Below, piece after piece: positions 1 to 64,000 of a stretch of DNA of 64,000 nt (the stretch's first letter is position 1; each line of letters opens with the position of its first letter). Under the pieces are notes generated by a model. It searched no databases and had not been told where the DNA came from. It worked only from the letters and a program-made list of their open reading frames with translations. Source of the stretch: Candidatus Altiarchaeota archaeon (lineage in GTDB: Archaea > Altiarchaeota > Altiarchaeia > IMC4 > SCGC-AAA252-I15); the NCBI GenBank assembly GCA_043800255.1, contig JAZDNF010000008.1, forward strand, positions 1-64,000, written 5' to 3'. Position numbers and translations under genes: made by a program.

Positions 1-3000
1 CTGACCTGCTGCAACTCCGCTAGCAGCGATACCTGTTACTTCAACAGCAGTCCCAACCGTTGCACTTCCTGTTAAAGCACTTGCTGCAAGAGCACCCTTA
101 CTTGCTAGACCAGCAACACCCGCTCCAGTAGCACCTGCTACTGCTCCAACAGCAAAAGAAGTAACAGCTTGCTCTGATGAATAACTCTGGTGGTATATTT
201 GCGTTGTTATGACATAATCTATACCAACACTTACTACACCCCCAATCGCTGCCGAAACCAATAAAGGATTATCGCCTTCTGGATCATTGTATTTCAGTGG
301 GTTATTACGAACATAACTGTAACGATTTAAGTCCTGAGGATTAAATGGGTCAGGTATATCCCTATCAGGACTGATAACTCTACCAATTTCTGGGTTATAA
401 AACCTATGCGTAGCATCATACAATAAAATATTTTTATCATACTCATAACCCGTATATAGATTCCTACTAGTTCCTTCTCTCAAAATCTTCCCGTATGGGT
501 AGTACCTTGTCCTTTCGACTACACCGCCAGACGAGTTAGTAACGACATGCGTTCCTCCCAAATGATCGTCATGGTAGTAGTACTTCTTACCCTCTGAGTC
601 AAGACGTGCTACCAGTTCCCCATTCGCATAATAGTAAGCAGTAGTGTATGTTCCTGATGAATTTACTTTTGTTTCGAACTCTTTTCCAAGGTAGTATGTC
701 GTTACGTTACCGCCACCTGTTAGATATTCTACCTTTTTGAATCTCCTGTTATTATGATCATACCAATATTCAGCTACGATTGAACCACTAGTTCCACCAC
801 TTCGAACTCTCTTCAATTGATTCGCATCATTGTACTCATAATAAAACCCACTACCACTCTGCAAATTGCCATTAGCATCATAAGCCATAGTGGTCGGAAG
901 CGAGCCGAACTCGATGGTAGAACCGCTAACATCCAACACTCCGTCCAAAGTCAAATCAGCGTCCAAGTATATTGTGGTTGATGAGAGGGTCAGTGATTTA
1001 CTGGAACCCATGCTAATTCCACCACCAGAGGGGAGAGTCACATTACCCCCTGCTGCAGTTGTATTGGTACTAATAAGCCAATCTCCTGTAACAGGCGGGT
1101 TTACGCCTGTGACAGTAGCAGTAAAGTGACCTGCCCCAGAAGTCAACGCATGCGGACCAGCAGAACCCTCACCATAAGAATAATTAGCCACCAGCCCAGA
1201 AGTGTTAACTCTCACGATATTGCCAATCGTAGAATACGTGTATGTGATCGTATAGTTTCCTGTTTCGATAGCAGTTATTAACCGGTCAATGTCATCATAC
1301 GTGAAGGTTTGAGTAAAGCCTTCAACAGTCTCGTTAATGCCCAAAATGTTGCCAACACCATCATAACCGTAAGTGAGATTCTGAACTCCCGAAGTCAAGA
1401 TATTACTCAGGCGGAAATCGTCCGAATTATATGCTAGTATAGTGGTTTTACCGTTGTTGTAACTCTTGCTCGTGATCTTACCCAAAGCATTATAGTCGAA
1501 ATCCTCGACAACGCCGCTCAAATTCTCCAACAGACCCTGCGAATTATACGACAGATAGACGGTGCTGGCATCCGGGAACGTGACACCTGTAACCCTGTCC
1601 AAGGAATCATAACTGTAAATCTTCCTCCAATCGAAGGAGCCGGAGGTCACGTTCTCCTCAGTCTTCCTAAGCCTCTGATCAAAGCCGAACCGCGTCCTGG
1701 ACGCGGAGGTGTTAACCTCCGTGAGAGTTCCAAGCACGTTCTCATCATAAGAGTAAGTTGTGTCGGTGTCGCTTGGGAAATCCTGTTTAGTGACTCTGTT
1801 CAGAGAATCATAGGTAAAAGAGATGTTTGTGCTCAGGGCGTCAGCCTGCCAGACGAGATTCCCAACCCCGTCAAAACCATACTGCCAAGTGCCCAAATCA
1901 GGATCGATAAGCTTCGTCTTCCTGCCCAAAGAATCATACTCAAACTTGAAGACATTACCAGCGTCATCTGTGATGTTCACCAGATTATCCATCGCATCAT
2001 AAGCGTACTGGGTCGTGAAAGTCTGACTGCCGACCTTCTCCTTAACCCTCACAATCCTGCCAAAAGCGTCAGAATAATAGATTCTCCTGTGGCCGTTCTC
2101 ATCCCAAACGGTAGTATTCCAATGGTCATAAGTGAGATTCCGGAACGAACCATCAGTGTTAATCTGCCTGACAACCCTGTCAAGAACATCATACTCAAAC
2201 GAGACGTTCCTCTGAGTGTTATCAGGGCTCGTATACCAGCTACCGGCAGCCACAAGATGAGGCACGGACTTCTTCTCCACCCTGCCAAGAGCGTCAAAGA
2301 AGATGTTAGAGACTATTTGATTGGTGCCGCCCTCGGCTTCACCCCTAGTCTGCACAACACGGCCGAAACCGTCCACGAAAGTGTATGTGTCCAGAGTACT
2401 GCCGCCGGCAGACTCCCTCCTAGAAACCAAGAGACCCGCAGGCGCGGAACCATTCCGATAATAACTATAACTGACTGTAGGACTGCCACTGCTATCATAT
2501 GGCTGAACCTCCTTCAGAACCCGCCCGAAAGCATCATACTCATACGTTGTAGTATAACCGTTCGGATCCTCCACAGACAGCAAGTTGCCAGTGCCCAAAT
2601 CATAAGAATAGTTGACAGTATGGCCTAATGCGTTGACCATCTGATCAGGATACGTGTAAGTCGTATCGCCGCTGCCAAAGGCGTATTCTGTAACCCTGCC
2701 CTTAGCGTCGGTCACATTGATAAGATTACCGTAAGAATCGTAACCAAACTCTGTAATAGGATCGACTCCAACAGCCAACCACTCCTCCGTCTTAGTAAGT
2801 TCGCCCTTGGTCGGCACATCGTCTAAGTCGCCGTGATCATAGTAGTAGAGGGTCTGCTGCACTTGAGTACCATCCTTATCGAACAATGAGGAGTTCTTCG
2901 CTCTGTCAACAATCCACAGACTGGAATTATAGACATAGTCGGTGTATGCCGTCCTGTCATCATCAGAATCAGAAGTGTCGCCCACAAAGGAAGTCTTGTT

Positions 3001-5502
3001 CACATTACCATAAAGGTCATAGACGTACTGGGTTCTCTTGATTCTTGAGTCAGAACCTGAACCATCAAAAGTGAACTCGTCAACCTGCTGGAGATAGACA
3101 TCATATATACCACTTCCCAAGTTAGTCACGCCGAAACTATAATTAGTCTGCGAATGAGGATTGCCGGAAGAATCATTGGTCCGGGTCTTATACTCCCTGC
3201 CCCTGTGACTGTCATTCTGATAAAACCAATGCTCAACAGTGCCATCCAACGGGCCAGTGACCTTAACATAAGCGAAACCCCTGAAATCATGCTCCACATA
3301 ATCATAAGCCCCGCCAGAATACTCAAACCCGTAAGAGCCAGTAGAATTATGAGAACCAGACAGACCATTCTCCTCAGTGGTAGAATTAACACAACGGAAA
3401 ACCATGCTAAGATTATAATTCTCAAACCCAGAGGAGGGAATATAATCGATAGACGTCCTACCGCCGAGACTATTATTCACACCAGACAACAAATCAGGAG
3501 TAGAACCATTATTAAGGTAAACCTTCTGGTAGGGAGGCTCGCCTGAAACTGGAATCGATCTAAGCACATCAACTAACCCGTCACCATTAACATCAGCCAA
3601 CCGTGTTCCCTCATCGCTCTCATAATAGTTGAACCACTCAGGATTACTCCAACTCCCATCCTCAACCCAGCCAGTGCCATTGTTAATGTAAACCTTGTTA
3701 GTACAATCCCCCTCCCTGCAATAGTATCTTAGAACGTCAACCAGACCATCACCATTCGCATCCGCTAACCGCGTGCCCTCATCATAGCCTGTGGAACTGG
3801 CAAAAGCCTCAGGATTACTCCAACTAGCATCCTCCTCCCAATTAGTCCCGTTATTAATGTAAACCTTATCATGAAGCGACACCCTCCTAAGAACGTCAAC
3901 CAAGCCGTCACCATTCACATCAGCCAACCGCGTGCCCTGATCCTTACCATTAGAGCTGAAGACTTCTGGAAGAACCCAGCCAGCATCCTCCTCCCAACCC
4001 GTGCCGTTGTTAATGTAAACTACCTTCGTAGTATCAGGCGTCACATATGACCCAAAGATGATGTCAGGATAACCATCGCCATTCACGTCCGCAATCCGCG
4101 TCCCATAATCACCGGAAGTGTCGCCCAAATCCACAGGAATAAACCAATGAGTCGCATTAGTGGCATTATCCCAACTGGTCCCATCATTTAACCATACCAT
4201 GTTATCACTACCACCATCAACTCTACGCAAAATGTCGACTAAACCATCATTGTTAACGTCATCCAAACGAGTTCCATAATCCCCACCACTATTCCCCAAA
4301 TCTGTTGGAATAATCCAATGAGAAGCGTTAGTGGCGTTCTCCCAACCAGAACCAGTATTAAGGTAAACTACGTTCACCGTTCCACCAGCCACTCTCCTAA
4401 GCACATCAATCAAACCATCAGCGTTCACGTCAGCAAGACGTGTACCAATATCATCCCCATTAGAAGATAGGAAATACTCGGGTATGCTCCAGCTGCTGTC
4501 TTCCTCCCAGTTCTCCTGCTTGCGCTGGTATCCGAACCGGGTCGGCGGGAGACTCACACTGGTAACGTTCGCATACTCTGCGATAGAGACCAGCAAAGAC
4601 TTGGGCGAATAAGAACTCTGCGAATAGTTGAACTCGTACAACCTAACCTGCTTAGTATTAACTGTGATGTTAACCTCCCTCAGACGACGAGCCTGCAAGA
4701 CCTCAGAACCCTGATCAAAAACCGTCACAAGATCAGGGCGGTCGCTGCCCTCTCTCGTGAAATAGACGACCCTGTCCTTGTCATTATTGTACTCGATCTT
4801 GTCCAAATAGACGGTGCCCTTATCCTTCGCCGTCGGATTCTCCTGATAACTGTAATAAATCTTATTACCATGCGTGTCCTCAACCTGGTCCAGACTCCAA
4901 CGCCACACATAATCCTGGGTGTTCGATAAAGCCTCGGAATCATTATTATAGCCGAATCTGTACTCGGTACCCCCCCAGGTAATAACAACCCAGTAATCAC
5001 CTTCCGTATTTGGAGCGCCAGACTGGTTTGATATATACAGGTAAGATTCTACTCGAGTGTGATACCTCCCATCAGAAGTGTTATAAATCAGATCATGTTT
5101 TTGTCCGTTGAAGATTAAATCAAAAGAATCGTCAGCCGTATCATCCGGAGTATAATTCACATCCCTCTGAACATAATCCAGATTAAGATCCCAACCCAAG
5201 CCAGCGAAACCAGCCCGGCCCTTAGAACCGTGGCTGTTATAGGACAAGACAACTTGGGGAGTCAGACCGTTCGTGCCAGGCGGAAGCTTAAGAGGATACG
5301 AATACGAACCACCGCAAGTGAACAACGAAGTCTCAAAAGCATCCTCAAGCGTTAAAGGACTCTCAGGCGGAGACACAGACTCATGCAAATACGTCTTATA
5401 CTCGAAGTCGGCGGAAACAGACAAAGAAAACAAAAAAAGACACAAGACAATGGAGAAAAATTTAACCCTGAAGATAAAACCAAGACACGCCACTCCAACC
5501 AC
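1..5502 (-). CDS. Secreted SpvB/FG-GAP/YD-RHS repeat polymorphic toxin (3' end runs off the window)
   Basis: Not in the ORF track because no stop lies in the window. Manual translation from GTG 5502 gives a signal peptide (..FSIVLCLFLFSLSVSA) and SpvB-like LPPGTNGLTPQVVLSYNS. Six GTRLADVNGDG repeats and YD repeats follow, then the RHS core PQDLNRYSYVRNNPLKYNDPEG near 270-340. The frame was open in every stretch spot-checked. Confidence 0.9.
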   Translation of the reverse strand, partial: MVGVACLGFIFRVKFFSIVLCLFLFSLSVSADFEYKTYLHESVSPPESPLTLEDAFETSLFTCGGSYSYPLKLPPGTNGLTPQVVLSYNSHGSKGRAGFAGLGWDLNLDYVQRDVNYTPDDTADDSFDLIFNGQKHDLIYNTSDGRYHTRVESYLYISNQSGAPNTEGDYWVVITWGGTEYRFGYNNDSEALSNTQDYVWRWSLDQVEDTHGNKIYYSYQENPTAKDKGTVYLDKIEYNNDKDRVVYFTREGSDRPDLVTVFDQGSEVLQARRLREVNITVNTKQVRLYEFNYSQSSYSPKSLLVSIAEYANVTSVSLPPTRFGYQRKQENWEEDSSWSIPEYFLSSNGDDIGTRLADVNADGLIDVLRRVAGGTVNVVYLNTGSGWENATNASHWIIPTDLGNSGGDYGTRLDDVNNDGLVDILRRVDGGSDNMVWLNDGTSWDNATNATHWFIPVDLGDTSGDYGTRIADVNGDGYPDIIFGSYVTPDTTKVVYINNGTGWEEDAGWVLPEVFSSNGKDQGTRLADVNGDGLVDVLRRVSLHDKVYINNGTNWEEDASWSNPEAFASSTGYDEGTRLADANGDGLVDVLRYYCREGDCTNKVYINNGTGWVEDGSWSNPEWFNYYESDEGTRLADVNGDGLVDVLRSIPVSGEPPYQKVYLNNGSTPDLLSGVNNSLGGRTSIDYIPSSGFENYNLSMVFRCVNSTTEENGLSGSHNSTGSYGFEYSGGAYDYVEHDFRGFAYVKVTGPLDGTVEHWFYQNDSHRGREYKTRTNDSSGNPHSQTNYSFGVTNLGSGIYDVYLQQVDEFTFDGSGSDSRIKRTQYVYDLYGNVNKTSFVGDTSDSDDDRTAYTDYVYNSSLWIVDRAKNSSLFDKDGTQVQQTLYYYDHGDLDDVPTKGELTKTEEWLAVGVDPITEFGYDSYGNLINVTDAKGRVTEYAFGSGDTTYTYPDQMVNALGHTVNYSYDLGTGNLLSVEDPNGYTTTYEYDAFGRVLKEVQPYDSSGSPTVSYSYYRNGSAPAGLLVSRRESAGGSTLDTYTFVDGFGRVVQTRGEAEGGTNQIVSNIFFDALGRVEKKSVPHLVAAGSWYTSPDNTQRNVSFEYDVLDRVVRQINTDGSFRNLTYDHWNTTVWDENGHRRIYYSDAFGRIVRVKEKVGSQTFTTQYAYDAMDNLVNITDDAGNVFKFEYDSLGRKTKLIDPDLGTWQYGFDGVGNLVWQADALSTNISFTYDSLNRVTKQDFPSDTDTTYSYDENVLGTLTEVNTSASRTRFGFDQRLRKTEENVTSGSFDWRKIYSYDSLDRVTGVTFPDASTVYLSYNSQGLLENLSGVVEDFDYNALGKITSKSYNNGKTTILAYNSDDFRLSNILTSGVQNLTYGYDGVGNILGINETVEGFTQTFTYDDIDRLITAIETGNYTITYTYSTIGNIVRVNTSGLVANYSYGEGSAGPHALTSGAGHFTATVTGVNPPVTGDWLISTNTTAAGGNVTLPSGGGISMGSSKSLTLSSTTIYLDADLTLDGVLDVSGSTIEFGSLPTTMAYDANGNLQSGSGFYYEYNDANQLKRVRSGGTSGSIVAEYWYDHNNRRFKKVEYLTGGGNVTTYYLGKEFETKVNSSGTYTTAYYYANGELVARLDSEGKKYYYHDDHLGGTHVVTNSSGGVVERTRYYPYGKILREGTSRNLYTGYEYDKNILLYDATHRFYNPEIGRVISPDRDIPDPFNPQDLNRYSYVRNNPLKYNDPEGDNPLLVSAAIGGVVSVGIDYVITTQIYHQSYSSEQAVTSFAVGAVAGATGAGVAGLASKGALAASALTGSATVGTAVEVTGIAASGVAAGQ
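3540..4500 (-). repeat. Six FG-GAP/VCBS-like repeats inside the RHS gene
   Basis: GTR(L/I)(A/D)D(V/A)NxDG(L/Y)xD recurs about every 55-60 aa. Confidence 0.85.
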
Positions 5503-5580
5503 TGGTTACCAATTAGAACCACCCTATAAAAAGAATCCGCGCAGGCCCGGCCGCTTTTTTATAGGCTTGTCTAATTGTTT

Positions 5581-5808
5581 ATGATGTTGGACGAGAATGG
5601 GATTAGGGAGCAGGGCATCAGGATCATTGAAGAGTTCTCGAAGGCCTTGAAGGACATTCCAGAGACCGGCGAGACGCACTATGTGGTTGAGCTGAAGAAT
5701 GTCTGGCGGGAGGACGGGAAGCCTGTCCTCGACAGGACATACAGGGACAGGTTCAGGAAGCTGGTCCCCAGATGGGAGGATAATCATGTCATCACGGAAA
5801 AAGGCTGA
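5581..5808 (+). CDS. gatC: Asp/Glu-tRNA amidotransferase subunit C (archaeal type)
   Basis: IIEEFSKAL..ETHYVVELKNVWREDG..EKG pattern. Confidence 0.75.
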   Translation: MMLDENGIREQGIRIIEEFSKALKDIPETGETHYVVELKNVWREDGKPVLDRTYRDRFRKLVPRWEDNHVITEKG

Positions 5809-7027
5809 TAGGGTGTCAACTGCCATAATAATGGCAGCGGGGGAGGGGACGCGGTTGAGGCCTCTGACTTCGACCAGGCCCAAGCCGATGCTGCCCATAG
5901 CAGGCAAGCCGATACTCAAATGGGATCTTGACGCCCTCGCAGATGCAGGCATAAGGAAGGCCGTACTTGTCGTAGGATACATGAAGGAGTCGATCCAGGA
6001 GTACTTCGGCAAGAAATACAGGACAATTAACCTGGAGTATGTCATCCAGAAGGAGCAGCTGGGCACAGGCCACGCTGTGCTGACAGCAGAGGATAATGTA
6101 AAAGGCGATTTTTTGGTGATGAACGGTGACGTGCTCGTCTCCTCAAAGCTTGTGAAGTCGTTCCTCAAAAGCCACAAGTATGACGCATCCATGTGCCTTG
6201 TGAAAGTCGACAGGCCGGAGCACTTCGGCATAGTCCAGCTGAGAGATGACGCTGTGGCATCGCTGGAGGAGAAGCCAGCAAAGCCTAAAAGCAACCTCGC
6301 GAACGCGGGACTGTACATTTTCGATGAAAAGGTATTCGACATCCTCAGGAAGCTGAAGAAGTCGAAGAGGATGGAATACGAGCTGACTGACGCCATAAAA
6401 GCGCTCATCAAAGACGGCAGAGTCTTCGGATGCGTCTGCAACGAGCTGTGGGTCGACGTCGGAAGGCCCTGGGACCTGCTGGACGCGAACGAGATAATCA
6501 TCAAAAACGAAAACCTGAAGGTAAGCAAGAGTGCCATAATAGAAGACTATGCTGTCATCAAAGGCAAAGTCCACATAGGAGAAGGCACCGTAGTCCGGTC
6601 AGGCTCTTACATAGAGGGCCCCTGTTACATAGGCAGGGACTGCATCATAGGGCCGAACTGTTACATACGGCCCTACTCGACCATACAGAACAGATGCCAT
6701 ATCGGCAACGCCGTCGAGATAAAGAACTCGATAATAATGCCTGACACGAGCATAGGCCACCTGAGCTATGTGGGCGATTCCATAATAGGGAAAGGTTGCA
6801 ACTTCGGCGCAGGCACCAAGGTGGCAAACCTCAGGTTCGACAATCAAGAGGTAAAAGTCGAGATAAGCCAGACCCTGCAGACTTCAGGGAGGAGGAAGTT
6901 CGGCTGCATCATGGGCGACAACGTGAAGACGGGGATCAACGTGTCGATAATGCCAGGCCGTTCGATATACCCTGGAGCCTACGTTGAGGCTGGCAGCGTC
7001 GTCAGGAACACAATATTCACCGAATGA
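5786..7027 (+). CDS. glmU: Bifunctional sugar-1-phosphate nucleotidyltransferase/acetyltransferase
   Basis: AAGEGTRLRPLT..PKPM motif, LGTGHA, C-terminal hexapeptide LbH domain. Confidence 0.9.
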   Translation: MSSRKKADRVSTAIIMAAGEGTRLRPLTSTRPKPMLPIAGKPILKWDLDALADAGIRKAVLVVGYMKESIQEYFGKKYRTINLEYVIQKEQLGTGHAVLTAEDNVKGDFLVMNGDVLVSSKLVKSFLKSHKYDASMCLVKVDRPEHFGIVQLRDDAVASLEEKPAKPKSNLANAGLYIFDEKVFDILRKLKKSKRMEYELTDAIKALIKDGRVFGCVCNELWVDVGRPWDLLDANEIIIKNENLKVSKSAIIEDYAVIKGKVHIGEGTVVRSGSYIEGPCYIGRDCIIGPNCYIRPYSTIQNRCHIGNAVEIKNSIIMPDTSIGHLSYVGDSIIGKGCNFGAGTKVANLRFDNQEVKVEISQTLQTSGRRKFGCIMGDNVKTGINVSIMPGRSIYPGAYVEAGSVVRNTIFTE

Positions 7028-7842
7028 TGATCCGAAGACCGTCTGTCGCAGGACAGTTCTACCCCTACGATTCCAGCGTGCTGTACCAGACCATCAAGGA
7101 GATGGTGGAAGACGTTCCAAAAAAGAGAGCAGTTGGCGTCATGTCGCCGCACGCAGGCTACATGTACTCCGGCACTGTGGCAGCGAAGGTCTTCTCAAGG
7201 GTTGAGGCAGCCGACACCTACGTCATACTCGGCCCGAACCACACTGGCATGGGCCCGGACTTTTCGATGATGACTGAAGGCGTATGGCAGATGCCATTGG
7301 GTGAAGTGAGAGTTGACGGCATACTGGCGAAGGAGATGCTCTCAAGGTCCAAATATCTAGAAGACGATTTCACAGCCCACCAGCGGGAGCACTCGATAGA
7401 GGTCCAGCTTCCGTTCATACAATACTTCAAGAAGGACTTTCAGATAGTTCCCATCGCGGTGAAACATTACATCCCGGACGGGAACTTCCTGAAAAACCTT
7501 GCCGACATCGCAGACGCCATCGCGGAGGGGATAAAAAAGACAAAACTGAAGGTGCTTATCGTGGCAAGCACCGACCTTACCCACTATGAATCCCAGGAAA
7601 AGGCTAACGCGAACGACAAGCTGGTTCTCGACTCCGTGCTCGCATTGGACGAGGGCAGACTATTCGAAGCCGTCAGGGAGAATGACATCTCAATGTGCGG
7701 TTACGCCCCGACTGCGGTAATGCTTATGGCAGCGAAGTCCCTCGGAGCCAAGAAGGCGGAACTCGCAGGGTATATGACTTCAGGCGACACGACAGGGGAC
7801 TATTCTGCTGTAGTCGGCTACGGCGGAATAATAGTCAGATGA
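7024..7842 (+). CDS. amrB: AmmeMemoRadiSam protein B (MEMO1 family)
   Basis: RRPSVAGQFYP, PHAGYMYSG, EHSIEVQLPF, STDLTHY, SMCG. Confidence 0.92.
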   Translation: MMIRRPSVAGQFYPYDSSVLYQTIKEMVEDVPKKRAVGVMSPHAGYMYSGTVAAKVFSRVEAADTYVILGPNHTGMGPDFSMMTEGVWQMPLGEVRVDGILAKEMLSRSKYLEDDFTAHQREHSIEVQLPFIQYFKKDFQIVPIAVKHYIPDGNFLKNLADIADAIAEGIKKTKLKVLIVASTDLTHYESQEKANANDKLVLDSVLALDEGRLFEAVRENDISMCGYAPTAVMLMAAKSLGAKKAELAGYMTSGDTTGDYSAVVGYGGIIVR

Positions 7843-8025
7843 CTACTTTCCGAAAACCCAGCTGAGGTTGCTCCAGGAGGTGCTTACAACGTATATGGTT
7901 ATGATGATGACTCCGATTACTGCCGCGAGCGCCACCATGCTGTTCTCCCTCGCATAGTCCCTGAGCTGCTCTATGAAATAGCCCAGCCCCTCTCCGACCA
8001 TCCCCTCCTGGCCTTCGGATGACAT
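7843..8025 (-). CDS. Small single-pass membrane protein
   Basis: 60-aa ORF with one hydrophobic helix, coupled to the upstream ORF. Confidence 0.6.
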   Translation of the reverse strand: MSSEGQEGMVGEGLGYFIEQLRDYARENSMVALAAVIGVIIITIYVVSTSWSNLSWVFGK

Positions 8026-8282
8026 TATCTGTTATCCCCCCTGAAGTCGAACCTGCTTTTCCTAACCTCGGGAGGCTTCTCATCCTCGCCGACGTATTCT
8101 GAATCTGACTTCATCTCCCTACGCATTGCAGCAATCTCCCTGTAGATTTTATCAAGCAGTCCTTCGATGGATTCCATCTTGCTGCGGACGGCGTACACCT
8201 CCTGCCATATCTCCTGCAGATAGTCGATCCTCGAGCGTATTGCATAGAGCTCCTGATAAATTTCATTACCCATGTCAGCCAT
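8025..8282 (-). CDS. Hypothetical coiled-coil protein
   Basis: 85-aa ORF with repeated EIYQELYAIRS/EIWQEVYAVRS units. Confidence 0.65.
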   Translation of the reverse strand: MADMGNEIYQELYAIRSRIDYLQEIWQEVYAVRSKMESIEGLLDKIYREIAAMRREMKSDSEYVGEDEKPPEVRKSRFDFRGDNR

Positions 8283-8320
8283 GTTAATAGATATTTAAAC
8301 TTAGGATATAAATTGCTATC

Positions 8321-8419
8321 ATGGGAGTCAGCAGAAAAAAGAAGCGCCAGAAGATGCGCAAACACAAGCAGAAGAAGCGTAGGAGAAAGCTGAGGAACCT
8401 CAGGCTGAAGAAGAAATAG
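8321..8419 (+). CDS. Small basic protein, bS22/mS38 (AURKAIP1/COX24)-like ribosomal protein
   Basis: Manual translation MGVSRKKKRQKMRKHKQKKRRRKLRNLRLKKK*; TATA-like ATTTAAA upstream at ~8293. Confidence 0.75.
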   Translation: MGVSRKKKRQKMRKHKQKKRRRKLRNLRLKKK

Positions 8420-8422
8420 GTA

Positions 8423-9007
8423 TTACTTCTTCAACCTCTTCAGTTCGGTTTCTATCTCTATCAGACGCTTATGGTACTCTCCAGTTATCTCCCTGAACGT
8501 CGCCTCGTCTATCAGCCTCTTGTGATAGTGTTTTTTCGAATTGTTTATCTTCTCCTCGATCTCCTTGTACTCTGCCCTGAGTTCGTCAACCCTGCTGTCC
8601 GGGACAGCAGCATCGAGCGAAGTTTTCATGCTCTCCTCTATCTTATCCCACTGCCTTATCAGCGCGGCCTCCTCCCTCGCAGTCCTCGTCGTTATCTTCC
8701 CGATTTCGCCTGCAACGGCAGCTTCCTCCTCGCTGGAAAGGCTCAGCCGCTTCTTCTGAATTTTAGACTCAATGTCGGAAATCTCCTTAAGCTTGCCATC
8801 CTTCAAGCCCTGGAGATTGTATATCTCGGTCTTGAGGCCGTCGCGCCTCCTCTTAAGGCTGAGAAGAGCCTTCAGCAGGAGAATGCATAGCACCGCAAAA
8901 GCTATGAGAACGTAAACGACAGTCTGACCGGGAAGATGGTAGAAGAACTCCACCGGCTTCCCCAGGTCGCCTGTTATGAGCACGTCAATGGATTTTTGGG
9001 ATGGCAT
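8423..9007 (-). CDS. Membrane-anchored coiled-coil protein
   Basis: One TM helix followed by heptad-rich charged sequence. Confidence 0.7.
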   Translation of the reverse strand: MPSQKSIDVLITGDLGKPVEFFYHLPGQTVVYVLIAFAVLCILLLKALLSLKRRRDGLKTEIYNLQGLKDGKLKEISDIESKIQKKRLSLSSEEEAAVAGEIGKITTRTAREEAALIRQWDKIEESMKTSLDAAVPDSRVDELRAEYKEIEEKINNSKKHYHKRLIDEATFREITGEYHKRLIEIETELKRLKK

Positions 9008-9011
9008 TATT

Positions 9012-9920
9012 CTAACCTAGGATCATCCGCGTGTTTGAGACTGTTATGGCCGAGGCCCCGTTCCTTACCAAGTCCGGGATTATGTGCCTGAGGTTCCCCT
9101 CCTCTATCACTATGAAGATGTCATACCCGCCTCCCCTGAGGTCTGATATGGTCGGCCTGCCGACGTATCTGTTCAAGGTCTTCAGAACCCTGTCAATGTT
9201 CTTGGAATTTGTGACGTTCAAGTAGACGTTCACCATGCCCTCAGCCCTCAGCGAGCCTTCGAACAAGCTGACTATCTCCTTGATCTTAATGGCCTTCTTC
9301 TTGTCAGCGAGGCTCTTCCTGTTGGCGACAAGCCTTGCAGACGTCTCCCTTATCACGTCGATTATCCTGCAGTTGTTCTCCTTAAGGGTTCTGCCGGTCT
9401 CCGAGGTGTCGACGACGACGTCCGCCTCAGGGTTTGGCGGCACAATCCAGGCCTCCGTCTTCCCCGCAGGCCTCTGGACTATGGCGTTTATCCTGTTCTT
9501 CCGTAGATAGTCTTCAGTCATCTTCGGATACTCTGTTGCGACGACTATCTGCCTGCTTTTGGAGAATTTTTTCAGATCAGATGTGGTTCTCACCTTTGGC
9601 ATGGCATCCAATGAGACAGAAACTACGAGTTTGGTCCTCCCGAACCTGAGGTCCAAGAGCTCCACTATGTTCCTGCCTGCCTTCGGATTCAAAAGCCGGT
9701 ACTCCTCTATTATGTCAGAGCCGGTTATTGCCATGTCGCCCTTCCCTATTGAAATCAATGAAGGGAAATCCTGCGGGCGCAGGCGCTTCAGCATTATCTG
9801 CTCGTCGTCTATGTACGGCGCATACCCTCTCTCGGATATCCTGACCTTGTAGCCTGAGTTCCTGAACAGATCGAGAACTTGATCCTGGAGATGGCCATCC
9901 GGAACGTAAAACTTTATCAT
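9012..9920 (-). CDS. hisG: ATP phosphoribosyltransferase
   Basis: RPQDFP, GITG-like motif, ATEYP, GKTEA, DTSETGRTL, C-terminal regulatory domain. Confidence 0.92.
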   Translation of the reverse strand: MIKFYVPDGHLQDQVLDLFRNSGYKVRISERGYAPYIDDEQIMLKRLRPQDFPSLISIGKGDMAITGSDIIEEYRLLNPKAGRNIVELLDLRFGRTKLVVSVSLDAMPKVRTTSDLKKFSKSRQIVVATEYPKMTEDYLRKNRINAIVQRPAGKTEAWIVPPNPEADVVVDTSETGRTLKENNCRIIDVIRETSARLVANRKSLADKKKAIKIKEIVSLFEGSLRAEGMVNVYLNVTNSKNIDRVLKTLNRYVGRPTISDLRGGGYDIFIVIEEGNLRHIIPDLVRNGASAITVSNTRMILG

Positions 9921-10010
9921 CTGATTATTTATCGCAATCCTGTTTTATTAAGTCAGCAGTTTTATATAATCCTAATCCTATAAGTTTACCGAATTCTGCA
10001 CGTGGTGGGG

Positions 10011-10409
10011 ATGAAAGAACCTAGACCTGTCAGGGAACTGGCATTAGAGCATGAGCACCATAATCTTGCGAACGACTACTACAGGATCGAGGAGTTCGAC
10101 AAGGCGATAGAACATTACACGAAGGCTTTGAAGCTGAGGCCTGACCTCGTTGAATCCTACTTCAACAGGAGCCTTGCATACACCAGGCTGAAAGACTATG
10201 AGAAAGCCCTTGAAGACCTCAACAAGGTAGACCATCTGGATGCCAGCATACCGGAAGTATATTACACGAGAGGCCTTATTCTGGAGCACCTCAAACACTA
10301 CGATAAGGCGATAGGCGATTACAACAAGGCTCTGGAGTTGGACCCGACGTACACCGAGGCGTTCAACCAGAGGAAGACAGCCATAGTCAAGAAGGCAGAT
10401 CTAAGCTGA
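10011..10409 (+). CDS. TPR protein
   Basis: Three TPRs (AIEHYTKAL, YYTRG, AIGDYNKAL). Confidence 0.85.
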   Translation: MKEPRPVRELALEHEHHNLANDYYRIEEFDKAIEHYTKALKLRPDLVESYFNRSLAYTRLKDYEKALEDLNKVDHLDASIPEVYYTRGLILEHLKHYDKAIGDYNKALELDPTYTEAFNQRKTAIVKKADLS

Positions 10410-10410
10410 T

Positions 10411-10935
10411 ATGCAAAAGCTCCATCTCGTGGTAGACAAAATCCCCGAGTTCCCATACTTTCTCCTGGCATTTGCCTACATGTTCCTCCATCCAGGCCAC
10501 GATTACATACACATATTCGCAGTGGCTTTCCTCTTCGTTACAACGTCTCTGGCAATCGGCATAACATTGAAGCTGGTATGCAAAACCCAGCGGCCTGTAG
10601 AGTACACCACCATAAAGTTCTTCAAGTATGGGTTCCCGTCGCTGCACAGCATGATATCCCTGGGCGCCATCGCCTTCCTGCTGTTCTTGGACGGGTACAT
10701 AGCGCTGCTGCTGCTCCCGGTCGGGGCATTCTACGTGTACTCCAGGATAAGGATGAGATTTCACACGGCGCATGACGTTATAGGCGGCGCTATATTGGGA
10801 CTTTCAGTGGGCGCGATTTTCGGGTACTATGGTTTTGGGATGACCATGCCGCATGTGATTGAGTTCATGTTCGCAGTCCTGTTCTTCGTCCTTCCCATAA
10901 GCTTCAGCATCGCAAGGGTCAGGATGTCCGTTTAG
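10411..10935 (+). CDS. PAP2-family membrane phosphatase
   Basis: K-x6-RP, FPSLHS, SR-x5-H-x3-D motifs. Confidence 0.88.
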   Translation: MQKLHLVVDKIPEFPYFLLAFAYMFLHPGHDYIHIFAVAFLFVTTSLAIGITLKLVCKTQRPVEYTTIKFFKYGFPSLHSMISLGAIAFLLFLDGYIALLLLPVGAFYVYSRIRMRFHTAHDVIGGAILGLSVGAIFGYYGFGMTMPHVIEFMFAVLFFVLPISFSIARVRMSV

Positions 10936-11675
10936 GAGAACTCGACGAGACGGTCCGCTTTTATGGTCTTGCATGTTCTTTTGTTCTTGAAGAAGACCGC
11001 GTTTCCCCTGAGCAGGAGTTCCACGTTGAATGATGGATGTCTCATCCTGAACTCCCTTCTTCGGCAGTGTCTTCCATCGCAGCCTATGCTGTAATCGCCC
11101 GTGGAATAGGCTTTCGTGAGGCAGTATCTGGTCGTCGTCACGTAAACGTATGGATGGTATAATGTGAGATGTCCCGTCCATCCCCTGCTGTTTATCTTAA
11201 TCGGGAAATTGTCAACTTCCACGCGCGAGATGCCGTTCTCCTCCAGGAAGTCCCTGAACCTATCCTGCGACAGGTTAGAGGAGAGGAAGTGTTCTACAGC
11301 AGTTTTTGGAAGCTTTTTCTCGAGTGCGGAAATGCGGGGGTCCCTCTTGAACTTGTGAAGCAGCCTGCCGAGGACAGGTTCAAGATTGCAGTCTCTCACC
11401 AGCTCCAAAACGCCGTAGTCGTTCACAACAACTTCTGTGCCATCAGGCAGCGCCCTTAGCACTCCACTCAGTTTTTTTATCCCAGACTCTGAGACATAAG
11501 GCGTCAGTAGCGTGAAATCCAGCCCCCGCCTCTCAGATGCACTGAGCGCCTTCCTCACATCCCCCGCGCTTGGAATCAGATACTGGCAGAACTCCTCCCC
11601 AAAGTATGCTCTGGAATAGCCATCAAGATTCTCGATTTCCCTGTAATCTCTCACGTGTCTGGCTTTCTCTGTCAT
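10932..11675 (-). CDS. U32-related (UbiV-like) partner protein
   Basis: YFGEEFCQ, EVVVNDYG, LGRLL, TTTRYC; ATGA-coupled to the U32 gene. Confidence 0.7.
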   Translation of the reverse strand: MTEKARHVRDYREIENLDGYSRAYFGEEFCQYLIPSAGDVRKALSASERRGLDFTLLTPYVSESGIKKLSGVLRALPDGTEVVVNDYGVLELVRDCNLEPVLGRLLHKFKRDPRISALEKKLPKTAVEHFLSSNLSQDRFRDFLEENGISRVEVDNFPIKINSRGWTGHLTLYHPYVYVTTTRYCLTKAYSTGDYSIGCDGRHCRRREFRMRHPSFNVELLLRGNAVFFKNKRTCKTIKADRLVEFS

Positions 11676-12655
11676 AGCATCTCCGGATAGTAGCAGTTGT
11701 ACTGCGTGCACGTCCTAATCCTGCCTCCCATAAGGTCATATTCGACAATCCCCTTCACCGTGTCAGTGAACTCGCTCTTCGTCGGGTTCTCATCTAGGAA
11801 ACCTATCAGGAAGCTGGTCAGCCGGACTCCCAAAAGTTTCATCCACAGCGGCTTGGACCTTCCGATAATCTTCACCGAGTGCAAGCCCAGCCTCTTGAAC
11901 TCATACAGTGCGCAGAGCCCGCACTGGAACGCTATGTTATCCATGAAGCCTTGGGGGGAAAGGCATGACTTCGCATAATATTCTATGTTAGATGAAACTC
12001 TGCTGGATGGCGGAACCGGGATGATTTTATAGTCCAGCGAGCATGCGTTCGCTCCGAGGCCGTACTCTTCTGAGCCGTGTTGGAAGGTGCACAGTCCGTC
12101 GCAGTTGGCGCATCTGTTGTATAATATGAACGCTTCGAACTCAACCTTACTCTTGCCTTTCACGACCTTCTTGATCTCATCCACAGTCAGATGCCGGGGG
12201 AGTATTATCCTCCTGACGCCCATCCTCTCATAGAATCCGGCCGCGAGGCTGTTGTACACGTGGGCGACGCTGCTCAGATGAAGTGCAACGTCCTCATAGT
12301 CTTCCCTGAGAAGCCTTAACAGCCCGATGTCTGACACGAGGTAGGAGTCCACTCCAGCTGATAGGGTCTCGTCAACGTATCTTCTAAGGTCCGGAACCTG
12401 CTTTTCAGAATAGTATTGGGCGTTCAGTCCGAGGCTTACCGTTACGCCGAAGTCGTGCGCTATTCCCACAATCTCCTCAAGCTCGCTGATGTCTTTCAGA
12501 TTGGCGTCAGCCCACTCCCTCCTGTTGAGTGAGCCAACTGGAGTGTACTTCCTAATCCAATATCTTGGGAGGTAACCGCAGTACAGTTCAGAAGCTCCTG
12601 CAGATATCAGAAGCTCAGTTTCATGGACTCCGTTCACAGGAGAGGCAACATTCAT
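11672..12655 (-). CDS. U32 family Fe-S protein (UbiU/TrhP-like)
   Basis: GASELYCG, RIILPRHLT, C-x6-C, CGLC, VKIIGR. Confidence 0.85.
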   Translation of the reverse strand: MNVASPVNGVHETELLISAGASELYCGYLPRYWIRKYTPVGSLNRREWADANLKDISELEEIVGIAHDFGVTVSLGLNAQYYSEKQVPDLRRYVDETLSAGVDSYLVSDIGLLRLLREDYEDVALHLSSVAHVYNSLAAGFYERMGVRRIILPRHLTVDEIKKVVKGKSKVEFEAFILYNRCANCDGLCTFQHGSEEYGLGANACSLDYKIIPVPPSSRVSSNIEYYAKSCLSPQGFMDNIAFQCGLCALYEFKRLGLHSVKIIGRSKPLWMKLLGVRLTSFLIGFLDENPTKSEFTDTVKGIVEYDLMGGRIRTCTQYNCYYPEML

Positions 12656-15066
12656 CTCCTGGATTTCAGGCTTCCGAGTTTCTTCTCCTTCTTGGCGATC
12701 AGGAGCCTGGTTTTGAGAACGGTGTCCGGGTTCAAGCTCATGCTGTCTATGCCGCATTCCACCAGGAATTCAGCGAACTCCGGGAAGTCTGAAGGAGCCT
12801 GACCGCATATTCCAATCTTCCTCTTGTGCTTTTTCGCGGTCCTTATGACCTGCGCCACGAGCCTCTTTACGGCATCATTGCGTTCGTCGTAGATGTGGGC
12901 CACGAGCTCGGAGTCCCTGTCCAATCCCAGGGTCAGCTGGGTGAGGTCGTTGCTGCCTATGCTGAAGCCGTCGAACACTCTTGAGAACTGGTCTGCAAGC
13001 ACGACGTTGCTGGGAATCTCGCACATGACATACACTTCGAGGCCGTTCTCACCCCGCACCAGTCCGTTCTTCTTCATCTCTGCTATGACGCTCATGCCCT
13101 CCTTGACCGTGCGGCAGAATGGTATCATGACCTTCACGTTCGTGAGGCCCATCTCGTCCCTCACCTTGAGGAAGGCCTTGCACTCGAGGGCGAACGCGTC
13201 CCTGTATTTCACGTCATAGTATCTGGAAGCCCCCCGCCACCCTATCATCGGGTTGCTCTCCTTCGGCTCGAACAGTTCCCCGCCTATCAGGTTCGCGTAT
13301 TCGTTGCTCTTGAAGTCTGACATCCTCACTATGACGTCCTTGGGATAGAATGCTGCCCCGATTTTCGCCATGCCCTGCGCGAGCTTGTCGATGAAGAACT
13401 GCTCCTTGTTCTTGTACCCGTGAGTCAGCGCGTCTATCTTCTCTATGATGTGCCTGTTCTCCTCCTTCTTTCTTATGGCATTATAGTTTATGAGAGCAAG
13501 CGGGTGAACCTGTATGTACGAGTTTATTATGAACTCCAATCTGGCGAGGCCGACGCCGTCGTTGGGTATGAAGGACTGCTCGAAGGCGTTCTCAGGTATG
13601 CCGACGTTCATCATGATCTTGGTCCTTGTTTTTGGAAGCTTCTTTATGTCAGTCTTCCTGATTTCGAAGGGCAGAAGCCCGTTGTAGACGTTGCCTTTCT
13701 CGCCCTCGGCGCAGGATACTGTCACCTTCTGCCCGCTCTTGAGCACGTGGGTCCCGTTGCCTGTGCCGATTATGCAGGTTATGCCCAGCTCTCTTGACAC
13801 GATAGCGGCATGACACGTGCGGCCGCCCCTGTTTGTAACGATTGCGGACGCTATCTTCATTATCGGCTCCCAGTCAGGGTCTGTCATCTCAGTGACAAGC
13901 ACCTCTCCTTTGCTGAATCTCCTGATGTCGTCAACGTTCTTTATCACGTTCACCGTGCCCTGGCCTATCTTGTCGCCAACGGAGTCTCCCTGTACCAGTA
14001 CCTTACCTCTCTTCTTGAGTATGTACTGCTCGAGGACGTCTTTCTTGTGCTGGGAGTGGACGGTCTCAGGCCTGGCCTGGACGATATAGAGCTTATTTTC
14101 TATGCCGTCCTTGGCCCATTCTATGTCCATCGGCTTTTTGTAGTGGTCTTCTATGATGCAAGCCCACTTTGCGAGCGTGAGTATGTCCTTCTCGTCCAGG
14201 ACGAACGAGTTTCTCTCCTCCTCAGACGTTCGAATGTTCTTTGTCGGGTGCTTGCTGCCGTCTGCAGAGTATATCATCTTGATCTTCTTGGAACCGATTG
14301 TCTTGCTGAGTATTGGCGTCTTGCCTTTCTTCAATGTTGGTTTGAAGACATAGTATTCGTCCGGGTTGACGTTGCCCTGGACGACGTTCTCGCCCAAGCC
14401 CCAGCTCCCTGTTATAAACACGACCTCCCTGAAACCGGATTCGGTGTCCAGTGTGAACATCACGCCAGAAGAGGCCCTGTCAGACCTTACCATCTTCTGG
14501 ATGCCTATGCTCAGGCATACTGAAAAGTGGTCGAAGCCCTTGTCAACCCTGTAGGATATGGCCCTGTTCGTGAACAATGAGGCGAAGCATTTTTTGCAAG
14601 CCTCTATCAGGTGGTATTCTCCCCTGATGTTCAGGTAAGTCTCCTGCTGGCCTGCGAACGAGGCATCAGGCAGGTCTTCGGCAGTTGCTGATGACCTCAC
14701 TGCGACGTCAACCTCACGCCGGTACGGTTTGCACAGTCGCTTATACGCTTTTGCTATCTCATCTCTCAGGTCGTCCGGGAAGCTGGCGTTTATTATCAGA
14801 TCCCTGACCTTCTGACCTCTCTCCATCAGGTTGTCAACGTCTCCGGTATCGAGGTCAGACAGTAGCTCCCTTATCTTCTTGTCTATCCCTGACTCGCGGA
14901 CTAGGTGGCTGTAGGCTTCAGCGGTTATCGCGAAACCGTTCGGCACCTTAATCCCCCTCTTAGTAAGCTTGGAGTACATCTCACCGAGGGATGCGTTCTT
15001 GCCGCCAACCTTCGGGACATCCTGCATGCGCAGCTCATCAAACCAGAGGATGAATTCAGAAGACAT
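12652..15066 (-). CDS. ppsA: Phosphoenolpyruvate synthase
   Basis: VGGKNASLGEM, SFAGQQETYLN, GGRTCHAAIVSRE, SIGSNDLTQ. Confidence 0.97.
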   Translation of the reverse strand: MSSEFILWFDELRMQDVPKVGGKNASLGEMYSKLTKRGIKVPNGFAITAEAYSHLVRESGIDKKIRELLSDLDTGDVDNLMERGQKVRDLIINASFPDDLRDEIAKAYKRLCKPYRREVDVAVRSSATAEDLPDASFAGQQETYLNIRGEYHLIEACKKCFASLFTNRAISYRVDKGFDHFSVCLSIGIQKMVRSDRASSGVMFTLDTESGFREVVFITGSWGLGENVVQGNVNPDEYYVFKPTLKKGKTPILSKTIGSKKIKMIYSADGSKHPTKNIRTSEEERNSFVLDEKDILTLAKWACIIEDHYKKPMDIEWAKDGIENKLYIVQARPETVHSQHKKDVLEQYILKKRGKVLVQGDSVGDKIGQGTVNVIKNVDDIRRFSKGEVLVTEMTDPDWEPIMKIASAIVTNRGGRTCHAAIVSRELGITCIIGTGNGTHVLKSGQKVTVSCAEGEKGNVYNGLLPFEIRKTDIKKLPKTRTKIMMNVGIPENAFEQSFIPNDGVGLARLEFIINSYIQVHPLALINYNAIRKKEENRHIIEKIDALTHGYKNKEQFFIDKLAQGMAKIGAAFYPKDVIVRMSDFKSNEYANLIGGELFEPKESNPMIGWRGASRYYDVKYRDAFALECKAFLKVRDEMGLTNVKVMIPFCRTVKEGMSVIAEMKKNGLVRGENGLEVYVMCEIPSNVVLADQFSRVFDGFSIGSNDLTQLTLGLDRDSELVAHIYDERNDAVKRLVAQVIRTAKKHKRKIGICGQAPSDFPEFAEFLVECGIDSMSLNPDTVLKTRLLIAKKEKKLGSLKSRR

Positions 15067-15087
15067 GTTATAGTATCCGCCTGGATA

Positions 15088-16683
15088 TTAAAATACTGTC
15101 TCACTCAGGATAACATCAGCGAGATTTTCTGCAATAAGCCTGTTACCCTTTAACGTGCAGTGCCCGAAATCTCCTGCAAAACGGTCTATAAAATAATCGT
15201 CATAGCTGGCATTCTCCAACGCCCCTTTGAAGTTCGCCTCGTTGCTCACGAATAGTATGTCGTCATATCCCTCGAACCTCATTTTTCTATCGTCGATTTC
15301 TTTGAGGGGATATTGCATAACAATATGCACTATCCCCCTGTTCTGCAGCATCTCATGCAAGTTTTGATAGTGGTACTCTGTGAGTTCACGAGTGGTATAC
15401 TCCTCCTGTGTCTTGGAAAAAATCCCTCTCCGTTGGAGATATTCTTTAGACTTCTCGTTTGAAACATCCCTGATGCTTAGAATTCGTAGGAATCCGAGAT
15501 ATGCTGTGTTATATGCCTGATTGTTCGGCTCAAGGTCCGAGTTTATAACCTTAAAGAACATCTTCTCAGCGTCATCCAGTCTATTTTGGGATAAATAGAT
15601 GGTTCCCAATCCAGCGTATGCTTCAGGTGTCGGGTTCAATTCTATCGCCCTAAGGAACATCTCCTCGGCGAGAAACATATCCTCAGCATCCATCAAACGA
15701 GATTTGTACGCATAAAAGGCCCCCAACCAAACATAACCTGATGCATTTTCTGGATTCAACTCTATATGCATTTTTAATATTCTTTCAGCGTCTTCTAATC
15801 TTTGGCGATCGTAATAGAAGCTGCACAACACGACATAGTTAAGACCAGAACTTGGATTTAACTCGATGGCTTTTTTAAACATTCGTTCTGCATCATTTGG
15901 GCTGCCATGCTTGCAGAAATAGAGTTGTAGACCCAAATACACTAACTCGTTATTTGGATTCATCTCAAGACCTCTTTTGAACATATACTCAGCATCGTCC
16001 AATCTATCCTGTTTACAATATAGTACCATCAAGCCAGCATATGAGCCTTCATCGTTTGGGTTCAAGTCAATGCTTTTATCGAACATCTCCTCGGCATCCT
16101 CATATCTCTCCTGTAGCAGATACATTACTCCCAGGCCAGCTAGATCGCTCCTCTCCTCTTTGTCCGGAGTGCTCCTTAGCGATGACGAAATCCACTTCCC
16201 TAACTTGTAGACTCTAAACTCCCTAACGAGTAAAGTAATCTTAGCTTCAGGAGTATGCTCGTACAGGACATTCATCCCGAAGAGGATGTCGTTGACTCCC
16301 ATCATAGTAATGACCATGTCCGGCTTATACTCCTCCAAATTTCGTTCAAGATGGGATAATATGTAAACTGTAGTCGCACCGGCAAGCCCTTCATTATAAA
16401 CCGTAAACTTGGTATTCTGACTTCGGTTGTTCAGGATCAGTTCAAGCTGTTCTGGCCATGTGCTCTGACCATTAAGTAGGTTTGCTGTTGTGGACTCGCC
16501 CAAAGCTAGTATGCGATAGGTATCATCTGGTTCGTCTACGATGCTACCGGTTCTATTTCCATATCTTTGTAGTGACAGAACAATGTAACCTCCAAGACGC
16601 AAAGAAAACTCAATGATGAGTAGTGTTAAGAAAATGCTGAACAGTAGCAGGCTAATCTTCTGTTTAACTGTTGTTCTAACCAT
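15088..16683 (-). CDS. Membrane-anchored SGNH/GDSL hydrolase with inserted TPR array
   Basis: N-terminal TM, LGESTT, MGVND, TPRs, C-terminal GDFGH..GNRLIA. Confidence 0.8.
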   Translation of the reverse strand: MVRTTVKQKISLLLFSIFLTLLIIEFSLRLGGYIVLSLQRYGNRTGSIVDEPDDTYRILALGESTTANLLNGQSTWPEQLELILNNRSQNTKFTVYNEGLAGATTVYILSHLERNLEEYKPDMVITMMGVNDILFGMNVLYEHTPEAKITLLVREFRVYKLGKWISSSLRSTPDKEERSDLAGLGVMYLLQERYEDAEEMFDKSIDLNPNDEGSYAGLMVLYCKQDRLDDAEYMFKRGLEMNPNNELVYLGLQLYFCKHGSPNDAERMFKKAIELNPSSGLNYVVLCSFYYDRQRLEDAERILKMHIELNPENASGYVWLGAFYAYKSRLMDAEDMFLAEEMFLRAIELNPTPEAYAGLGTIYLSQNRLDDAEKMFFKVINSDLEPNNQAYNTAYLGFLRILSIRDVSNEKSKEYLQRRGIFSKTQEEYTTRELTEYHYQNLHEMLQNRGIVHIVMQYPLKEIDDRKMRFEGYDDILFVSNEANFKGALENASYDDYFIDRFAGDFGHCTLKGNRLIAENLADVILSETVF

Positions 16684-16694
16684 CTATACCAACA

Positions 16695-18269
16695 TCAGCC
16701 TTCTGTCTGTCTTTCCAATGCGCTTCTGACCAGTCCCACGAAGAGGGGTGCCGGGTTCTCGAGGCGCGATTTGAATTCAGGGTGGAACTGCGACGCGATG
16801 AAGTACCTGTGCTTCGGCAGCTCGATGATCTCCATCAGGTTCCTGTTCGGGTATTTGCCGGAGAATACCATCCCCTTCTGCTCCAGCACTTCTATGTACT
16901 TGGGATTCATCTCGTACCTGTGCCTGTGCCTTTCGAAGATCTGGTCCTTTCGGTAAATGCGATGCGCGACTGTATTCTCCTTTATGACGCAAGGGTATGC
17001 TCCGAGGCGCATCGTCCCCCCTTTCTTGCTTATGTCCTTCTGCTCCGGGAGCAGGTCAATCACTGGGTGCGGGGTATGGGGGTCAGATTCCGTCGTGTTT
17101 GCGTCCTCGAGGCCGCATACGTTCCTCGCGTATTCGATGACGGCGACCTGCATGCCCAAGCATATGCCTAGGAAGGGAACGTTATTCTCTCTCGCATATC
17201 TGACCGCCTCTATCTTCCCTTCAACTCCCCGAGAGCCGAAGCCTCCGGGTACGAGCAGTCCATCGTATTTCCTCAGCTGTTCTGCGTTCATCTCATCCGA
17301 TTCTATCCACTCCAGGTTCACCTTGCACGAGTTCGCCGCCCCAGCGTGCTTGAAAGCCTCCTTTATGCTCAGGTAGGCGTCCTCCAGACCAGTGTACTTT
17401 CCGATTATGCCGATGGTAACCTCCTCGCTGACGTTGTGTACCTTATCGACCAGATGCTCCCACTTTGAGGTGTATGCAGGTATCCTCTTCAAATCGAGCT
17501 TCCTTATGATTATGTTGGCCACGTCCTGCCTGATGAGCTCCAGCGGCAGGTAGTAGATATCCTCAACATCAGGGTCTGAGAGCACGTGCTCCTTAGGAAC
17601 CCCGCAGAAGAGCCCTATCTTCCTCTTGGTGTCGTCCGAAAGCGGTGTACTGCATCTGCCGACTATTATGTCAGGTTGGACTCCGAGGCTCAGGAGCTCC
17701 TTGACGCTGTGCTGCGTCGGCTTCGTCTTCTGCTCCTTCGACAGTATTACCGGGACGTATGACAGGTGTACGAAGATGAAGTTGTTCTCTGATTCCCTGC
17801 TCATCTGCCTCAGGGCTTCTATGAAGATCCTGTTCTCCAGGTCTCCTATCGTGCCGCCGACCTCTATCAGGACGACATCAGTCTTGAACTTTCTTATCCT
17901 CTCCTTTATCTCATCGGTTATGTGGGGGATTATTTGGACGGTCTTCCCCAGGTATTCTCCGTTCCTCTCCTTCTCTATCACAGCCTGATACACGGATCCT
18001 GTCGTCATGTTGGAGTCCTTGGTCAGGTCCATGTTCAGAAAACGCTCATAGTGTCCCAGGTCCAAGTCGGTCTCTGAGCCGTCATCGAGAACGTAGACTT
18101 CCCCGTGCTCGTAGGGGTTCATGGTGCCCGGGTCGACGTTCACGTAGCCGTCGATTTTCAGGGGTATTACGTTGTAGCCCTTGTCTTTGAGAATCCTGGC
18201 GATGGACGCAGCTGTCACGCCCTTGCCCAATCCGCTTAAAACACCACCCGTCACTACGATGCACTTCAT
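16695..18269 (-). CDS. pyrG: CTP synthase
   Basis: GGVLSGLGKG, DPGTMNPYEHGE, GICLGMQ, QFHPEF. Confidence 0.97.
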   Translation of the reverse strand: MKCIVVTGGVLSGLGKGVTAASIARILKDKGYNVIPLKIDGYVNVDPGTMNPYEHGEVYVLDDGSETDLDLGHYERFLNMDLTKDSNMTTGSVYQAVIEKERNGEYLGKTVQIIPHITDEIKERIRKFKTDVVLIEVGGTIGDLENRIFIEALRQMSRESENNFIFVHLSYVPVILSKEQKTKPTQHSVKELLSLGVQPDIIVGRCSTPLSDDTKRKIGLFCGVPKEHVLSDPDVEDIYYLPLELIRQDVANIIIRKLDLKRIPAYTSKWEHLVDKVHNVSEEVTIGIIGKYTGLEDAYLSIKEAFKHAGAANSCKVNLEWIESDEMNAEQLRKYDGLLVPGGFGSRGVEGKIEAVRYARENNVPFLGICLGMQVAVIEYARNVCGLEDANTTESDPHTPHPVIDLLPEQKDISKKGGTMRLGAYPCVIKENTVAHRIYRKDQIFERHRHRYEMNPKYIEVLEQKGMVFSGKYPNRNLMEIIELPKHRYFIASQFHPEFKSRLENPAPLFVGLVRSALERQTEG

Positions 18270-18308
18270 AACAACGGGTTAATAATAGGGCAGTACGAAT
18301 AAAAATAG

Positions 18309-18761
18309 CTACCTGAGGACTTCCCCGTCGAGGGCGAGGTGGCTTATGAAGCCAATGAACGCCGCCGCTGCTATCATCGGCGCGAGAAGGTACAGTGGAG
18401 CTGAGAGTATAAGCCCGGCAACCGGTGTGTGTAGTATCCCCCTGTGCTTCACGAACCATAGTATGTACAGCATGGAAGAGAGGCTAAGCGATATGTACAG
18501 CAGCCGGTTGTCTCCGTACCCGATGAGGTAAATGATGAGCGATGCTAGGGTGACGCTGAGAAACAGCTTCGCTACCACCCTCCTCATCCTGCTTGAAGGC
18601 GTGTCCAGGTCAGGCAGCAGCGAGTAAAGCGCCCCGAAAGCGACTGCAGGTATTATGGAATAGATGCTAGCATCTACTATCAGATGAAAGTGGTAGATAG
18701 CTGATACTACTAGGAGGGCTGTCAGAAGGTAGCCTATGAGGTGAGTCTGGTATCCTGGCAT
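18309..18761 (-). CDS. Membrane metal-dependent hydrolase (YdjM-like)
   Basis: TH, LPDLD, HRGILH, SHLALD motifs. Confidence 0.85.
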   Translation of the reverse strand: MPGYQTHLIGYLLTALLVVSAIYHFHLIVDASIYSIIPAVAFGALYSLLPDLDTPSSRMRRVVAKLFLSVTLASLIIYLIGYGDNRLLYISLSLSSMLYILWFVKHRGILHTPVAGLILSAPLYLLAPMIAAAAFIGFISHLALDGEVLR

Positions 18762-18789
18762 TTTTCAATCAGAAGACGTTATATATACT

Positions 18790-19059
18790 GTGATCCCAAC
18801 GCAAAAAACGAGGTCTAAGCCCAGGGTAATGGAGAAGGAGCCTGCTGAAAAGGAACTCCATGATGAGTTAATCCTGCAGGAGATCAAGCCCATGTCGCCG
18901 GTTGATGCCCTGGAGACTGAGAAGAAGCTTAAGCCTACGAGCGAATTCTACGCGTCAAACAGGAAGCAGAGGATTTCGGCTGATGGGAGCGATGATAGCG
19001 ACTCTGACGATGACGGGAAATCCCAGAAGAAGACTGTTTCAGGGGACGAGAAAGGGTAA
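18790..19059 (+). CDS. Hypothetical low-complexity protein
   Basis: 89-aa hydrophilic ORF with acidic tail; start uncertain. Confidence 0.45.
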   Translation: MIPTQKTRSKPRVMEKEPAEKELHDELILQEIKPMSPVDALETEKKLKPTSEFYASNRKQRISADGSDDSDSDDDGKSQKKTVSGDEKG

Positions 19060-19090
19060 TTGTCTTGTAGGATACATCTATCCAACTAGA

Positions 19091-19106
19091 GAAAACTTTT
19101 TATATA
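19091..19106 (+). promoter_or_regulatory. BRE/TATA promoter of the candidate ncRNA
   Basis: GAAAACTTTTTATATA ~25 nt upstream of the 14-bp closing stem. Confidence 0.6.
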
Positions 19107-19127
19107 CTCAAACGTATAGTTAATTCC

Positions 19128-19339
19128 TCTCTAAAAGAGTGTGGGGATATTAGGCGTCCCATTGGATGACATCCCATAGGATAACATTTATAGGGATTTA
19201 TCCAGTCGGCTTCGGCTGAGTACTCGTAAGAGTGATGCGATGTTAACCTCAGTCTAGAACTGGTGGTTAGCTGATGGGAGCCATTCTCGGATGGCGGGTT
19301 CCTAGAACCCAGCTTAACCCTATATCGCTCTTTTGGAGA
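19128..19339 (+). ncRNA. Candidate structured ncRNA, family unknown
   Basis: 14-bp terminal stem with G-U pairs on the + strand, several internal helices, upstream TATA, downstream T-tract, no ORF. Confidence 0.6.
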
Positions 19340-19457
19340 ATTTTCTATTTTTGTTTGTCTGCCTTCCTCTGATTTTTATTTCCTGAATACTATAGTATAC
19401 TCTGGTCGGGGGTGATTGGTTTTTCGTCCGACATCAGCGGGTATACTCATTGTCAAA

Positions 19458-20969
19458 ATGAAGGCAGCAATACTTGCGGGAGGATTAGGCACAAGGCTCA
19501 GACCTCTCACTTTCACAAAGTCCAAGCCGATGATACCGCTCGTCAACAGTCCGGTGATAGAGCACATAATAGCATACCTGAAGAGCCATAGGATACGGGA
19601 CATTGCGATAACGACAAACTACCGGAGGGATGAGCTGATAGGTCACCTTGGCACAGGCGACAGATACGGTGTCAGACTATCATACCCTGTCGAGGAGACT
19701 CCTCTGGGGACTGCAGGCTCTGTCAAGAACATAGAGGGCTATTTTGACAGGACGTTTGTCGTGATACAGGGCGACAACATAACCGACATAAACCTGAGAG
19801 ACCTCATAAAGTTCCATAAGAAGTCCGGCGGCTTGTGCACAATCGCAGTTAAAAAGGTTGAGGACTCCGCCAAGTACGGTGTTGTTAGAATGGACGACCA
19901 CGGCATGGTCACCGAATTCATCGAAAAACCGGGCAATGGTCTGAAGCACAATCTCATAAACACTGGGCTCTATGTGATGGAGCCTGGAATATTCGAATAC
20001 ATCCCGAAGAACCAGTTCTTCGACTTCTCAAGAGACCTTTTTCCCGTCATGAAGGAGAAGGGCCTGCTCTACGGGAAGCGGATGAGCGGCTTTTGGTCTG
20101 ACATCGGAGACCCATCAGGTTACAAAGCAGCCCAGAGTTGGATGCTGCAAAACCTGGAGGAGTCGCATATGGACTATCCAAACGTCGAGATCAGGAATGC
20201 CGTTCACGTGGGCGACAACGTCAGTCTTGGGAATGGCACAATGGTAATCGGGCCGGTTGCGATTGATGACGACACGATTATAGAGGATGACTGCATGATA
20301 GGTCCGAACACTATGATAAGCAGGGGAAGCGTGATAAAGTCTGGAACATGCATCCTGGGTTCGGTGTTCTTCAACAACGTCAGAATAGGCGAAAAATCCC
20401 ATACCGAAGGGTGCATGGTGGCAGAAGACTGCACTATAGGCTATGGCAGCACCATCCAGACGAACGCCATGATAGGCTCAAACTGCAGGATAGGATACGG
20501 CGTGGACATCATGAAAGACTCGAGGATATGGCCTGGCATGGAGATATCGGCTGGCACGGAGATCAATGGAACGTTTAGGAGATTCCAGCCGGTGCATTTC
20601 GTTAACGATGAGATCGCATGGAGGTTGCGAGGGTTGTCACAGGATGAGGCGTTCTACTTCAACAAGTGCGAGAACAATGCCATGATGTTCACAGGCCGCA
20701 AGGCGTTCTCGCTCAAGGAGTTCAGGGACATCCTGAAGGACATAGAAACCAGCTCTGTCAGCCACCATCTGAGGTATGATATAAACGACTTCAGTGATTG
20801 GATTAGGAAAGTTATATGCGACGCCAGGCTGGCCGACGACCTTGAACGTGTGAAAAGAGAGGTCGGCGTCGGCGCCCAGGATGATGTCCTCAGGAGCAGA
20901 CTGGTTAAGAGGACAACGAACAGGCTATATGATCTTGTATGCGAGTCTACTTCCCACCTAAAAAGCTGA
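19458..20969 (+). CDS. NDP-sugar pyrophosphorylase (mannose-1-P guanylyltransferase-like) with LbH and C-terminal DUF5752-like domain
   Basis: LAGGLGTRLRPLT, PLGTAG, WSDIG, hexapeptides; tail FYF..A.SL.EF..HH..NDFS.WI. Confidence 0.85.
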   Translation: MKAAILAGGLGTRLRPLTFTKSKPMIPLVNSPVIEHIIAYLKSHRIRDIAITTNYRRDELIGHLGTGDRYGVRLSYPVEETPLGTAGSVKNIEGYFDRTFVVIQGDNITDINLRDLIKFHKKSGGLCTIAVKKVEDSAKYGVVRMDDHGMVTEFIEKPGNGLKHNLINTGLYVMEPGIFEYIPKNQFFDFSRDLFPVMKEKGLLYGKRMSGFWSDIGDPSGYKAAQSWMLQNLEESHMDYPNVEIRNAVHVGDNVSLGNGTMVIGPVAIDDDTIIEDDCMIGPNTMISRGSVIKSGTCILGSVFFNNVRIGEKSHTEGCMVAEDCTIGYGSTIQTNAMIGSNCRIGYGVDIMKDSRIWPGMEISAGTEINGTFRRFQPVHFVNDEIAWRLRGLSQDEAFYFNKCENNAMMFTGRKAFSLKEFRDILKDIETSSVSHHLRYDINDFSDWIRKVICDARLADDLERVKREVGVGAQDDVLRSRLVKRTTNRLYDLVCESTSHLKS

Positions 20970-22392
20970 TAATATCCGTTATCTGGATTCTCTCCTGTTT
21001 TTTCGTGTCCCTGTCCCTGACTGTAACAGTATCGTCCTTGAGCGTGTCATAGTCGACTGTAATGCAGCAGGGAACCCCGATCTCATCAGCCCTTGCGTAT
21101 TTCTTTCCTATGCTCCCGCTGACGTCCATGAGAGAATACGACCCATTTTTTGTTAGGCTGTCATAGACCTCGCACGCCTTCTCGTATATGCCGTCCTTGT
21201 TCACGAGGGGGAACACGGCAGCAGCGTAGGGGCTGACAGCCTTGGGAAACCTGAAGTATGACCTCTCCCCGTCCTCTGAGTAACATGACTCGAGAACGCA
21301 GTAGAACGGCCTGTCGATTCCGTAGGCAACCTCTATCACATGTGGGACGAACTTTTTCCCATCCTCTGTGACAGAGAGGTCCTGTTTGCTCAATTTTATG
21401 TGAGCAGAGAGATCATAGTCACCCCTGTCCGCTATCCCGACAAGCTCTATCCTGCCCAGAGAGTCGCTCATGAACTCGACGTCCCATGTGTCTGATGAGT
21501 AGAACGACCGCTCAGTGTCCTTGTGCTGCCTCAGCCTCAGCTTTTCCCTGCTGATTCCAATCCCCGTGAAAAAGTTCATCGCAACCGCAAGATGATAGGC
21601 TATGAATGAGTTGGGTATGATTCCCTCATCATAGGCCTTCCTGAAGGTTGAAGTCAGCTCCCGGTCATCCTTCGCCAGGATGGAAGCCGTCTGATCCCCC
21701 ATCTCCCCAGAAAGGTCAGCCTCCTTCTTATCTGGGTTCATGAAGAACTGTATCTCAGCCTGGTTGAACTCCCTCAACCTTATCATGCCCTGGCGCGGGG
21801 AGATCTCATTCCTGTAGGAGCGTCCCATCTGTAGCACCCCGAACGGCAGTTTCTTCCTGGCGACCTCCCAAAGCCTTTTGAACCCAATATAAGTGGTCTG
21901 CGCAGTCTCAGGCCTCAAGTAAGCGGTCACCTTGTACTTCCCAGGCCCCACGAAAGTCTGGAACATCAGATTATAGTCGTACAGCTTATCCAGTTTTCCG
22001 CCGCATTTGGGGCATGAAACGCCAGCATCCTGGATTATGGCTTCTATTTCAGGGAGCGTCTTCCCCTCGACGCCCTTTTTCAGCTTCTCCTCCAGGAGAT
22101 GGTCCGCCCTGTAAGGCTCACCGCACTTCAGGCACTCTGTCGTGAAGTCCGTGAAATTTTTGACGTGTCCCGAGGCGACCCAGACGTCCTCCGGGCTCAG
22201 CGTCGGGCACTCGACTTCCAGGCAGCCGTGCTCTACGACGTAAATCCTCCTAAGTGCGTCTTCTATGTTCTTTTTTATCCTGACGCCAGTAGGCCCGTAG
22301 TCGACAAAGCCCGAAACGCCCCCATATAATTCAAACGACGGGTAGACTATGCCGCGCCTCTTTGAAACGTCCAATATCTTCTGGTACGTCAT
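20947..22392 (-). CDS. glyS: Glycine-tRNA ligase (archaeal/eukaryal type)
   Basis: LRPETAQ, RNEISPRQGMIRLREF, anticodon-binding domain. Confidence 0.95.
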   Translation of the reverse strand: MTYQKILDVSKRRGIVYPSFELYGGVSGFVDYGPTGVRIKKNIEDALRRIYVVEHGCLEVECPTLSPEDVWVASGHVKNFTDFTTECLKCGEPYRADHLLEEKLKKGVEGKTLPEIEAIIQDAGVSCPKCGGKLDKLYDYNLMFQTFVGPGKYKVTAYLRPETAQTTYIGFKRLWEVARKKLPFGVLQMGRSYRNEISPRQGMIRLREFNQAEIQFFMNPDKKEADLSGEMGDQTASILAKDDRELTSTFRKAYDEGIIPNSFIAYHLAVAMNFFTGIGISREKLRLRQHKDTERSFYSSDTWDVEFMSDSLGRIELVGIADRGDYDLSAHIKLSKQDLSVTEDGKKFVPHVIEVAYGIDRPFYCVLESCYSEDGERSYFRFPKAVSPYAAAVFPLVNKDGIYEKACEVYDSLTKNGSYSLMDVSGSIGKKYARADEIGVPCCITVDYDTLKDDTVTVRDRDTKKQERIQITDIISFLGGK

Positions 22393-24245
22393 TTTTTGAC
22401 CATCTTCTCCCTTTCAGCCTCTATCATCCGCTTCAGCTCGTCCTTGACCTTCTCCTCAGTCTCCTCCTCCTTCTCGACCTCCCATTTCTTCTTGGCGAAC
22501 CTCTCTTCTTCAACCCTGGCCCTCTTCGACTTCTCAGCCTCTTCGACAATCTCCTTCCTTTTCCTGGTGTAGTTTATCACAAGTATGGCTATTATTACCA
22601 GGACTATCACAACAGATACGACAGTCATCCACAGCCTGTTGTTGAGCCTATTGACCTCAATAGTAGCCTTCTCCAGCAGTGCACCAGACTCGGTAACACC
22701 CAGAGAGTGATTTAGCTCAGCATATATGTTATAAGCCGTCTCGGCGCTCTTCTTCGCTCCTCGGTAATCCTGACTCTGGAACAGCTCGTACCCTTTCTCG
22801 AAATATTGCCTGGCTTCAACCTTCCTCTTCTCGCCGTATTCTATACAGTTCGTCACATTGTCTATATCCGCGGACTTGTTCGTCCCGATGAGCGTGGAAA
22901 ATAGCTGCTTCGCAACATCCAGCGAGATTCTCGCGTTCTCGTAGTCCGAAACCCTGCAATAGGACAACGCTTCCGTCAGGTTGCCGCTGGCTGAGTTCTC
23001 CCTGCTGACCCTGTCGATTATGGTGTTGATCAGGGCGTTGGACTTTTCCACGCCGACGTAATCGTCAACGGTCGTGTAGAGGTCCTTGGCCCTGCGCGCG
23101 TATGACAATGCATCATTCGCCTGCCCTGCTATGAAGAACTCCTGAGCCCGGTCATAGTAGCTTTCAGCGCTCTTTTTTGTCTGCTTGTCGCCCATCGCAG
23201 TCGTTATCTTATCGTATAAAAGATTGGTCTCTATTATGACCTCCCAGTAGTATTTTTTCTCAGCGCTACCCTTGAGAGCCAACCTGTAGAATTCGTAGTA
23301 TATCTCTCGCGCCTCGAACACGTTCTCTGTTGCCGTCTCATAGTTGCCAAGGACGAATCCCTGCTCAGCCTTCTGTATGAGCTCCTGCGCAAGCCTTTTT
23401 CTGTCTGTGACAGCCCTGTCCGTCATCTGATGGATGAGCGATATAAGGTCTTCTGCCTTCCCAAGGCCGTCAGCATCCTCTATGGAGGAGTAGAGTTCCT
23501 TCGCCTTTTCCGCAAGAGTCAGAGATCTGGTGAGGTTGCCCTCGCCGTAAAGGAGCTTCGCGTTCTGGTATGTCGTAAAACCGTTCTGTCTTATCTCATA
23601 TATGGTATTCTCGATCCTCTTCTCCAGCTGTTGGGAGATGATTGTCCCGCTGGCATCGCTGATGTTCTTATACACGTCCGTCGCGCTTTTGGCAAAGTTT
23701 AACGCAGTATTGTACTCTTTCTTTATGTAAAGCGTCTGCGCCTGGACCCGGTAGGATTCAGCCCTCTCCCGCTCGGCGTTCCTAATCCTCAGGATCTCTC
23801 TGGAGGACCTGTCGACTATATCATTAGATTTGAAAATCCCGGTCGTATGTTCTAGAATCTCGTATATTTTTAGGGCCTCTCTCCCGAAGTACTTTGATAG
23901 CTCATATAGCTCTATGTCCCTCTGGGGATTTGGGCTTGATGGGTTCGGCGTAAGGAAATATTCTGACGCTATCGTGAAATAGATGTCAGCTTCTATGTTC
24001 TTTGTTATGGTCTTCTGTATGTCAGAAAGCAGCTGGTCACACTGGCGCACCCCATAGGAGTATGATAGGTTCTCGTATATGCGCCTCGCAAGGTGAGCAT
24101 TCTTAAGGGCGTTTTTTTCATCGTCTTCGGCATAGTACGACCTTGCGAGGTTAAGGTACTCGTTCGCTTCGATAAGCGTGTACTCTGCGACAACACCCGC
24201 TGCCATGATCAGAATGAACAGAACGGCCCAGAACTTTGAGTTCAT
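22389..24245 (-). CDS. Signal peptide + helical TPR-like repeats + C-terminal TM anchor
   Basis: Recurring A..YY..A..L helices, TM near the C-terminus, charged tail. Confidence 0.8.
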   Translation of the reverse strand: MNSKFWAVLFILIMAAGVVAEYTLIEANEYLNLARSYYAEDDEKNALKNAHLARRIYENLSYSYGVRQCDQLLSDIQKTITKNIEADIYFTIASEYFLTPNPSSPNPQRDIELYELSKYFGREALKIYEILEHTTGIFKSNDIVDRSSREILRIRNAERERAESYRVQAQTLYIKKEYNTALNFAKSATDVYKNISDASGTIISQQLEKRIENTIYEIRQNGFTTYQNAKLLYGEGNLTRSLTLAEKAKELYSSIEDADGLGKAEDLISLIHQMTDRAVTDRKRLAQELIQKAEQGFVLGNYETATENVFEAREIYYEFYRLALKGSAEKKYYWEVIIETNLLYDKITTAMGDKQTKKSAESYYDRAQEFFIAGQANDALSYARRAKDLYTTVDDYVGVEKSNALINTIIDRVSRENSASGNLTEALSYCRVSDYENARISLDVAKQLFSTLIGTNKSADIDNVTNCIEYGEKRKVEARQYFEKGYELFQSQDYRGAKKSAETAYNIYAELNHSLGVTESGALLEKATIEVNRLNNRLWMTVVSVVIVLVIIAILVINYTRKRKEIVEEAEKSKRARVEEERFAKKKWEVEKEEETEEKVKDELKRMIEAEREKMVKK

Positions 24246-26110
24246 CTTGTTTTCATCTTCCCGAGATCCTCCATGTCCTCATCAAGGGTCTTCTCGAGGT
24301 CATGTTCGTACTTTTTCATGGATTCTTCCATTGATTTCACGTATCTCCTTCTCTTCATTATGAATCTCATAAGAAAAACGAGGACTATGACGACGACAAC
24401 CACCAGGATGACCTGGTTTAGCGATACGCTGCTCTTCTCCTCCATGGGTTTTAACGTAGTAAGCGGGGCTGTTGTCGGGACTGAAACGATCATATTATCA
24501 GCCCTCTTTATGAGAATCTCCGCCCTCAATACGTTCTGGGTGTCACCGAATTCGTCATAGATTACCTGGGATTCCAGAGCGAACTGCTTGGACTTCTCGT
24601 AATCCCCGGCAATGAAGAACTCCTGGGCCTTGCTGTAGAATGCTTCAGCCTGCTTTAGCCTGAGGCCTGTGAGTTTCTCGTTGATATTCTCGATGAGCTT
24701 GTCAATCCGTTCAATACCTGTCATATCGCCTATGCGGATGTATATGCTTTTCGCCTTGAGCAACATTTCCAGTGAGTTGTTATAATCCGAGTTAACGTAT
24801 AATCGCTGGGCCTCCTGGTAGTAGAAATTGGCGGTTTCCCGCTGGGTATACGAGATGTTAACCTCGTAAGCGTATACGCTCTTGTCCGACGTTCCGAGAA
24901 TCACTTCAGACAGGCTGTCATTCTCCAGGTCTTCGACGTCCAGCGCGATTATGGGTTCGTCTATGTCGAACTTCCACTGGAATTTCCCGTCTTGGGTCAG
25001 CACGTAGACGATGCCTGCCATCGTCCCTACAACTACGTCATCATGGTCGTCCCCATTCACGTCCGAGACTTCTACGTCGTTTGCGTATCCGCCCAGCTCA
25101 TAGACCCAGAGAACCCGGCCGTCATTGTCTATTGCCTGCACGTAGTCGTCTGACGTTCCCACAATTATCTCATTATTCTCGTCTAAATCCAGGTTGGCGA
25201 CGGCCAGTGTTGTAACGTCGCCTCCAAGCGGATAAGTCCATCTCTGTGCGAGCTGGTACGCATCGGTAGTGTAGTTCAAGAACGGCGCAAGCACATATAG
25301 GGTATTCGACTTCTCCGTGCCAAGTACAATTTCCATCTCCCTTTGGGGAGTTATCTTCCCTATCACAACCTTCGAGATTCTGTCATTTTTCCTGTTTGAT
25401 ATGTCATCTACTTTCTTTTGCAGTATCATGCTCCCGTTGTAGTTGAAGAGGTAAAGGCTGTCCGAAACCGCGATTATATCCTTGTACCCATCACCGGTCA
25501 TGTCTGCCGCCAGCACCAGATCGATTGGATCGTTCAGCAGGATGTCCCACCTTGTGAGGCCGAAACTGTCAAACAGGTAAAGCTTCGACGTCGACCCTCC
25601 GATTATGTCGCTCCATCTGTCGTTGTCGAGGTCAGCAACGTATATGGTCTGGATTATCGCTGACGATGAGTAAGTTCTCTGGATTGTGCCGTCGCTCTCT
25701 ATTATGTATACCCTGCCTCTTGAGAGTTCCTCTATGAGCCTGCCCGCACCCACTACAATCTCAATCTCACCATCACGGTCGAAGTCATTCAAGAAGGCAG
25801 ACCTCAGGATGTCGTCTACAGGCCTCTTCCAATAGAGTGTGCCGTTGCCTCTGATAGCATAGACTACGTTGTTGAGCTCGTATTTTCCTGTCCCTATGGA
25901 ACCCTTTGTTGTTGCGATAACCTCCTTTTTTCCGTCGTTGTCCAAGTCTGTGACCTGCAGGAAGTTTATGTCGCCCTTGAAATCCTCAGAGCCTTTCCCG
26001 ACATTATAGCCCCATCGGAATATGAGCGCGTCCGAATATTCCTGAGAACTTGACGTGCATGATAGGAAATAAACCGCTAAAATGAACAGAATCTTTTTAG
26101 GATCTAGCAT
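24242..26110 (-). CDS. Surface FG-GAP/PQQ-like beta-propeller with helical domain and TM anchor
   Basis: DLDNDG/DVNGD repeats, W-x-Y blade motifs, signal peptide, C-terminal TM. Confidence 0.8.
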   Translation of the reverse strand: MLDPKKILFILAVYFLSCTSSSQEYSDALIFRWGYNVGKGSEDFKGDINFLQVTDLDNDGKKEVIATTKGSIGTGKYELNNVVYAIRGNGTLYWKRPVDDILRSAFLNDFDRDGEIEIVVGAGRLIEELSRGRVYIIESDGTIQRTYSSSAIIQTIYVADLDNDRWSDIIGGSTSKLYLFDSFGLTRWDILLNDPIDLVLAADMTGDGYKDIIAVSDSLYLFNYNGSMILQKKVDDISNRKNDRISKVVIGKITPQREMEIVLGTEKSNTLYVLAPFLNYTTDAYQLAQRWTYPLGGDVTTLAVANLDLDENNEIIVGTSDDYVQAIDNDGRVLWVYELGGYANDVEVSDVNGDDHDDVVVGTMAGIVYVLTQDGKFQWKFDIDEPIIALDVEDLENDSLSEVILGTSDKSVYAYEVNISYTQRETANFYYQEAQRLYVNSDYNNSLEMLLKAKSIYIRIGDMTGIERIDKLIENINEKLTGLRLKQAEAFYSKAQEFFIAGDYEKSKQFALESQVIYDEFGDTQNVLRAEILIKRADNMIVSVPTTAPLTTLKPMEEKSSVSLNQVILVVVVVIVLVFLMRFIMKRRRYVKSMEESMKKYEHDLEKTLDEDMEDLGKMKTR

Positions 26111-26133
26111 CAGAAAAAATTATGCGTAAACGC

Positions 26134-27069
26134 TTAAATACGGCCTGTCCGATAGTATCTGGCGGCCTCCTCTGGGGGCATCGTGTTGATGTACATGCCA
26201 GAACCCAGCTCGAAGCCTGCTAGTATGGACATCTTAGGAATCAGCTCCAGGTGCAGGTGGAGGTTTCCGCCTTTTGGCGATTGATGCAGGTAGAAGTTGT
26301 ATGGTGCGCAGTCCATAAGCTCGTCAAGCCTCTTTAGGATGAACTGCAGGGTCTTGGCGAACGACCGGGTCTCGCTTTCGCTCATCTCGCTCAAACGTGT
26401 GATATGGCGTTTCGGCTGCAGGCAGGCCTCGAAGGGGAAGCGTGAGGCGTATGGTGCGAATGCTATCACGTTCTCGTCTGATCTTATCCTGCGCCTTCCT
26501 CTAAGCTCCTGCCTTCCGATGTCGCATATCCTGCATCTGCCCTTCGACGCATTTATCTCCTCAGTCACAAGCCCCGGCACTATTGGAACCCCTATTATCT
26601 GAGTGTGAGTATGATACAGGGATGCTCCGGCATCCTTTCCATAATTTTTGAACAGTGAGACGTATCTCACTCCGCTCATCCTGCCTATGGCTTCAACCCT
26701 GCGATTGTACATGTCAAAGACTTTCATCATATGTTCTGTGCTCAGCTGATGGAGTTTTCCCTCATGCTCCGGGGTTTCGACTATTATCTCATGCTTTCCG
26801 ACGGCAGGCATTGAGCCGCCCTTCATCCTCCTGGCTTTTCCCTCGCTTGTGGCGGGGAACTTGTTCGGGAAGCATCTCACAATCCATCTGCCTCCCTTTT
26901 CTATCCTGTCGATTTCGGGCGGCGTCAGATGCTCATTCGACTGGCAGAAGTAGCAGACTTTCTCATCAGGTTTCTCGCAATATTTATTGTAACTGTCAGG
27001 CCTCTTGGATCTTTTCGATGCTATGATGACGTACCTGTCAATGAGGGAGTCCTTCCGTATCTCGTTCAT
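26134..27069 (-). CDS. galT: Galactose-1-phosphate uridylyltransferase
   Basis: RSKRP, CYFC, NKFP, GASLYHTHTQ. Confidence 0.92.
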   Translation of the reverse strand: MNEIRKDSLIDRYVIIASKRSKRPDSYNKYCEKPDEKVCYFCQSNEHLTPPEIDRIEKGGRWIVRCFPNKFPATSEGKARRMKGGSMPAVGKHEIIVETPEHEGKLHQLSTEHMMKVFDMYNRRVEAIGRMSGVRYVSLFKNYGKDAGASLYHTHTQIIGVPIVPGLVTEEINASKGRCRICDIGRQELRGRRRIRSDENVIAFAPYASRFPFEACLQPKRHITRLSEMSESETRSFAKTLQFILKRLDELMDCAPYNFYLHQSPKGGNLHLHLELIPKMSILAGFELGSGMYINTMPPEEAARYYRTGRI

Positions 27070-27093
27070 GTTTTACTATTCTCCCAGCCCTTA

Positions 27094-27294
27094 TCAGAGT
27101 CTCGCCAGCTTTATGTCTTCTCGTGTCACGGTCTTCCTGTTGGCGTGCTCTGCGAGCTTTATTGCCTTCCGGGTCACATCCGCGGTAACCTCCTCCAGGA
27201 CGTCCCGCAGCTCCTCGCATGCGCTCATGCTGACCCTTTCGGCGCCGTTCTTCTTCATCAGCCTCTCGAGGGGGGCCAAAGGTATCTCAGCCAT
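27094..27294 (-). CDS. Archaeal histone (HMf type)
   Basis: LAPLERLMK..AERVS..HANRKTV..EDI. Confidence 0.95.
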   Translation of the reverse strand: MAEIPLAPLERLMKKNGAERVSMSACEELRDVLEEVTADVTRKAIKLAEHANRKTVTREDIKLARL

Positions 27295-27344
27295 TTTTAA
27301 GACCTGTATTATATTAGATATTATATCTTAAATGAGGTGACAGC

Positions 27345-27698
27345 ATGGATCACAAAATTGGGAGTTGGGCTTTTCTCGTAGGAATTGTAGTAAGCGTACT
27401 CGCGGGGCTTGCCATCGAGAGGAACGTCTCAGGAGCGCCGCCAAGCAACTTCGCTGCGATAGCCGCCGTCCTTACGGTATTAGGGCTTATCGTAGGTTAC
27501 GTTAACATCACGCCCGGCGAGGCGACCCTGTTCCTCGTCGCAACCATGACATTGATAGTCGCTAGCTCTTCGGTCATATTGATACCCTTCGTTGGAGCGG
27601 CAATAAAATATATCCTGACGTCTGTCATCGTCTTCTGCTCTTCAGCCGCTGTCGTGGTCGCGCTGAAGACCATCTACGCCCTGGCTGCTGAGAAGTAG
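27345..27698 (+). CDS. Four-helix membrane protein
   Basis: Hydrophobic 117-aa ORF with GAGGTGA RBS. Confidence 0.8.
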   Translation: MDHKIGSWAFLVGIVVSVLAGLAIERNVSGAPPSNFAAIAAVLTVLGLIVGYVNITPGEATLFLVATMTLIVASSSVILIPFVGAAIKYILTSVIVFCSSAAVVVALKTIYALAAEK

Positions 27699-27699
27699 C

Positions 27700-30339
27700 C
27701 TACTTCTTCTTTCTGGGATTCTTTATCTGGGCGTGCGCTGCGGCCAGGCGCGCTATCGGCACCCTGTATGGGCTGCAGGACACGTAGTCGAGGCCGACAT
27801 TGTGGCAGAATTCCACAGAAGATGGGTCTCCTCCGTGTTCGCCGCATATCCCAACCTTGAGGTTGTTCCTGGTCTTCCTGCCTTTTTTCACGCCCATCTC
27901 AACGAGCTGGCCGACTCCCGTCTGGTCCAGGGACTGGAACGGGTCAACGTCGAGTATCTTCTTCTCTATGTATTCCGGCAGGAACTTTCCTGCGTCGTCC
28001 CTCGAGAATCCGTAGGTCATCTGGGTCAGGTCATTGGTGCCGAAACTGAAGAACTCGGCCTCCTCTGCTATCAGGTCGGCTGTGAGAGCGGCTCTCGGAA
28101 TCTCTATCATGGTGCCGACCTTGTAGTCAACTTTGACCTTCTGCTCCTTTATCACGCTCTCGGCCGTCTTGACTGTGAGGTCTGTCAGGAGCTTCAGCTC
28201 CTTTATTTCACAAACCAGAGGTATCATTAGCTCAGGCCTGACGTCTACTTTCTTCTTCTTGAGCTCGCATGCTGCCTCCATTATGGCGGTGACCTGGATC
28301 TCGCATATCTCCGGGTAGGTGACTGCGAGCCTGCATCCCCTGTGGCCCAGCATCGGGTTGATCTCATGCAGTGATTTAATCTTAGCCTTCAGTTTTTCGA
28401 CTGAAACTCCCATCTCGGCGGAAAGCTCTGTTATCTCCCTGTCCTGGGTGGGCAGGAACTCGTGCAACGGCGGGTCCAGAAGCCTTATAGTGACAGGTTT
28501 GCCTGCCATCACCTTGAATATGCCGATGAAGTCTGACTTCTGCATCGGAAGCAGTTTCTTCAGTGCCTTCCTCCTGCCGGCTTCGTCCGACGATAGTATC
28601 ATCTCCCTCATCGCCTTTATCCTGTCAGCCTCGAAGAACATGTGCTCTGTCCTGCAGAGGCCTATGCCTTCAGCGCCGAAGTCGAGCGCGACCTTAGAGT
28701 CTTTGGGCGTGTCGGCGTTGGTTCTGACGCCGATAACCCTCATCTTGTCGGCCAGCTTCATGAGCGTCTTGAACTCCTTTGACATCTCAGGCTCTATCAG
28801 CTCAACTTCGCCCAGGATGACTTCGCCGGTGTTGCCGTTCAACGCTATGACCTCGCCCTCCTTGACCATGAACTCGCCGACCGTGAACTGATGCTTATCA
28901 TAGTCCACTTCTATCTTCTCGCAGCCTGCGATGCAGCATTTGCCCATGCCTCTCGCAACCACTGCAGCGTGGGAGGTCATGCCGCCTCTTGAAGTCAGTA
29001 TGCCCTGCGCCACGGCCATGCCGTGTATGTCCTCAGGGCTTGTTTCAGTTCTTACCAGGATCACCTTCTCGCCTTCGCCGCTCAGCCGTTCAGCGTCGTC
29101 GGCGTTGAATACGACCTTCCCTACTGCCGCTCCCGGCGACGCGGGAAGGCCTTTCGCGATAACCTGGAGTCTTGCTTCCAGGTTTATCTGTTTGTGCAAC
29201 AGCTGATTTATCTGGTCAGGTTTAACCCTGAGGATGGCAGTCTTCTCGTCTATGAGGCCCTCGCGGGCCATGTCAACCGCTGCCTTAACTGCGGCTTGGG
29301 CTGTCCGCTTCCCATCCCTTGTCTGGAGCACATAGAGTGTGCCGTCCTCTATCGTGAACTCGAAATCCTGTATGTCCTTGAAGTGCTTTTCGAGTATGCT
29401 GTAGACTTTCAACAGCTCCTTGTACGCCTTTGGAATGTACTTTTTGAGGTCGTCTATGGCTTGCGGCGTCCTTATTCCTGCGACCACATCCTCGCCTTGG
29501 GCGTTGAGCAGGAACTCCCCGTAGTGCTCTTTCTCCCCTGTGGCAGGGTTCCTTGTGAAGGAGACCCCGGTTGCGGAGTTGTTGCCTGTGTTCCCGAAGA
29601 CCATCGTCTGCACGTTCACTCCGGTGCCGAGGTCGTCAGGTATTCGGTGGAGTTTCCGGTATGTGATGGCTCTCTTCGTGTTCCATGATTCGAACACCGC
29701 GTTGATGGCCATCTTCAGCTGCTTCTGCGGGTCGTCCGGGAACTTCATGCCGGTCTCGGACTCTACGAGCTTCTTGTACCTTATCACAACCTCCATCAGC
29801 GCTTTCGCGTCCAGGTCGGTGTCGAGTTTCGCCCTGTTCTCCTCCTTCACCTTTTCGAGAATCTTTTCGAATTTCTCGTGCGGCACTCCGAGGACTACGT
29901 CGCCGAACATGTTGACGAACCTCCTGTAGGAGTCGTAGGCCATGCGCTCGTTCTTGGTCTTCCTTATGAGGCCGTTCAGGGTGTCGTCATTCAATCCGAG
30001 GTTGAGGACTGTGTCCATCATCCCAGGCATCGAGAACTTCGCGCCGGAGCGTATTGATACCAGCAGGGGGTTGTCTTTTCCGCCGAACTTTTTCCCAGAC
30101 ACCTTCTCCAGCCTGCTCATGTTCTGCGCAATCTGCCTGTCAAGTCCTTCAGGATGCTTCTTCCGGTTCTTATAATATAGTATGCAGGCGTCAGTCGTTA
30201 TCGTGAAACCTGGCGGGATAGGCAGACCTATGTTAGTCATCTCAGCTAGGTTGGCGCCCTTACCGCCTAAGAGCGCTTTCATCTTCGAAGTCCCGTCGGC
30301 TTTTCCAGCGCCGAAAAAGTAAACGAATTTTTTGGCCAT
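27700..30339 (-). CDS. ppdK: Pyruvate, phosphate dikinase
   Basis: LLGGKGANLAEM, SMPGMMDT, GGMTSHAAVVAR, SFGTNDLTQ. Confidence 0.97.
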   Translation of the reverse strand: MAKKFVYFFGAGKADGTSKMKALLGGKGANLAEMTNIGLPIPPGFTITTDACILYYKNRKKHPEGLDRQIAQNMSRLEKVSGKKFGGKDNPLLVSIRSGAKFSMPGMMDTVLNLGLNDDTLNGLIRKTKNERMAYDSYRRFVNMFGDVVLGVPHEKFEKILEKVKEENRAKLDTDLDAKALMEVVIRYKKLVESETGMKFPDDPQKQLKMAINAVFESWNTKRAITYRKLHRIPDDLGTGVNVQTMVFGNTGNNSATGVSFTRNPATGEKEHYGEFLLNAQGEDVVAGIRTPQAIDDLKKYIPKAYKELLKVYSILEKHFKDIQDFEFTIEDGTLYVLQTRDGKRTAQAAVKAAVDMAREGLIDEKTAILRVKPDQINQLLHKQINLEARLQVIAKGLPASPGAAVGKVVFNADDAERLSGEGEKVILVRTETSPEDIHGMAVAQGILTSRGGMTSHAAVVARGMGKCCIAGCEKIEVDYDKHQFTVGEFMVKEGEVIALNGNTGEVILGEVELIEPEMSKEFKTLMKLADKMRVIGVRTNADTPKDSKVALDFGAEGIGLCRTEHMFFEADRIKAMREMILSSDEAGRRKALKKLLPMQKSDFIGIFKVMAGKPVTIRLLDPPLHEFLPTQDREITELSAEMGVSVEKLKAKIKSLHEINPMLGHRGCRLAVTYPEICEIQVTAIMEAACELKKKKVDVRPELMIPLVCEIKELKLLTDLTVKTAESVIKEQKVKVDYKVGTMIEIPRAALTADLIAEEAEFFSFGTNDLTQMTYGFSRDDAGKFLPEYIEKKILDVDPFQSLDQTGVGQLVEMGVKKGRKTRNNLKVGICGEHGGDPSSVEFCHNVGLDYVSCSPYRVPIARLAAAHAQIKNPRKKK

Positions 30340-30375
30340 TTTGAAGTAATATCTATGGAAGATGTTGCTTAAAAA

Positions 30376-31344
30376 TTAACTCCCTCTCTTGAAGCGTTCG
30401 ATTATGTTCTTTATCTCATCCGTCGGTTTTATTTCATAGGCTGTCTTGTAGTATTCGAGGGCGATGTCCTTCTCCCCGCTCAGGTTGAAGATGTGCCCCA
30501 GGTTGTAGTATGCCGGCAGACATCCGGGGTCGACGTCTAGCGCAGTTTGGTACTCGTCTATCGCTCCCGTCAGGTTGCCCTGTGACGCGAGTATGTTGCC
30601 TGCCTGGACATAGACTTCAGGGGATTCAGCGTCAAGTTCCTTCAGTTTTTCAAGCAGGCCTAATGCTGGCTCGTGCTTGCCCTGCGACTCCAGCAGGAGG
30701 GCCTTCTCGTACAATGCGTCCCTGTCCTTTGGGTTTATCTTAAGCGACCTGTCAAAACATTCAAGAGCCTCGAGAATCCTGCCCAGCTCCTTCATAAGCA
30801 GCCCCTTCTGGTAGTATACTCCTGCAAGATTCGGGTTCTTTTCCAGCGCCAGGTTATAGTATTTTTCAGTTTTCACGTAATCCCTTCTTTCCATCGCTAT
30901 CGCCCCGACTGTGAAATAAGTCTGCTCGGAGTCCAGGCCCAGTTTTATCGCCTTCATGAGGGACTCCTCAGCCAGGTCGTACTCTTTCTTCTTGTATAGT
31001 ACCAGCCCCACCCTGTTATAGGATCTTGCGTGAAGCGGGTCCATCTTAAGGACTTTCTGGTATTCCTCAAGGGCGAGCACGTATTTTTTCGATTTCTCGA
31101 GCGTGAGGCCCAGATGGTAGACGGCGTCCTTGAAGTTCGGTTTGAGCGTTAAGGCCCTCTCGAAGTTCTTTATCGCGACATCGTACTCGCCGTTGCGGTA
31201 TAGTGCAAGCCCGAGCGCATAGTGGTTTGTTGATATCCTGGGCTCCAATGCGACGGCGCGCTTGTAGTATTTTACGGCCTCAGAGTATTTTCCTTTCCGG
31301 TATAATTCATCCCCGTTTTTGGAGTATTCTTCAGCCTTCCCCAT
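30376..31344 (-). CDS. TPR protein
   Basis: About 9 tandem TPRs. Confidence 0.88.
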   Translation of the reverse strand: MGKAEEYSKNGDELYRKGKYSEAVKYYKRAVALEPRISTNHYALGLALYRNGEYDVAIKNFERALTLKPNFKDAVYHLGLTLEKSKKYVLALEEYQKVLKMDPLHARSYNRVGLVLYKKKEYDLAEESLMKAIKLGLDSEQTYFTVGAIAMERRDYVKTEKYYNLALEKNPNLAGVYYQKGLLMKELGRILEALECFDRSLKINPKDRDALYEKALLLESQGKHEPALGLLEKLKELDAESPEVYVQAGNILASQGNLTGAIDEYQTALDVDPGCLPAYYNLGHIFNLSGEKDIALEYYKTAYEIKPTDEIKNIIERFKRGS

Positions 31345-31379
31345 GCTGTTGACTATTAGAATCCCGATAAAAATAGGCC

Positions 31380-31787
31380 CTACTCTTTCTCGCCTTTGGC
31401 CTGCAGTATCTTCCGCTTGCCTTCGACGTCCATGAAAAGCACCTCCCTGCCTTCAGTCATGGCGTCCTTCAGTTCACGCTCGCTTGGCATCGGGAGCTCG
31501 AAAGTCTCGTAGGTTTCCAAGTCCATCAGCTGCACGTTGTCGCCTATTACGTTAAGCACCTGCGCGCTTTTCTTGTTTATTATCGGGACCTCAACCTTTT
31601 CGCCGACCGGCCCCATCAGAGTCTTCTTGTTGCCGTTGAAGATGTCCTCAGCCACTATCTGCGCCTTGGCGCCTCCGTGTTTCCCTGGCTTTGATTTTGT
31701 TATGGATGTTACCCTGCATGGAAGGTCATCGATTACCACATACCGTCCCACTTTCAAGTCCTTGATCTCCTCTATCTTCCGGTTCAT
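31380..31787 (-). CDS. eif5a: Translation factor aIF5A
   Basis: SKPGKHGGAK hypusine motif. Confidence 0.95.
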   Translation of the reverse strand: MNRKIEEIKDLKVGRYVVIDDLPCRVTSITKSKPGKHGGAKAQIVAEDIFNGNKKTLMGPVGEKVEVPIINKKSAQVLNVIGDNVQLMDLETYETFELPMPSERELKDAMTEGREVLFMDVEGKRKILQAKGEKE

Positions 31788-31873
31788 CCTATCACCTTTC
31801 TTACTTATAGTCCTTCGGGTATATAAACTTCCTAAAATTTTGATTTTTATTCTCGTTTTGTTCTTAATATGAG

Positions 31874-31969
31874 ATGGAACCTATCTGCGATGACTGTCCG
31901 AATGTGAGTGGCTGTGATTTTTCTTCTAAGGGCAGGGGAGTCGTCTGGTGCGCTGGCTTCAACGGATAG
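31874..31969 (+). CDS. Putative Cys-rich micro-protein (31 aa)
   Basis: Manual translation MEPICDDCPNVSGCDFSSKGRGVVWCAGFNG*; TTTTTATT box upstream. Confidence 0.5.
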   Translation: MEPICDDCPNVSGCDFSSKGRGVVWCAGFNG

Positions 31970-32007
31970 CGCAGAGTGTCTTCTTGCAGGGGATTATAGA
32001 GAAAAAG

Positions 32008-32098
32008 GGTGAGGCTTCAGTCTTATGCGATTCAGCCAGATCAGTGTAAGCAGAGGTGTTTACTGATACATAGATTCATAGGTAATCCGAGCCTCACC
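32008..32098 (-). ncRNA. Candidate small rod-like ncRNA
   Basis: 9-bp perfect terminal inverted repeat plus inner hairpin; on the - strand a TATA-like CTTTTAAA lies upstream and a T-tract downstream. Confidence 0.4.
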
Positions 32099-32172
32099 AT
32101 AATCATATGGTACTAAGGGTTTAAAAGATTGTCGGTTGCTGGTTTTAATACTTTTTCAACAATATGTAACCC

Positions 32173-32700
32173 ATGTTGGGCAATATACTGCATGGCCTGT
32201 GGTTCATACTTCCGGCCTATTTTGCCAATTCTATAGCAATAGACGTCACAGTTCTGCCTTTTCTTAAGCGCCTGAGCGCTCCAGTAGACTTCGGGAAAAG
32301 CTTGAGGGGGAGGAGGCTATTGGGCGACGGTAAGACTTGGAGAGGCCTGTTCTCGGGCGTCCTCGGCGGGACTTTCGTCGGCTTCCTCATGTCCTACTAT
32401 CAGCCGGCTGCCATAGGGTTTGCGCCTATGACTGTGAAGCTCGCGTTTCTGCTCTCTCTGGGGGCGATGTTGGGCGACATGACAGCCAGCGCCATAAAAA
32501 GGCAGTCAAGGTTCGAGAGGGGAAGCGCTATCCCATTCCTCGACCAGCTTGATTACATATTCGGCGCTTTTTTCCTGGCGTGGACTGTGGTTCCAGTCGA
32601 CATTAGCCTTTTCCTGACAGTCTGCGTAGTCACTCTGCCGCTGCACGTTTTTGCGAACATCGTCGCCTGGGCGTTGAAGATAAAAAGCGTTCCCTGGTAA
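32173..32700 (+). CDS. carS: CDP-archaeol synthase
   Basis: PAYFAN, PVDFG, GDGKTWRG, GDM.AS.IKR, LDQLD. Confidence 0.93.
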   Translation: MLGNILHGLWFILPAYFANSIAIDVTVLPFLKRLSAPVDFGKSLRGRRLLGDGKTWRGLFSGVLGGTFVGFLMSYYQPAAIGFAPMTVKLAFLLSLGAMLGDMTASAIKRQSRFERGSAIPFLDQLDYIFGAFFLAWTVVPVDISLFLTVCVVTLPLHVFANIVAWALKIKSVPW

Positions 32701-32701
32701 C

Positions 32702-34039
32702 ATGAGCTATGACGCCATAGTTGTCGGAGGCGGGATAAGCGGTCTGCTTTCAGCCCTCGTGTTGACGAAGGAGGAGAAGGATGTCATCCTCCTGGAGAGG
32801 GATTCTTTTGTAGGCGGCAATGTGCGCTCCTACGAGCTCGAAGGCTACAGGGTGGACACGGGCCCTCATGCGATAACGTACATAAATGATGGGCCTCTGC
32901 GGGAGCTCATGGACAGGTACTTTGTGAGGGTTCCCGAGTTCCTGCCTTATGGGAAGTATTATGTGAGGGATTCCAGGAATTTTCTGCCTTTCCCGTGGAC
33001 TATGCTGGCTTGGGCCAGGTTCGCCATTCTCCCTCTGGAGGACAGGCTGCAGCTTATAAAGGTGATGGGCTCCGCGATGACGGCATCGGCTTTCAGGGGA
33101 GTCGACCTCAACGCCAGCCTTTACGACTATCTCAGAGCGTGCAGGCTGTCTGACAGGACATGGAAGTTCGTCGACGCCCTCTCCTATTTCATGAGCGGGA
33201 AGTCGATGAAAGAGATGCCAGCCTGGAGGATGCTTAAGGGAGCCAGGTACGTGCAGGAGACCGATAGAAGGAGTCTTGGCGAAAGATTTCGTAAAGTGCT
33301 CAAGCTCTTCAGCTATGATGGAGCCTACCACCAGGGCTATCCGCGTGAGGGCTTGGGCGACATACTATCCTGTCTTCTGGATTCCATCCCTGTGGAGAGG
33401 TTCCAGCTGAAGTTGGACTCCAATGTCGAGTCGATTCTCGTGTCAGACGGCAAAGTCAGAGGGGTTTCCACCTCTGATGAGACGTTCGACTCGGATCTTG
33501 TCATATACTCAGGGTGTGCGAGCCAGCTTCCGAATCTTGTGGGAGGCCTTCCAGAGGAGTATGCGAAGAAGCTGTCGTCCCTTGAGCAGTCGACTTCTGT
33601 CAGCATATGGCTGGGCTTCGGGAAGCGGCTGCCGGAGCTGGATTACGTTGGCTCTGAGATATGGTTCGAGAGCGGGAAACCGTACTGGGGGATGCCAACC
33701 TCTAACTATAACAGCAGGTTCGCCCCTGATGGGAAGCAGCTTGCAGTGTTCACATCCTATGTTGAAGGCGACGCCAGAAAGGCCGAATCAGAGCTTCTGG
33801 AGACGGTCTATTCCGCTATACCGTCTGCCGAGGGGAATGCCGAATTCAAGCATGTTCAGGTCACCCACCCTGAGAAGGCTGCGCTGTCTGTCAATTATCA
33901 GTTCCCACAGGCTTCTACTCCTGTCGCCGGATTGTATCTTGTCGGCACCGACACTGACATGAGGAGCATGGGCATCACGCGGGCTGCGTTCTCTGTTCAG
34001 ACTCTTGTGGGCCTGCTAAAACAGAAGAAGACGTTATGA
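32702..34039 (+). CDS. FAD-dependent oxidoreductase (phytoene desaturase-like)
   Basis: VVGGGISGL, DTGPH, GLYLVG. Confidence 0.85.
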   Translation: MSYDAIVVGGGISGLLSALVLTKEEKDVILLERDSFVGGNVRSYELEGYRVDTGPHAITYINDGPLRELMDRYFVRVPEFLPYGKYYVRDSRNFLPFPWTMLAWARFAILPLEDRLQLIKVMGSAMTASAFRGVDLNASLYDYLRACRLSDRTWKFVDALSYFMSGKSMKEMPAWRMLKGARYVQETDRRSLGERFRKVLKLFSYDGAYHQGYPREGLGDILSCLLDSIPVERFQLKLDSNVESILVSDGKVRGVSTSDETFDSDLVIYSGCASQLPNLVGGLPEEYAKKLSSLEQSTSVSIWLGFGKRLPELDYVGSEIWFESGKPYWGMPTSNYNSRFAPDGKQLAVFTSYVEGDARKAESELLETVYSAIPSAEGNAEFKHVQVTHPEKAALSVNYQFPQASTPVAGLYLVGTDTDMRSMGITRAAFSVQTLVGLLKQKKTL

Positions 34040-34587
34040 ACCGTAAGGTAAAACATTTTTTCATAGTCTCATCCCTGCTAGGAGTCTTAGATTATATCAC
34101 AACAGCGTTGGCTGCTGCCGCTGTCGGCTTGGAGTATGAGTCTAACAGGCTGGTCGCTTCCCTCATAGGGCAGTCAAATAGTCCTGCATTGTTGTTGGCG
34201 TCTTTTTCCATGGGTTTGGGCTGCGTTCTGTTGTACGAGGGTTTTGGCAGGTTAAGGGCTGGGTCGGGGCATACGATGGCTTTGGCCTTTGTAGGCGCCC
34301 AGCTGACTGTCGTAGTCTCGAACATGGCATCCTTCGCTTTTGGAATGTCTTACATCAACCATCAGTGGATTCTCTACCCTGTTCTGGCTCTTCTAACTTA
34401 TAGTGGAGTATTCTATGCTTCTGACAGGAGGAATCTTCCAACAACAATCGGGTGCGTTTTTTTGAGCGTGCTGTCAGCCTTCTTCCTTTACTTTTTTATC
34501 GGCCTCAGGTTTCAAGCTTATTATATGGCCCCGTTGCTCGGCGTAATGCTCTTCAAGGCCGTTGTTGAGGTGTCAAAAAGGGGTTAG
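34036..34587 (+). CDS. Membrane protein (DUF5658-like N-terminus)
   Basis: LDYITT..E.N motif, several TMs. Confidence 0.6.
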   Translation: MNRKVKHFFIVSSLLGVLDYITTALAAAAVGLEYESNRLVASLIGQSNSPALLLASFSMGLGCVLLYEGFGRLRAGSGHTMALAFVGAQLTVVVSNMASFAFGMSYINHQWILYPVLALLTYSGVFYASDRRNLPTTIGCVFLSVLSAFFLYFFIGLRFQAYYMAPLLGVMLFKAVVEVSKRG

Positions 34588-34963
34588 ACGTTCTCCTCGA
34601 ATGCCTTTTTTATAAGAGCTAATAGTTCGCTTTTTTGAATGGTTTCTTCAGGTAATAGTTTTTCGCGTGATTTCGTATGAACTCTTCCTTCTCCTCCCTG
34701 CCCAGATCAACAACAGTTAAGTAGATTATGGGTATTTCAGCCCACTCTTTAGCTTCTCGTATAAGCCTTCTGACCTCACGACCGTCCATCCCCGGCATCA
34801 GAACATCCAACAGTATGAGGTCTATCCTCTCTGCAGCCATCAGATTCAGGCATTCCTCGCCTCCGTAGGCTATGAGGACGTCATAGCCTTCCCTCTTGAG
34901 CAGAGTCTCCAGCAACTCCACTATCTCAGCATCGTCGTCGACGACGAGGACTGTCCTGCCCAT
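34584..34963 (-). CDS. Stand-alone response regulator receiver; apparent 1-nt frameshift near the 3' end (in-frame stop at 34619)
   Basis: VLVVDDD, LLDVLMPGMDG, KPF; the final helix SELLALIKKAFEENV is in another frame after an A6 run. Confidence 0.8.
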
Positions 34964-35089
34964 GATCATATTATTGAAAGGAAAAATTTATATATGAAAC
35001 GAGGGCAGATGTGAGAAGAATTACGCCGAGGTTTGCGCAAGCCTATCCGGCTTGCTAACCTCTGCGTTCACCTTAACTATTGCCATTAA

Positions 35090-35125
35090 GAGCCACTAAG
35101 CGAACGAAGTGAGCGCATGTGGCTC
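35090..35125 (+). repeat. TAAGCGA..GAGCGCAT hairpin module, copy 1
   Basis: gagccac-TAAGCGA-acGAAgt-GAGCGCAT-gtggctc. Confidence 0.8.
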
Positions 35126-35150
35126 ATTTGATGAACCTTTGGAAAAGGTT

Positions 35151-35307
35151 CGCCGAGGTTGGGATTTGAACCCAAGTGGCCACAAGGACCACGGACTAGC
35201 TGCCACCTTGTCTTGTTTTTTCTTTTTCGTGCACGTTTTTCTTTTTTTCTAAAAAAGAAAAAGGTGCTAGCAGGCCCGCGCGTTAGACCATACTCCGCCA
35301 CCTCGGC
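35151..35307 (-). tRNA. tRNA-Ser(GCT) with 70-nt canonical intron (35198-35267)
   Basis: Acceptor GCCGAGG/CCTCGGC, G73, long variable arm, TTCAAAT loop, BHB CTGC/GCAG with 3-nt bulges. Confidence 0.93.
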
Positions 35308-35442
35308 ATTGTGTTATCGGGTTTTGTTATCCTCTTGGCGAGGTGGTGGGTCTGAGCCCTTGCAGGGCGAAGCTGACCGCCACCTCAGCATTTTATGGCG
35401 ATGTTAACGACCCTCAGGTCGCGACCACCTCGGCATAAAAAA

Positions 35443-35619
35443 TTATTCTAGCTTCTCTGCCTCGTCGATGAGCATTATGGGTATGTCGTCTTCCACCCTG
35501 TATTTGAGTTTGCAGGCGTGGCATGTGAGGTAGTGCTCTTTCTTGTTGTTCACGTACTCGAGGTCGCCTTTGCATTTGGGGCATGCGAGTATGTCCAGTA
35601 GTTTTTTGTCTAATGCCAT
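35443..35619 (-). CDS. trm112: Trm112 family protein
   Basis: Manual translation MALDKKLLDILACPKCKGDL..C..C..Y.VEDDIPIMLIDEA. Confidence 0.9.
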   Translation of the reverse strand: MALDKKLLDILACPKCKGDLEYVNNKKEHYLTCHACKLKYRVEDDIPIMLIDEAEKLE

Positions 35620-35652
35620 TTTTGGTGTAATATTTTAGTTCAAGGGCTTATA

Positions 35653-36621
35653 TTAATCGCTTTTCCACATGCGGGGGTAGACGCCGGTTTCCATGAAAAC
35701 CCTTTTGGATTTGACTATTTCCCCTTTTTTGAGTTCCAGCATCTGTTTCGAGTCGGTAAGGGCTTTTCCGACTGATATGAGCTCCCCTTTGAGGGTGGTT
35801 ATCGCAACATGGTCTCCTGCTTTTATGCCGGATTCCAGCTTCGACACTCCCGGCGCTTTCAGGGTTGCGCCGTGGCATATGGAGTCAACGGCGCCGTCTT
35901 TGACCCAGATTTTTGGCATCCCCTTGAGGGCGTCTTCCACGTGTGTCAGGCGTTCAATAAGTTTGCGGCTGTCTCCCTGCTTGTGGTATTCGAAGGCGTC
36001 TCTCAGATCATGCAGTCTGATGCAGTCGTCCTCGGTTATCCATCCTACCTTAGTCCTCCTGAGTTCGAGCATGTGCGCTCCGACTCCGAGGACTGTGCCG
36101 ATGTCGTGGCAGAGTTTTCTGACGTATGTGCCTGCCTCGCAGTTCACCTTCAGGAGGACTTTTCTCCCGTCTTTTTCGAGGATGACGATTTTGTGGATTG
36201 TCCTGACTCTGAGCTCTCTTTTGACTGCTGACTTCAGGGGCGGGCGCTGGTATATGCCGCCTGTGAATTCTCTTAGCACGCCTTCCAGGTCTTTGTCAGG
36301 CACTTCCTTGTGCAGTTCCAGGATGCCTACGTACTCTTTGTTCAGGTTCAGGAAGGTCAGCACTCTGGTGGCATACTCTAGTCCTATGGGGAGCACTCCA
36401 GTAACGTTCGGGTCCAGTGTTCCTGAGTAGCCTGCCTTTTCGATGCCAAGCATCCTCTTCACCCACACTGTGACCTGGTGGGATGTGGGGCCGCTTGGCT
36501 TGTTGAGGTAGACGAAGCTCTTTTTCAGTCTTTCTTCGACTGTTCTAGAATCTGGCTCGCAGCCGAAATCTGGGTTCGTCTTCTCCTCGTCTTTTACGAG
36601 AATGTCCTTGGCGCCTTCCAT
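35653..36621 (-). CDS. cbf5: H/ACA pseudouridine synthase Cbf5
   Basis: KPSGPTSHQV, GTLDP, EAGTYVRKLCHD, PUA domain. Confidence 0.95.
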   Translation of the reverse strand: MEGAKDILVKDEEKTNPDFGCEPDSRTVEERLKKSFVYLNKPSGPTSHQVTVWVKRMLGIEKAGYSGTLDPNVTGVLPIGLEYATRVLTFLNLNKEYVGILELHKEVPDKDLEGVLREFTGGIYQRPPLKSAVKRELRVRTIHKIVILEKDGRKVLLKVNCEAGTYVRKLCHDIGTVLGVGAHMLELRRTKVGWITEDDCIRLHDLRDAFEYHKQGDSRKLIERLTHVEDALKGMPKIWVKDGAVDSICHGATLKAPGVSKLESGIKAGDHVAITTLKGELISVGKALTDSKQMLELKKGEIVKSKRVFMETGVYPRMWKSD

Positions 36622-36622
36622 T

Positions 36623-36859
36623 TCAGGGGAGGTCGGCTTTCTTCATCGCGTCTAACACTGTTTTACTGTCCGCGCCTTTCTTGATTTTCACTGTCGCGGG
36701 GAGGGGTTCGATGTGTTTGATGTTTACTTTGCCTCTTTTGACGTTCTCCCCTTCCACTATTACGGTGTTCTTGTCTGCGGTGTCTGCTATCACGCAGTAT
36801 TCGCCAGCGTCGTTTCCGCGCAGTTTGACGCAGACTCTTCCAACTTCTATCAAAGCCAT
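36623..36859 (-). CDS. rpl14e: 50S ribosomal protein L14e
   Basis: IEVGRVCVK..G..AG, NIKHIEP. Confidence 0.93.
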   Translation of the reverse strand: MALIEVGRVCVKLRGNDAGEYCVIADTADKNTVIVEGENVKRGKVNIKHIEPLPATVKIKKGADSKTVLDAMKKADLP

Positions 36860-36902
36860 TTTGAGATAAATGATAGGGTGTTCAGCCTTAAAAAGTAAAC
36901 GC

Positions 36903-38315
36903 CTATAGTGTGTCGAGGCAGTCGGGGTCTGCGGGCGGGCACACTGGATTCTGGCCTGGGCAGTTCTGGCATGGCAGGCTATTCCAGTCGACGCAGCAGC
37001 AGGTTTCCCCCTGGAACTCGTAGAAGGCGCTTGCGACGCAGCTTGTCTTGCAATTCTGGGTTATCTGCTGCAGCTTCTGTGAGGCCCAGTCCTTGCACTG
37101 CTGTTGCGTGTTTATCACCGGCGCTCCGAAGACTCCGGTGTTTATCCACTGGTATCCGTTCACGCCCTGGTCATCGCAGTACATCTGGCAGTTAGGATAG
37201 CACAGGCAGTCGCTCTCGCATCCCAGATATATGTCGATGTCCTCGCAGTCGAAATCTGATTCGCACTCCTCTCCTGGCTCCACAACATCGTTGCCGCATT
37301 CGTACTCGTAACAGTAATAGCAGTGGCTGCATGTGTCCCACTGTTTGCAGTATCCGACGTCAGGGTCGTTGCAGTATTTTATGCATTCGGTGTAATTCTT
37401 CAGCACCAGCGCGCCTCCCAATGTTGAGCAGTCTTTGTCCTTGCAGTAGTTGCATGGCGTGCTCTGGTACTGGGAGCATTCTTCACACTCCGCATCGCAG
37501 TTTCCGCCGCAGTTCACATCGTTGTAGAGGCTTCCGCCGCAGGTCACGGAAACTGTCGTGGTAGCCTGTACAGATGTCGTTGGCGTTGATGTGGTAGCTC
37601 CTCCCACGGTTGTCGGCGTCGAGGTCGTTGCTCCGGCAGTTGTTGTTGGTTGTGTCGAAGTTGTTGGGGTCGTGCCCGTCTGGCAGTAGGCTGTGCACTT
37701 GCAGGCTGATTCATCCCAGACGCAGTTCAGCACCGTCTGGCCTCTTGAAGTGCACTGGCTGTTGCAGTGGGCTGTGCAGTCGTCTTTGCCCCAGGCGCAC
37801 TTTTTCGTGCTCGAAACTGGGACTCCCTCATCGTCGGTGCACTGCCCGTTGAGGCATCTTTCAGCGCATGTTTCGACTATCTCGGTCTTTATGCTGCCCA
37901 TGCACTTCGAGTCTGCCGTTCCCGGCTTGCTGCAACGGTATGAGGTTACATCCTGGACTACCTTCTCCTGGTAGCATCTTAGCTGGCCCAGATTCGGGCC
38001 GCCGCAGTCAGCATTTATAGTGCATGTGAACTTTGTGCTCGTGGTAGTCTCAACGCTCGTTGTTGGTTCAGCAGTTGTCGTTGATTCTACAGTGCTGGCG
38101 ACGGTCGTCTCCTCTAAAGTGGTTGTCTTCTCGTCGTTGTCGCATATCGAGTTGTTATCACCGTCCAGGCAGCATTCTTTCCCGACCTGGATGTAGGGCA
38201 CGTTGCAGACAATTTCCGCCTGAGCGGGCGCCTTCTGGCTGGGGGAAGTGCAGCCAGCAGCAAGCATTACAGAGACTAGAAACAGGACTGTGATGATCTT
38301 TTCATTCAGCTTCAT
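36903..38315 (-). CDS. Cys-rich surface lipoprotein with Thr-rich linkers
   Basis: Lipobox LAAGC, CCLD.D.N.ICD, TT tracts, dense Cys. Confidence 0.85.
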   Translation of the reverse strand: MKLNEKIITVLFLVSVMLAAGCTSPSQKAPAQAEIVCNVPYIQVGKECCLDGDNNSICDNDEKTTTLEETTVASTVESTTTAEPTTSVETTTSTKFTCTINADCGGPNLGQLRCYQEKVVQDVTSYRCSKPGTADSKCMGSIKTEIVETCAERCLNGQCTDDEGVPVSSTKKCAWGKDDCTAHCNSQCTSRGQTVLNCVWDESACKCTAYCQTGTTPTTSTQPTTTAGATTSTPTTVGGATTSTPTTSVQATTTVSVTCGGSLYNDVNCGGNCDAECEECSQYQSTPCNYCKDKDCSTLGGALVLKNYTECIKYCNDPDVGYCKQWDTCSHCYYCYEYECGNDVVEPGEECESDFDCEDIDIYLGCESDCLCYPNCQMYCDDQGVNGYQWINTGVFGAPVINTQQQCKDWASQKLQQITQNCKTSCVASAFYEFQGETCCCVDWNSLPCQNCPGQNPVCPPADPDCLDTL

Positions 38316-38362
38316 CCAACTTCCCAGATAATTATCTGATAGAGTCTATAAAAATCCCCAAA

Positions 38363-39067
38363 TCAGTTGTGAACAGTAACCTTGTTCTCGTAAATCTCAT
38401 AAACTGTCTTATCCCCTCTGATTCCCCCCTTGAGAGTGTGATATCTTGTCACGTCGGCTCTGCCGTCGTTTTTCAGCGTGATGTTCGTGACATTGTCTCC
38501 TCGCGGCTCGCCTGCGACCGGCTTCTCGAAATCCTCATACGATACTTTGAATTCCCGCCCGGACAGTTCGTCTTTTGTGAATTTTATCATGTCTGTCGCA
38601 GTGTCCTTCTCGCCGATGCCGTTCCCCTTGACCAGGTAGACAATGGTGTCCTTTGCTTTCGCGAGCTTGAGCCATTCGTCCAGGAAGCCGCCGATGTCTA
38701 CAGTAGTGTGAGTGTGTGCCAAACCTATCAGCTTCTTCTCTTTATTGACAAGGCACACGTACATGCAGCTTGAGGCGAACTCAGACGCCAGGCTTTCGAG
38801 TTCGTTGGTTATGCGCCCGTATCCCTGGATTATGCTGCCTTCTGATGTGGGGCTTCCCTTCGCCTCCTCTAGGAACGCGTCGGTGAGCCTTCCGTCGCCT
38901 GTCCGGTATTTTTCCCTGCGGGCCAGCCTGAACGTCCAAGTCCCGACCGCGTCCTCAGCTAGTTCAGTCCTCGTCTTCCATCGTTCTCCGACCTGGCGGA
39001 TTTGCTCGACCTCGTCATATTCCCTTCTCTCGTGAGGGGGGTGGCCGGCCTCTCTGGTGACGCTCAT
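38363..39067 (-). CDS. Hypothetical protein, possible CheD/CNF1-like deamidase fold
   Basis: FASSCMYVCL..IGLAH resembles the SC..H catalytic spacing. Confidence 0.5.
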   Translation of the reverse strand: MSVTREAGHPPHERREYDEVEQIRQVGERWKTRTELAEDAVGTWTFRLARREKYRTGDGRLTDAFLEEAKGSPTSEGSIIQGYGRITNELESLASEFASSCMYVCLVNKEKKLIGLAHTHTTVDIGGFLDEWLKLAKAKDTIVYLVKGNGIGEKDTATDMIKFTKDELSGREFKVSYEDFEKPVAGEPRGDNVTNITLKNDGRADVTRYHTLKGGIRGDKTVYEIYENKVTVHN

Positions 39068-39102
39068 AGTATATTACAATACGCTGCCGGCAGATTAATA
39101 GC

Positions 39103-39756
39103 TCAGAGGGTTGAGAAATCTTTCCCGTGTTTTTGGAGGAATTTTTTCAGATTTTTTTGGGGGATCTTGTGAGGTTTCCCTATCAGCTTAGCTCCAACGT
39201 AGACTTTCGCCATCTTCTCAACGAGTTCTGCCATCTTCACGGTATGTTCGACGGTGCGACCGCAGACTAGGGCGCCGTGGTTCGCCAGGAGCGTCCCGTT
39301 CCTGTTCCCAAGAGCCTTCACAGCCTTTGCCCCTATTTTTTCGGTGTTGGCTTCTGCGTATTCTGACACGTTGACTTCTCCGCCTAAGAAGATTGCCATC
39401 TCTTCCAGGAGTACGGGTATCTTTTCCCTGGCTGCTGACAGCATCGTGGCGTACGGCGAGTGCGTGTGTATGACACACTTTGCTTTAGGCTTCGCCCTGT
39501 AGACTGCAGCATGCAATCGATACTCTGATGAGGGTTTCCTGCCTTTGCTGACCTGTGTTCCGTCGAATCTTATGCGTACTATGTCTTCTGCAATCAGCTT
39601 TCCATAGTCGTTGAACGTTGGCGTTATGTAGAGTTCCTCCCTGTCAGGGACTCTGACACTCACATTCCCTTCACCGGTCTCAACCAGTCCCCTCTCGTGT
39701 ATCGCCTTAGCAGCCTTGAGAACCTCTCCCCTGAGCTTCTTCTCTTCTGAGTCCAT
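39103..39756 (-). CDS. Class II aldolase/adducin (FucA-like)
   Basis: GNVS, PSSE..H, HTHS, NHG. Confidence 0.9.
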   Translation of the reverse strand: MDSEEKKLRGEVLKAAKAIHERGLVETGEGNVSVRVPDREELYITPTFNDYGKLIAEDIVRIRFDGTQVSKGRKPSSEYRLHAAVYRAKPKAKCVIHTHSPYATMLSAAREKIPVLLEEMAIFLGGEVNVSEYAEANTEKIGAKAVKALGNRNGTLLANHGALVCGRTVEHTVKMAELVEKMAKVYVGAKLIGKPHKIPQKNLKKFLQKHGKDFSTL

Positions 39757-39892
39757 CTCCTCTGGAATATTATTAACCGAATTCTATTAAAGATTATCTA
39801 GGGACAGGAGAGAAGCCAGCTTATACGCTTACAGTGGCTGATTTCCCGGTTAGTTGGTTTTTAATCGGCAGGCCAGAATCTTATAATAGGAC

Positions 39893-40882
39893 ATGGTCGA
39901 GTACGATACTGCGGAGAGGAGCGTCGTCACGGATGTGCCGTCCATACAGTTGGGTTCTACGTTAAAGGACGCTGAGAGTCTCCTTATGAGGGGGGCGAAA
40001 TATTACAGCACGGTAGACTACGTGTACGTTCTCAACAAATCTGGGGTGCTTGTCGGCGTCATGTCCGTGAGGGAGATTCTCGGCGCCGCGGACAAGAGCG
40101 TGAAAGTGGACGATGTTATGGTCAAGAATCCTGTGGTCGCGCACCTTCACACTCACCAGGAGACTCTCGTGTACAGGGCTCTCAAGCATGGCATAAAGTC
40201 GATGCCCATCGTAGACAGGAGCGGAGTGTTCATCGGCGTCGTGCCTTTCAACACCATTCTGCAGATTTTCAACGAGGAGCTTCACGGCGAGATACTCAAG
40301 TTGGGAGGAGTCTACCATAAGGTCGGGAAGGAGTTCGCAACCATAAACTCTAAGACGGCGACGATGATCAGGCACAGGATGCCGTGGCTTGTTGTGGGAG
40401 TCCTTGGCGGTGCTGTCACCGCTACCATCGTCGGCAGCTTTGAGGATGTGTTGAGCAGGCTTATCACCCTCGCAGCGTTTACCCCGGTTCTCGCCTACCT
40501 CAGCGATGCTGTCGGCACACAGTCTGAGACGCTGGCTGTTAGGAGCATAGCATTAGACCCGAAACTTTCTGTCAGAGCCTATTTTGCGAGGGAGCTTTCT
40601 GTCGCGCTTGTGCTGGCGTTAACCTGCGGGATACTTTTGGCCGCGGTGGCTGAAATCGGCTGGGCTGACCCAGTCCTCAGCGTCATAGTCGGCATCTCAA
40701 TGTTCCTGAGCATCATAGCAGCGGTCATGATCTCAACAACGTTGCCTTTCATCCTGAGGAAATTTAACGTAGACCCAGCATACGCTTCAGGCCCCTTCGC
40801 TACCATGATAAGCGACATCGCAACCGTCACCATATACTTCCTCACCGCCACACAACTCCTAACAACCAACGGCCTGCTCTGA
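39893..40882 (+). CDS. mgtE: MgtE magnesium transporter (CBS pair + TM)
   Basis: CBS domains, RMPWL, GTQS, DPA.ASGPF.T.I.D. Confidence 0.9.
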   Translation: MVEYDTAERSVVTDVPSIQLGSTLKDAESLLMRGAKYYSTVDYVYVLNKSGVLVGVMSVREILGAADKSVKVDDVMVKNPVVAHLHTHQETLVYRALKHGIKSMPIVDRSGVFIGVVPFNTILQIFNEELHGEILKLGGVYHKVGKEFATINSKTATMIRHRMPWLVVGVLGGAVTATIVGSFEDVLSRLITLAAFTPVLAYLSDAVGTQSETLAVRSIALDPKLSVRAYFARELSVALVLALTCGILLAAVAEIGWADPVLSVIVGISMFLSIIAAVMISTTLPFILRKFNVDPAYASGPFATMISDIATVTIYFLTATQLLTTNGLL

Positions 40883-41139
40883 AAAGAACTAACACGCAGC
40901 TTCTGAGATGATTTAGATTCCATATAGAATCACCTCAGCTTGGCTATATGAACCTAAAACGAAGAAGTGATTTGTTTTTATTCTCGTTCTAATACATAAC
41001 TGAGGGGCTGATATGGCAACTAAAAACAGGGTATGCGGGATACATACAAGAGTGTAATGGAGCTTGTCAGAGACGCTTTAACAAAACCAACTCCTGAGGA
41101 ATAACATCCTAGATATACACTCCAGCCTCTTGTCCGAAA

Positions 41140-41667
41140 ATGAAGGAGAAAACAAAAAACGTGGTAGTGCATCTTGGGGATGTTGGACCCGATGACTCGG
41201 CTAAAGGTAGAGAGTATACTGAGAGGTTCCCAGACATTATGTTCATTGGAATAGACATTGAGGAGCGTCTTGAAAAATTCGAACTCGACAATTATAGGCA
41301 TCTCACTGCCGATTTTATAGGCGGGCTTAAAACCTTAGAGGACAACTCCATAACATTAATCTCCTCTAATCTGGCTTTAGGCTACTATGATGTGGCAGGT
41401 AATATGATCAAAGCCAAAGAAGCGGCAGACTATACTATGCGAGTAGCTCAATTAGCCCACGATAAACTAAAGAGGGGTGGGAAACTGCTGGTAGTAGTGG
41501 CTGAAGATCAGGCTGATATAATAAAGGAAGCCGTCATTAAAGGATCCTTTCATCCTGAAGATGTCAAAACACGCCCCCTAGAACCAAACGAGTATAAACG
41601 AACACACTGGATAAAGGATTACGTCAAAGATAACATTCCCCTCTGTCAGATAACTGCGACAAAATAA
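41140..41667 (+). CDS. Class I SAM-dependent methyltransferase-like protein
   Basis: GDVGP, FIGID, ADF, LKRGGKL; upstream frames are broken. Confidence 0.55.
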   Translation: MKEKTKNVVVHLGDVGPDDSAKGREYTERFPDIMFIGIDIEERLEKFELDNYRHLTADFIGGLKTLEDNSITLISSNLALGYYDVAGNMIKAKEAADYTMRVAQLAHDKLKRGGKLLVVVAEDQADIIKEAVIKGSFHPEDVKTRPLEPNEYKRTHWIKDYVKDNIPLCQITATK

Positions 41668-41794
41668 AACGTTTTAAAGTTTGGGGCCAGTGACTTATTG
41701 GAGTCTGAAATCTAGCTATTATTGTGAAACAACCGCGTAAGAAGAAGTTAGGTGTAGGATTTTTACCTTCGTTTTTAATACATAAGAGATGGGA

Positions 41795-41811
41795 TGGGCC
41801 TGCGGAGATTT
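41795..41811 (-). repeat. 17-bp duplicate of the tRNA-Ile 3' end
   Basis: TGGGCCTGCGGAGATTT identical to 41966-41982. Confidence 0.9.
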
Positions 41812-41965
41812 CTTAACCGCGGGGGCTCCCGCCCCCTCAGTTTCAAGTTCTTCCTGAACCCCCGAAACGAATTGCGAGGTCTCTCGACCTCGCGAATGCA
41901 TTATCACGCTCAAGGGGACTGAGCGAAGCGAAGTCGCCGCCGCATGTAAACTGGGCGTGACAGTT

Positions 41966-42128
41966 TGGGCCTGCGGAGATTTGAACTCCGGACCTCTCGA
42001 TTTCAGAAGCGACGCGTAATTCGCGTCCTGCACCTCCCGTCTTTTTTCTTTGGGGGTGAAGCACCTTTCTTTTCTAAAGAAAGGGGCTCTATCAGTCGAG
42101 TGCTCTAACCAGTCTGAGCCACAGGCCC
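41966..42128 (-). tRNA. tRNA-Ile(GAT) with 88-nt canonical intron (42002-42089)
   Basis: GGGCCTG/CAGGCCC, A73, CTCGA-CTGATA|A-TCGAG, BHB with one U-U mismatch. Confidence 0.92.
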
Positions 42129-42199
42129 TTGTAAGCAAAAGGTGAGTTAATCTTAGTGATTTAATACTAAAATAAGTTTTTCCTAAAAGAAAAAGGCTT

Positions 42200-42292
42200 G
42201 TCGAGTGCTCAGCGCGAGAAGCTCTGCTTCTCGGCTCGCCAAAATCGCAGTGGCGATTTTGCGCGTAACCAGTCTGAGCCACAGGCCCTTGT
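42200..42292 (-). pseudogene. Duplicate tRNA-Ile 5' half interrupted by a 55-nt twin-hairpin insertion
   Basis: GTCGAGTGCTC (42200-42210) and TAACCAGTCTGAGCCACAGGCCCTTGT (42266-42292) match the tRNA; no anticodon. Confidence 0.8.
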
Positions 42293-42310
42293 TTATTCTT
42301 TAGTTATTAT

Positions 42311-42395
42311 GGGCCATTAAGCGACCGAAAGGGAGCGCATATGGCTCAACCGAGACATCCGTCTCGGTGAGCACGAAGACGAATGTCTTCGTTGC
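42311..42395 (+). repeat. TAAGCGA..GAGCGCAT module copy 2 plus CGAGAC/CGAAGAC twin hairpin
   Basis: Matches 35090-35125, 63199-63231 and 63625-63672. Confidence 0.8.
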
Positions 42396-42482
42396 TCCTT
42401 TGGCCAGCCTTTAAAAAGGCTGTGAGCCACAGGCCCGTGAAAATTTGAGGTTATTTTTAGTGTTTTTAAGATAAAAAATAGT

Positions 42483-42821
42483 CTACTTAATCCATTTTTG
42501 TCTGGCTTTTTTGATGGTGCCGCTGACTCCTATGATGTGGGGGAGTACGGGCGTCTTGTTTATCTCTGTTATTGTTACTATTGAGGCTCTCACTGGGTCG
42601 ACTGTCTTATGGTTTGTTTTTAGTATTCCAATGTTCTTGTTCTCATCCCATTCTATGAGCCAGAGGCTGGTTGTGGCGGCCTGCACCTCCCCCAGAAGCC
42701 TCTGAGTTGCGTTCAACAGCGCGTGTAGGACGTCCTTCTCATTCAGCCTAACGCTGGATTCTACCTTCAAGACCAGGTACCGGTTCCGTTCCCTCAATGT
42801 TGGGGGGTAGCGTGCTGCCAT
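42483..42821 (-). CDS. rnp2: RNase P protein Pop5/Rpp14
   Basis: PTLRERNRYL, GVSGTIKKA. Confidence 0.92.
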   Translation of the reverse strand: MAARYPPTLRERNRYLVLKVESSVRLNEKDVLHALLNATQRLLGEVQAATTSLWLIEWDENKNIGILKTNHKTVDPVRASIVTITEINKTPVLPHIIGVSGTIKKARQKWIK

Positions 42822-42823
42822 GG

Positions 42824-44278
42824 TTATTTTTTCTTCCAGTAATCTGCGTGTTTTTTCTCCACCTTTACTCTGCTGAGGAGGTTTATTATCGCATAGGATG
42901 CGAACATTATCTCGAACGGTATAAGCGGCACCTTGTACCTCTGCATGTAGAAGCTGACCATGTAGGTGACCGTGGTTATCGCAAAATATAGGTAAAATAT
43001 GCTGTGCTGCTTCCAGTATCGTTTGCAGGTTAACGCGACCCCGGCCAGAGTTAGAATCCACAGAGGCCACGCGTATGCGAGGTAATTCTCAGGATACCAT
43101 CGTAGTATGCACGTTTCAGTGGGTATGAACCAGAATTCTGTCAAGAAACGGTTTATCTTCTGTATGAAGATGTCCGGGTGCGCGGTTATGTGCTCTAGCG
43201 CGAGTTTTATCGCCAGCCTGTTCTTCGCCGCATCGTAGTTGGGCTGCGCCGGGTCCAAATTCTCGAAGGGGCTATAGTGGACTCCCTCCGGAGGCGAGTG
43301 CTCGTAGCATCCTGAGCTGTAGGGGTTGTTCCCGATCCAGAAGTTGACTCCGCTGTTCGTTGAGACGAACACGATTTCTCCGCCGCTGACGTTGTAGTTC
43401 CTGATGAACCAGGGCAGCTGTATTATGAGCACGGCCGCCAGGAGTATGGCCGAGAGCCGGAGCACATGCTTGCGGTCTTTCAGGTTTATGAGCAGCCAGA
43501 TTATGATCGCAGGTATCAGGAACACGGTCTGGGCTTTCAGGTACAAGGAAAAACCCACGGCAGCGCTAGCAACAATCCACGATTTCAGGTTGTTGTATTT
43601 TCGGAAGATGAACATGCAATAGAATCCAACCAGGAGAACGGATATGAGAAGCATCTCATTGTAGAGGTTTGTGGCATGGAAGAATAGGTCCAAATCGACC
43701 AACGAGATTACGAACGACGCCCACGCGACTCTGTCGTTGAAAAGCAGCTTCGCTATCTTCCACAACAGGAAGGCGTTTATTACGCTAAGGAGCACGAGAC
43801 TGAGCCTCCCGATAACATAGTCTCCGCCGAACAGGTAGTAGACCATGCCCAGGAAGTACGAGAACCCGGGCTCGTAATAGTATCCTGGGAATCCCTTCCC
43901 GCCTGCTATGCTCAGCCCGAACCTGTGATAGCCTTCGTCATCTTGGCCTGGGAGAGGCGCCCTATAGTCTCTGGCGAAGTCGACCTTCATGTAAGTCGAG
44001 CCTATGAGGATGAACAACGTTATGAGGGCGACAAGCGGCCTCTCTTTTATGAAATTGACCACGTCGGAGAGTGTGGAGTTGATGTCCTCCAGCAGGTTGT
44101 ATTCGTTCTCGAACTCGAGGCCACAATTGGGGCAGTAGGGGTAGTCGTCTCTTATAGGTGAGTCGCATTCACCACACCTGAGTTCTGTTTTCAGCTTTTT
44201 CACCACCCTGGTCCTGCATTCGGGGCAGCTGCTGTCGCCTTCAGCAAGCTCTCTCCCGCAATTGTAACAGTAGGCCAT
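42824..44278 (-). CDS. Double zinc ribbon + GT-C glycosyltransferase (PMT/ArnT-like)
   Basis: Four CxxC motifs, then DD.GY, PWFIRN, NFWIGNNP, many TMs. Confidence 0.85.
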   Translation of the reverse strand: MAYCYNCGRELAEGDSSCPECRTRVVKKLKTELRCGECDSPIRDDYPYCPNCGLEFENEYNLLEDINSTLSDVVNFIKERPLVALITLFILIGSTYMKVDFARDYRAPLPGQDDEGYHRFGLSIAGGKGFPGYYYEPGFSYFLGMVYYLFGGDYVIGRLSLVLLSVINAFLLWKIAKLLFNDRVAWASFVISLVDLDLFFHATNLYNEMLLISVLLVGFYCMFIFRKYNNLKSWIVASAAVGFSLYLKAQTVFLIPAIIIWLLINLKDRKHVLRLSAILLAAVLIIQLPWFIRNYNVSGGEIVFVSTNSGVNFWIGNNPYSSGCYEHSPPEGVHYSPFENLDPAQPNYDAAKNRLAIKLALEHITAHPDIFIQKINRFLTEFWFIPTETCILRWYPENYLAYAWPLWILTLAGVALTCKRYWKQHSIFYLYFAITTVTYMVSFYMQRYKVPLIPFEIMFASYAIINLLSRVKVEKKHADYWKKK

Positions 44279-44321
44279 CTTCTGGAGTATAAGATTATGT
44301 TTAATTAAAATTTAAGTGAGG

Positions 44322-45341
44322 ATGAAATCCGAGGTACTATATTATAGTAATACTGGGAGGATTAGGGAGGGCGTTGACAGGTTCCTCAAGGTTGTCTCCG
44401 ATGACCTTGGAAGGGACGGGGTAGCTTTCAAGATACACTTCGGCGAAAAGGGGAATGATACGCACATAAGGCCCAAATGGGTTAAGGGCATTCCCGAATA
44501 CTTCAACGACCCTGTGTTCGTCGAGTGCAATGTGATGTACAGGGGCTCGAGGACGAGGCGTTCAGACCATCTGAAGATGGCGAAAGAGCATGGCTTCGAT
44601 TTCATCAACATAGACATACTGGACGGCGAGATGGGTGAGGATTCTGTTGACGTGCCAGTCGCGCTGAAAGGCAGGAAGTCCGTGAAGCTTGGGGCTGGCA
44701 TACTAAAGTATGACAGGCTGGTGGCGCTCTCACACTTCAAAGGCCATATGGCGACCGGCTTCGGAGGCGCGCTGAAGAACATTGGCATGGGCTTGGGCTC
44801 GAGGGCTGGGAAGATGGAGATGCATTCTATAATCTCGCCCTACGTTGACAGCGCCAAATGCACTGCCTGCGGCGTCTGCGTGGAAAACTGCGACTTCAAC
44901 GCCATCGAATTGGGCAAGGCTGCCAGCATAGACAAAGAAAAGTGTGCAGGCTGCGCCAGGTGCATCGCAGTATGCCCGAACGGCGCGGTCAGCATACCCT
45001 GGGATATGAGCGACGAGGTTAATAACAGACTAATGGAGAACATCGCAGACTACGCCTTCGGCGCAACATCAGGGAGGAGATGGTGGTACATCAATTTTTT
45101 GACTGACATGACAGTGGACTGCGATTGCATGCCGCACGCCCAGAAGAGAATCGCCGATGACATTGGGATTCTGCTGTCAAAGGACCCGGTAGCGATAGAC
45201 CAGGCCTCCCTGGACTTAATAGTCGAGAAGAACGGCAAAGACCCGTTCAAAGCAGCCAACAAAGTGGACAGCTCCCACATTCTGGAGTATGGCGAAAGCA
45301 TCGGCCTCGGAACCAGGGAGTATACGCTGAATCGTATTTAA
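44322..45341 (+). CDS. DUF362 Fe-S protein with 2[4Fe-4S] insert
   Basis: KIHFGE.GN, HFKGH..GFGGALKN, two CxxCxxCxxxC, CDC, DPVAIDQA. Confidence 0.9.
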   Translation: MKSEVLYYSNTGRIREGVDRFLKVVSDDLGRDGVAFKIHFGEKGNDTHIRPKWVKGIPEYFNDPVFVECNVMYRGSRTRRSDHLKMAKEHGFDFINIDILDGEMGEDSVDVPVALKGRKSVKLGAGILKYDRLVALSHFKGHMATGFGGALKNIGMGLGSRAGKMEMHSIISPYVDSAKCTACGVCVENCDFNAIELGKAASIDKEKCAGCARCIAVCPNGAVSIPWDMSDEVNNRLMENIADYAFGATSGRRWWYINFLTDMTVDCDCMPHAQKRIADDIGILLSKDPVAIDQASLDLIVEKNGKDPFKAANKVDSSHILEYGESIGLGTREYTLNRI

Positions 45342-45365
45342 TTGCGGGCTTCCAATAATAATGTT

Positions 45366-47300
45366 ATGCGCACAGCAGAGGCTGGTTTAAAGCAGAAACC
45401 TGAAGGCACTTCTAAGTTTGACGTCCCGCTCAAGCAGGTCACAGGCTCAGACAAGCAATCGGAAGGGCAACTTGTTCTAGTCATCCTGGACGGCTGGGGT
45501 TTGGACAAAAAACTGAACGGTTGGGCTGACCCAGCTAACAGGAAGAAACTGACGGGAAATGCGATAGCGATGGCTAAGACCCCGAATATGGACTGGCTGT
45601 GGGCCAGTTACCCTCATCTCGTGATGAAAGCAAGCGGAGACCACATCGGCCTCAGGCCGGCAGACCCGACCATCGGACGGCAGGATGAGGAGGGGAACAG
45701 CGAAGTAGGCCACATGAACACCGGCTCAGGCCAGAAGCTCACGCTCTCGAAAGGCATAGACGAGAAGCTCGCTGACGGCTCCTTCTTCGAGAATCCTACA
45801 CTGAGAAAGGTCATGCAAAATGCCGTGGACAACGGCAGGCCGTTGCACATCTTTGGGATGGTGTCTGACATGGGCGTCCACAACAGGATAGACCACATGT
45901 TCGGGCTTTTTGAACTTGCGAAACGCGTTGGAGTGAAGGACGTACTGGTTCACGCCTTCACGGATGGCAGAGACACTGTCGAAAAGAACGAGGCAGTTTT
46001 GGGCGACGGGACAGGATACTTCGAGAAAGTGGTTGACGGGATAAAAAAATTCAACGCAGAAGCCGGAGGAAAGACTAGGGTCAAAGTAGCTTCCATCATG
46101 GGCCGCAGCTGGGGAATGGACAGAAACGATGAGAACTGGGACAAGACCGTATTCGCCTACAAGAGCATGCGATTCGGCGTTATTGTGGATGATAATGTGA
46201 CGGTTCGGACAGCTAAGGACCCGATAGAAGCCGTTAAAGCAGCGTATACGACTGAGAAGAAGAGGGGGGAATTCGAATCGGACGAGGACATAGTTCCAAC
46301 ACTGATCGTCGGGGCAGACGGCAAACCGATAGGCATAATACGCGACGGCGACTCAGTAATCGCAGCCAACTTCAGGAAGGACCGGATGATACAAATCACC
46401 AAGTGCTTTGTGGAGGATAACCTCTGGGACAAGAAGCACAACCCTGTTGACCTCAAAAGAGGGCCGGGAGACAAAGACGAGAAACCGGAGGTCGCCTTCA
46501 CAGGCCTGACATACTACTATGACGAGCTCAGAGGCAAGGTTGGGATGGCATTCACGACGGAGCCGCCGAAGAATACACTCTCAGACGTCCTGTATGAGGC
46601 TGGCAGGAAATCCTGGGCATGCGCAGAGTCGAACAAGTACAGTCACGTGACCCAGTATTTCGCAGGAGGCGAGCGCGACAAGCCGCTTCCCAACGAGGTC
46701 TGGGATCTCGTGGAATCTCCAACAGTGGTAGTGAATGGGAAAAAACAGAAAATCCAGACCGTAGACCTGTGGAGGAAGCCTGGCATGAGCGCGGCAGCCG
46801 TCGCAGACCACGCGGTTGATGCCATCAGCTCCGGCAATTACGATTTTGTCAGAATGAACTTCGCGAACCCGGATATGATAGGACACTGCGATCCTGTAAT
46901 AGGAGCAACCGATTTGGAGGGCAACAGGATAACATCAAGCGTAGATTCGGCAAAATTCGCCGTGGAGGCTGTCGACCGCCAGGTTGGCAGAATCGTGGAA
47001 GCCTGCCAGAAAACCAACTCCACCCTCATAATCACAGCAGACCACGGCAACGCTGAGGTGATGATCAACCAGAAGGGGACTACGAGCAAAAAGCACACGA
47101 ACAACGACGTGCCCTTTATCGTCATCCCCGCCAGGGGGACGAAAGTCGAACTCGCTTCTGATGATGCCCGCGGCAGGGCGGCTGAACTGAGGGACATCGC
47201 GCCCACGATACTCACCCTCATGAACTTAAAAGACAGAATCCCTAAGGAGATGACAGGGAAAAACCTTGCGACCAGGATAACCCACGCCAACACCGTCTGA
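45366..47300 (+). CDS. gpmI: 2,3-BPG-independent phosphoglycerate mutase (divergent, expanded)
   Basis: ILDGWG, GNSEVGH, DGRD, NFRKDR, NPDMIGH, TADHGNAE. Confidence 0.88.
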   Translation: MRTAEAGLKQKPEGTSKFDVPLKQVTGSDKQSEGQLVLVILDGWGLDKKLNGWADPANRKKLTGNAIAMAKTPNMDWLWASYPHLVMKASGDHIGLRPADPTIGRQDEEGNSEVGHMNTGSGQKLTLSKGIDEKLADGSFFENPTLRKVMQNAVDNGRPLHIFGMVSDMGVHNRIDHMFGLFELAKRVGVKDVLVHAFTDGRDTVEKNEAVLGDGTGYFEKVVDGIKKFNAEAGGKTRVKVASIMGRSWGMDRNDENWDKTVFAYKSMRFGVIVDDNVTVRTAKDPIEAVKAAYTTEKKRGEFESDEDIVPTLIVGADGKPIGIIRDGDSVIAANFRKDRMIQITKCFVEDNLWDKKHNPVDLKRGPGDKDEKPEVAFTGLTYYYDELRGKVGMAFTTEPPKNTLSDVLYEAGRKSWACAESNKYSHVTQYFAGGERDKPLPNEVWDLVESPTVVVNGKKQKIQTVDLWRKPGMSAAAVADHAVDAISSGNYDFVRMNFANPDMIGHCDPVIGATDLEGNRITSSVDSAKFAVEAVDRQVGRIVEACQKTNSTLIITADHGNAEVMINQKGTTSKKHTNNDVPFIVIPARGTKVELASDDARGRAAELRDIAPTILTLMNLKDRIPKEMTGKNLATRITHANTV

Positions 47301-47301
47301 G

Positions 47302-47452
47302 CTTTTGTCAAGAACCGCTGGTGTGGCGGAGGCAGATGCCTCCGACACGCGCCCGAGCAAGGCTCGGCCGCGTCAGAGACCGGCGGCATGAAATCAGAGG
47401 GGAAATAGTCTTGACAGAAGATTTCCGCCACCAGTCAATAGACTGGTGGAAA
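47302..47452. repeat. Nested multi-hairpin intergenic element
   Basis: 12-bp outer stem enclosing GC-rich twin hairpins, followed by a further 9-bp hairpin. Confidence 0.6.
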
Positions 47453-47486
47453 TCTCTGATTTATACCGTGCCATTTCATAGTTATC

Positions 47487-48035
47487 ATGGAGTTCATGAC
47501 AGATGCGTTGCTGGAAGTCGGAAAGGCAGGATTGTTAATTGCATCTGAGGTTGTAATCATCATAGTAGTCGCCCACGTTCTCATAAAAACCGTGGACAAA
47601 CTGCTTGGAAAGATCCTCAAGTTCACTAACTTCGACAGGACGCTTGAGAAGTTCTTCCACAAGAGCGTTATAATGCTGCTATGGATACTGACAGCAGGAG
47701 TCATCCTGCTGGTTCTGGGAGTCGACCTGAACACGCTCCTAGCCAGCTTCGGGGTGATGAGCTTCATAGTCGGTTTCGCGCTGAAGGACACCCTCAGCAA
47801 CTTCGCCTCAGGGATTATGATACTCGTCAACAAACCATTCGTCGTCGGGGATGACATAGAAATCAAAGAGGCGAAGGGCACGGTCAAAACGGTCAGCATG
47901 ACGTACACCAAAATCGTCACAAAAGACGGCGCCAAAATAACCATCCCCAACAATGTAGTCTGGAGCAACCCCATAATAAACCACACAGCATACAGGGCGA
48001 AAGACAGAGTCAGGAGAGAGGGGGAAGCTCAGTAG
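47487..48035 (+). CDS. mscS: Small-conductance mechanosensitive channel
   Basis: GFALKDTLSNFASG, PFVVGD.I, IPN. Confidence 0.92.
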   Translation: MEFMTDALLEVGKAGLLIASEVVIIIVVAHVLIKTVDKLLGKILKFTNFDRTLEKFFHKSVIMLLWILTAGVILLVLGVDLNTLLASFGVMSFIVGFALKDTLSNFASGIMILVNKPFVVGDDIEIKEAKGTVKTVSMTYTKIVTKDGAKITIPNNVVWSNPIINHTAYRAKDRVRREGEAQ

Positions 48036-48126
48036 GTTGTTTATTTTTCTACGGAACCGCGGGGGGAGAGCACAATCTCGTGTAATGCGCTCGGTTTAAT
48101 AACGGAACTGATACATAGGTGATAAT

Positions 48127-48273
48127 ATGGCCTCTAAGAGATTTTTCAGGTGTAATGTCTGCAATGACGTACACTTCGGGCTGGCAGGCCCCGCAGTATG
48201 TCCGACATGCCAGGCTAAGAACGCCTACGTCGAGATTGACGCCCAGGAAGCTAGGAACGTGATGAACTTATGA
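48127..48273 (+). CDS. Rubredoxin-like small metal-binding protein
   Basis: Manual translation MASKRFFRCNVCND..CPTC..; ATGA overlap with the next gene. Confidence 0.8.
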   Translation: MASKRFFRCNVCNDVHFGLAGPAVCPTCQAKNAYVEIDAQEARNVMNL

Positions 48274-48536
48274 ACAAACAGGAGCTTAGGGCGGCTTGGG
48301 AAAAGTTCACGGAAAAAAACGACTTCAAACTGAACCCTGACGACGAACACGTATCTCTCGTCATAGAAGGCGTTCTCGAGAACGAGAGAAAATGCGGCCT
48401 CAAACTGTGCCCCTGCAGGCTGAGGGACGGCAGCAGGGAGATGGATTTGAAGCTCATATGCCCATGCAACTTCAAGGCCCAGGACACATGGAAAACGAAG
48501 GGACAGTGCTGGTGCGGCCTGTTCGTCAGAAAATAG
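48270..48536 (+). CDS. Ferredoxin-thioredoxin reductase catalytic subunit
   Basis: CPCR, ICPC, CWCGLF. Confidence 0.9.
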   Translation: MNKQELRAAWEKFTEKNDFKLNPDDEHVSLVIEGVLENERKCGLKLCPCRLRDGSREMDLKLICPCNFKAQDTWKTKGQCWCGLFVRK

Positions 48537-48574
48537 GTTAATATTTTATAATACAATAATATTGGGGTGACAGC

Positions 48575-49426
48575 ATGAGAACAGCAGTTATCGGAATATT
48601 CATCGCATTACTTGTTTTGGCTTCAGGGTGCACTAAGGAACCATCAGTCCCTGCGACAACGACGGTTACGCCCACATCAGCCGAGACGACTGTCGCAGTA
48701 AAGCCTTCGATAAAGGTCTCCACCAACCCAGCTGGCAGCACCGTCAGCGTCGACAGCCTGTACGTGGACGAGGACGGTTTCGTGGTAATACATAAGTTCG
48801 AGAACGGCCAGCTTGGGGAAGCCGTAGGCAACACTTACGTCACAGCAGGCCAGAAATCCGACGTCGAAGTTGGGATTTCCGGCGTCGAGGCTCCAGCGGA
48901 GCTTATTGCGATGCTCCACTATGATGACGGCGACGGAGTCTACGAGTTCCCGGGGCCTGACGGGCCGGTGAAGATTGGCGACATGATAGTGATGACAAAC
49001 TTCAGCCTCGTTGAGGCAACAGGAATCCAGTGCATAGACTGCGCTACAGGCTACACTGGAGGCGGATGCGCGACCGTGGATGATGTAACAGGAGAGATTG
49101 TCTCACCGCCGCCGTGCGTTCTGGAGGAGACTACCACATCCGTCACCGTGAGCGTTAAGGAATTCGACATCACAGCCAAACGGTTCAGCTTCACCCCGTC
49201 AACGATCAGGGTAAAGCAGGGCGACAATGTCAGGATAAGATTGACGAGCGCCGACGTCACGCACGGCTTCGCGATATCAGAATACGAGATAGACGAGAAG
49301 GTTAGCGGAGGCGAGACGAAAACGTTCGAGTTCACTGCTGACAAGGAGGGTATGTTCACCTTCAAGTGCTCCGTCTACTGCGGCACAGGCCACATGAACA
49401 TGAAAGGAACTCTGATAGTGGAGTAG
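48575..49426 (+). CDS. Lipoprotein with C-terminal CuA-type cupredoxin domain
   Basis: LASGC lipobox; DVTHGF...CSVYCGTGHMNM. Confidence 0.85.
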   Translation: MRTAVIGIFIALLVLASGCTKEPSVPATTTVTPTSAETTVAVKPSIKVSTNPAGSTVSVDSLYVDEDGFVVIHKFENGQLGEAVGNTYVTAGQKSDVEVGISGVEAPAELIAMLHYDDGDGVYEFPGPDGPVKIGDMIVMTNFSLVEATGIQCIDCATGYTGGGCATVDDVTGEIVSPPPCVLEETTTSVTVSVKEFDITAKRFSFTPSTIRVKQGDNVRIRLTSADVTHGFAISEYEIDEKVSGGETKTFEFTADKEGMFTFKCSVYCGTGHMNMKGTLIVE

Positions 49427-49427
49427 G

Positions 49428-49646
49428 ATGGCAATCGACATAGGATACTATGAGGTATGGGGTGTGCCGTTGATAATCTACGGCGGCATCATAACCCTAT
49501 TATCTCTTTTTATAACAGCATCAATAGCTGTATTGAACCGCAAGGGAGTTACAAAAATCCCATTCAAATGGCATCCTAGGATGGCGAAACTTTCGATAAT
49601 CCTTGCAGTCACTCACGCGACTTTGGTTGTGCTCTCAAGGATCTAG
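49428..49646 (+). CDS. Small membrane protein with two His-bearing helices
   Basis: Hydrophobic; KWH..TH. Confidence 0.65.
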   Translation: MAIDIGYYEVWGVPLIIYGGIITLLSLFITASIAVLNRKGVTKIPFKWHPRMAKLSIILAVTHATLVVLSRI

Positions 49647-50050
49647 CCCTCTTCTCTCATCCTCGAACACAGTTCGCAGTCCATTCTCTTGCAGTCGAAG
49701 GTGCCCTTTCCGCCCCACTTCAGGCCATAAGCCTTGAACCCTTCTATGATGTCGCAGGCGTCCCTGCCTTTTTCAGTCAGGATATAGTCGACTTTCACAG
49801 GCTTGACTTTAGAGTAGACTCTCCTCCTCAAGAGGCCGTCCCCCACCATCTCCTTAAGCCGCTCTGAGAGGACTTTTGTGCTTACGTTCCCCAGTCTGGT
49901 TTTCACTTCCATGAAACCCAGCCTCTTCTTTTTTGAATAGTATACTTCCTTGAGGATGAGCAGAGTCCATCTTTTGCCCAGAAGCCTGAGGGTCTGCCTC
50001 ACGGGGCAGAACTCGTTTATCGGCAGCCTGCTGGTGGATCCCTTTTTCAT
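49643..50050 (-). CDS. HxlR-family (redox-sensing) transcriptional regulator
   Basis: CPV..L..LG.RWTLLIL, LSERLKEM, Y.LT.KG. Confidence 0.9.
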   Translation of the reverse strand: MKKGSTSRLPINEFCPVRQTLRLLGKRWTLLILKEVYYSKKKRLGFMEVKTRLGNVSTKVLSERLKEMVGDGLLRRRVYSKVKPVKVDYILTEKGRDACDIIEGFKAYGLKWGGKGTFDCKRMDCELCSRMREEG

Positions 50051-50056
50051 CTCAAG

Positions 50057-50072
50057 GTAACTTTATGGTTAC
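50057..50072. promoter_or_regulatory. Putative HxlR operator
   Basis: GTAAC-N6-GTTAC palindrome just upstream of hxlR; a further GTAAC half-site at ~50115. Confidence 0.5.
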
Positions 50073-50204
50073 TGTCAGTTATTAATATTGTCAGATTAAT
50101 ATTAGTTTATAAAAGTAACCAACTCATGAGGTGAGCGCAATGGGGCCAGGCTGCTGTTAATCTGAAGGATAATTAGTATAGCACCATCTTCTTTATTTAT
50201 TAAT

Positions 50205-50714
50205 ATGAAACTGACTGAGAATAGGATTTTCGCATTTATACTGTTGGTTGTTATCCTCTTTGTATTCGCAGCCTACGTTGTGAACTACAACAGGGAGGGA
50301 ATTACAAGACCTATAGAGGCGCAATCGTCTACGACAACGACATTGACTGCAACGACAATCCAGACCACGACGATAGAGCCTGTCTCGGACGTTAACTCGC
50401 AACCGACAGAGGTGGAAGAACAGTCTACGACGACCACGCTGCAACCGGCCTCCACGGCGAACTCGTACTTTTCCAGGTTCGAGGGGAGGGGCTACAGGCA
50501 CGCATACGTTGGCGTCATCTATCAGTGCCCGAGCTGCGTGCCGGCGATAGCCTCAGTACTTAATGACGAGCCGGGAGTAATCGCAAAGAGCATGGCATAC
50601 AAGCAGAAAGTCAGCTGGGTTGTCTATGACCCAACGGAGGTCACACCAGAGAGGATGGTCTCGATCTTGGGCAGTAGCGGCGAAGCCAGCCTGATAAACG
50701 ACACAGCCATCTGA
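50205..50714 (+). CDS. Membrane-anchored HMA-like domain protein
   Basis: TM, Thr linker, CPSC..L...PGV..V.YDP. Confidence 0.75.
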   Translation: MKLTENRIFAFILLVVILFVFAAYVVNYNREGITRPIEAQSSTTTTLTATTIQTTTIEPVSDVNSQPTEVEEQSTTTTLQPASTANSYFSRFEGRGYRHAYVGVIYQCPSCVPAIASVLNDEPGVIAKSMAYKQKVSWVVYDPTEVTPERMVSILGSSGEASLINDTAI

Positions 50715-50715
50715 C

Positions 50716-51063
50716 ATGGACCTCAGGGGAGTCTACACTGGCGTCAAGGCGAGCATACTGGCATCAAGCTGCTGCACTTTACCCCTCCTGCTGGTCTACG
50801 CATTCAGCCTGCTTGGCGCAGGCAGCGTAACCGCGGCGCTTGCGATACCTAGATACAAGGGCTTTTTTATAGCCGCAGGCATGGTATTCCTGGCATCCTC
50901 GCTTTACATGACCATAAAGAAGCGCTGCAGGGGAACATGCAACTTAGGGGACGTTAATGCGAACAGGAGCCTTGTGCTTGTCAGCGTCACAACATATGTC
51001 ATCCTGACAATAGTCATAATATACTATCTGCTCCCCGTTATAGCAGAACTGGTTTTCAGCTGA
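50716..51063 (+). CDS. MerT-like metal transport protein
   Basis: ASSCC in TM1, C..C loop, three TMs. Confidence 0.7.
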   Translation: MDLRGVYTGVKASILASSCCTLPLLLVYAFSLLGAGSVTAALAIPRYKGFFIAAGMVFLASSLYMTIKKRCRGTCNLGDVNANRSLVLVSVTTYVILTIVIIYYLLPVIAELVFS

Positions 51064-51137
51064 GCTCCATCAGGTTACATAGGGGATACTAGCCCATTTT
51101 TATATGCTCTTTCAATCAATAATGTTGAGGTGATATT

Positions 51138-51503
51138 ATGACAGATGATAAATGCGACGGAGACCTGTTCTGCGGCGTTAACAAGGCAAATAGTTCGAGA
51201 GTGGAGGATATGTCCGACCTCGAGAAAAAACACACTCCAGTGATTGACGTGAAAAAGGAGGGTGACGCGCTTACCGTAACCGTCAAGGTCGGCAAGCTCC
51301 TGAAGCACCCGAACGAGCACGGCCACTTCATACAGTGGATAGAACTCTACAGCGGGGAGACATTCCTCGGGCGTGTCGACTTCGCGTCAGAGAGGACCGA
51401 ACCGAGCGCAGCGTTCACCGTCAGATTAAACCACAATCATCCGCTGCGGGCGATAGGGCACTGCAACATGCACGGCACATGGGAGTCGGAAAAAGGAGTA
51501 TGA
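51138..51503 (+). CDS. sor: Superoxide reductase (neelaredoxin-type)
   Basis: EKKH.P, HP..H.HFIQWI, CNMHG. Confidence 0.92.
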   Translation: MTDDKCDGDLFCGVNKANSSRVEDMSDLEKKHTPVIDVKKEGDALTVTVKVGKLLKHPNEHGHFIQWIELYSGETFLGRVDFASERTEPSAAFTVRLNHNHPLRAIGHCNMHGTWESEKGV

Positions 51504-51513
51504 GGTGAGGACT

Positions 51514-51807
51514 ATGGGAGAGACATTCGAGGAGAAGATGGAGCAGATGGCCGAACTCTCAGACGAGGAGGTGGCCGAGAGGATAGAGGAATTGAAAGAC
51601 GTGTGCAAGAGCTACTGCGGCGAGTGCCCCAGCTACACGGGCACGGACGAGACGGAACTGGGCTTCTGCGCCATAGGCAGGAGCGAGAACATCACCGAGG
51701 AGAAGGGTTGCCTCTGCGGGAGCTGCCCCATTACGGAGAAGATGTCACTACGCTGGAGCTACTACTGCACTAGAGGCGCTGGCAGGGAGCAGGCGGCAAC
51801 AGAATAG
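51514..51807 (+). CDS. Cys-rich protein (DUF2769-like)
   Basis: C..CPSY, FC..G.S, GCLC..CP, YYC..G. Confidence 0.75.
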   Translation: MGETFEEKMEQMAELSDEEVAERIEELKDVCKSYCGECPSYTGTDETELGFCAIGRSENITEEKGCLCGSCPITEKMSLRWSYYCTRGAGREQAATE

Positions 51808-51851
51808 CTTATCACGCTATTTAATGGATTTCATACTAATAACCCCAACAG

Positions 51852-52964
51852 GTGGTTAAGATAGCCGCTAAATCGGGGGTTGTTAATTTTCCGTTAAAGT
51901 ATCACAGAAGGCTGAGCAGAAGGTATCCATCCTATGTTATCGGCGCCGACGTTGGCGGGACGAACACATGCATTGGAGTGGCTGGCATCACAGGAGGTAA
52001 GCCGGAGCTGCTGTTCTCCTTCCATTTCAGCAGCAGGGAGCTGGATTCTCTCAGCCCGGCGCTGTCTGTGGTCTTGGATTACGCACACAGAGAGCATGGC
52101 ATACGGCTTCAGAAGGCCTGTATCGCTGCCGCAGGCCCGCCCTCAATCGGAAACGATTACTGCAAACTGACCAACCTGGACTGGAGTGTGAGCGTTAAGG
52201 ACATTCTCAGGAAGACGGGCCTGGAGTCTGCCTTCATAATAAACGATTTCGAGGCTGTGGGATACAGTGTGAATCTCTTAAGTACCGGCAGTAAGACTAT
52301 GTTCAAGGCAGGCGGCGGCCGCTCCAAAAAGTCTAAGGCTGCGAAGGCCGTATTGGGAGCAGGCACAGGCTTCGGGAAGACCATCCTAGCCTACAGTGAG
52401 TGCCACAAGGCTTACATTCCCCTCCCAAGCGAGGGAGGCCATGCCGACTTCCCCGCTCAAGACGGCGACGATATCAAACTGCTGGATTTCATCCGCGATT
52501 ACAGGAACACCAGCCAAGTCACCTGCGAGGATGTTCTGTCAGGGAGAGGCATAGAGGCAATCTGCATGTTCCTCCTTAGAGGCAAGAAGTTCAGAGGTAG
52601 CAAGTACACGGAGGAGATAGAAGACGCTGCTGATAAGGTGCCGCTGATTTCAAAGTATAGGAGGAAGGATGAAACCTGCAGGGAGACTTTCAATATTTAC
52701 TCACGATACTATGGGAGAGTTGCCAGGGACTTTGCGCTGGAGGCGCTCGCCACGGGCGGAGTGTACATTGGAGGGGGTGTCGCGCAGAAGAACAGTGAAA
52801 TATTCAGGAGCAGAGGATTCCTGAACGAATTCAGGAGGTCTGAGGCATACTCTAAACTGCTCGGCAGAATACCAGTATATGTCATAGTAGACTCTCACGC
52901 GGGCATGCTCGGAGCAGCTTACGCTGCCGTTATTAGAGACGATATTATTAAGCGAGTGGGCTGA
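51852..52964 (+). CDS. glk: Bacterial-type glucokinase
   Basis: ADVGGTN, INDF, GAGTGFG, SEGGH, LSGRG, GGVYIGGG. Confidence 0.9.
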   Translation: MVKIAAKSGVVNFPLKYHRRLSRRYPSYVIGADVGGTNTCIGVAGITGGKPELLFSFHFSSRELDSLSPALSVVLDYAHREHGIRLQKACIAAAGPPSIGNDYCKLTNLDWSVSVKDILRKTGLESAFIINDFEAVGYSVNLLSTGSKTMFKAGGGRSKKSKAAKAVLGAGTGFGKTILAYSECHKAYIPLPSEGGHADFPAQDGDDIKLLDFIRDYRNTSQVTCEDVLSGRGIEAICMFLLRGKKFRGSKYTEEIEDAADKVPLISKYRRKDETCRETFNIYSRYYGRVARDFALEALATGGVYIGGGVAQKNSEIFRSRGFLNEFRRSEAYSKLLGRIPVYVIVDSHAGMLGAAYAAVIRDDIIKRVG

Positions 52965-52971
52965 ATAGGAT

Positions 52972-53583
52972 ATGGTGGAATCCATGAGATGCTGGAGGGG
53001 CAGAATATCCGTTTGCATTATCATCCTGTCAGTACTGCTTGCGTCTGGCTGCACCAAATCAAACCCCAAAGGCGTCTCGGATGCTAATATTGCGTCATCG
53101 AACGATACCTTGAATCTGACCTCTAATGGAACGGTCAACGGTCTGAACCTGACCGGCTGGAGGGAAACACAGCTGGAGGATGTGCTGACAGGCGATGCCT
53201 TCAGGGTGAGCGACTTCGAGGGGCAGCCCGTCCTGGTCGAGAGCTTCGCAGTATGGTGTCCGACCTGCAAACAGCAGCAAGACCAGATGAACAGCCTCCT
53301 GAAGCTTGTCGTGGGCGAAGTCGTTGTCATATCATTGGACACTGATCCAAGCGAGGATGCTGGGCAGATAAAACAGCATATCGAAAAAAACGGTTACACT
53401 TGGCTTTTCGCCGTCCCACCGCCTGAGATGACAAGAGAGTTGATTAAGGAGTTCGGCGTGTCGGTTGTGAACGCCCCGGCCGCGCCTGTGATACTTGTCT
53501 GCGAGAACCAGAGCGCCAGGCTCCTGGGCAGAGGCATAAAATCGGATGAGACGCTGTTGGACGAGATCTCAAGAGGCTGCTAG
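52972..53583 (+). CDS. TlpA-like thiol-disulfide lipoprotein
   Basis: LASGC, FAVWCPTC. Confidence 0.85.
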   Translation: MVESMRCWRGRISVCIIILSVLLASGCTKSNPKGVSDANIASSNDTLNLTSNGTVNGLNLTGWRETQLEDVLTGDAFRVSDFEGQPVLVESFAVWCPTCKQQQDQMNSLLKLVVGEVVVISLDTDPSEDAGQIKQHIEKNGYTWLFAVPPPEMTRELIKEFGVSVVNAPAAPVILVCENQSARLLGRGIKSDETLLDEISRGC

Positions 53584-53617
53584 TTCTGCTAATTTTATTT
53601 AAAACACAATATATAGC

Positions 53618-53782
53618 ATGGCCAAATGGAAGTGCCAGGCGTGCGAGTTCGTCTACGTCGAGGAGGATGGGCTGCCAGACCAGGGCATACTTCCTGGCAC
53701 CAAATTCAAAGAGCTTCCTGATGACTGGGTGTGCCCGCTGTGCGGCGTCGGCAAGGAGCTCTTCGAGAAGCTTGAGGGGTAG
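53618..53782 (+). CDS. Rubredoxin
   Basis: Manual translation [30 protein letters not shown]. Confidence 0.95.
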
Positions 53783-53786
53783 GATT

Positions 53787-54263
53787 ATGGAGAACATGGA
53801 GAAGACCATCCGCGAGTATGTTGAAAGCCACAATGTCTGCACCATCGCCTTGTCAGACGGCAACAGCCCGAACGCCCACACGGTGTACTACGTCAGCCAA
53901 GGCCTCAACCTGTATTTCGAGTCCGACCCAGGCTCGCAGAAGATTCACATCCTGAAGTCCAACCCCAAGATATCCGTAACCATCAACGAGGACTATCGAG
54001 ACTGGAGGAAAATCAAGGGCATTCAACTGTTCGGTAAGGCTTATCTGAGCGATGAGAAGCACGCACCAAGCCTCCAGAAACTCTTCCTCAAGAAGTTCCC
54101 CAACCTTAATGAGATGGGCGGCATCCCGGAACATCATATTTTCGTCGAAGTCGTGCCTGAGAAGATTTATTTCCTCGACTTTGAAAAGAACTTCGGGAAC
54201 AAGAGCGTCTACTACCCTAATGAGAAGGTTTCCAGGGTAAGGTGGAATGACATCGGCAAGTGA
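53787..54263 (+). CDS. Pyridoxamine 5'-phosphate oxidase-like FMN-binding protein
   Basis: Split-barrel pattern S.K..L..NP.IS, IKGIQL.G. Confidence 0.85.
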   Translation: MENMEKTIREYVESHNVCTIALSDGNSPNAHTVYYVSQGLNLYFESDPGSQKIHILKSNPKISVTINEDYRDWRKIKGIQLFGKAYLSDEKHAPSLQKLFLKKFPNLNEMGGIPEHHIFVEVVPEKIYFLDFEKNFGNKSVYYPNEKVSRVRWNDIGK

Positions 54264-54275
54264 GCGCCCGATAAG

Positions 54276-54728
54276 ATGATTCCCGACCTCGAGGTGCCGC
54301 CTGAGCTGGAGGAGAAAGCTACTGAGCGGAAGGGGGCACTCAGAATCAGAAGAATCAGCCTCTTCAAGGTTGGACTGCTCATTCTCTTGTGCACTATCCT
54401 CATCCTGGCATTCATCTACTATAATCTCAGGAACTCCGGGAAGGGCGGACTCATAGTCGAGGTTCCGCTCATATTCTCTGACGCTCTGAAACTTCCAGAA
54501 TCCTATCTGATCGTCATCAACAGCACCAGGATGTCAATCACACGTTCAACCTGCCTTGACGACACCCTGTACCCTTCGTCCGAGCCTCGGGATGCCTGCT
54601 GGCGTAGGATGGCATTAGATTCGAAGCTCCCTAAGTTCTGCGAACATATCTCAGACGCATCTCTTGAGGGAGAATGCAAGGCCGAAGTCAGAGAGCTTAT
54701 TATGGACTCGTTTTCGAACGGCAGGTAG
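54276..54728 (+). CDS. Hypothetical single-pass membrane protein
   Basis: TM plus C-terminal RD.CW..A....CE.I...C. Confidence 0.65.
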   Translation: MIPDLEVPPELEEKATERKGALRIRRISLFKVGLLILLCTILILAFIYYNLRNSGKGGLIVEVPLIFSDALKLPESYLIVINSTRMSITRSTCLDDTLYPSSEPRDACWRRMALDSKLPKFCEHISDASLEGECKAEVRELIMDSFSNGR

Positions 54729-54771
54729 GATTATGCGTTTTTATTCTGATGTAAGTAATGAATAGATTTTT

Positions 54772-56010
54772 ATGCCACTCTCGATTGTTATCCTCCTTGC
54801 TGTGTTTGTCCTGATAGCGGTGAGGAGAATAGGCAACCTCAGACTGGAGATATGGCAGATCATGCTCTTTGGCGCCTTGGCTGCACTGCTGACCGGACAG
54901 ATATCTGCGGCGGAAGCGCTCATGTCCATAAACTTGGACGTCATGCTCTTCCTGTTTGGGATGTTCGTCGTAGGCCAGGCTCTTGAAGAAAGCGGCTATC
55001 TTGCGCACATCTCATACAAGTATTTTAAGCGGGTGAAATCCGTTGACGGTCTTATACTTGCAATCCTGTTTGGCATGGGCACGGCGTCAGCATTTCTCAT
55101 GAACGACACACTGGCTATTATTGGAACGCCTGTGGTGCTGTTGCTTGCAAGGAAGCACGGCATAAGTCCTAAGGTACTGCTTCTTGCGCTTGCGTTTGCG
55201 GTGACGATAGGCAGCGTTATGAGCCCCATCGGGAACCCCCAGAACCTGTTGATTGCAGTACAGGGCGGGATAGGAAACCCGTTTCTGACGTTCTTCAAGT
55301 TTCTGCTGATACCGACAGTAGTGAACCTGTTCATGGCGTATCTCCTCTTGAAGTTCTTTTATGGGGAACACTTTCATAGCAGCTCATTGAGCCATTCCCA
55401 GGAGCCTATACGAGATCACAAGCTTGCGGTGCTTTCTAAGATTTCCCTCCTCCTGGTCGTAATCATGGTTCTTCTGAAGATGGTCGTATTTTTTGTCGGT
55501 TTGGGCTTTGAATTCGGGCTTACCTATATCGCGCTTGTTGGAATGTTACCTGTCCTGTTGAGCGGCAGGAGGCTTCATATTCTAAAATCGATAGACTGGC
55601 ATACTCTGATCTTCTTCGCCGCTATGTTCATCCTGATGGAAAGCGTGTGGGATTCCGGGTTTTTCCAAACGATTATCGATGATACGGGTTTCAGCATATC
55701 CTCCATTGGCATGATATTCGCCGTTGGCGTCATCCTGAGCCAGCTCATATCGAACGTGCCTTTGGTCACACTCTACCTGCCCCTGCTGGTACATGCAGGC
55801 GCCTCTACGAAGGAGATGTTAGCATTAGCTGCCGCCAGCACGATTGCCGGCAACCTGTCGATTTTGGGCGCAGCGAGCAATGTCATAATAGTGCAGAACG
55901 CTGAGAAGAAGTCGGGGGAGACGCTGACCTTCTGCGAGTTCGTCAGAGTCGGCGTACCGCTCACGGTATTGAATGTTGGAGTATACTGGGTTTTCCTTGT
56001 GCTTGTTTGA
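54772..56010 (+). CDS. ArsB/NhaD-superfamily anion transporter
   Basis: MNDT, SPIGNPQNL, ISNVP, STIAGNL..GAASN. Confidence 0.9.
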   Translation: MPLSIVILLAVFVLIAVRRIGNLRLEIWQIMLFGALAALLTGQISAAEALMSINLDVMLFLFGMFVVGQALEESGYLAHISYKYFKRVKSVDGLILAILFGMGTASAFLMNDTLAIIGTPVVLLLARKHGISPKVLLLALAFAVTIGSVMSPIGNPQNLLIAVQGGIGNPFLTFFKFLLIPTVVNLFMAYLLLKFFYGEHFHSSSLSHSQEPIRDHKLAVLSKISLLLVVIMVLLKMVVFFVGLGFEFGLTYIALVGMLPVLLSGRRLHILKSIDWHTLIFFAAMFILMESVWDSGFFQTIIDDTGFSISSIGMIFAVGVILSQLISNVPLVTLYLPLLVHAGASTKEMLALAAASTIAGNLSILGAASNVIIVQNAEKKSGETLTFCEFVRVGVPLTVLNVGVYWVFLVLV

Positions 56011-56064
56011 CTGCTTTTTTAGTTGGAGGTTCAATCATCTCTTATTAGTTTTTATCTTGAGGGG

Positions 56065-56505
56065 ATGATGCGGGGCGTTAAGTTGAATCAAAGATTGAAG
56101 GACTTTTTTGACAGGACTCTTAGGGCTAAGAGGTCCCCTCATTCCATAGCATTGGGTTTTGCCATCGGCAGTTTCATCGCCATAATGCCGACGCCAGGCT
56201 TCGGGACGCTGTTAGGCCTTCTTGTAGTCTTACTTTATAAGAAGGTTAACAAGCTCTCTGTTTTCCTGGGGCTGGCATTTTGGAATCCGCTGACGCTGGT
56301 GCCGCTCTACATACTGAGTTACAAGATCGGGGACATGCTCTTAGCCCCTGTGCCCGTGGTAGACTATGATATAGGGGTGATGTACGCCGGCTACCATTTA
56401 ACGAGGCGGTTCCTGTTGGGCAACCTTATCCTCTCAACACTGTTGTCAACAGTCAGCTATGCTGCTGTGAGACTGTACGTCGAATCTCAGCAGAAGAAGC
56501 TGTGA
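56065..56505 (+). CDS. DUF2062 family membrane protein
   Basis: SPHSIALGFAIG, NPLT. Confidence 0.85.
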   Translation: MMRGVKLNQRLKDFFDRTLRAKRSPHSIALGFAIGSFIAIMPTPGFGTLLGLLVVLLYKKVNKLSVFLGLAFWNPLTLVPLYILSYKIGDMLLAPVPVVDYDIGVMYAGYHLTRRFLLGNLILSTLLSTVSYAAVRLYVESQQKKL

Positions 56506-56595
56506 GGAACACACAAATCTAGGATATACTCTAGACTGTCCGCAATATAGATTAAAAAAAAAGGATAATGGGCTTTTTTGCAGCCCCGCTCATCT

Positions 56596-56790
56596 TCAGA
56601 TGACTTTCACGTTTCCGGCTTTTGGCCCGCGGTCTCCTTCTACTATGTCAAATGAAACGCGGTCGTTTTCGTTGAGCGTTTTGCCGCTTTTGAGGGCGCT
56701 CTCGTGGACGAAGTAGTCTTTACCGTCGTCGCCGTTTATGAAGCCGAACCTTTTCATCCTGTTAAAGAATTTGACTGTTCCTTCAACCAT
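56596..56790 (-). CDS. Cold-shock protein
   Basis: GTVKFFN..FGFI, YFVH, GPKA. Confidence 0.95.
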   Translation of the reverse strand: MVEGTVKFFNRMKRFGFINGDDGKDYFVHESALKSGKTLNENDRVSFDIVEGDRGPKAGNVKVI

Positions 56791-56956
56791 TGTAGTATCA
56801 CCTCCATGTAATGCTTATTTTCCGCCCGAATTGGACGTTAAATCCTAGTTGGATTCTGTTAGAAACAGAAAGAACATGCGGGAACATAAGTCAACAATAG
56901 GTAAGTGTTTTTCTACCTATTAGGGTTTTATGCTTAAAAATCAAACTATCCTGTCC

Positions 56957-57481
56957 TTACAGGTCGTCCAGGGCATCTCCCAGCAATCCCCGCACCCGTT
57001 TCTTCTCATTCAGGAAGTATTGCCTCACAAGGGCCAGGTGGTATATGGGCTTGGCCATTATCTGAGCGGGGGTGGAATCAGCCAGCAGTTTCATCACCGC
57101 CTCCTGGTCCCACGAGTCCATACCCCTCTCAACTCTTATAGTCTCCGCCTTGCTGTCCAGTCTTCCGCCTTCGGATTCCCACAGCTGCTTTAACGCTGAG
57201 AAAACTTTGGAGTTGAGGTCGTCTTCCAGCTTTTTCATAGAGAGGCCGAAAATCACAGCATCGATTTCTTGTTTGCCTAGCATGTCCCCTAACTGCGGCC
57301 CGAAGGTTGCTGCACCCTCAATCAGCGAGTCTTCTGATAGCTGGGTTCGTGGTTTCCGGCCTAAAGATTTTGGCATAAGCTCTCTCAGCTTCTGGATAGG
57401 GGAGCCCTGCTTTTCCCTGTCGTCTTCTTTTTTCTTAGGCTGCCGGCGCCTGTCCTTTGGGAATTCTATCAGCTCTCCCAT
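56957..57481 (-). CDS. Hypothetical protein
   Basis: 174-aa ORF, charged N-terminus. Confidence 0.6.
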   Translation of the reverse strand: MGELIEFPKDRRRQPKKKEDDREKQGSPIQKLRELMPKSLGRKPRTQLSEDSLIEGAATFGPQLGDMLGKQEIDAVIFGLSMKKLEDDLNSKVFSALKQLWESEGGRLDSKAETIRVERGMDSWDQEAVMKLLADSTPAQIMAKPIYHLALVRQYFLNEKKRVRGLLGDALDDL

Positions 57482-57516
57482 GGTTTATTACAATGAACGC
57501 CGGGATAATATATACT

Positions 57517-58665
57517 ATGGACCGGGTTGTCTTGCGCAGGGCATCTGATGGACTCGCGCAAGAGGTCAGGCAGAACCTGGAAGCCATTGAGAGGCTGACT
57601 CCCAAGGAGGCTGGCAAATTGAAGCCTGCTGTCACGGAGGAGCTGAAAGTTGACTTGCACCATCACTTCGTGCCTTCTACGAATCCTGCCAAGCGGGCTA
57701 AACAGGTTAGGGCGTTCTGGAAGGCTGTGCAGGCGAGCGATTTGGATGCTGTCGCCGTAACAACGCACAGTGACATCGAAAGAGGCGACGTCAATCCTGA
57801 GTCCATCTATCGTGAGCTTAGGGAGGCAATGCCTGAGAAGCTCAGGAAAGGCAAGTTCAAGCTTTTGGCTGGGCTTGAAGTCCAGTGCAGACCGAATAAA
57901 ACGGAGATAGGTCTGATATCCCCTGAGCCGGACCTCCTCTATAAGGATCCCTTCTGGTATTCGATGCCCTCTGCAGATGATGTTGGGAGGAAAATAAGAG
58001 ATGACAGCAGGCTGCTTGGTTATTTGCCGCATCCTTTCTCCGGTTCTGGGGGAGCTGCTCATGGATCACACATGGGCGCGGACGAGGCTAGGAGGCTGGT
58101 GGGAGAATACGGCCTCGGCGTTGAATTCACTGGCATGTACAGGGACGGTAAGCTGCTGACGCAGCAGCCTATTTTGAGGCAGCTTTTAGGCCTTTTTGAG
58201 ATGCTGCCTCAGAAGAATAAGGTTCTGACGAAGATTGCGGCCGTGTCCGAGGGCTTCAGGCGGGCGGATGAGGAGGTGCATAGGAGCGGGCTGGCGGGTG
58301 AAGCCAGGTTCGTAACAGTCGGAGGCGACTATCATGATGCGAAAGACCTCGGCAAATCTTACATACTCGTTCCTGTGAAGAAAAAGTCCGATAAGCCGCT
58401 CAGCCAACAGTATGACATTCTGGAGAGCGGGGGCGGCATGATCCTGTTGGAGGCGAGCAAAAGCGCAGTCTCGGATGCTGCTGGCAGGCCTGCCTCAGAG
58501 GAGGAGATCATCGAAAGCATCAAAACGACAAAAGACACTGCGGAACCCCACCTGCAGGGAGAGCAGGGGAAAGACTTCAAGCTGCTCCTGAACCTGACAG
58601 CCGAATTCGCAAGAGAGACGAAAGCCAACCTCAGAGAAAAACGCCTAGTGAAAAAACAAGAATAG
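57517..58665 (+). CDS. PHP-domain metal-dependent phosphoesterase-like protein
   Basis: DLHHH, AVTTHSD, GLEV, PHPF, GGDYH. Confidence 0.75.
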   Translation: MDRVVLRRASDGLAQEVRQNLEAIERLTPKEAGKLKPAVTEELKVDLHHHFVPSTNPAKRAKQVRAFWKAVQASDLDAVAVTTHSDIERGDVNPESIYRELREAMPEKLRKGKFKLLAGLEVQCRPNKTEIGLISPEPDLLYKDPFWYSMPSADDVGRKIRDDSRLLGYLPHPFSGSGGAAHGSHMGADEARRLVGEYGLGVEFTGMYRDGKLLTQQPILRQLLGLFEMLPQKNKVLTKIAAVSEGFRRADEEVHRSGLAGEARFVTVGGDYHDAKDLGKSYILVPVKKKSDKPLSQQYDILESGGGMILLEASKSAVSDAAGRPASEEEIIESIKTTKDTAEPHLQGEQGKDFKLLLNLTAEFARETKANLREKRLVKKQE

Positions 58666-58846
58666 ACTCTGTCAAATCCGAATCTTGCCGAAGGTGGGAA
58701 CCTAAACATTGGTACAAGAGGAGTTAAAAACGTTAGACTGTGAGGTAACAAAAAAGACGGCATAAAATAGATTTCAGACTGATTCTACTGAAGATATTAT
58801 AGAACAATGATATAAAAAGCGTTATGTTCTTATACATAAACTGAGG

Positions 58847-59221
58847 ATGAAAGCGTTGCATAGTTTTGTTCATCAGAGTAGGGAGGGTAAGATAACTTCT
58901 TTGTCAATGTATTTGGCTGATTCTGGGCAGGCGTTGAACATGTCAGTTAGTGAGAAGATCAACGACACATCGGAGATAATCCGGGTGAAATTCAACTTGA
59001 ACGAGATCGCAGCAATGTCTAAACTAAACACTTGGTCTACCTACCACTCCTTTGAGAAGGAGGGTAAGACGTCAGAGACTCGGATAAACTGGAACACCCC
59101 CTTCTTCAGCGTTGAGAAGGAGGGTAAAAAGATCGCGATAAAATTCACCGACGCTGAAATTTATGGGTTTCAGATGACGCTGGAGACCGCATTCCAAGAG
59201 CTGATCAGAAGAGGAAAATAG
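58847..59221 (+). CDS. Hypothetical protein
   Basis: 124-aa ORF with internal EKEGK repeat. Confidence 0.6.
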   Translation: MKALHSFVHQSREGKITSLSMYLADSGQALNMSVSEKINDTSEIIRVKFNLNEIAAMSKLNTWSTYHSFEKEGKTSETRINWNTPFFSVEKEGKKIAIKFTDAEIYGFQMTLETAFQELIRRGK

Positions 59222-59228
59222 ATTATTT

Positions 59229-60758
59229 CTAGTTGTTTTTAGATTCGCTGATACCTTCAAAATCGATATACCCTCGCGTGGGATCCACATTGATCAATCT
59301 AACACGAACTTTCTGTCCGACAGCCATTCTTTCCCCTCCATGCATGACCCTGCCTTCTACTGGTGGTGAGATAATCCGTACATAAGTTCCCTTTTCAGAA
59401 GCCCCGGTGACAATCCCATCAAATGAGTCCCCTAATCTATCACCCAATAATACCGCTGCCGCTGCCTTTCGCATGAAACGTTCAACCTTCTGAGCAGCTT
59501 TGTCGCGATCAGTACACCACAATGAAAGTTCAATTAACTCTTTTTGAGTATACGGACTTGATTCTTTTGCCAGAACTGATTTAAAAAGCCGTTGAAGAAT
59601 AACATCCACATAACGTCGGTTAGGGGCTGTAGCATGAGTGTAGTCCATAACGGCAAGGCCAAAATGGCCATATGAAGGCTTACCCGGCTCAAGCATGACA
59701 TATTCGCCTGCCCCCAACAACTTTACGATCGTTAAAGACAGATCAGGGAAATGTTCGGAATCAACCTCTTTTTGCCTAATGAGAAATTGTGAAAGCGCCT
59801 TTGAGTCAGGTTCAGAAGGCAAAGTCTCACCGTGGGCGACAGCGACATCCATTATACCCCTCCAGTTTCGAGGAGTGCGGACGACCCTCTGGATTACCGG
59901 AATTCCTGCTTTTTCTAAAAAATTCATCATCGTCACATTGACGGCTATCATAAGGTTCTCAATCAAGTATCGTGCTCGATTTTTCCTTTGGATTACTAAA
60001 CCTTTTACCCTCTCGTTCTCCACAACCGGTTTAGGTTCGATTGTGTCCAATTCAAGAGCCCCTTTGTCCATACGAAATTTTCTTAAACGTTGCGAGGCCT
60101 CATCCTGCAGGGCAAGTTGTTCTTCTAGCCCGGGAATTTCCCGTACGAGATGGGGAGCAGGGCCCTTCCCCTCAAGCCAGTCACCGATTTCTTCATAAAT
60201 AAGCTTTGCTTTATTGCGCACAATCGCACGGTATATGTCTCCTGAGCGGATGCTCCCGTCTAAAAGGACTGCAAACTCGATGACAACTGCCAAGCGGTCT
60301 TGGCCAGCTCGCAGAGAGGAGAGATCAGTAGACAACCTATTTGGAAGCATTGGGAAAATCTCTATCCCAGTATAAACCGATGTGCCATTTTGAACGGCAT
60401 GCTGGTCAGTTTGGGAGTTTTTTGGGGCAAACAAATCAACATCAGCAATAGCAACCTTAACCAGTATCTCTTGGTTGGAACCATGCTCACAGTATTCTAG
60501 TTGATCAAGGTCCAGAGAATCCTCATTATCGATTGAAGACCATAATAATGAACGAAGGTCTCTGGCATCATTTTGACCGCCTTTCAAAAGCTGTTTTACA
60601 TTGATAGCGTTGACTTCATTTATCACAAGCTTTGGGAATTGGGATTGGAAACCATATTTATTCATCGCCTTTCTGGCTATGGCCTTAAGGTCTAGGTTAC
60701 GGTAATTAGCGATATTTCCTATCCTCTCTCCCCCACTTTTTCGCTTAGGACGTTCCAT
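59229..60758 (-). CDS. RNB-family (RNase II/R-like) exoribonuclease
   Basis: SIDN..S.DLDQ, VAIADV, HFGLA..YTH.TAPNRRYVD, S1 domain. Confidence 0.9.
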   Translation of the reverse strand: MERPKRKSGGERIGNIANYRNLDLKAIARKAMNKYGFQSQFPKLVINEVNAINVKQLLKGGQNDARDLRSLLWSSIDNEDSLDLDQLEYCEHGSNQEILVKVAIADVDLFAPKNSQTDQHAVQNGTSVYTGIEIFPMLPNRLSTDLSSLRAGQDRLAVVIEFAVLLDGSIRSGDIYRAIVRNKAKLIYEEIGDWLEGKGPAPHLVREIPGLEEQLALQDEASQRLRKFRMDKGALELDTIEPKPVVENERVKGLVIQRKNRARYLIENLMIAVNVTMMNFLEKAGIPVIQRVVRTPRNWRGIMDVAVAHGETLPSEPDSKALSQFLIRQKEVDSEHFPDLSLTIVKLLGAGEYVMLEPGKPSYGHFGLAVMDYTHATAPNRRYVDVILQRLFKSVLAKESSPYTQKELIELSLWCTDRDKAAQKVERFMRKAAAAVLLGDRLGDSFDGIVTGASEKGTYVRIISPPVEGRVMHGGERMAVGQKVRVRLINVDPTRGYIDFEGISESKNN

Positions 60759-62887
60759 CTCTCTTTTTCTTCTTCGTTAAACGAGCTTTTTACCTGCTTT
60801 AATGCCTGCTGGAAGTGTTTCATGGTGACTTTCCTTGAAGTCGGCTTGTCTTTGCTTTGGCCTATTGACTCGCGTATGGCGTTCATCCCAGCTTCCCTAC
60901 ATACTGCGGAGATGTCTGCTCCGTTATAGTTTTCAGTCGCGTTCACCATTTCATCTAGTTTTATGTCTGAGTCAAGATTCATCTTTTTCATGTGCACTTT
61001 AAAAATCTTTTCGCGGCTTATCTTGTCTGGGAAGGGGACGTAGATAATCTTGTCCAATCTTCCGGGGCGCATCAACGCTTCATCCAAAAGATCCGGCCTG
61101 TTTGTAGAGCCTATTATCATGACGTCCTTAAGCTCTGATACTCCATCTATTTCGGTTAATATTTGAGCGACGACTTTTTCGTTCACGTCGCTTCCGAAGC
61201 TTTCACCTCTTTTCGGGATTAGGGCGTCCAGTTCATCGAAGAATATGATTGCTGGAGCAACTTGTCTTGCCCTGCTGAATACCTTCCGTACTCCTCGCTC
61301 AGACTCTCCCACGTACTTGTTCAATAGTTCCGGGCCTTTTATTGATATGAAGTTTACTCCGGATTCTTTTGCAATGGCTTTAGCGAGCATGGTTTTTCCG
61401 CAACCTGGCGGCCCGTATATCAGCACACCTTTAGGCGGCGCTACTCCAGTCTCCTTGAACATGCTGCTGTATTTGATAGGCCATTCAATGCTTTCCTTGA
61501 GTTGTCCTTTGACTTTTTCAAGTCCGCCTATATCGTCCCAGGTTACGTTGGGTATTTCAACTGAGACTTCACGCATGGCTGATGGTTCCACCCTGCTCAT
61601 GCCCTCATGGAAGTCTTCTCCAGTAATCTTTATTTTGTTTAGTATGTCCGTTGAAAGCTTCATATCTTTCGCCTTCTTTATATCCGGCATCAGTTTCCTC
61701 AACGCTTTCATGGCTGCTTCCTTGCAGAGTGCTTCAAGGTCCGCTCCAGTGTAGCCGTAAGTTATGTCTGCAAGGTGGTCAAGATTCACGTCTTTAGCTA
61801 GAGGCATGCCTCTTGTATGAATCTGCAAAACTTCCTTCCTACCGTTCCGGTCTGGAACCCCAATCTCAATCTCTCTGTCGAACCTACCCGGCCTTCTAAG
61901 GGCAGGGTCTATTGAGTCCGGCCTGTTGGTTGCTGCAATCACTACAACTTCTCCTCTCGACTGGAGACCGTCCATAAGCGTTAAGAGCTGGCTTACGATT
62001 CTTTTTTCAACTTCGCCATGGACTTCCTCACGGCTGGGTGCTATAGCGTCAATCTCGTCAATGAATATTATCGCGGGAGTGTGTTCTTGCGCATTCTTGA
62101 ATACTTCCCGCAAGTTTTCCTCACTTTGACCGTAGTATTTGCTCATAATTTCCGGGCCGTTCAGTGATATAAATTGAGCGTCGGTTTCGCTTGCAACCGC
62201 TTTTGCAAGAAGGGTTTTTCCGGTTCCGGGAGGCCCGTATAACATGACTCCTTTCGGCGGTTTTATTCCTAGCTTTTGGAAGACTTCAGGATGTTTTATC
62301 GGAGTTTCAATCATTTCTCTTATCGCGTCTATCTCATCTTTGAGCCCGCCGATGTCCTCATACCTTATTCCAGGAGACAGTTCAGTAGTCTTCACCGGAT
62401 TTTTGGATATCCTGATTTCAGTGTCGGGGGTTACAATGACTATCCCTTTTGGCTTGATGCGGGTAACCATCAACGGGAGTTGAACTCCCATGACATCTAC
62501 AACGACAACATGTCCTTGCATGAAGGGCATATTCATTAACTTCTCCTGCAGGTATATTGGAAGATCATCTCCAAACTCTATGGGCTGAAAGGGACTGAAT
62601 TGTATCTCACTCGCCTTACTGTAGTCGACTTTTTCTACTTTGACCTCTTCGTCAATGCTTGCGCCAGCATTGTGCCTTATTATCCCATCAAGCCGTATAC
62701 TACCCCGCCCCTCATCTTCCATCTGCCCGGGCCAGGCTCTTGCAGAAGCTTTCTTTTTACCTTCTATGACAAGTATATCCCCCGGTGAAAGCTTCATCTT
62801 TCTGAATACTACAGGGTCTATCCTTGCAATACCCCCACCCACTTCGTTTACCCTAGCCTCCTTGACTTTTAAAATCGCGTCTTTCAT
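60719..62887 (-). CDS. cdc48: CDC48/VAT AAA+ ATPase
   Basis: Two AAA modules GPPGTGKT and [14 protein letters not shown]. Confidence 0.95.
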
Positions 62888-63198
62888 TCTACCCTCTCTC
62901 TGGATCTCCATCCACAATGTCTTTCACATAGACGGTCATACCATCAATAAAGGAAATGCAAACTACTTGGGAAGGATATTAGAATACAACAATAAATCCA
63001 CTGTTTTGGCTTAGTCAAGGAAGATAGAACGCAACGCGGCTTAGAGTAGGTAAAAGTAGTGAACATCACAACACAATAAGCAAAGTGAGTGGGCTAAGTG
63101 CTCTGACACATCAACTGGAGGATAAGGTTCGAAGTTACAGTGTTAGAGTTCAAGTCCCTAAGGGCTCTGAAAAAACACGAATCAAAAGGATGCTCAGT

Positions 63199-63231
63199 GC
63201 GGCTAAGCGAGCGTTAGCGAGCGCATGCCGC
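63199..63231 (+). repeat. TAAGCGA..GAGCGCAT hairpin module, copy 3
   Basis: gcggc-TAAGCGA-gcGTTAgc-GAGCGCAT-gccgc. Confidence 0.8.
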
Positions 63232-63259
63232 TCCCTGGCGTAAACGGACAGTGTCGGTT

Positions 63260-63444
63260 TGCCGAAGGCGGGACTCGAACCCGCGACCTCCAGATAACTC
63301 AGCGTTATCGTGAAATCTTCCCTAGCCTTTGGCTACGGTGCCCGGCCCCAAAATTTTTTCTTTGGGGGTGAAGCACCTTTCTTTTCATAAAAGAAAGGGG
63401 CTCGCTTATGAGTCTGGCACTCTGCGCTACTGAGCTACTTCGGC
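63260..63444 (-). tRNA. Elongator tRNA-Met(CAT) with 111-nt canonical intron (63296-63406)
   Basis: GCCGAAG/CTTCGGC, A73, CCAGA-CTCATA|A-TCTGG, BHB CTCA/TGAG. Confidence 0.88.
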
Positions 63445-63528
63445 GTAACTGGAAATCCAGTTAGCAGATTGTACTGTCTTCGGCTCCGGCCTCGACAGTA
63501 CTGAATAATATTATCTTGACGTATTATA

Positions 63529-63749
63529 TTTCTTTTCCATCAACGCTTTTCTTTCCTAAAGAAAAGGGTTGCTGGATTCAATATTATGGGCGTTAGAGTA
63601 TATTAATTTTCTTTTTCGCCAACGCAAACGAGACTTTGTCTCGTTGCGCACGAAGACGCTAGTCTTCGTTGCGTTTTTCTTTTCCCTAAGGAGCGAAGCT
63701 CCTTGGGCGCAGGGAACGAAGTTCCCTCGCGTCTAAAAGAAAAAGGTTG
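63529..63749 (+). repeat. Two triplex-type modules, the second with two nested twin-hairpin insertions
   Basis: Pyrimidine tract + pyrimidine/purine hairpin at 63529-63571 and 63607-63749. Confidence 0.8.
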
Positions 63750-63788
63750 TTAGGGGTTAAATAGGGGTCGGTTGTAATAGTCTCTTGT

Positions 63789-64000
63789 ATGGTGAAGCCC
63801 AATCTCCTGTTTGAGGTCTCCTATGAGGTTTGTAACAAGGTTGGCGGCATTTACGCTCTGCTGAGGTCTAAGGCCCCGTATGTGCTGAGAGAGTACGGAG
63901 ACGATTATGTTATGGTGGGGCCGTACGTTCAGAACAATGCTGCCGTTGAATTTGAGGAGCAGATGACTCCTGAAGAGCTTTCTGATGTTGTTGATGACCT
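63789..64000 (+). CDS. Glycogen synthase (GT3-like), partial
   Basis: LFEVSYEVCNKVGGIY..SKA..GPY. Confidence 0.88.
   Translation, partial: MVKPNLLFEVSYEVCNKVGGIYALLRSKAPYVLREYGDDYVMVGPYVQNNAAVEFEEQMTPEELSDVVDD

Follow-up and report, generated by a model that had tools for sequence, protein, structure and literature searches.

Two described archaeal systems come closest to the arrangement reported here. In the Thermoproteales, similar introns occur in different tRNA genes, a pattern termed 'large-scale tRNA intron transposition' (Fujishima et al. 2010, as treated in the review PMC4090602); according to the same review, intron gain there is thought to take place at the DNA level by a mechanism that is not known. 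In Caldiarchaeum subterraneum, Sugahara et al. (2012; PMC3293823) describe an integrated mobile element, a 1.8 kb insert encoding a recombinase, that leaves a tRNA 5' fragment beside an intron-bearing tRNA gene. Our locus resembles the Thermoproteales in that different tRNA genes of one genome carry very similar intron sequence, but departs from what that review describes in three respects: what the genes have in common is a 48-nt module at the 5' end of the intron, not whole introns; this cassette is old (found in other genera and phyla) and is not restricted to introns; and its architecture is a defined one of three tracts. Transposition of whole introns was rejected as an explanation because only the first ~48 nt are shared. 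As in C. subterraneum, a copy of the tRNA 5' part precedes the complete gene, separated from it by inserted DNA, and intron gain would be tied to a mobile element; unlike there, the inserts are 50–150 nt long and carry no gene, the fragments are found 100–300 nt upstream, and many tRNA genes in many genomes show the pattern.

We analyzed a 64,000-nt stretch of contig JAZDNF010000008.1 from a Candidatus Altiarchaeota archaeon (hereafter the window). The initial annotation had drawn attention to a near-identical segment of ~48 nt at the 5' ends of introns in two different tRNA genes whose intron remainders are unlike, and direct reading of the sequence bore out both the match and its placement (Table 1). 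Positions 42042-42074 and 63354-63386 are identical at 33/33 bases; a T (42075) in the Ile copy is then matched by ATA (63387-63389) in the tRNA(CAU) copy, beyond which another 14 bases are identical (42076-42089 and 63390-63403). A whole-genome BLAST search with the segment gave 47/50 identities with one gap (E = 7e-14). Both copies belong to introns located after tRNA position 37, and outside the segment the two introns are unrelated, their remainders differing in sequence and length. Copy 1 reads GAGC-C-CC-TTTCTTT / loop / AAAGAAA-GG-T-GCTTC / A / CCCCC-AAAGAAAAAA. With introns allowed, ARAGORN placed the tRNA-Ile gene at c[41966,42128] with its anticodon named wrongly. The tRNA(CAU) gene matched Rfam RF00005 (52.6 bits) and was also called by ARAGORN -i and by sequence reading; by its anticodon it is tRNA-Met, with Ile2 possible too.

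Table 1. tRNA genes, cassette copies and tRNA fragments in the window
Feature	Position	Strand	Details
tRNA-Ile(GAU) gene	41966..42128	-	exon 1 42128-42090, intron 42089-42002, exon 2 42001-41966; sequence read
Class A three-tract cassette, copy 1	42042..42089	-	5' end of the Ile intron
tRNA(CAU) gene	63260..63444	-	exon 1 63444-63407, intron 63406-63296, exon 2 63295-63260
Class A three-tract cassette, copy 2	63354..63403	-	begins 3 nt into the tRNA(CAU) intron
Class B family member	63529..63570	-	~85 nt upstream of tRNA(CAU), same orientation; reads AACCC-TTTTCTTT / AGG / AAAGAAAAG / CGTTGATGG / AAAAGAAA
Class B family member	35205..35274	-	within the intron of tRNA gene 35150-35308 (ARAGORN: Ser GCU)
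Extra tRNA-Ile 5' part (to about position 34)	42200..42288	-	55-nt D-loop insertion; upstream of the complete gene
Partial pyrimidine/purine hairpin	42176..42199	-	AAGCC-TTTTTCTTTT-AGG-AAAAA; immediately follows the 5' copy at 42200..42288
Third tRNA-Ile 5'-end copy, then ~130-nt hairpin stretch	42293..42436	-	5'-end copy of 14 nt (42436-42423)

Joining of the exons restores 7-nt anticodon loops, CTGATAA for Ile and CTCATAA for CAU, with the introns between positions 37 and 38. Read by eye, the bulge-helix-bulge of tRNA(CAU) consists of CUCA/UGAG with 4/4 bp and bulges UA/A and UU/A, that of tRNA-Ile of CUGA/UCUG with 3/4 bp plus one U.U and bulges UA/G and AA/A (last slash in each bulge marking the division). 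The genome encodes the splicing endonuclease EndA (PF01974, 109.7 bits; G000:C8:119565-119825, in a 179-aa open frame), and one public contig joins 42001 to 42090, omitting exactly the 88-nt Ile intron (a single contig of depth 2.6, at a likeness threshold of 90). In both window genes the cassette would travel as cargo at the start of a canonical bulge-helix-bulge intron, and it is expected to be removed together with that intron when this endonuclease cuts. The 48-nt module contains neither a C box (RUGAUGA) nor a D box (CUGA) of box C/D guide RNAs, it matched no Rfam family at gathering level or at E <= 10, and our literature search found no paper matching the cassette.

The module is not confined to the two introns: BLAST of the genome returned five full copies, each at the 5' end of a tRNA intron, namely those of Ile(GAU), tRNA(CAU), Glu(UUC) and Gln(UUG) (the latter two on contig C5) and Val(GAC) (on C2), with pairwise identities of 93.6–96%; a diverged sixth copy lies at C7:37070-37137. 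A k-mer scan for strict three-tract matches yielded 37 clusters in the genome versus 0 in 3 shuffles, although its 'direct repeat' control gave 30 clusters, so that the scan alone cannot tell mirror from inverted arrangements. Hand reading of 43 rows left ~32 compact family copies, almost all of them within or next to genes for tRNAs or small RNAs. Of these, 16 lie in tRNA introns, 6 immediately follow tRNA 3' ends and 4 are located upstream in sense orientation; 2 more adjoin a tRNA in antisense orientation, a C/D-like sRNA locus holds 3, and the remaining one sits at the start of an ORF. A family member is present in ~16 of the ~28 intron-bearing tRNA genes of this genome.

On the tRNA-sense strand, the first half of the cassette (~45–60 nt in total) comprises a GARC flank, a C-run with a pyrimidine tract, a small loop and a complementary purine tract; the second half opens with a fixed linker, which in class A reads GTGYTTCAY, and continues with another C-run and the second purine tract. 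Tracts one and two pair into a 14–15-bp hairpin with one invariant C.U mismatch, and its lower stem GARC/GYTTC covaries. In an alignment of 72 distinct copies, 94.6% of the hairpin cells are paired and 7/14 pairs show compensatory changes, with 86 doubly changed cells versus 27 +/- 8 in shuffles (0/500 reach 86) and at most 14 in slid registers; shared descent inflates these counts, with no more than four sub-types defined by the two main variable sites. RNAalifold recovered the same helix. The linker G-T-G-Y-T-T-C-A and C49-C51 are invariant in 72/72 copies across phyla.

The second purine tract is a parallel counterpart of the first strand rather than an inverted repeat, with A at U-A pairs, G at C-G pairs and Y at R-Y pairs. 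A parallel complement fits better than an antiparallel one in 44 copies, worse in 2 and equally well in 25 (n = 71); the corresponding figures are 22/1/10 for class B (n = 33) and 6/0/6 for a hold-out metagenome set (n = 12). In three-way tables of the 72 copies, the counts were G-C.C 33 and A-U.U 33 in the first, C-G.C 44 and U-A.A 26 in the second, and C-G.G 59 and U-A.A 12 in the third, and the summed mutual information was 2.94 at one register compared with <= 0.65 at eight others and <= 0.29 in 500 shuffles. The cassette combines a homopurine tract in mirror symmetry with a complementary pyrimidine tract, as in triplex-forming mirror repeats. Since the third tract covaries in register and parallel to the first strand, we read this pattern as the signature of an intramolecular triplex: the cassette would fold back on itself in pyrimidine-purine-purine order, a fold that we infer from sequence, as we do the strand and the nucleic acid that would adopt it. 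At the C-G pairs of the C-run and at the invariant C.U mismatch, the class A third strand carries a C, which does not give a standard triple in this polarity. Triplexes of the purine motif are reported to be unstable when made of RNA. In RNAfold predictions for the local introns, the second purine tract instead lies in the loop of a CACCCCC/GGGGGTG hairpin.

The cassette core was found in 21/41 genomes of the order, with 0 matches for a reversed-pattern control. Among 185,579 species genomes, 63/63 exact matches were archaeal by title, the 63 loci coming from records whose titles name Altiarchaeota, Micrarchaeota, Thermoplasmata/DHVE2 and others. In other genera, the module sits at the same place in the orthologous Met, Glu, Gln and Val introns. 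For the Met, Glu and Gln introns, between-genus identity amounts to 45/48, 46/49, 47/48 and 46/50 in the module and to 51/77, 50/74, 28/53 and 31/64 in the rest of the intron; overall, the module is 92–98% identical in orthologous introns versus 48–68% for the remaining sequence. Identity between genera thereby equals that between the Ile and Met copies inside this genome. In 14 genomes, the orthologous tRNA(CAU) intron has a homologous 3' part, while its 5' part varies: 7 genomes have the module there, 2 a sister module, 3 a different hairpin module and 2 no such module. Likewise, in tRNA-Ile(GAU) of different genomes the module is present, partial or replaced, or the gene is intronless. The shared segment is one copy of an old and widespread small archaeal DNA cassette, which comes close to an ancient invariant feature of the clade (about half the genomes of the order, several phyla), but is absent from some introns.

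Copies elsewhere are flanked by direct target repeats of 61, 55, ~46, 36–41, 36, 27, 23 and 14 nt, and copies in this genome by repeats of ~66 and 15 nt, most intron copies having none; given their variable length and their occasional arrangement in tandem arrays, part of the repeats may have arisen by slippage and not as insertion footprints. In the 93%-complete genome, searches for RVT_1, Y1_Tnp and Cas1 gave 0 matches and no transposase-like gene was found, while one tyrosine recombinase was; viral contigs and plasmids yielded no cassette copies. Strong conservation of immobile copies suits host function at least as well as selfishness. The tRNA-Ile 5' fragments in the window (Table 1) exemplify the recurrent tRNA fragments with gene-free inserts mentioned above. 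A near-identical counterpart of the unit at 42293..42436 is located outside the window, upstream of another tRNA(CAU) (C11, ~96.8 kb).

We favor, with a probability of roughly 0.55, an explanation of the whole by a conserved multi-copy three-tract cassette, combining sequence constraint, a triplex fold, carriage as intron cargo and self-propagating insertion. We think of the cassette as a DNA insertion that propagates itself, or once did, and that would land in or beside small-RNA genes and persist where RNA processing removes it, that is, in an intron, 5' leader or 3' trailer. Surviving cassettes would thereby furnish sequence to tRNA introns, and the cassette may represent one route by which archaeal tRNA genes gain intron sequence. 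A more specific version is put forward tentatively: the cross-phylum cassette might be selected for an intramolecular triple helix of 12–20 layers with one purine-strand switch, insert into small-RNA genes with long target duplications and turn into part of a tRNA intron at any site where it can be removed by the bulge-helix-bulge machinery. If true, this would provide a concrete vehicle for archaeal tRNA intron gain along with a rare naturally selected long triplex.

The initial annotation had proposed a recent transfer or conversion between the Ile and tRNA(CAU) introns, 21 kb apart. That a discrete module has moved between introns at some time stands, in line with the orthologous introns; that the event was recent, or private to this pair, is not supported. 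In favor of the proposal, the five genome copies are highly similar, and the orthologous introns show that modules are exchangeable. Against it, the same variant occurs in the orthologous Met and Glu introns of another genus (46/49 and 47/48) and the same sequence in records of other phyla, and the Ile and tRNA(CAU) cassettes differ in the loop, as orthologs do. Recent conversion is largely refuted by these ortholog comparisons and appears very improbable to us; constraint on the cassette is the best explanation of the near-identity. An assembly artefact, in which the shared 48-mer induced a chimera of unrelated introns, was also considered, as public de Bruijn contigs enter the cassette from the Ile exon and continue into the tRNA-Glu intron (loose end 42044, run X1), meaning that the repeat does confuse short-word assembly. 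Nevertheless, separate contigs bridge both junctions of the Ile copy (run X1 record 4, spanning 42044-42129 with 0 differences, and record 1, spanning 41900-42073 with 6 differences), and tRNA-Ile(GAU) with the cassette recurs in G019 and G020, tRNA(CAU) with the cassette in six other genomes, which reduces a chimera to a negligible chance.

A host-beneficial RNA domain of pre-tRNA and small-RNA precursors, spread by recruitment rather than by selfish insertion, is in our view unlikely, though to be taken seriously. Such a domain might be a compact fold shielding tRNA folding or the bulge-helix-bulge from long introns or trailers, a site bound by some conserved RNA-binding protein of archaea, or the core of an intron RNA that persists as a stable circle. 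It would fit the sense orientation to the tRNA of ~27/29 tRNA-associated compact copies (hand reading), the position of the cassette, which in every case immediately follows a processing site (position 37 or the discriminator base), the invariant linker and C49-C51, the far better conservation of orthologous copies than of adjoining intron sequence, and the failure to find a mobilizing enzyme in the genome. It fits less well with orthologous introns that lack the cassette or hold another module, with about half of the intron-bearing tRNAs here being without it, with copies antisense to tRNA fragments (L049, L032) or within an ORF start, with intergenic array copies in either orientation relative to neighboring ORFs, and with perfect 55–61-nt target repeats that resemble fresh insertions, not recruited parts. 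Alternatively, the cassette could act as DNA, as a structure-forming site (H-DNA or triplex-hairpin) located on the non-template strand where small-RNA genes are heavily transcribed, serving as terminator or insulator, R-loop stabilizer or fork staller, with stalls leading to local gene-end duplications. A homopurine/homopyrimidine mirror repeat is the textbook requirement for H-DNA, and the tracts form one; the 'like with like' triples (A with U-A, G with C-G) suit the DNA purine motif, T-rich first tracts directly follow 3' ends exactly at archaeal tRNA terminator positions, and partial gene duplications are concentrated at cassettes. Yet T5-T6 tracts also occur within introns (window 35205-35274), where termination would be harmful, and a DNA role alone leaves the covarying lower stem and the invariant linker unexplained; we regard it as decidedly improbable.

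The self-propagating cassette that we favor invites comparison with further systems. Miniature inverted-repeat transposable elements and small intergenic repeats are short, non-coding, multi-copy and hairpin-forming, some with target direct repeats, and the cassette shares these traits, including direct repeats around some copies. It departs from miniature inverted-repeat transposable elements in that terminal inverted repeats are missing (3' tract mirror in 44, inverted in 2, ties in 25; n = 71) and target duplications are variable (14–66 nt) instead of fixed and short. Searches of this 93%-complete genome for a partner transposase (RVT_1, Y1_Tnp, Cas1) found none. H-DNA, alternate-strand triplexes and fold-back designs of pyrimidine-purine-purine order come from laboratory constructs or from simple repeats in genomes. 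With intramolecular DNA triplexes the cassette has in common strand order, polarity and 'like with like' base correspondence, and with alternate-strand triplexes the C/U switch where the purine changes strand (columns 5/43/48), as predicted; unlike them, it is naturally conserved, with a fixed linker, a fixed mismatch and C (not G) opposite the class A C-run. RNA triple helices of the ENE/MALAT1 type clamp an A-rich tract between two U-rich strands. They likewise set an A-rich strand alongside a hairpin, and the cassette antisense would give U.A-U, C+.G-C and G.G-C layers; an ENE-type helix was rejected for the tRNA-sense strand, whose one pyrimidine and two purine tracts are the reverse of ENE, so that only the antisense would fit.

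The introns of the tRNA-Ile(GAU) and tRNA(CAU) genes begin with a common segment of about 48 nt (the cassette), which the initial annotation had ascribed to a recent transfer or conversion between tRNA-Ile and tRNA-Met introns 21 kb apart. Direct reading of the sequence bore out the identity exactly (33 bases, T versus ATA in the hairpin loop, then 14 bases), BLAST of the segment against the whole genome aligned the two copies at 47 of 50 positions (E = 7e-14), and the introns are indeed unrelated beyond this 5' segment. ARAGORN found none of the window tRNA genes in its default mode, since introns are ignored there; with introns allowed it recovered the genes but mis-assigned several anticodons, and the anticodons given here are therefore readings by eye. 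Rfam at gathering level reported one tRNA only, and nothing meaningful at the Ile locus at E <= 10. We infer that both introns would be spliced, as EndA is encoded in the genome and bulge-helix-bulge motifs can be drawn for tRNA(CAU) (CUCA/UGAG, 3-nt bulges) and tRNA-Ile (CUGA/UCUG, one U.U). One public metagenome contig, of low depth and related sequence, joins 42001 to 42090, with exactly the 88-nt intron absent. Four public runs contain the sequence, all of them DNA metagenomes; public contigs over the window are fragmentary, and the stretches they leave uncovered are uninformative. A short-word contig of metagenome run X1 links the tRNA-Ile exon, by way of the cassette, to the tRNA-Glu intron (window 42044), and de Bruijn assemblies of such populations can contain chimeras created by the 48-nt repeat. 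Joints in the upstream copies that skip 160, 148, and 51 bases each rest on one contig of low depth (likeness threshold 90) and are given no weight here.

Positions of the features discussed, in the window or on other contigs (C-numbers) of the same genome
Feature	Position	Strand	Remark
tRNA-Ile(GAU) gene	42128-41966	-	long intron 42089-42002, after position 37
tRNA(CAU) gene	63444-63260	-	long intron 63406-63296, after position 37; tRNA by Rfam
Extra tRNA-Ile 5' copy	42288-42200	-	55-nt D-loop insertion
Extra tRNA-Ile 5' copy	42436-42423	-	14 nt
14-nt copy with hairpin stretch	42293-42436	-	hairpins over ~130 nt
Other tRNA-flank modules	41900-41965 and 63200-63259	-	also on C4, C8, and C13:42535-42600
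ORF with RNB and S1 domains	59229-60758	-	RNase II/R-type 3' exonuclease
CDC48-type AAA ATPase	60719-62917		adjoins the RNB/S1 ORF
Sixth, diverged cassette copy	C7:37070-37137
Box C/D-like sRNA locus	C13:11430-11870	+	three compact copies
Class B cassette at ORF start	C16:37819-37883	-	one compact copy

The segment belongs to a larger family. BLAST of the 1.75-Mb, 17-contig genome (G000), in which ARAGORN with introns counted 34 tRNA genes, 28 of them intron-bearing, found five full copies; the further three reside in tRNA-Glu(UUC) and tRNA-Gln(UUG) on C5 and in tRNA-Val(GAC) on C2, in each case at the start of the intron that follows position 37, and a sixth copy is diverged. Read on the tRNA-sense strand, the family plan is a pyrimidine tract, a loop of 2-5 nt, a complementary purine tract, a linker, and a second purine tract. 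The linker is G-TGYTTCA-YCCC(C) in the window copies (class A) and CGTTSAYG(G), CCTTTGGG or alike, in the majority of the remaining copies (class B); a few members carry two additional hairpins within it. A strict scan for an asymmetric 7-mer, with the reverse complement no more than 12 nt and the parallel complement no more than 140 nt away, gave 37 clusters versus none in three shuffles; since the control with a direct repeat as third part gave 30, the scan demonstrates enrichment, not mirror symmetry, and the separation of mirror from direct repeats rests on the parallel/antiparallel counts, the column tables, class B, and a hold-out set. From the 43 rows of a looser scan we read 32 compact copies, the remaining 11 being long-range artefacts. 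Half of these (16) lie in tRNA introns, six start <=25 nt after a tRNA 3' end, four precede a tRNA gene and share its orientation, and two are antisense beside a tRNA. The box C/D-like sRNA gene on C13 (GTGATGA...CTGA...ATGATGA...CTGA with a terminal stem) holds three more, in the order 5' fragment, class B cassette, full gene, cassette, 3' fragment, cassette; cassettes are thus not confined to tRNA genes. The last one, on C16, separates two diverged ORF-start copies of ~66 nt (MxYKVKDIxLA..., which resembles an S-adenosylhomocysteine hydrolase start), the second of which retains its own ATG. Among 24 copies at non-tRNA loci, no orientation rule relative to neighbouring ORFs emerged. Other small conserved modules, namely GCCATCTTCG-hairpin-CTCGATGRC, AACTGTCACGCCCAGTTYACATGCG, and ATGAGCCACATGCGC...CGCTTAGTGGCTC, stand beside several tRNA genes of this genome, and the stretch tested had no match in Rfam.

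Aligned with one another, 72 distinct class A copies pair columns 2-16 with 32-46 in 94.6% of cells, with changes on both sides in 7 of 14 pairs. Doubly changed cells numbered 86 versus 27 +/- 8 in shuffles, a value that none of 500 shuffles reached, and slid registers gave at most 14. The helix predicted by RNAalifold agrees with this pairing; a lower stem, GARC/GYTTC, and an invariant C.U mismatch are part of it. The second purine tract does not form an inverted repeat: among 71 copies it matched the parallel complement of the pyrimidine tract better than the antiparallel one in 44, worse in 2, and equally well in 25 (for example, TTTTCTTTCTCCC with AAAAGAAAGAGGG and TTTTTCTTTCCC with AAAAAGAAAGGG). 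The corresponding counts were 22, 1, and 10 for class B (n = 33), and 6, 0, and 6 for a hold-out set of 12 new metagenome-contig copies gathered after the parallel-strand idea had formed; the other 112 of 124 pattern matches in that search lacked the full architecture and were taken as duplicates of earlier sequences or as chance matches to a pattern of 17 nt. In the class A alignment, the third-strand base tracks the adjoining base pair column by column. At columns 5/43/48, G-C goes with C (33) and A-U with U (33); at 9/39/52, C-G with C (44) and U-A with A (26); at 13/35/56, C-G with G (59) and U-A with A (12); and at 14/34/57, U-A with A (60) and C-G with G (7). All four combinations are present at the two main variable sites. 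Mutual information between first and third strand sums to 2.94 at the matching register, compared with 0.06-0.65 for the eight registers around it and a maximum of 0.29 among 500 shuffles.

Folds built from Watson-Crick pairs alone were weighed against these data. Pairing of the third tract with the first, giving a long alternative helix, fits symmetric cores only, and the asymmetric ones stand 44 to 2 against it. A pseudoknot between hairpin loop and 3' flank is at odds with a match that is parallel, not antiparallel (loci L013 and L064 of other records and the C7 copy), and a linker mini-hairpin, GGTG-CTT-CACC, is superseded by the covarying lower stem (G-C 36, A-U 34). RNAfold, which cannot model triplexes, places the third tract of the local introns in the loop of a CACCCCC/GGGGGTG hairpin. 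Read from the sequence patterns, the cassette would probably adopt a three-stranded fold, be it as RNA or as single-stranded DNA and on one strand or the other. Its third strand would run parallel to the first, that is, antiparallel to the purine strand, and would place A at U-A and G at C-G, fitting a purine-motif triplex; at column 5, where the first strand has the purine, C for G and U for A would correspond to the pyrimidine motif. Such a motif switch following the purine's strand is the logic of alternate-strand triplexes. On the antisense strand these layers would read U.A-U, C+.G-C, and G.G-C. The triplex reading does not explain the C that the class A third strand carries opposite the C-run pairs and the C.U mismatch, where class B has G. 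As a side observation, the window encodes an RNB/S1-domain protein next to the AAA ATPase (see table); 3' exonucleases are the enzyme type that would be blocked by a triplex at a 3' end.

The tRNA(CAU) intron could be traced in 14 genomes with a homologous 3' part in all, while its 5' part is class A in seven, class B in two, another hairpin with the GCCATCTTCG module in three, and a plain hairpin in two; by these swaps between orthologous introns the module acts as a cassette. For tRNA-Ile(GAU), class A occurs in G000, G019 (with a two-hairpin insertion within the linker), and, by BLAST, G020; G025 has a partial hairpin, the genomes G035, G039, G037, and G032 have other introns of 20-97 nt, and G003 (same family), G026, and G038 have none. 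Like the G019 cassette (L112), the class A cassette of the tRNA(CAU) intron at L113 has an extra two-hairpin insertion, at the linker site where class B copies of G000 hold a CGAAGAC/ACGAGAC hairpin pair; the linker seems to tolerate or even favour nested insertions. Compared with orthologs from other genera, the Met intron matches at 45/48 and 46/49 positions of the module versus 51/77 and 50/74 of the rest, the Glu intron at 47/48 versus 28/53, and the Gln intron at 46/50 versus 31/64, the comparison leaving out the Val pair and G016; the module differences lie nearly all in the loop. The identity of the window copies is thus of the degree that constraint alone produces, with no need of a recent exchange. 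Module exchange as originally proposed is supported in the form of swaps between orthologous introns, but its recency is not, orthologous modules in other genera being equally alike; an old, constrained, cassette-like element takes the place of the recent-transfer reading.

When up to 3 mismatches are allowed, 21 of the order's 41 genomes, among them G000, contain a 25-nt core; they represent 4 of 7 families, and the reversed pattern has no match in the 41. An exact degenerate pattern hit 63 loci in a search of one genome per species (185,579 species), against a chance expectation of ~0.02 by our own arithmetic. Record titles assign 12 of these to Altiarchaeota/Altiarchaeales, 4 to 'Euryarchaeota SCGC AAA252-I15', 19 to Thermoplasmata/-tales/-tota, 9 to DHVE2/Aciduliprofundum, 8 to Micrarchaeota, 8 to 'uncultured archaeon', and one each to Methanobacteriota, Nanoarchaeia, and Promethearchaeota; the last (L055) equals an Altiarchaeales-titled tRNA(CAU) locus (L050) over the ~140 nt shown and is therefore not tallied as a separate lineage. 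Altiarchaeales-titled records contain the orthologous Met, Glu, and Val introns. The cassette makes up the entire tRNA-Arg(GCG) intron in six Thermoplasmata-type records, lies in apparent T-loop introns in two Micrarchaeota records and in tRNA 3' trailers in DHVE2, and also forms intergenic arrays. Viral contigs and plasmids yielded no copies.

At some loci, class A copies show signs of insertion, with direct repeats of the adjoining target on both sides: 61 nt, perfect (L021), 55 nt (L049), about 46 nt (L016), 36-41 nt as a double tandem (L053), 36 nt as a 3' fragment after the complete gene (L026), 27 nt (L047), 23 nt (L063), and 14 nt (L032). G000 shows this pattern with a diverged repeat of about 66 nt at an ORF start and with a 15-nt repeat at a tRNA-Arg 3' end. 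Commonly the repeat extends beyond the gene end, which would regenerate a complete gene beside a truncated copy. Regeneration by long target repeats would also account for the one or two additional 5'-end copies that many G000 tRNA genes have 100-450 nt upstream, as does the window tRNA-Ile gene and, in the same pattern, its ortholog in other genomes. The tRNA-Ile copy with the D-loop insertion stops after the anticodon-stem strand, is followed by a partial pyrimidine/purine hairpin, and could be what remains of an earlier gene copy with a different interruption. The 14-nt copy precedes the hairpins CAGCCTTTTTAAAGGCTG, ACGAAGAC/GTCTTCGT, and CCGAGAC/GTCTCGG, then GAGCCATATGCGC...CGCTTAATGGCCC; a second tRNA(CAU) gene (C11, ~96.8 kb) has an almost identical unit upstream, and in a different family one genome (L122) has the 14-nt fragment with the first hairpin ahead of tRNA-Ile. 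Some fragment/cassette units are tandem arrays and may be slippage products. Unequal crossing-over between cassettes or simple tandem duplication as the origin of all of them fails at L016 and L047, where the complete gene is intronless and has no cassette upstream. G000 has no match to RVT_1, Y1_Tnp, or Cas1, and one tyrosine recombinase. The element is cassette-like, and its mobility and any function are putative.

Rfam holds no family for the cassette. Literature searches of the main text of freely accessible papers returned unrelated primer matches only for the motif, nothing on tRNA introns of Altiarchaeota and Micrarchaeota, and nothing relevant on triple helices or mirror repeats at archaeal tRNAs; the element appears undescribed so far. 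Three-way covariation that stays in register for a dozen positions is an uncommon kind of evidence for a long triple-stranded fold under natural selection. Laboratory constructs and a few elements at RNA 3' ends are the main known examples of such folds. Should the fold prove real, the cassette would offer a small model system in uncultivated lineages, by title Altiarchaeota, Micrarchaeota, and Thermoplasmata. For the unsettled matter of how introns enter archaeal tRNA genes, the cassette provides a defined, searchable unit: it is seen in canonical and apparently non-canonical introns, swapped between orthologs, flanked by fresh target duplications, and beside truncated gene copies, and its presence in every relevant state makes the question testable. 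A 2026 preprint on Asgard tRNA introns gives no general arrival route and states that 'how they arrive remains open'. The nearest precedents of the cassette are the similar introns in different tRNA genes of Thermoproteales, whose transposition mechanism was called unknown (PMC4090602), and a case in Caldiarchaeum where a 1.8-kb mobile element left a 5' fragment of a tRNA gene behind (PMC3293823).
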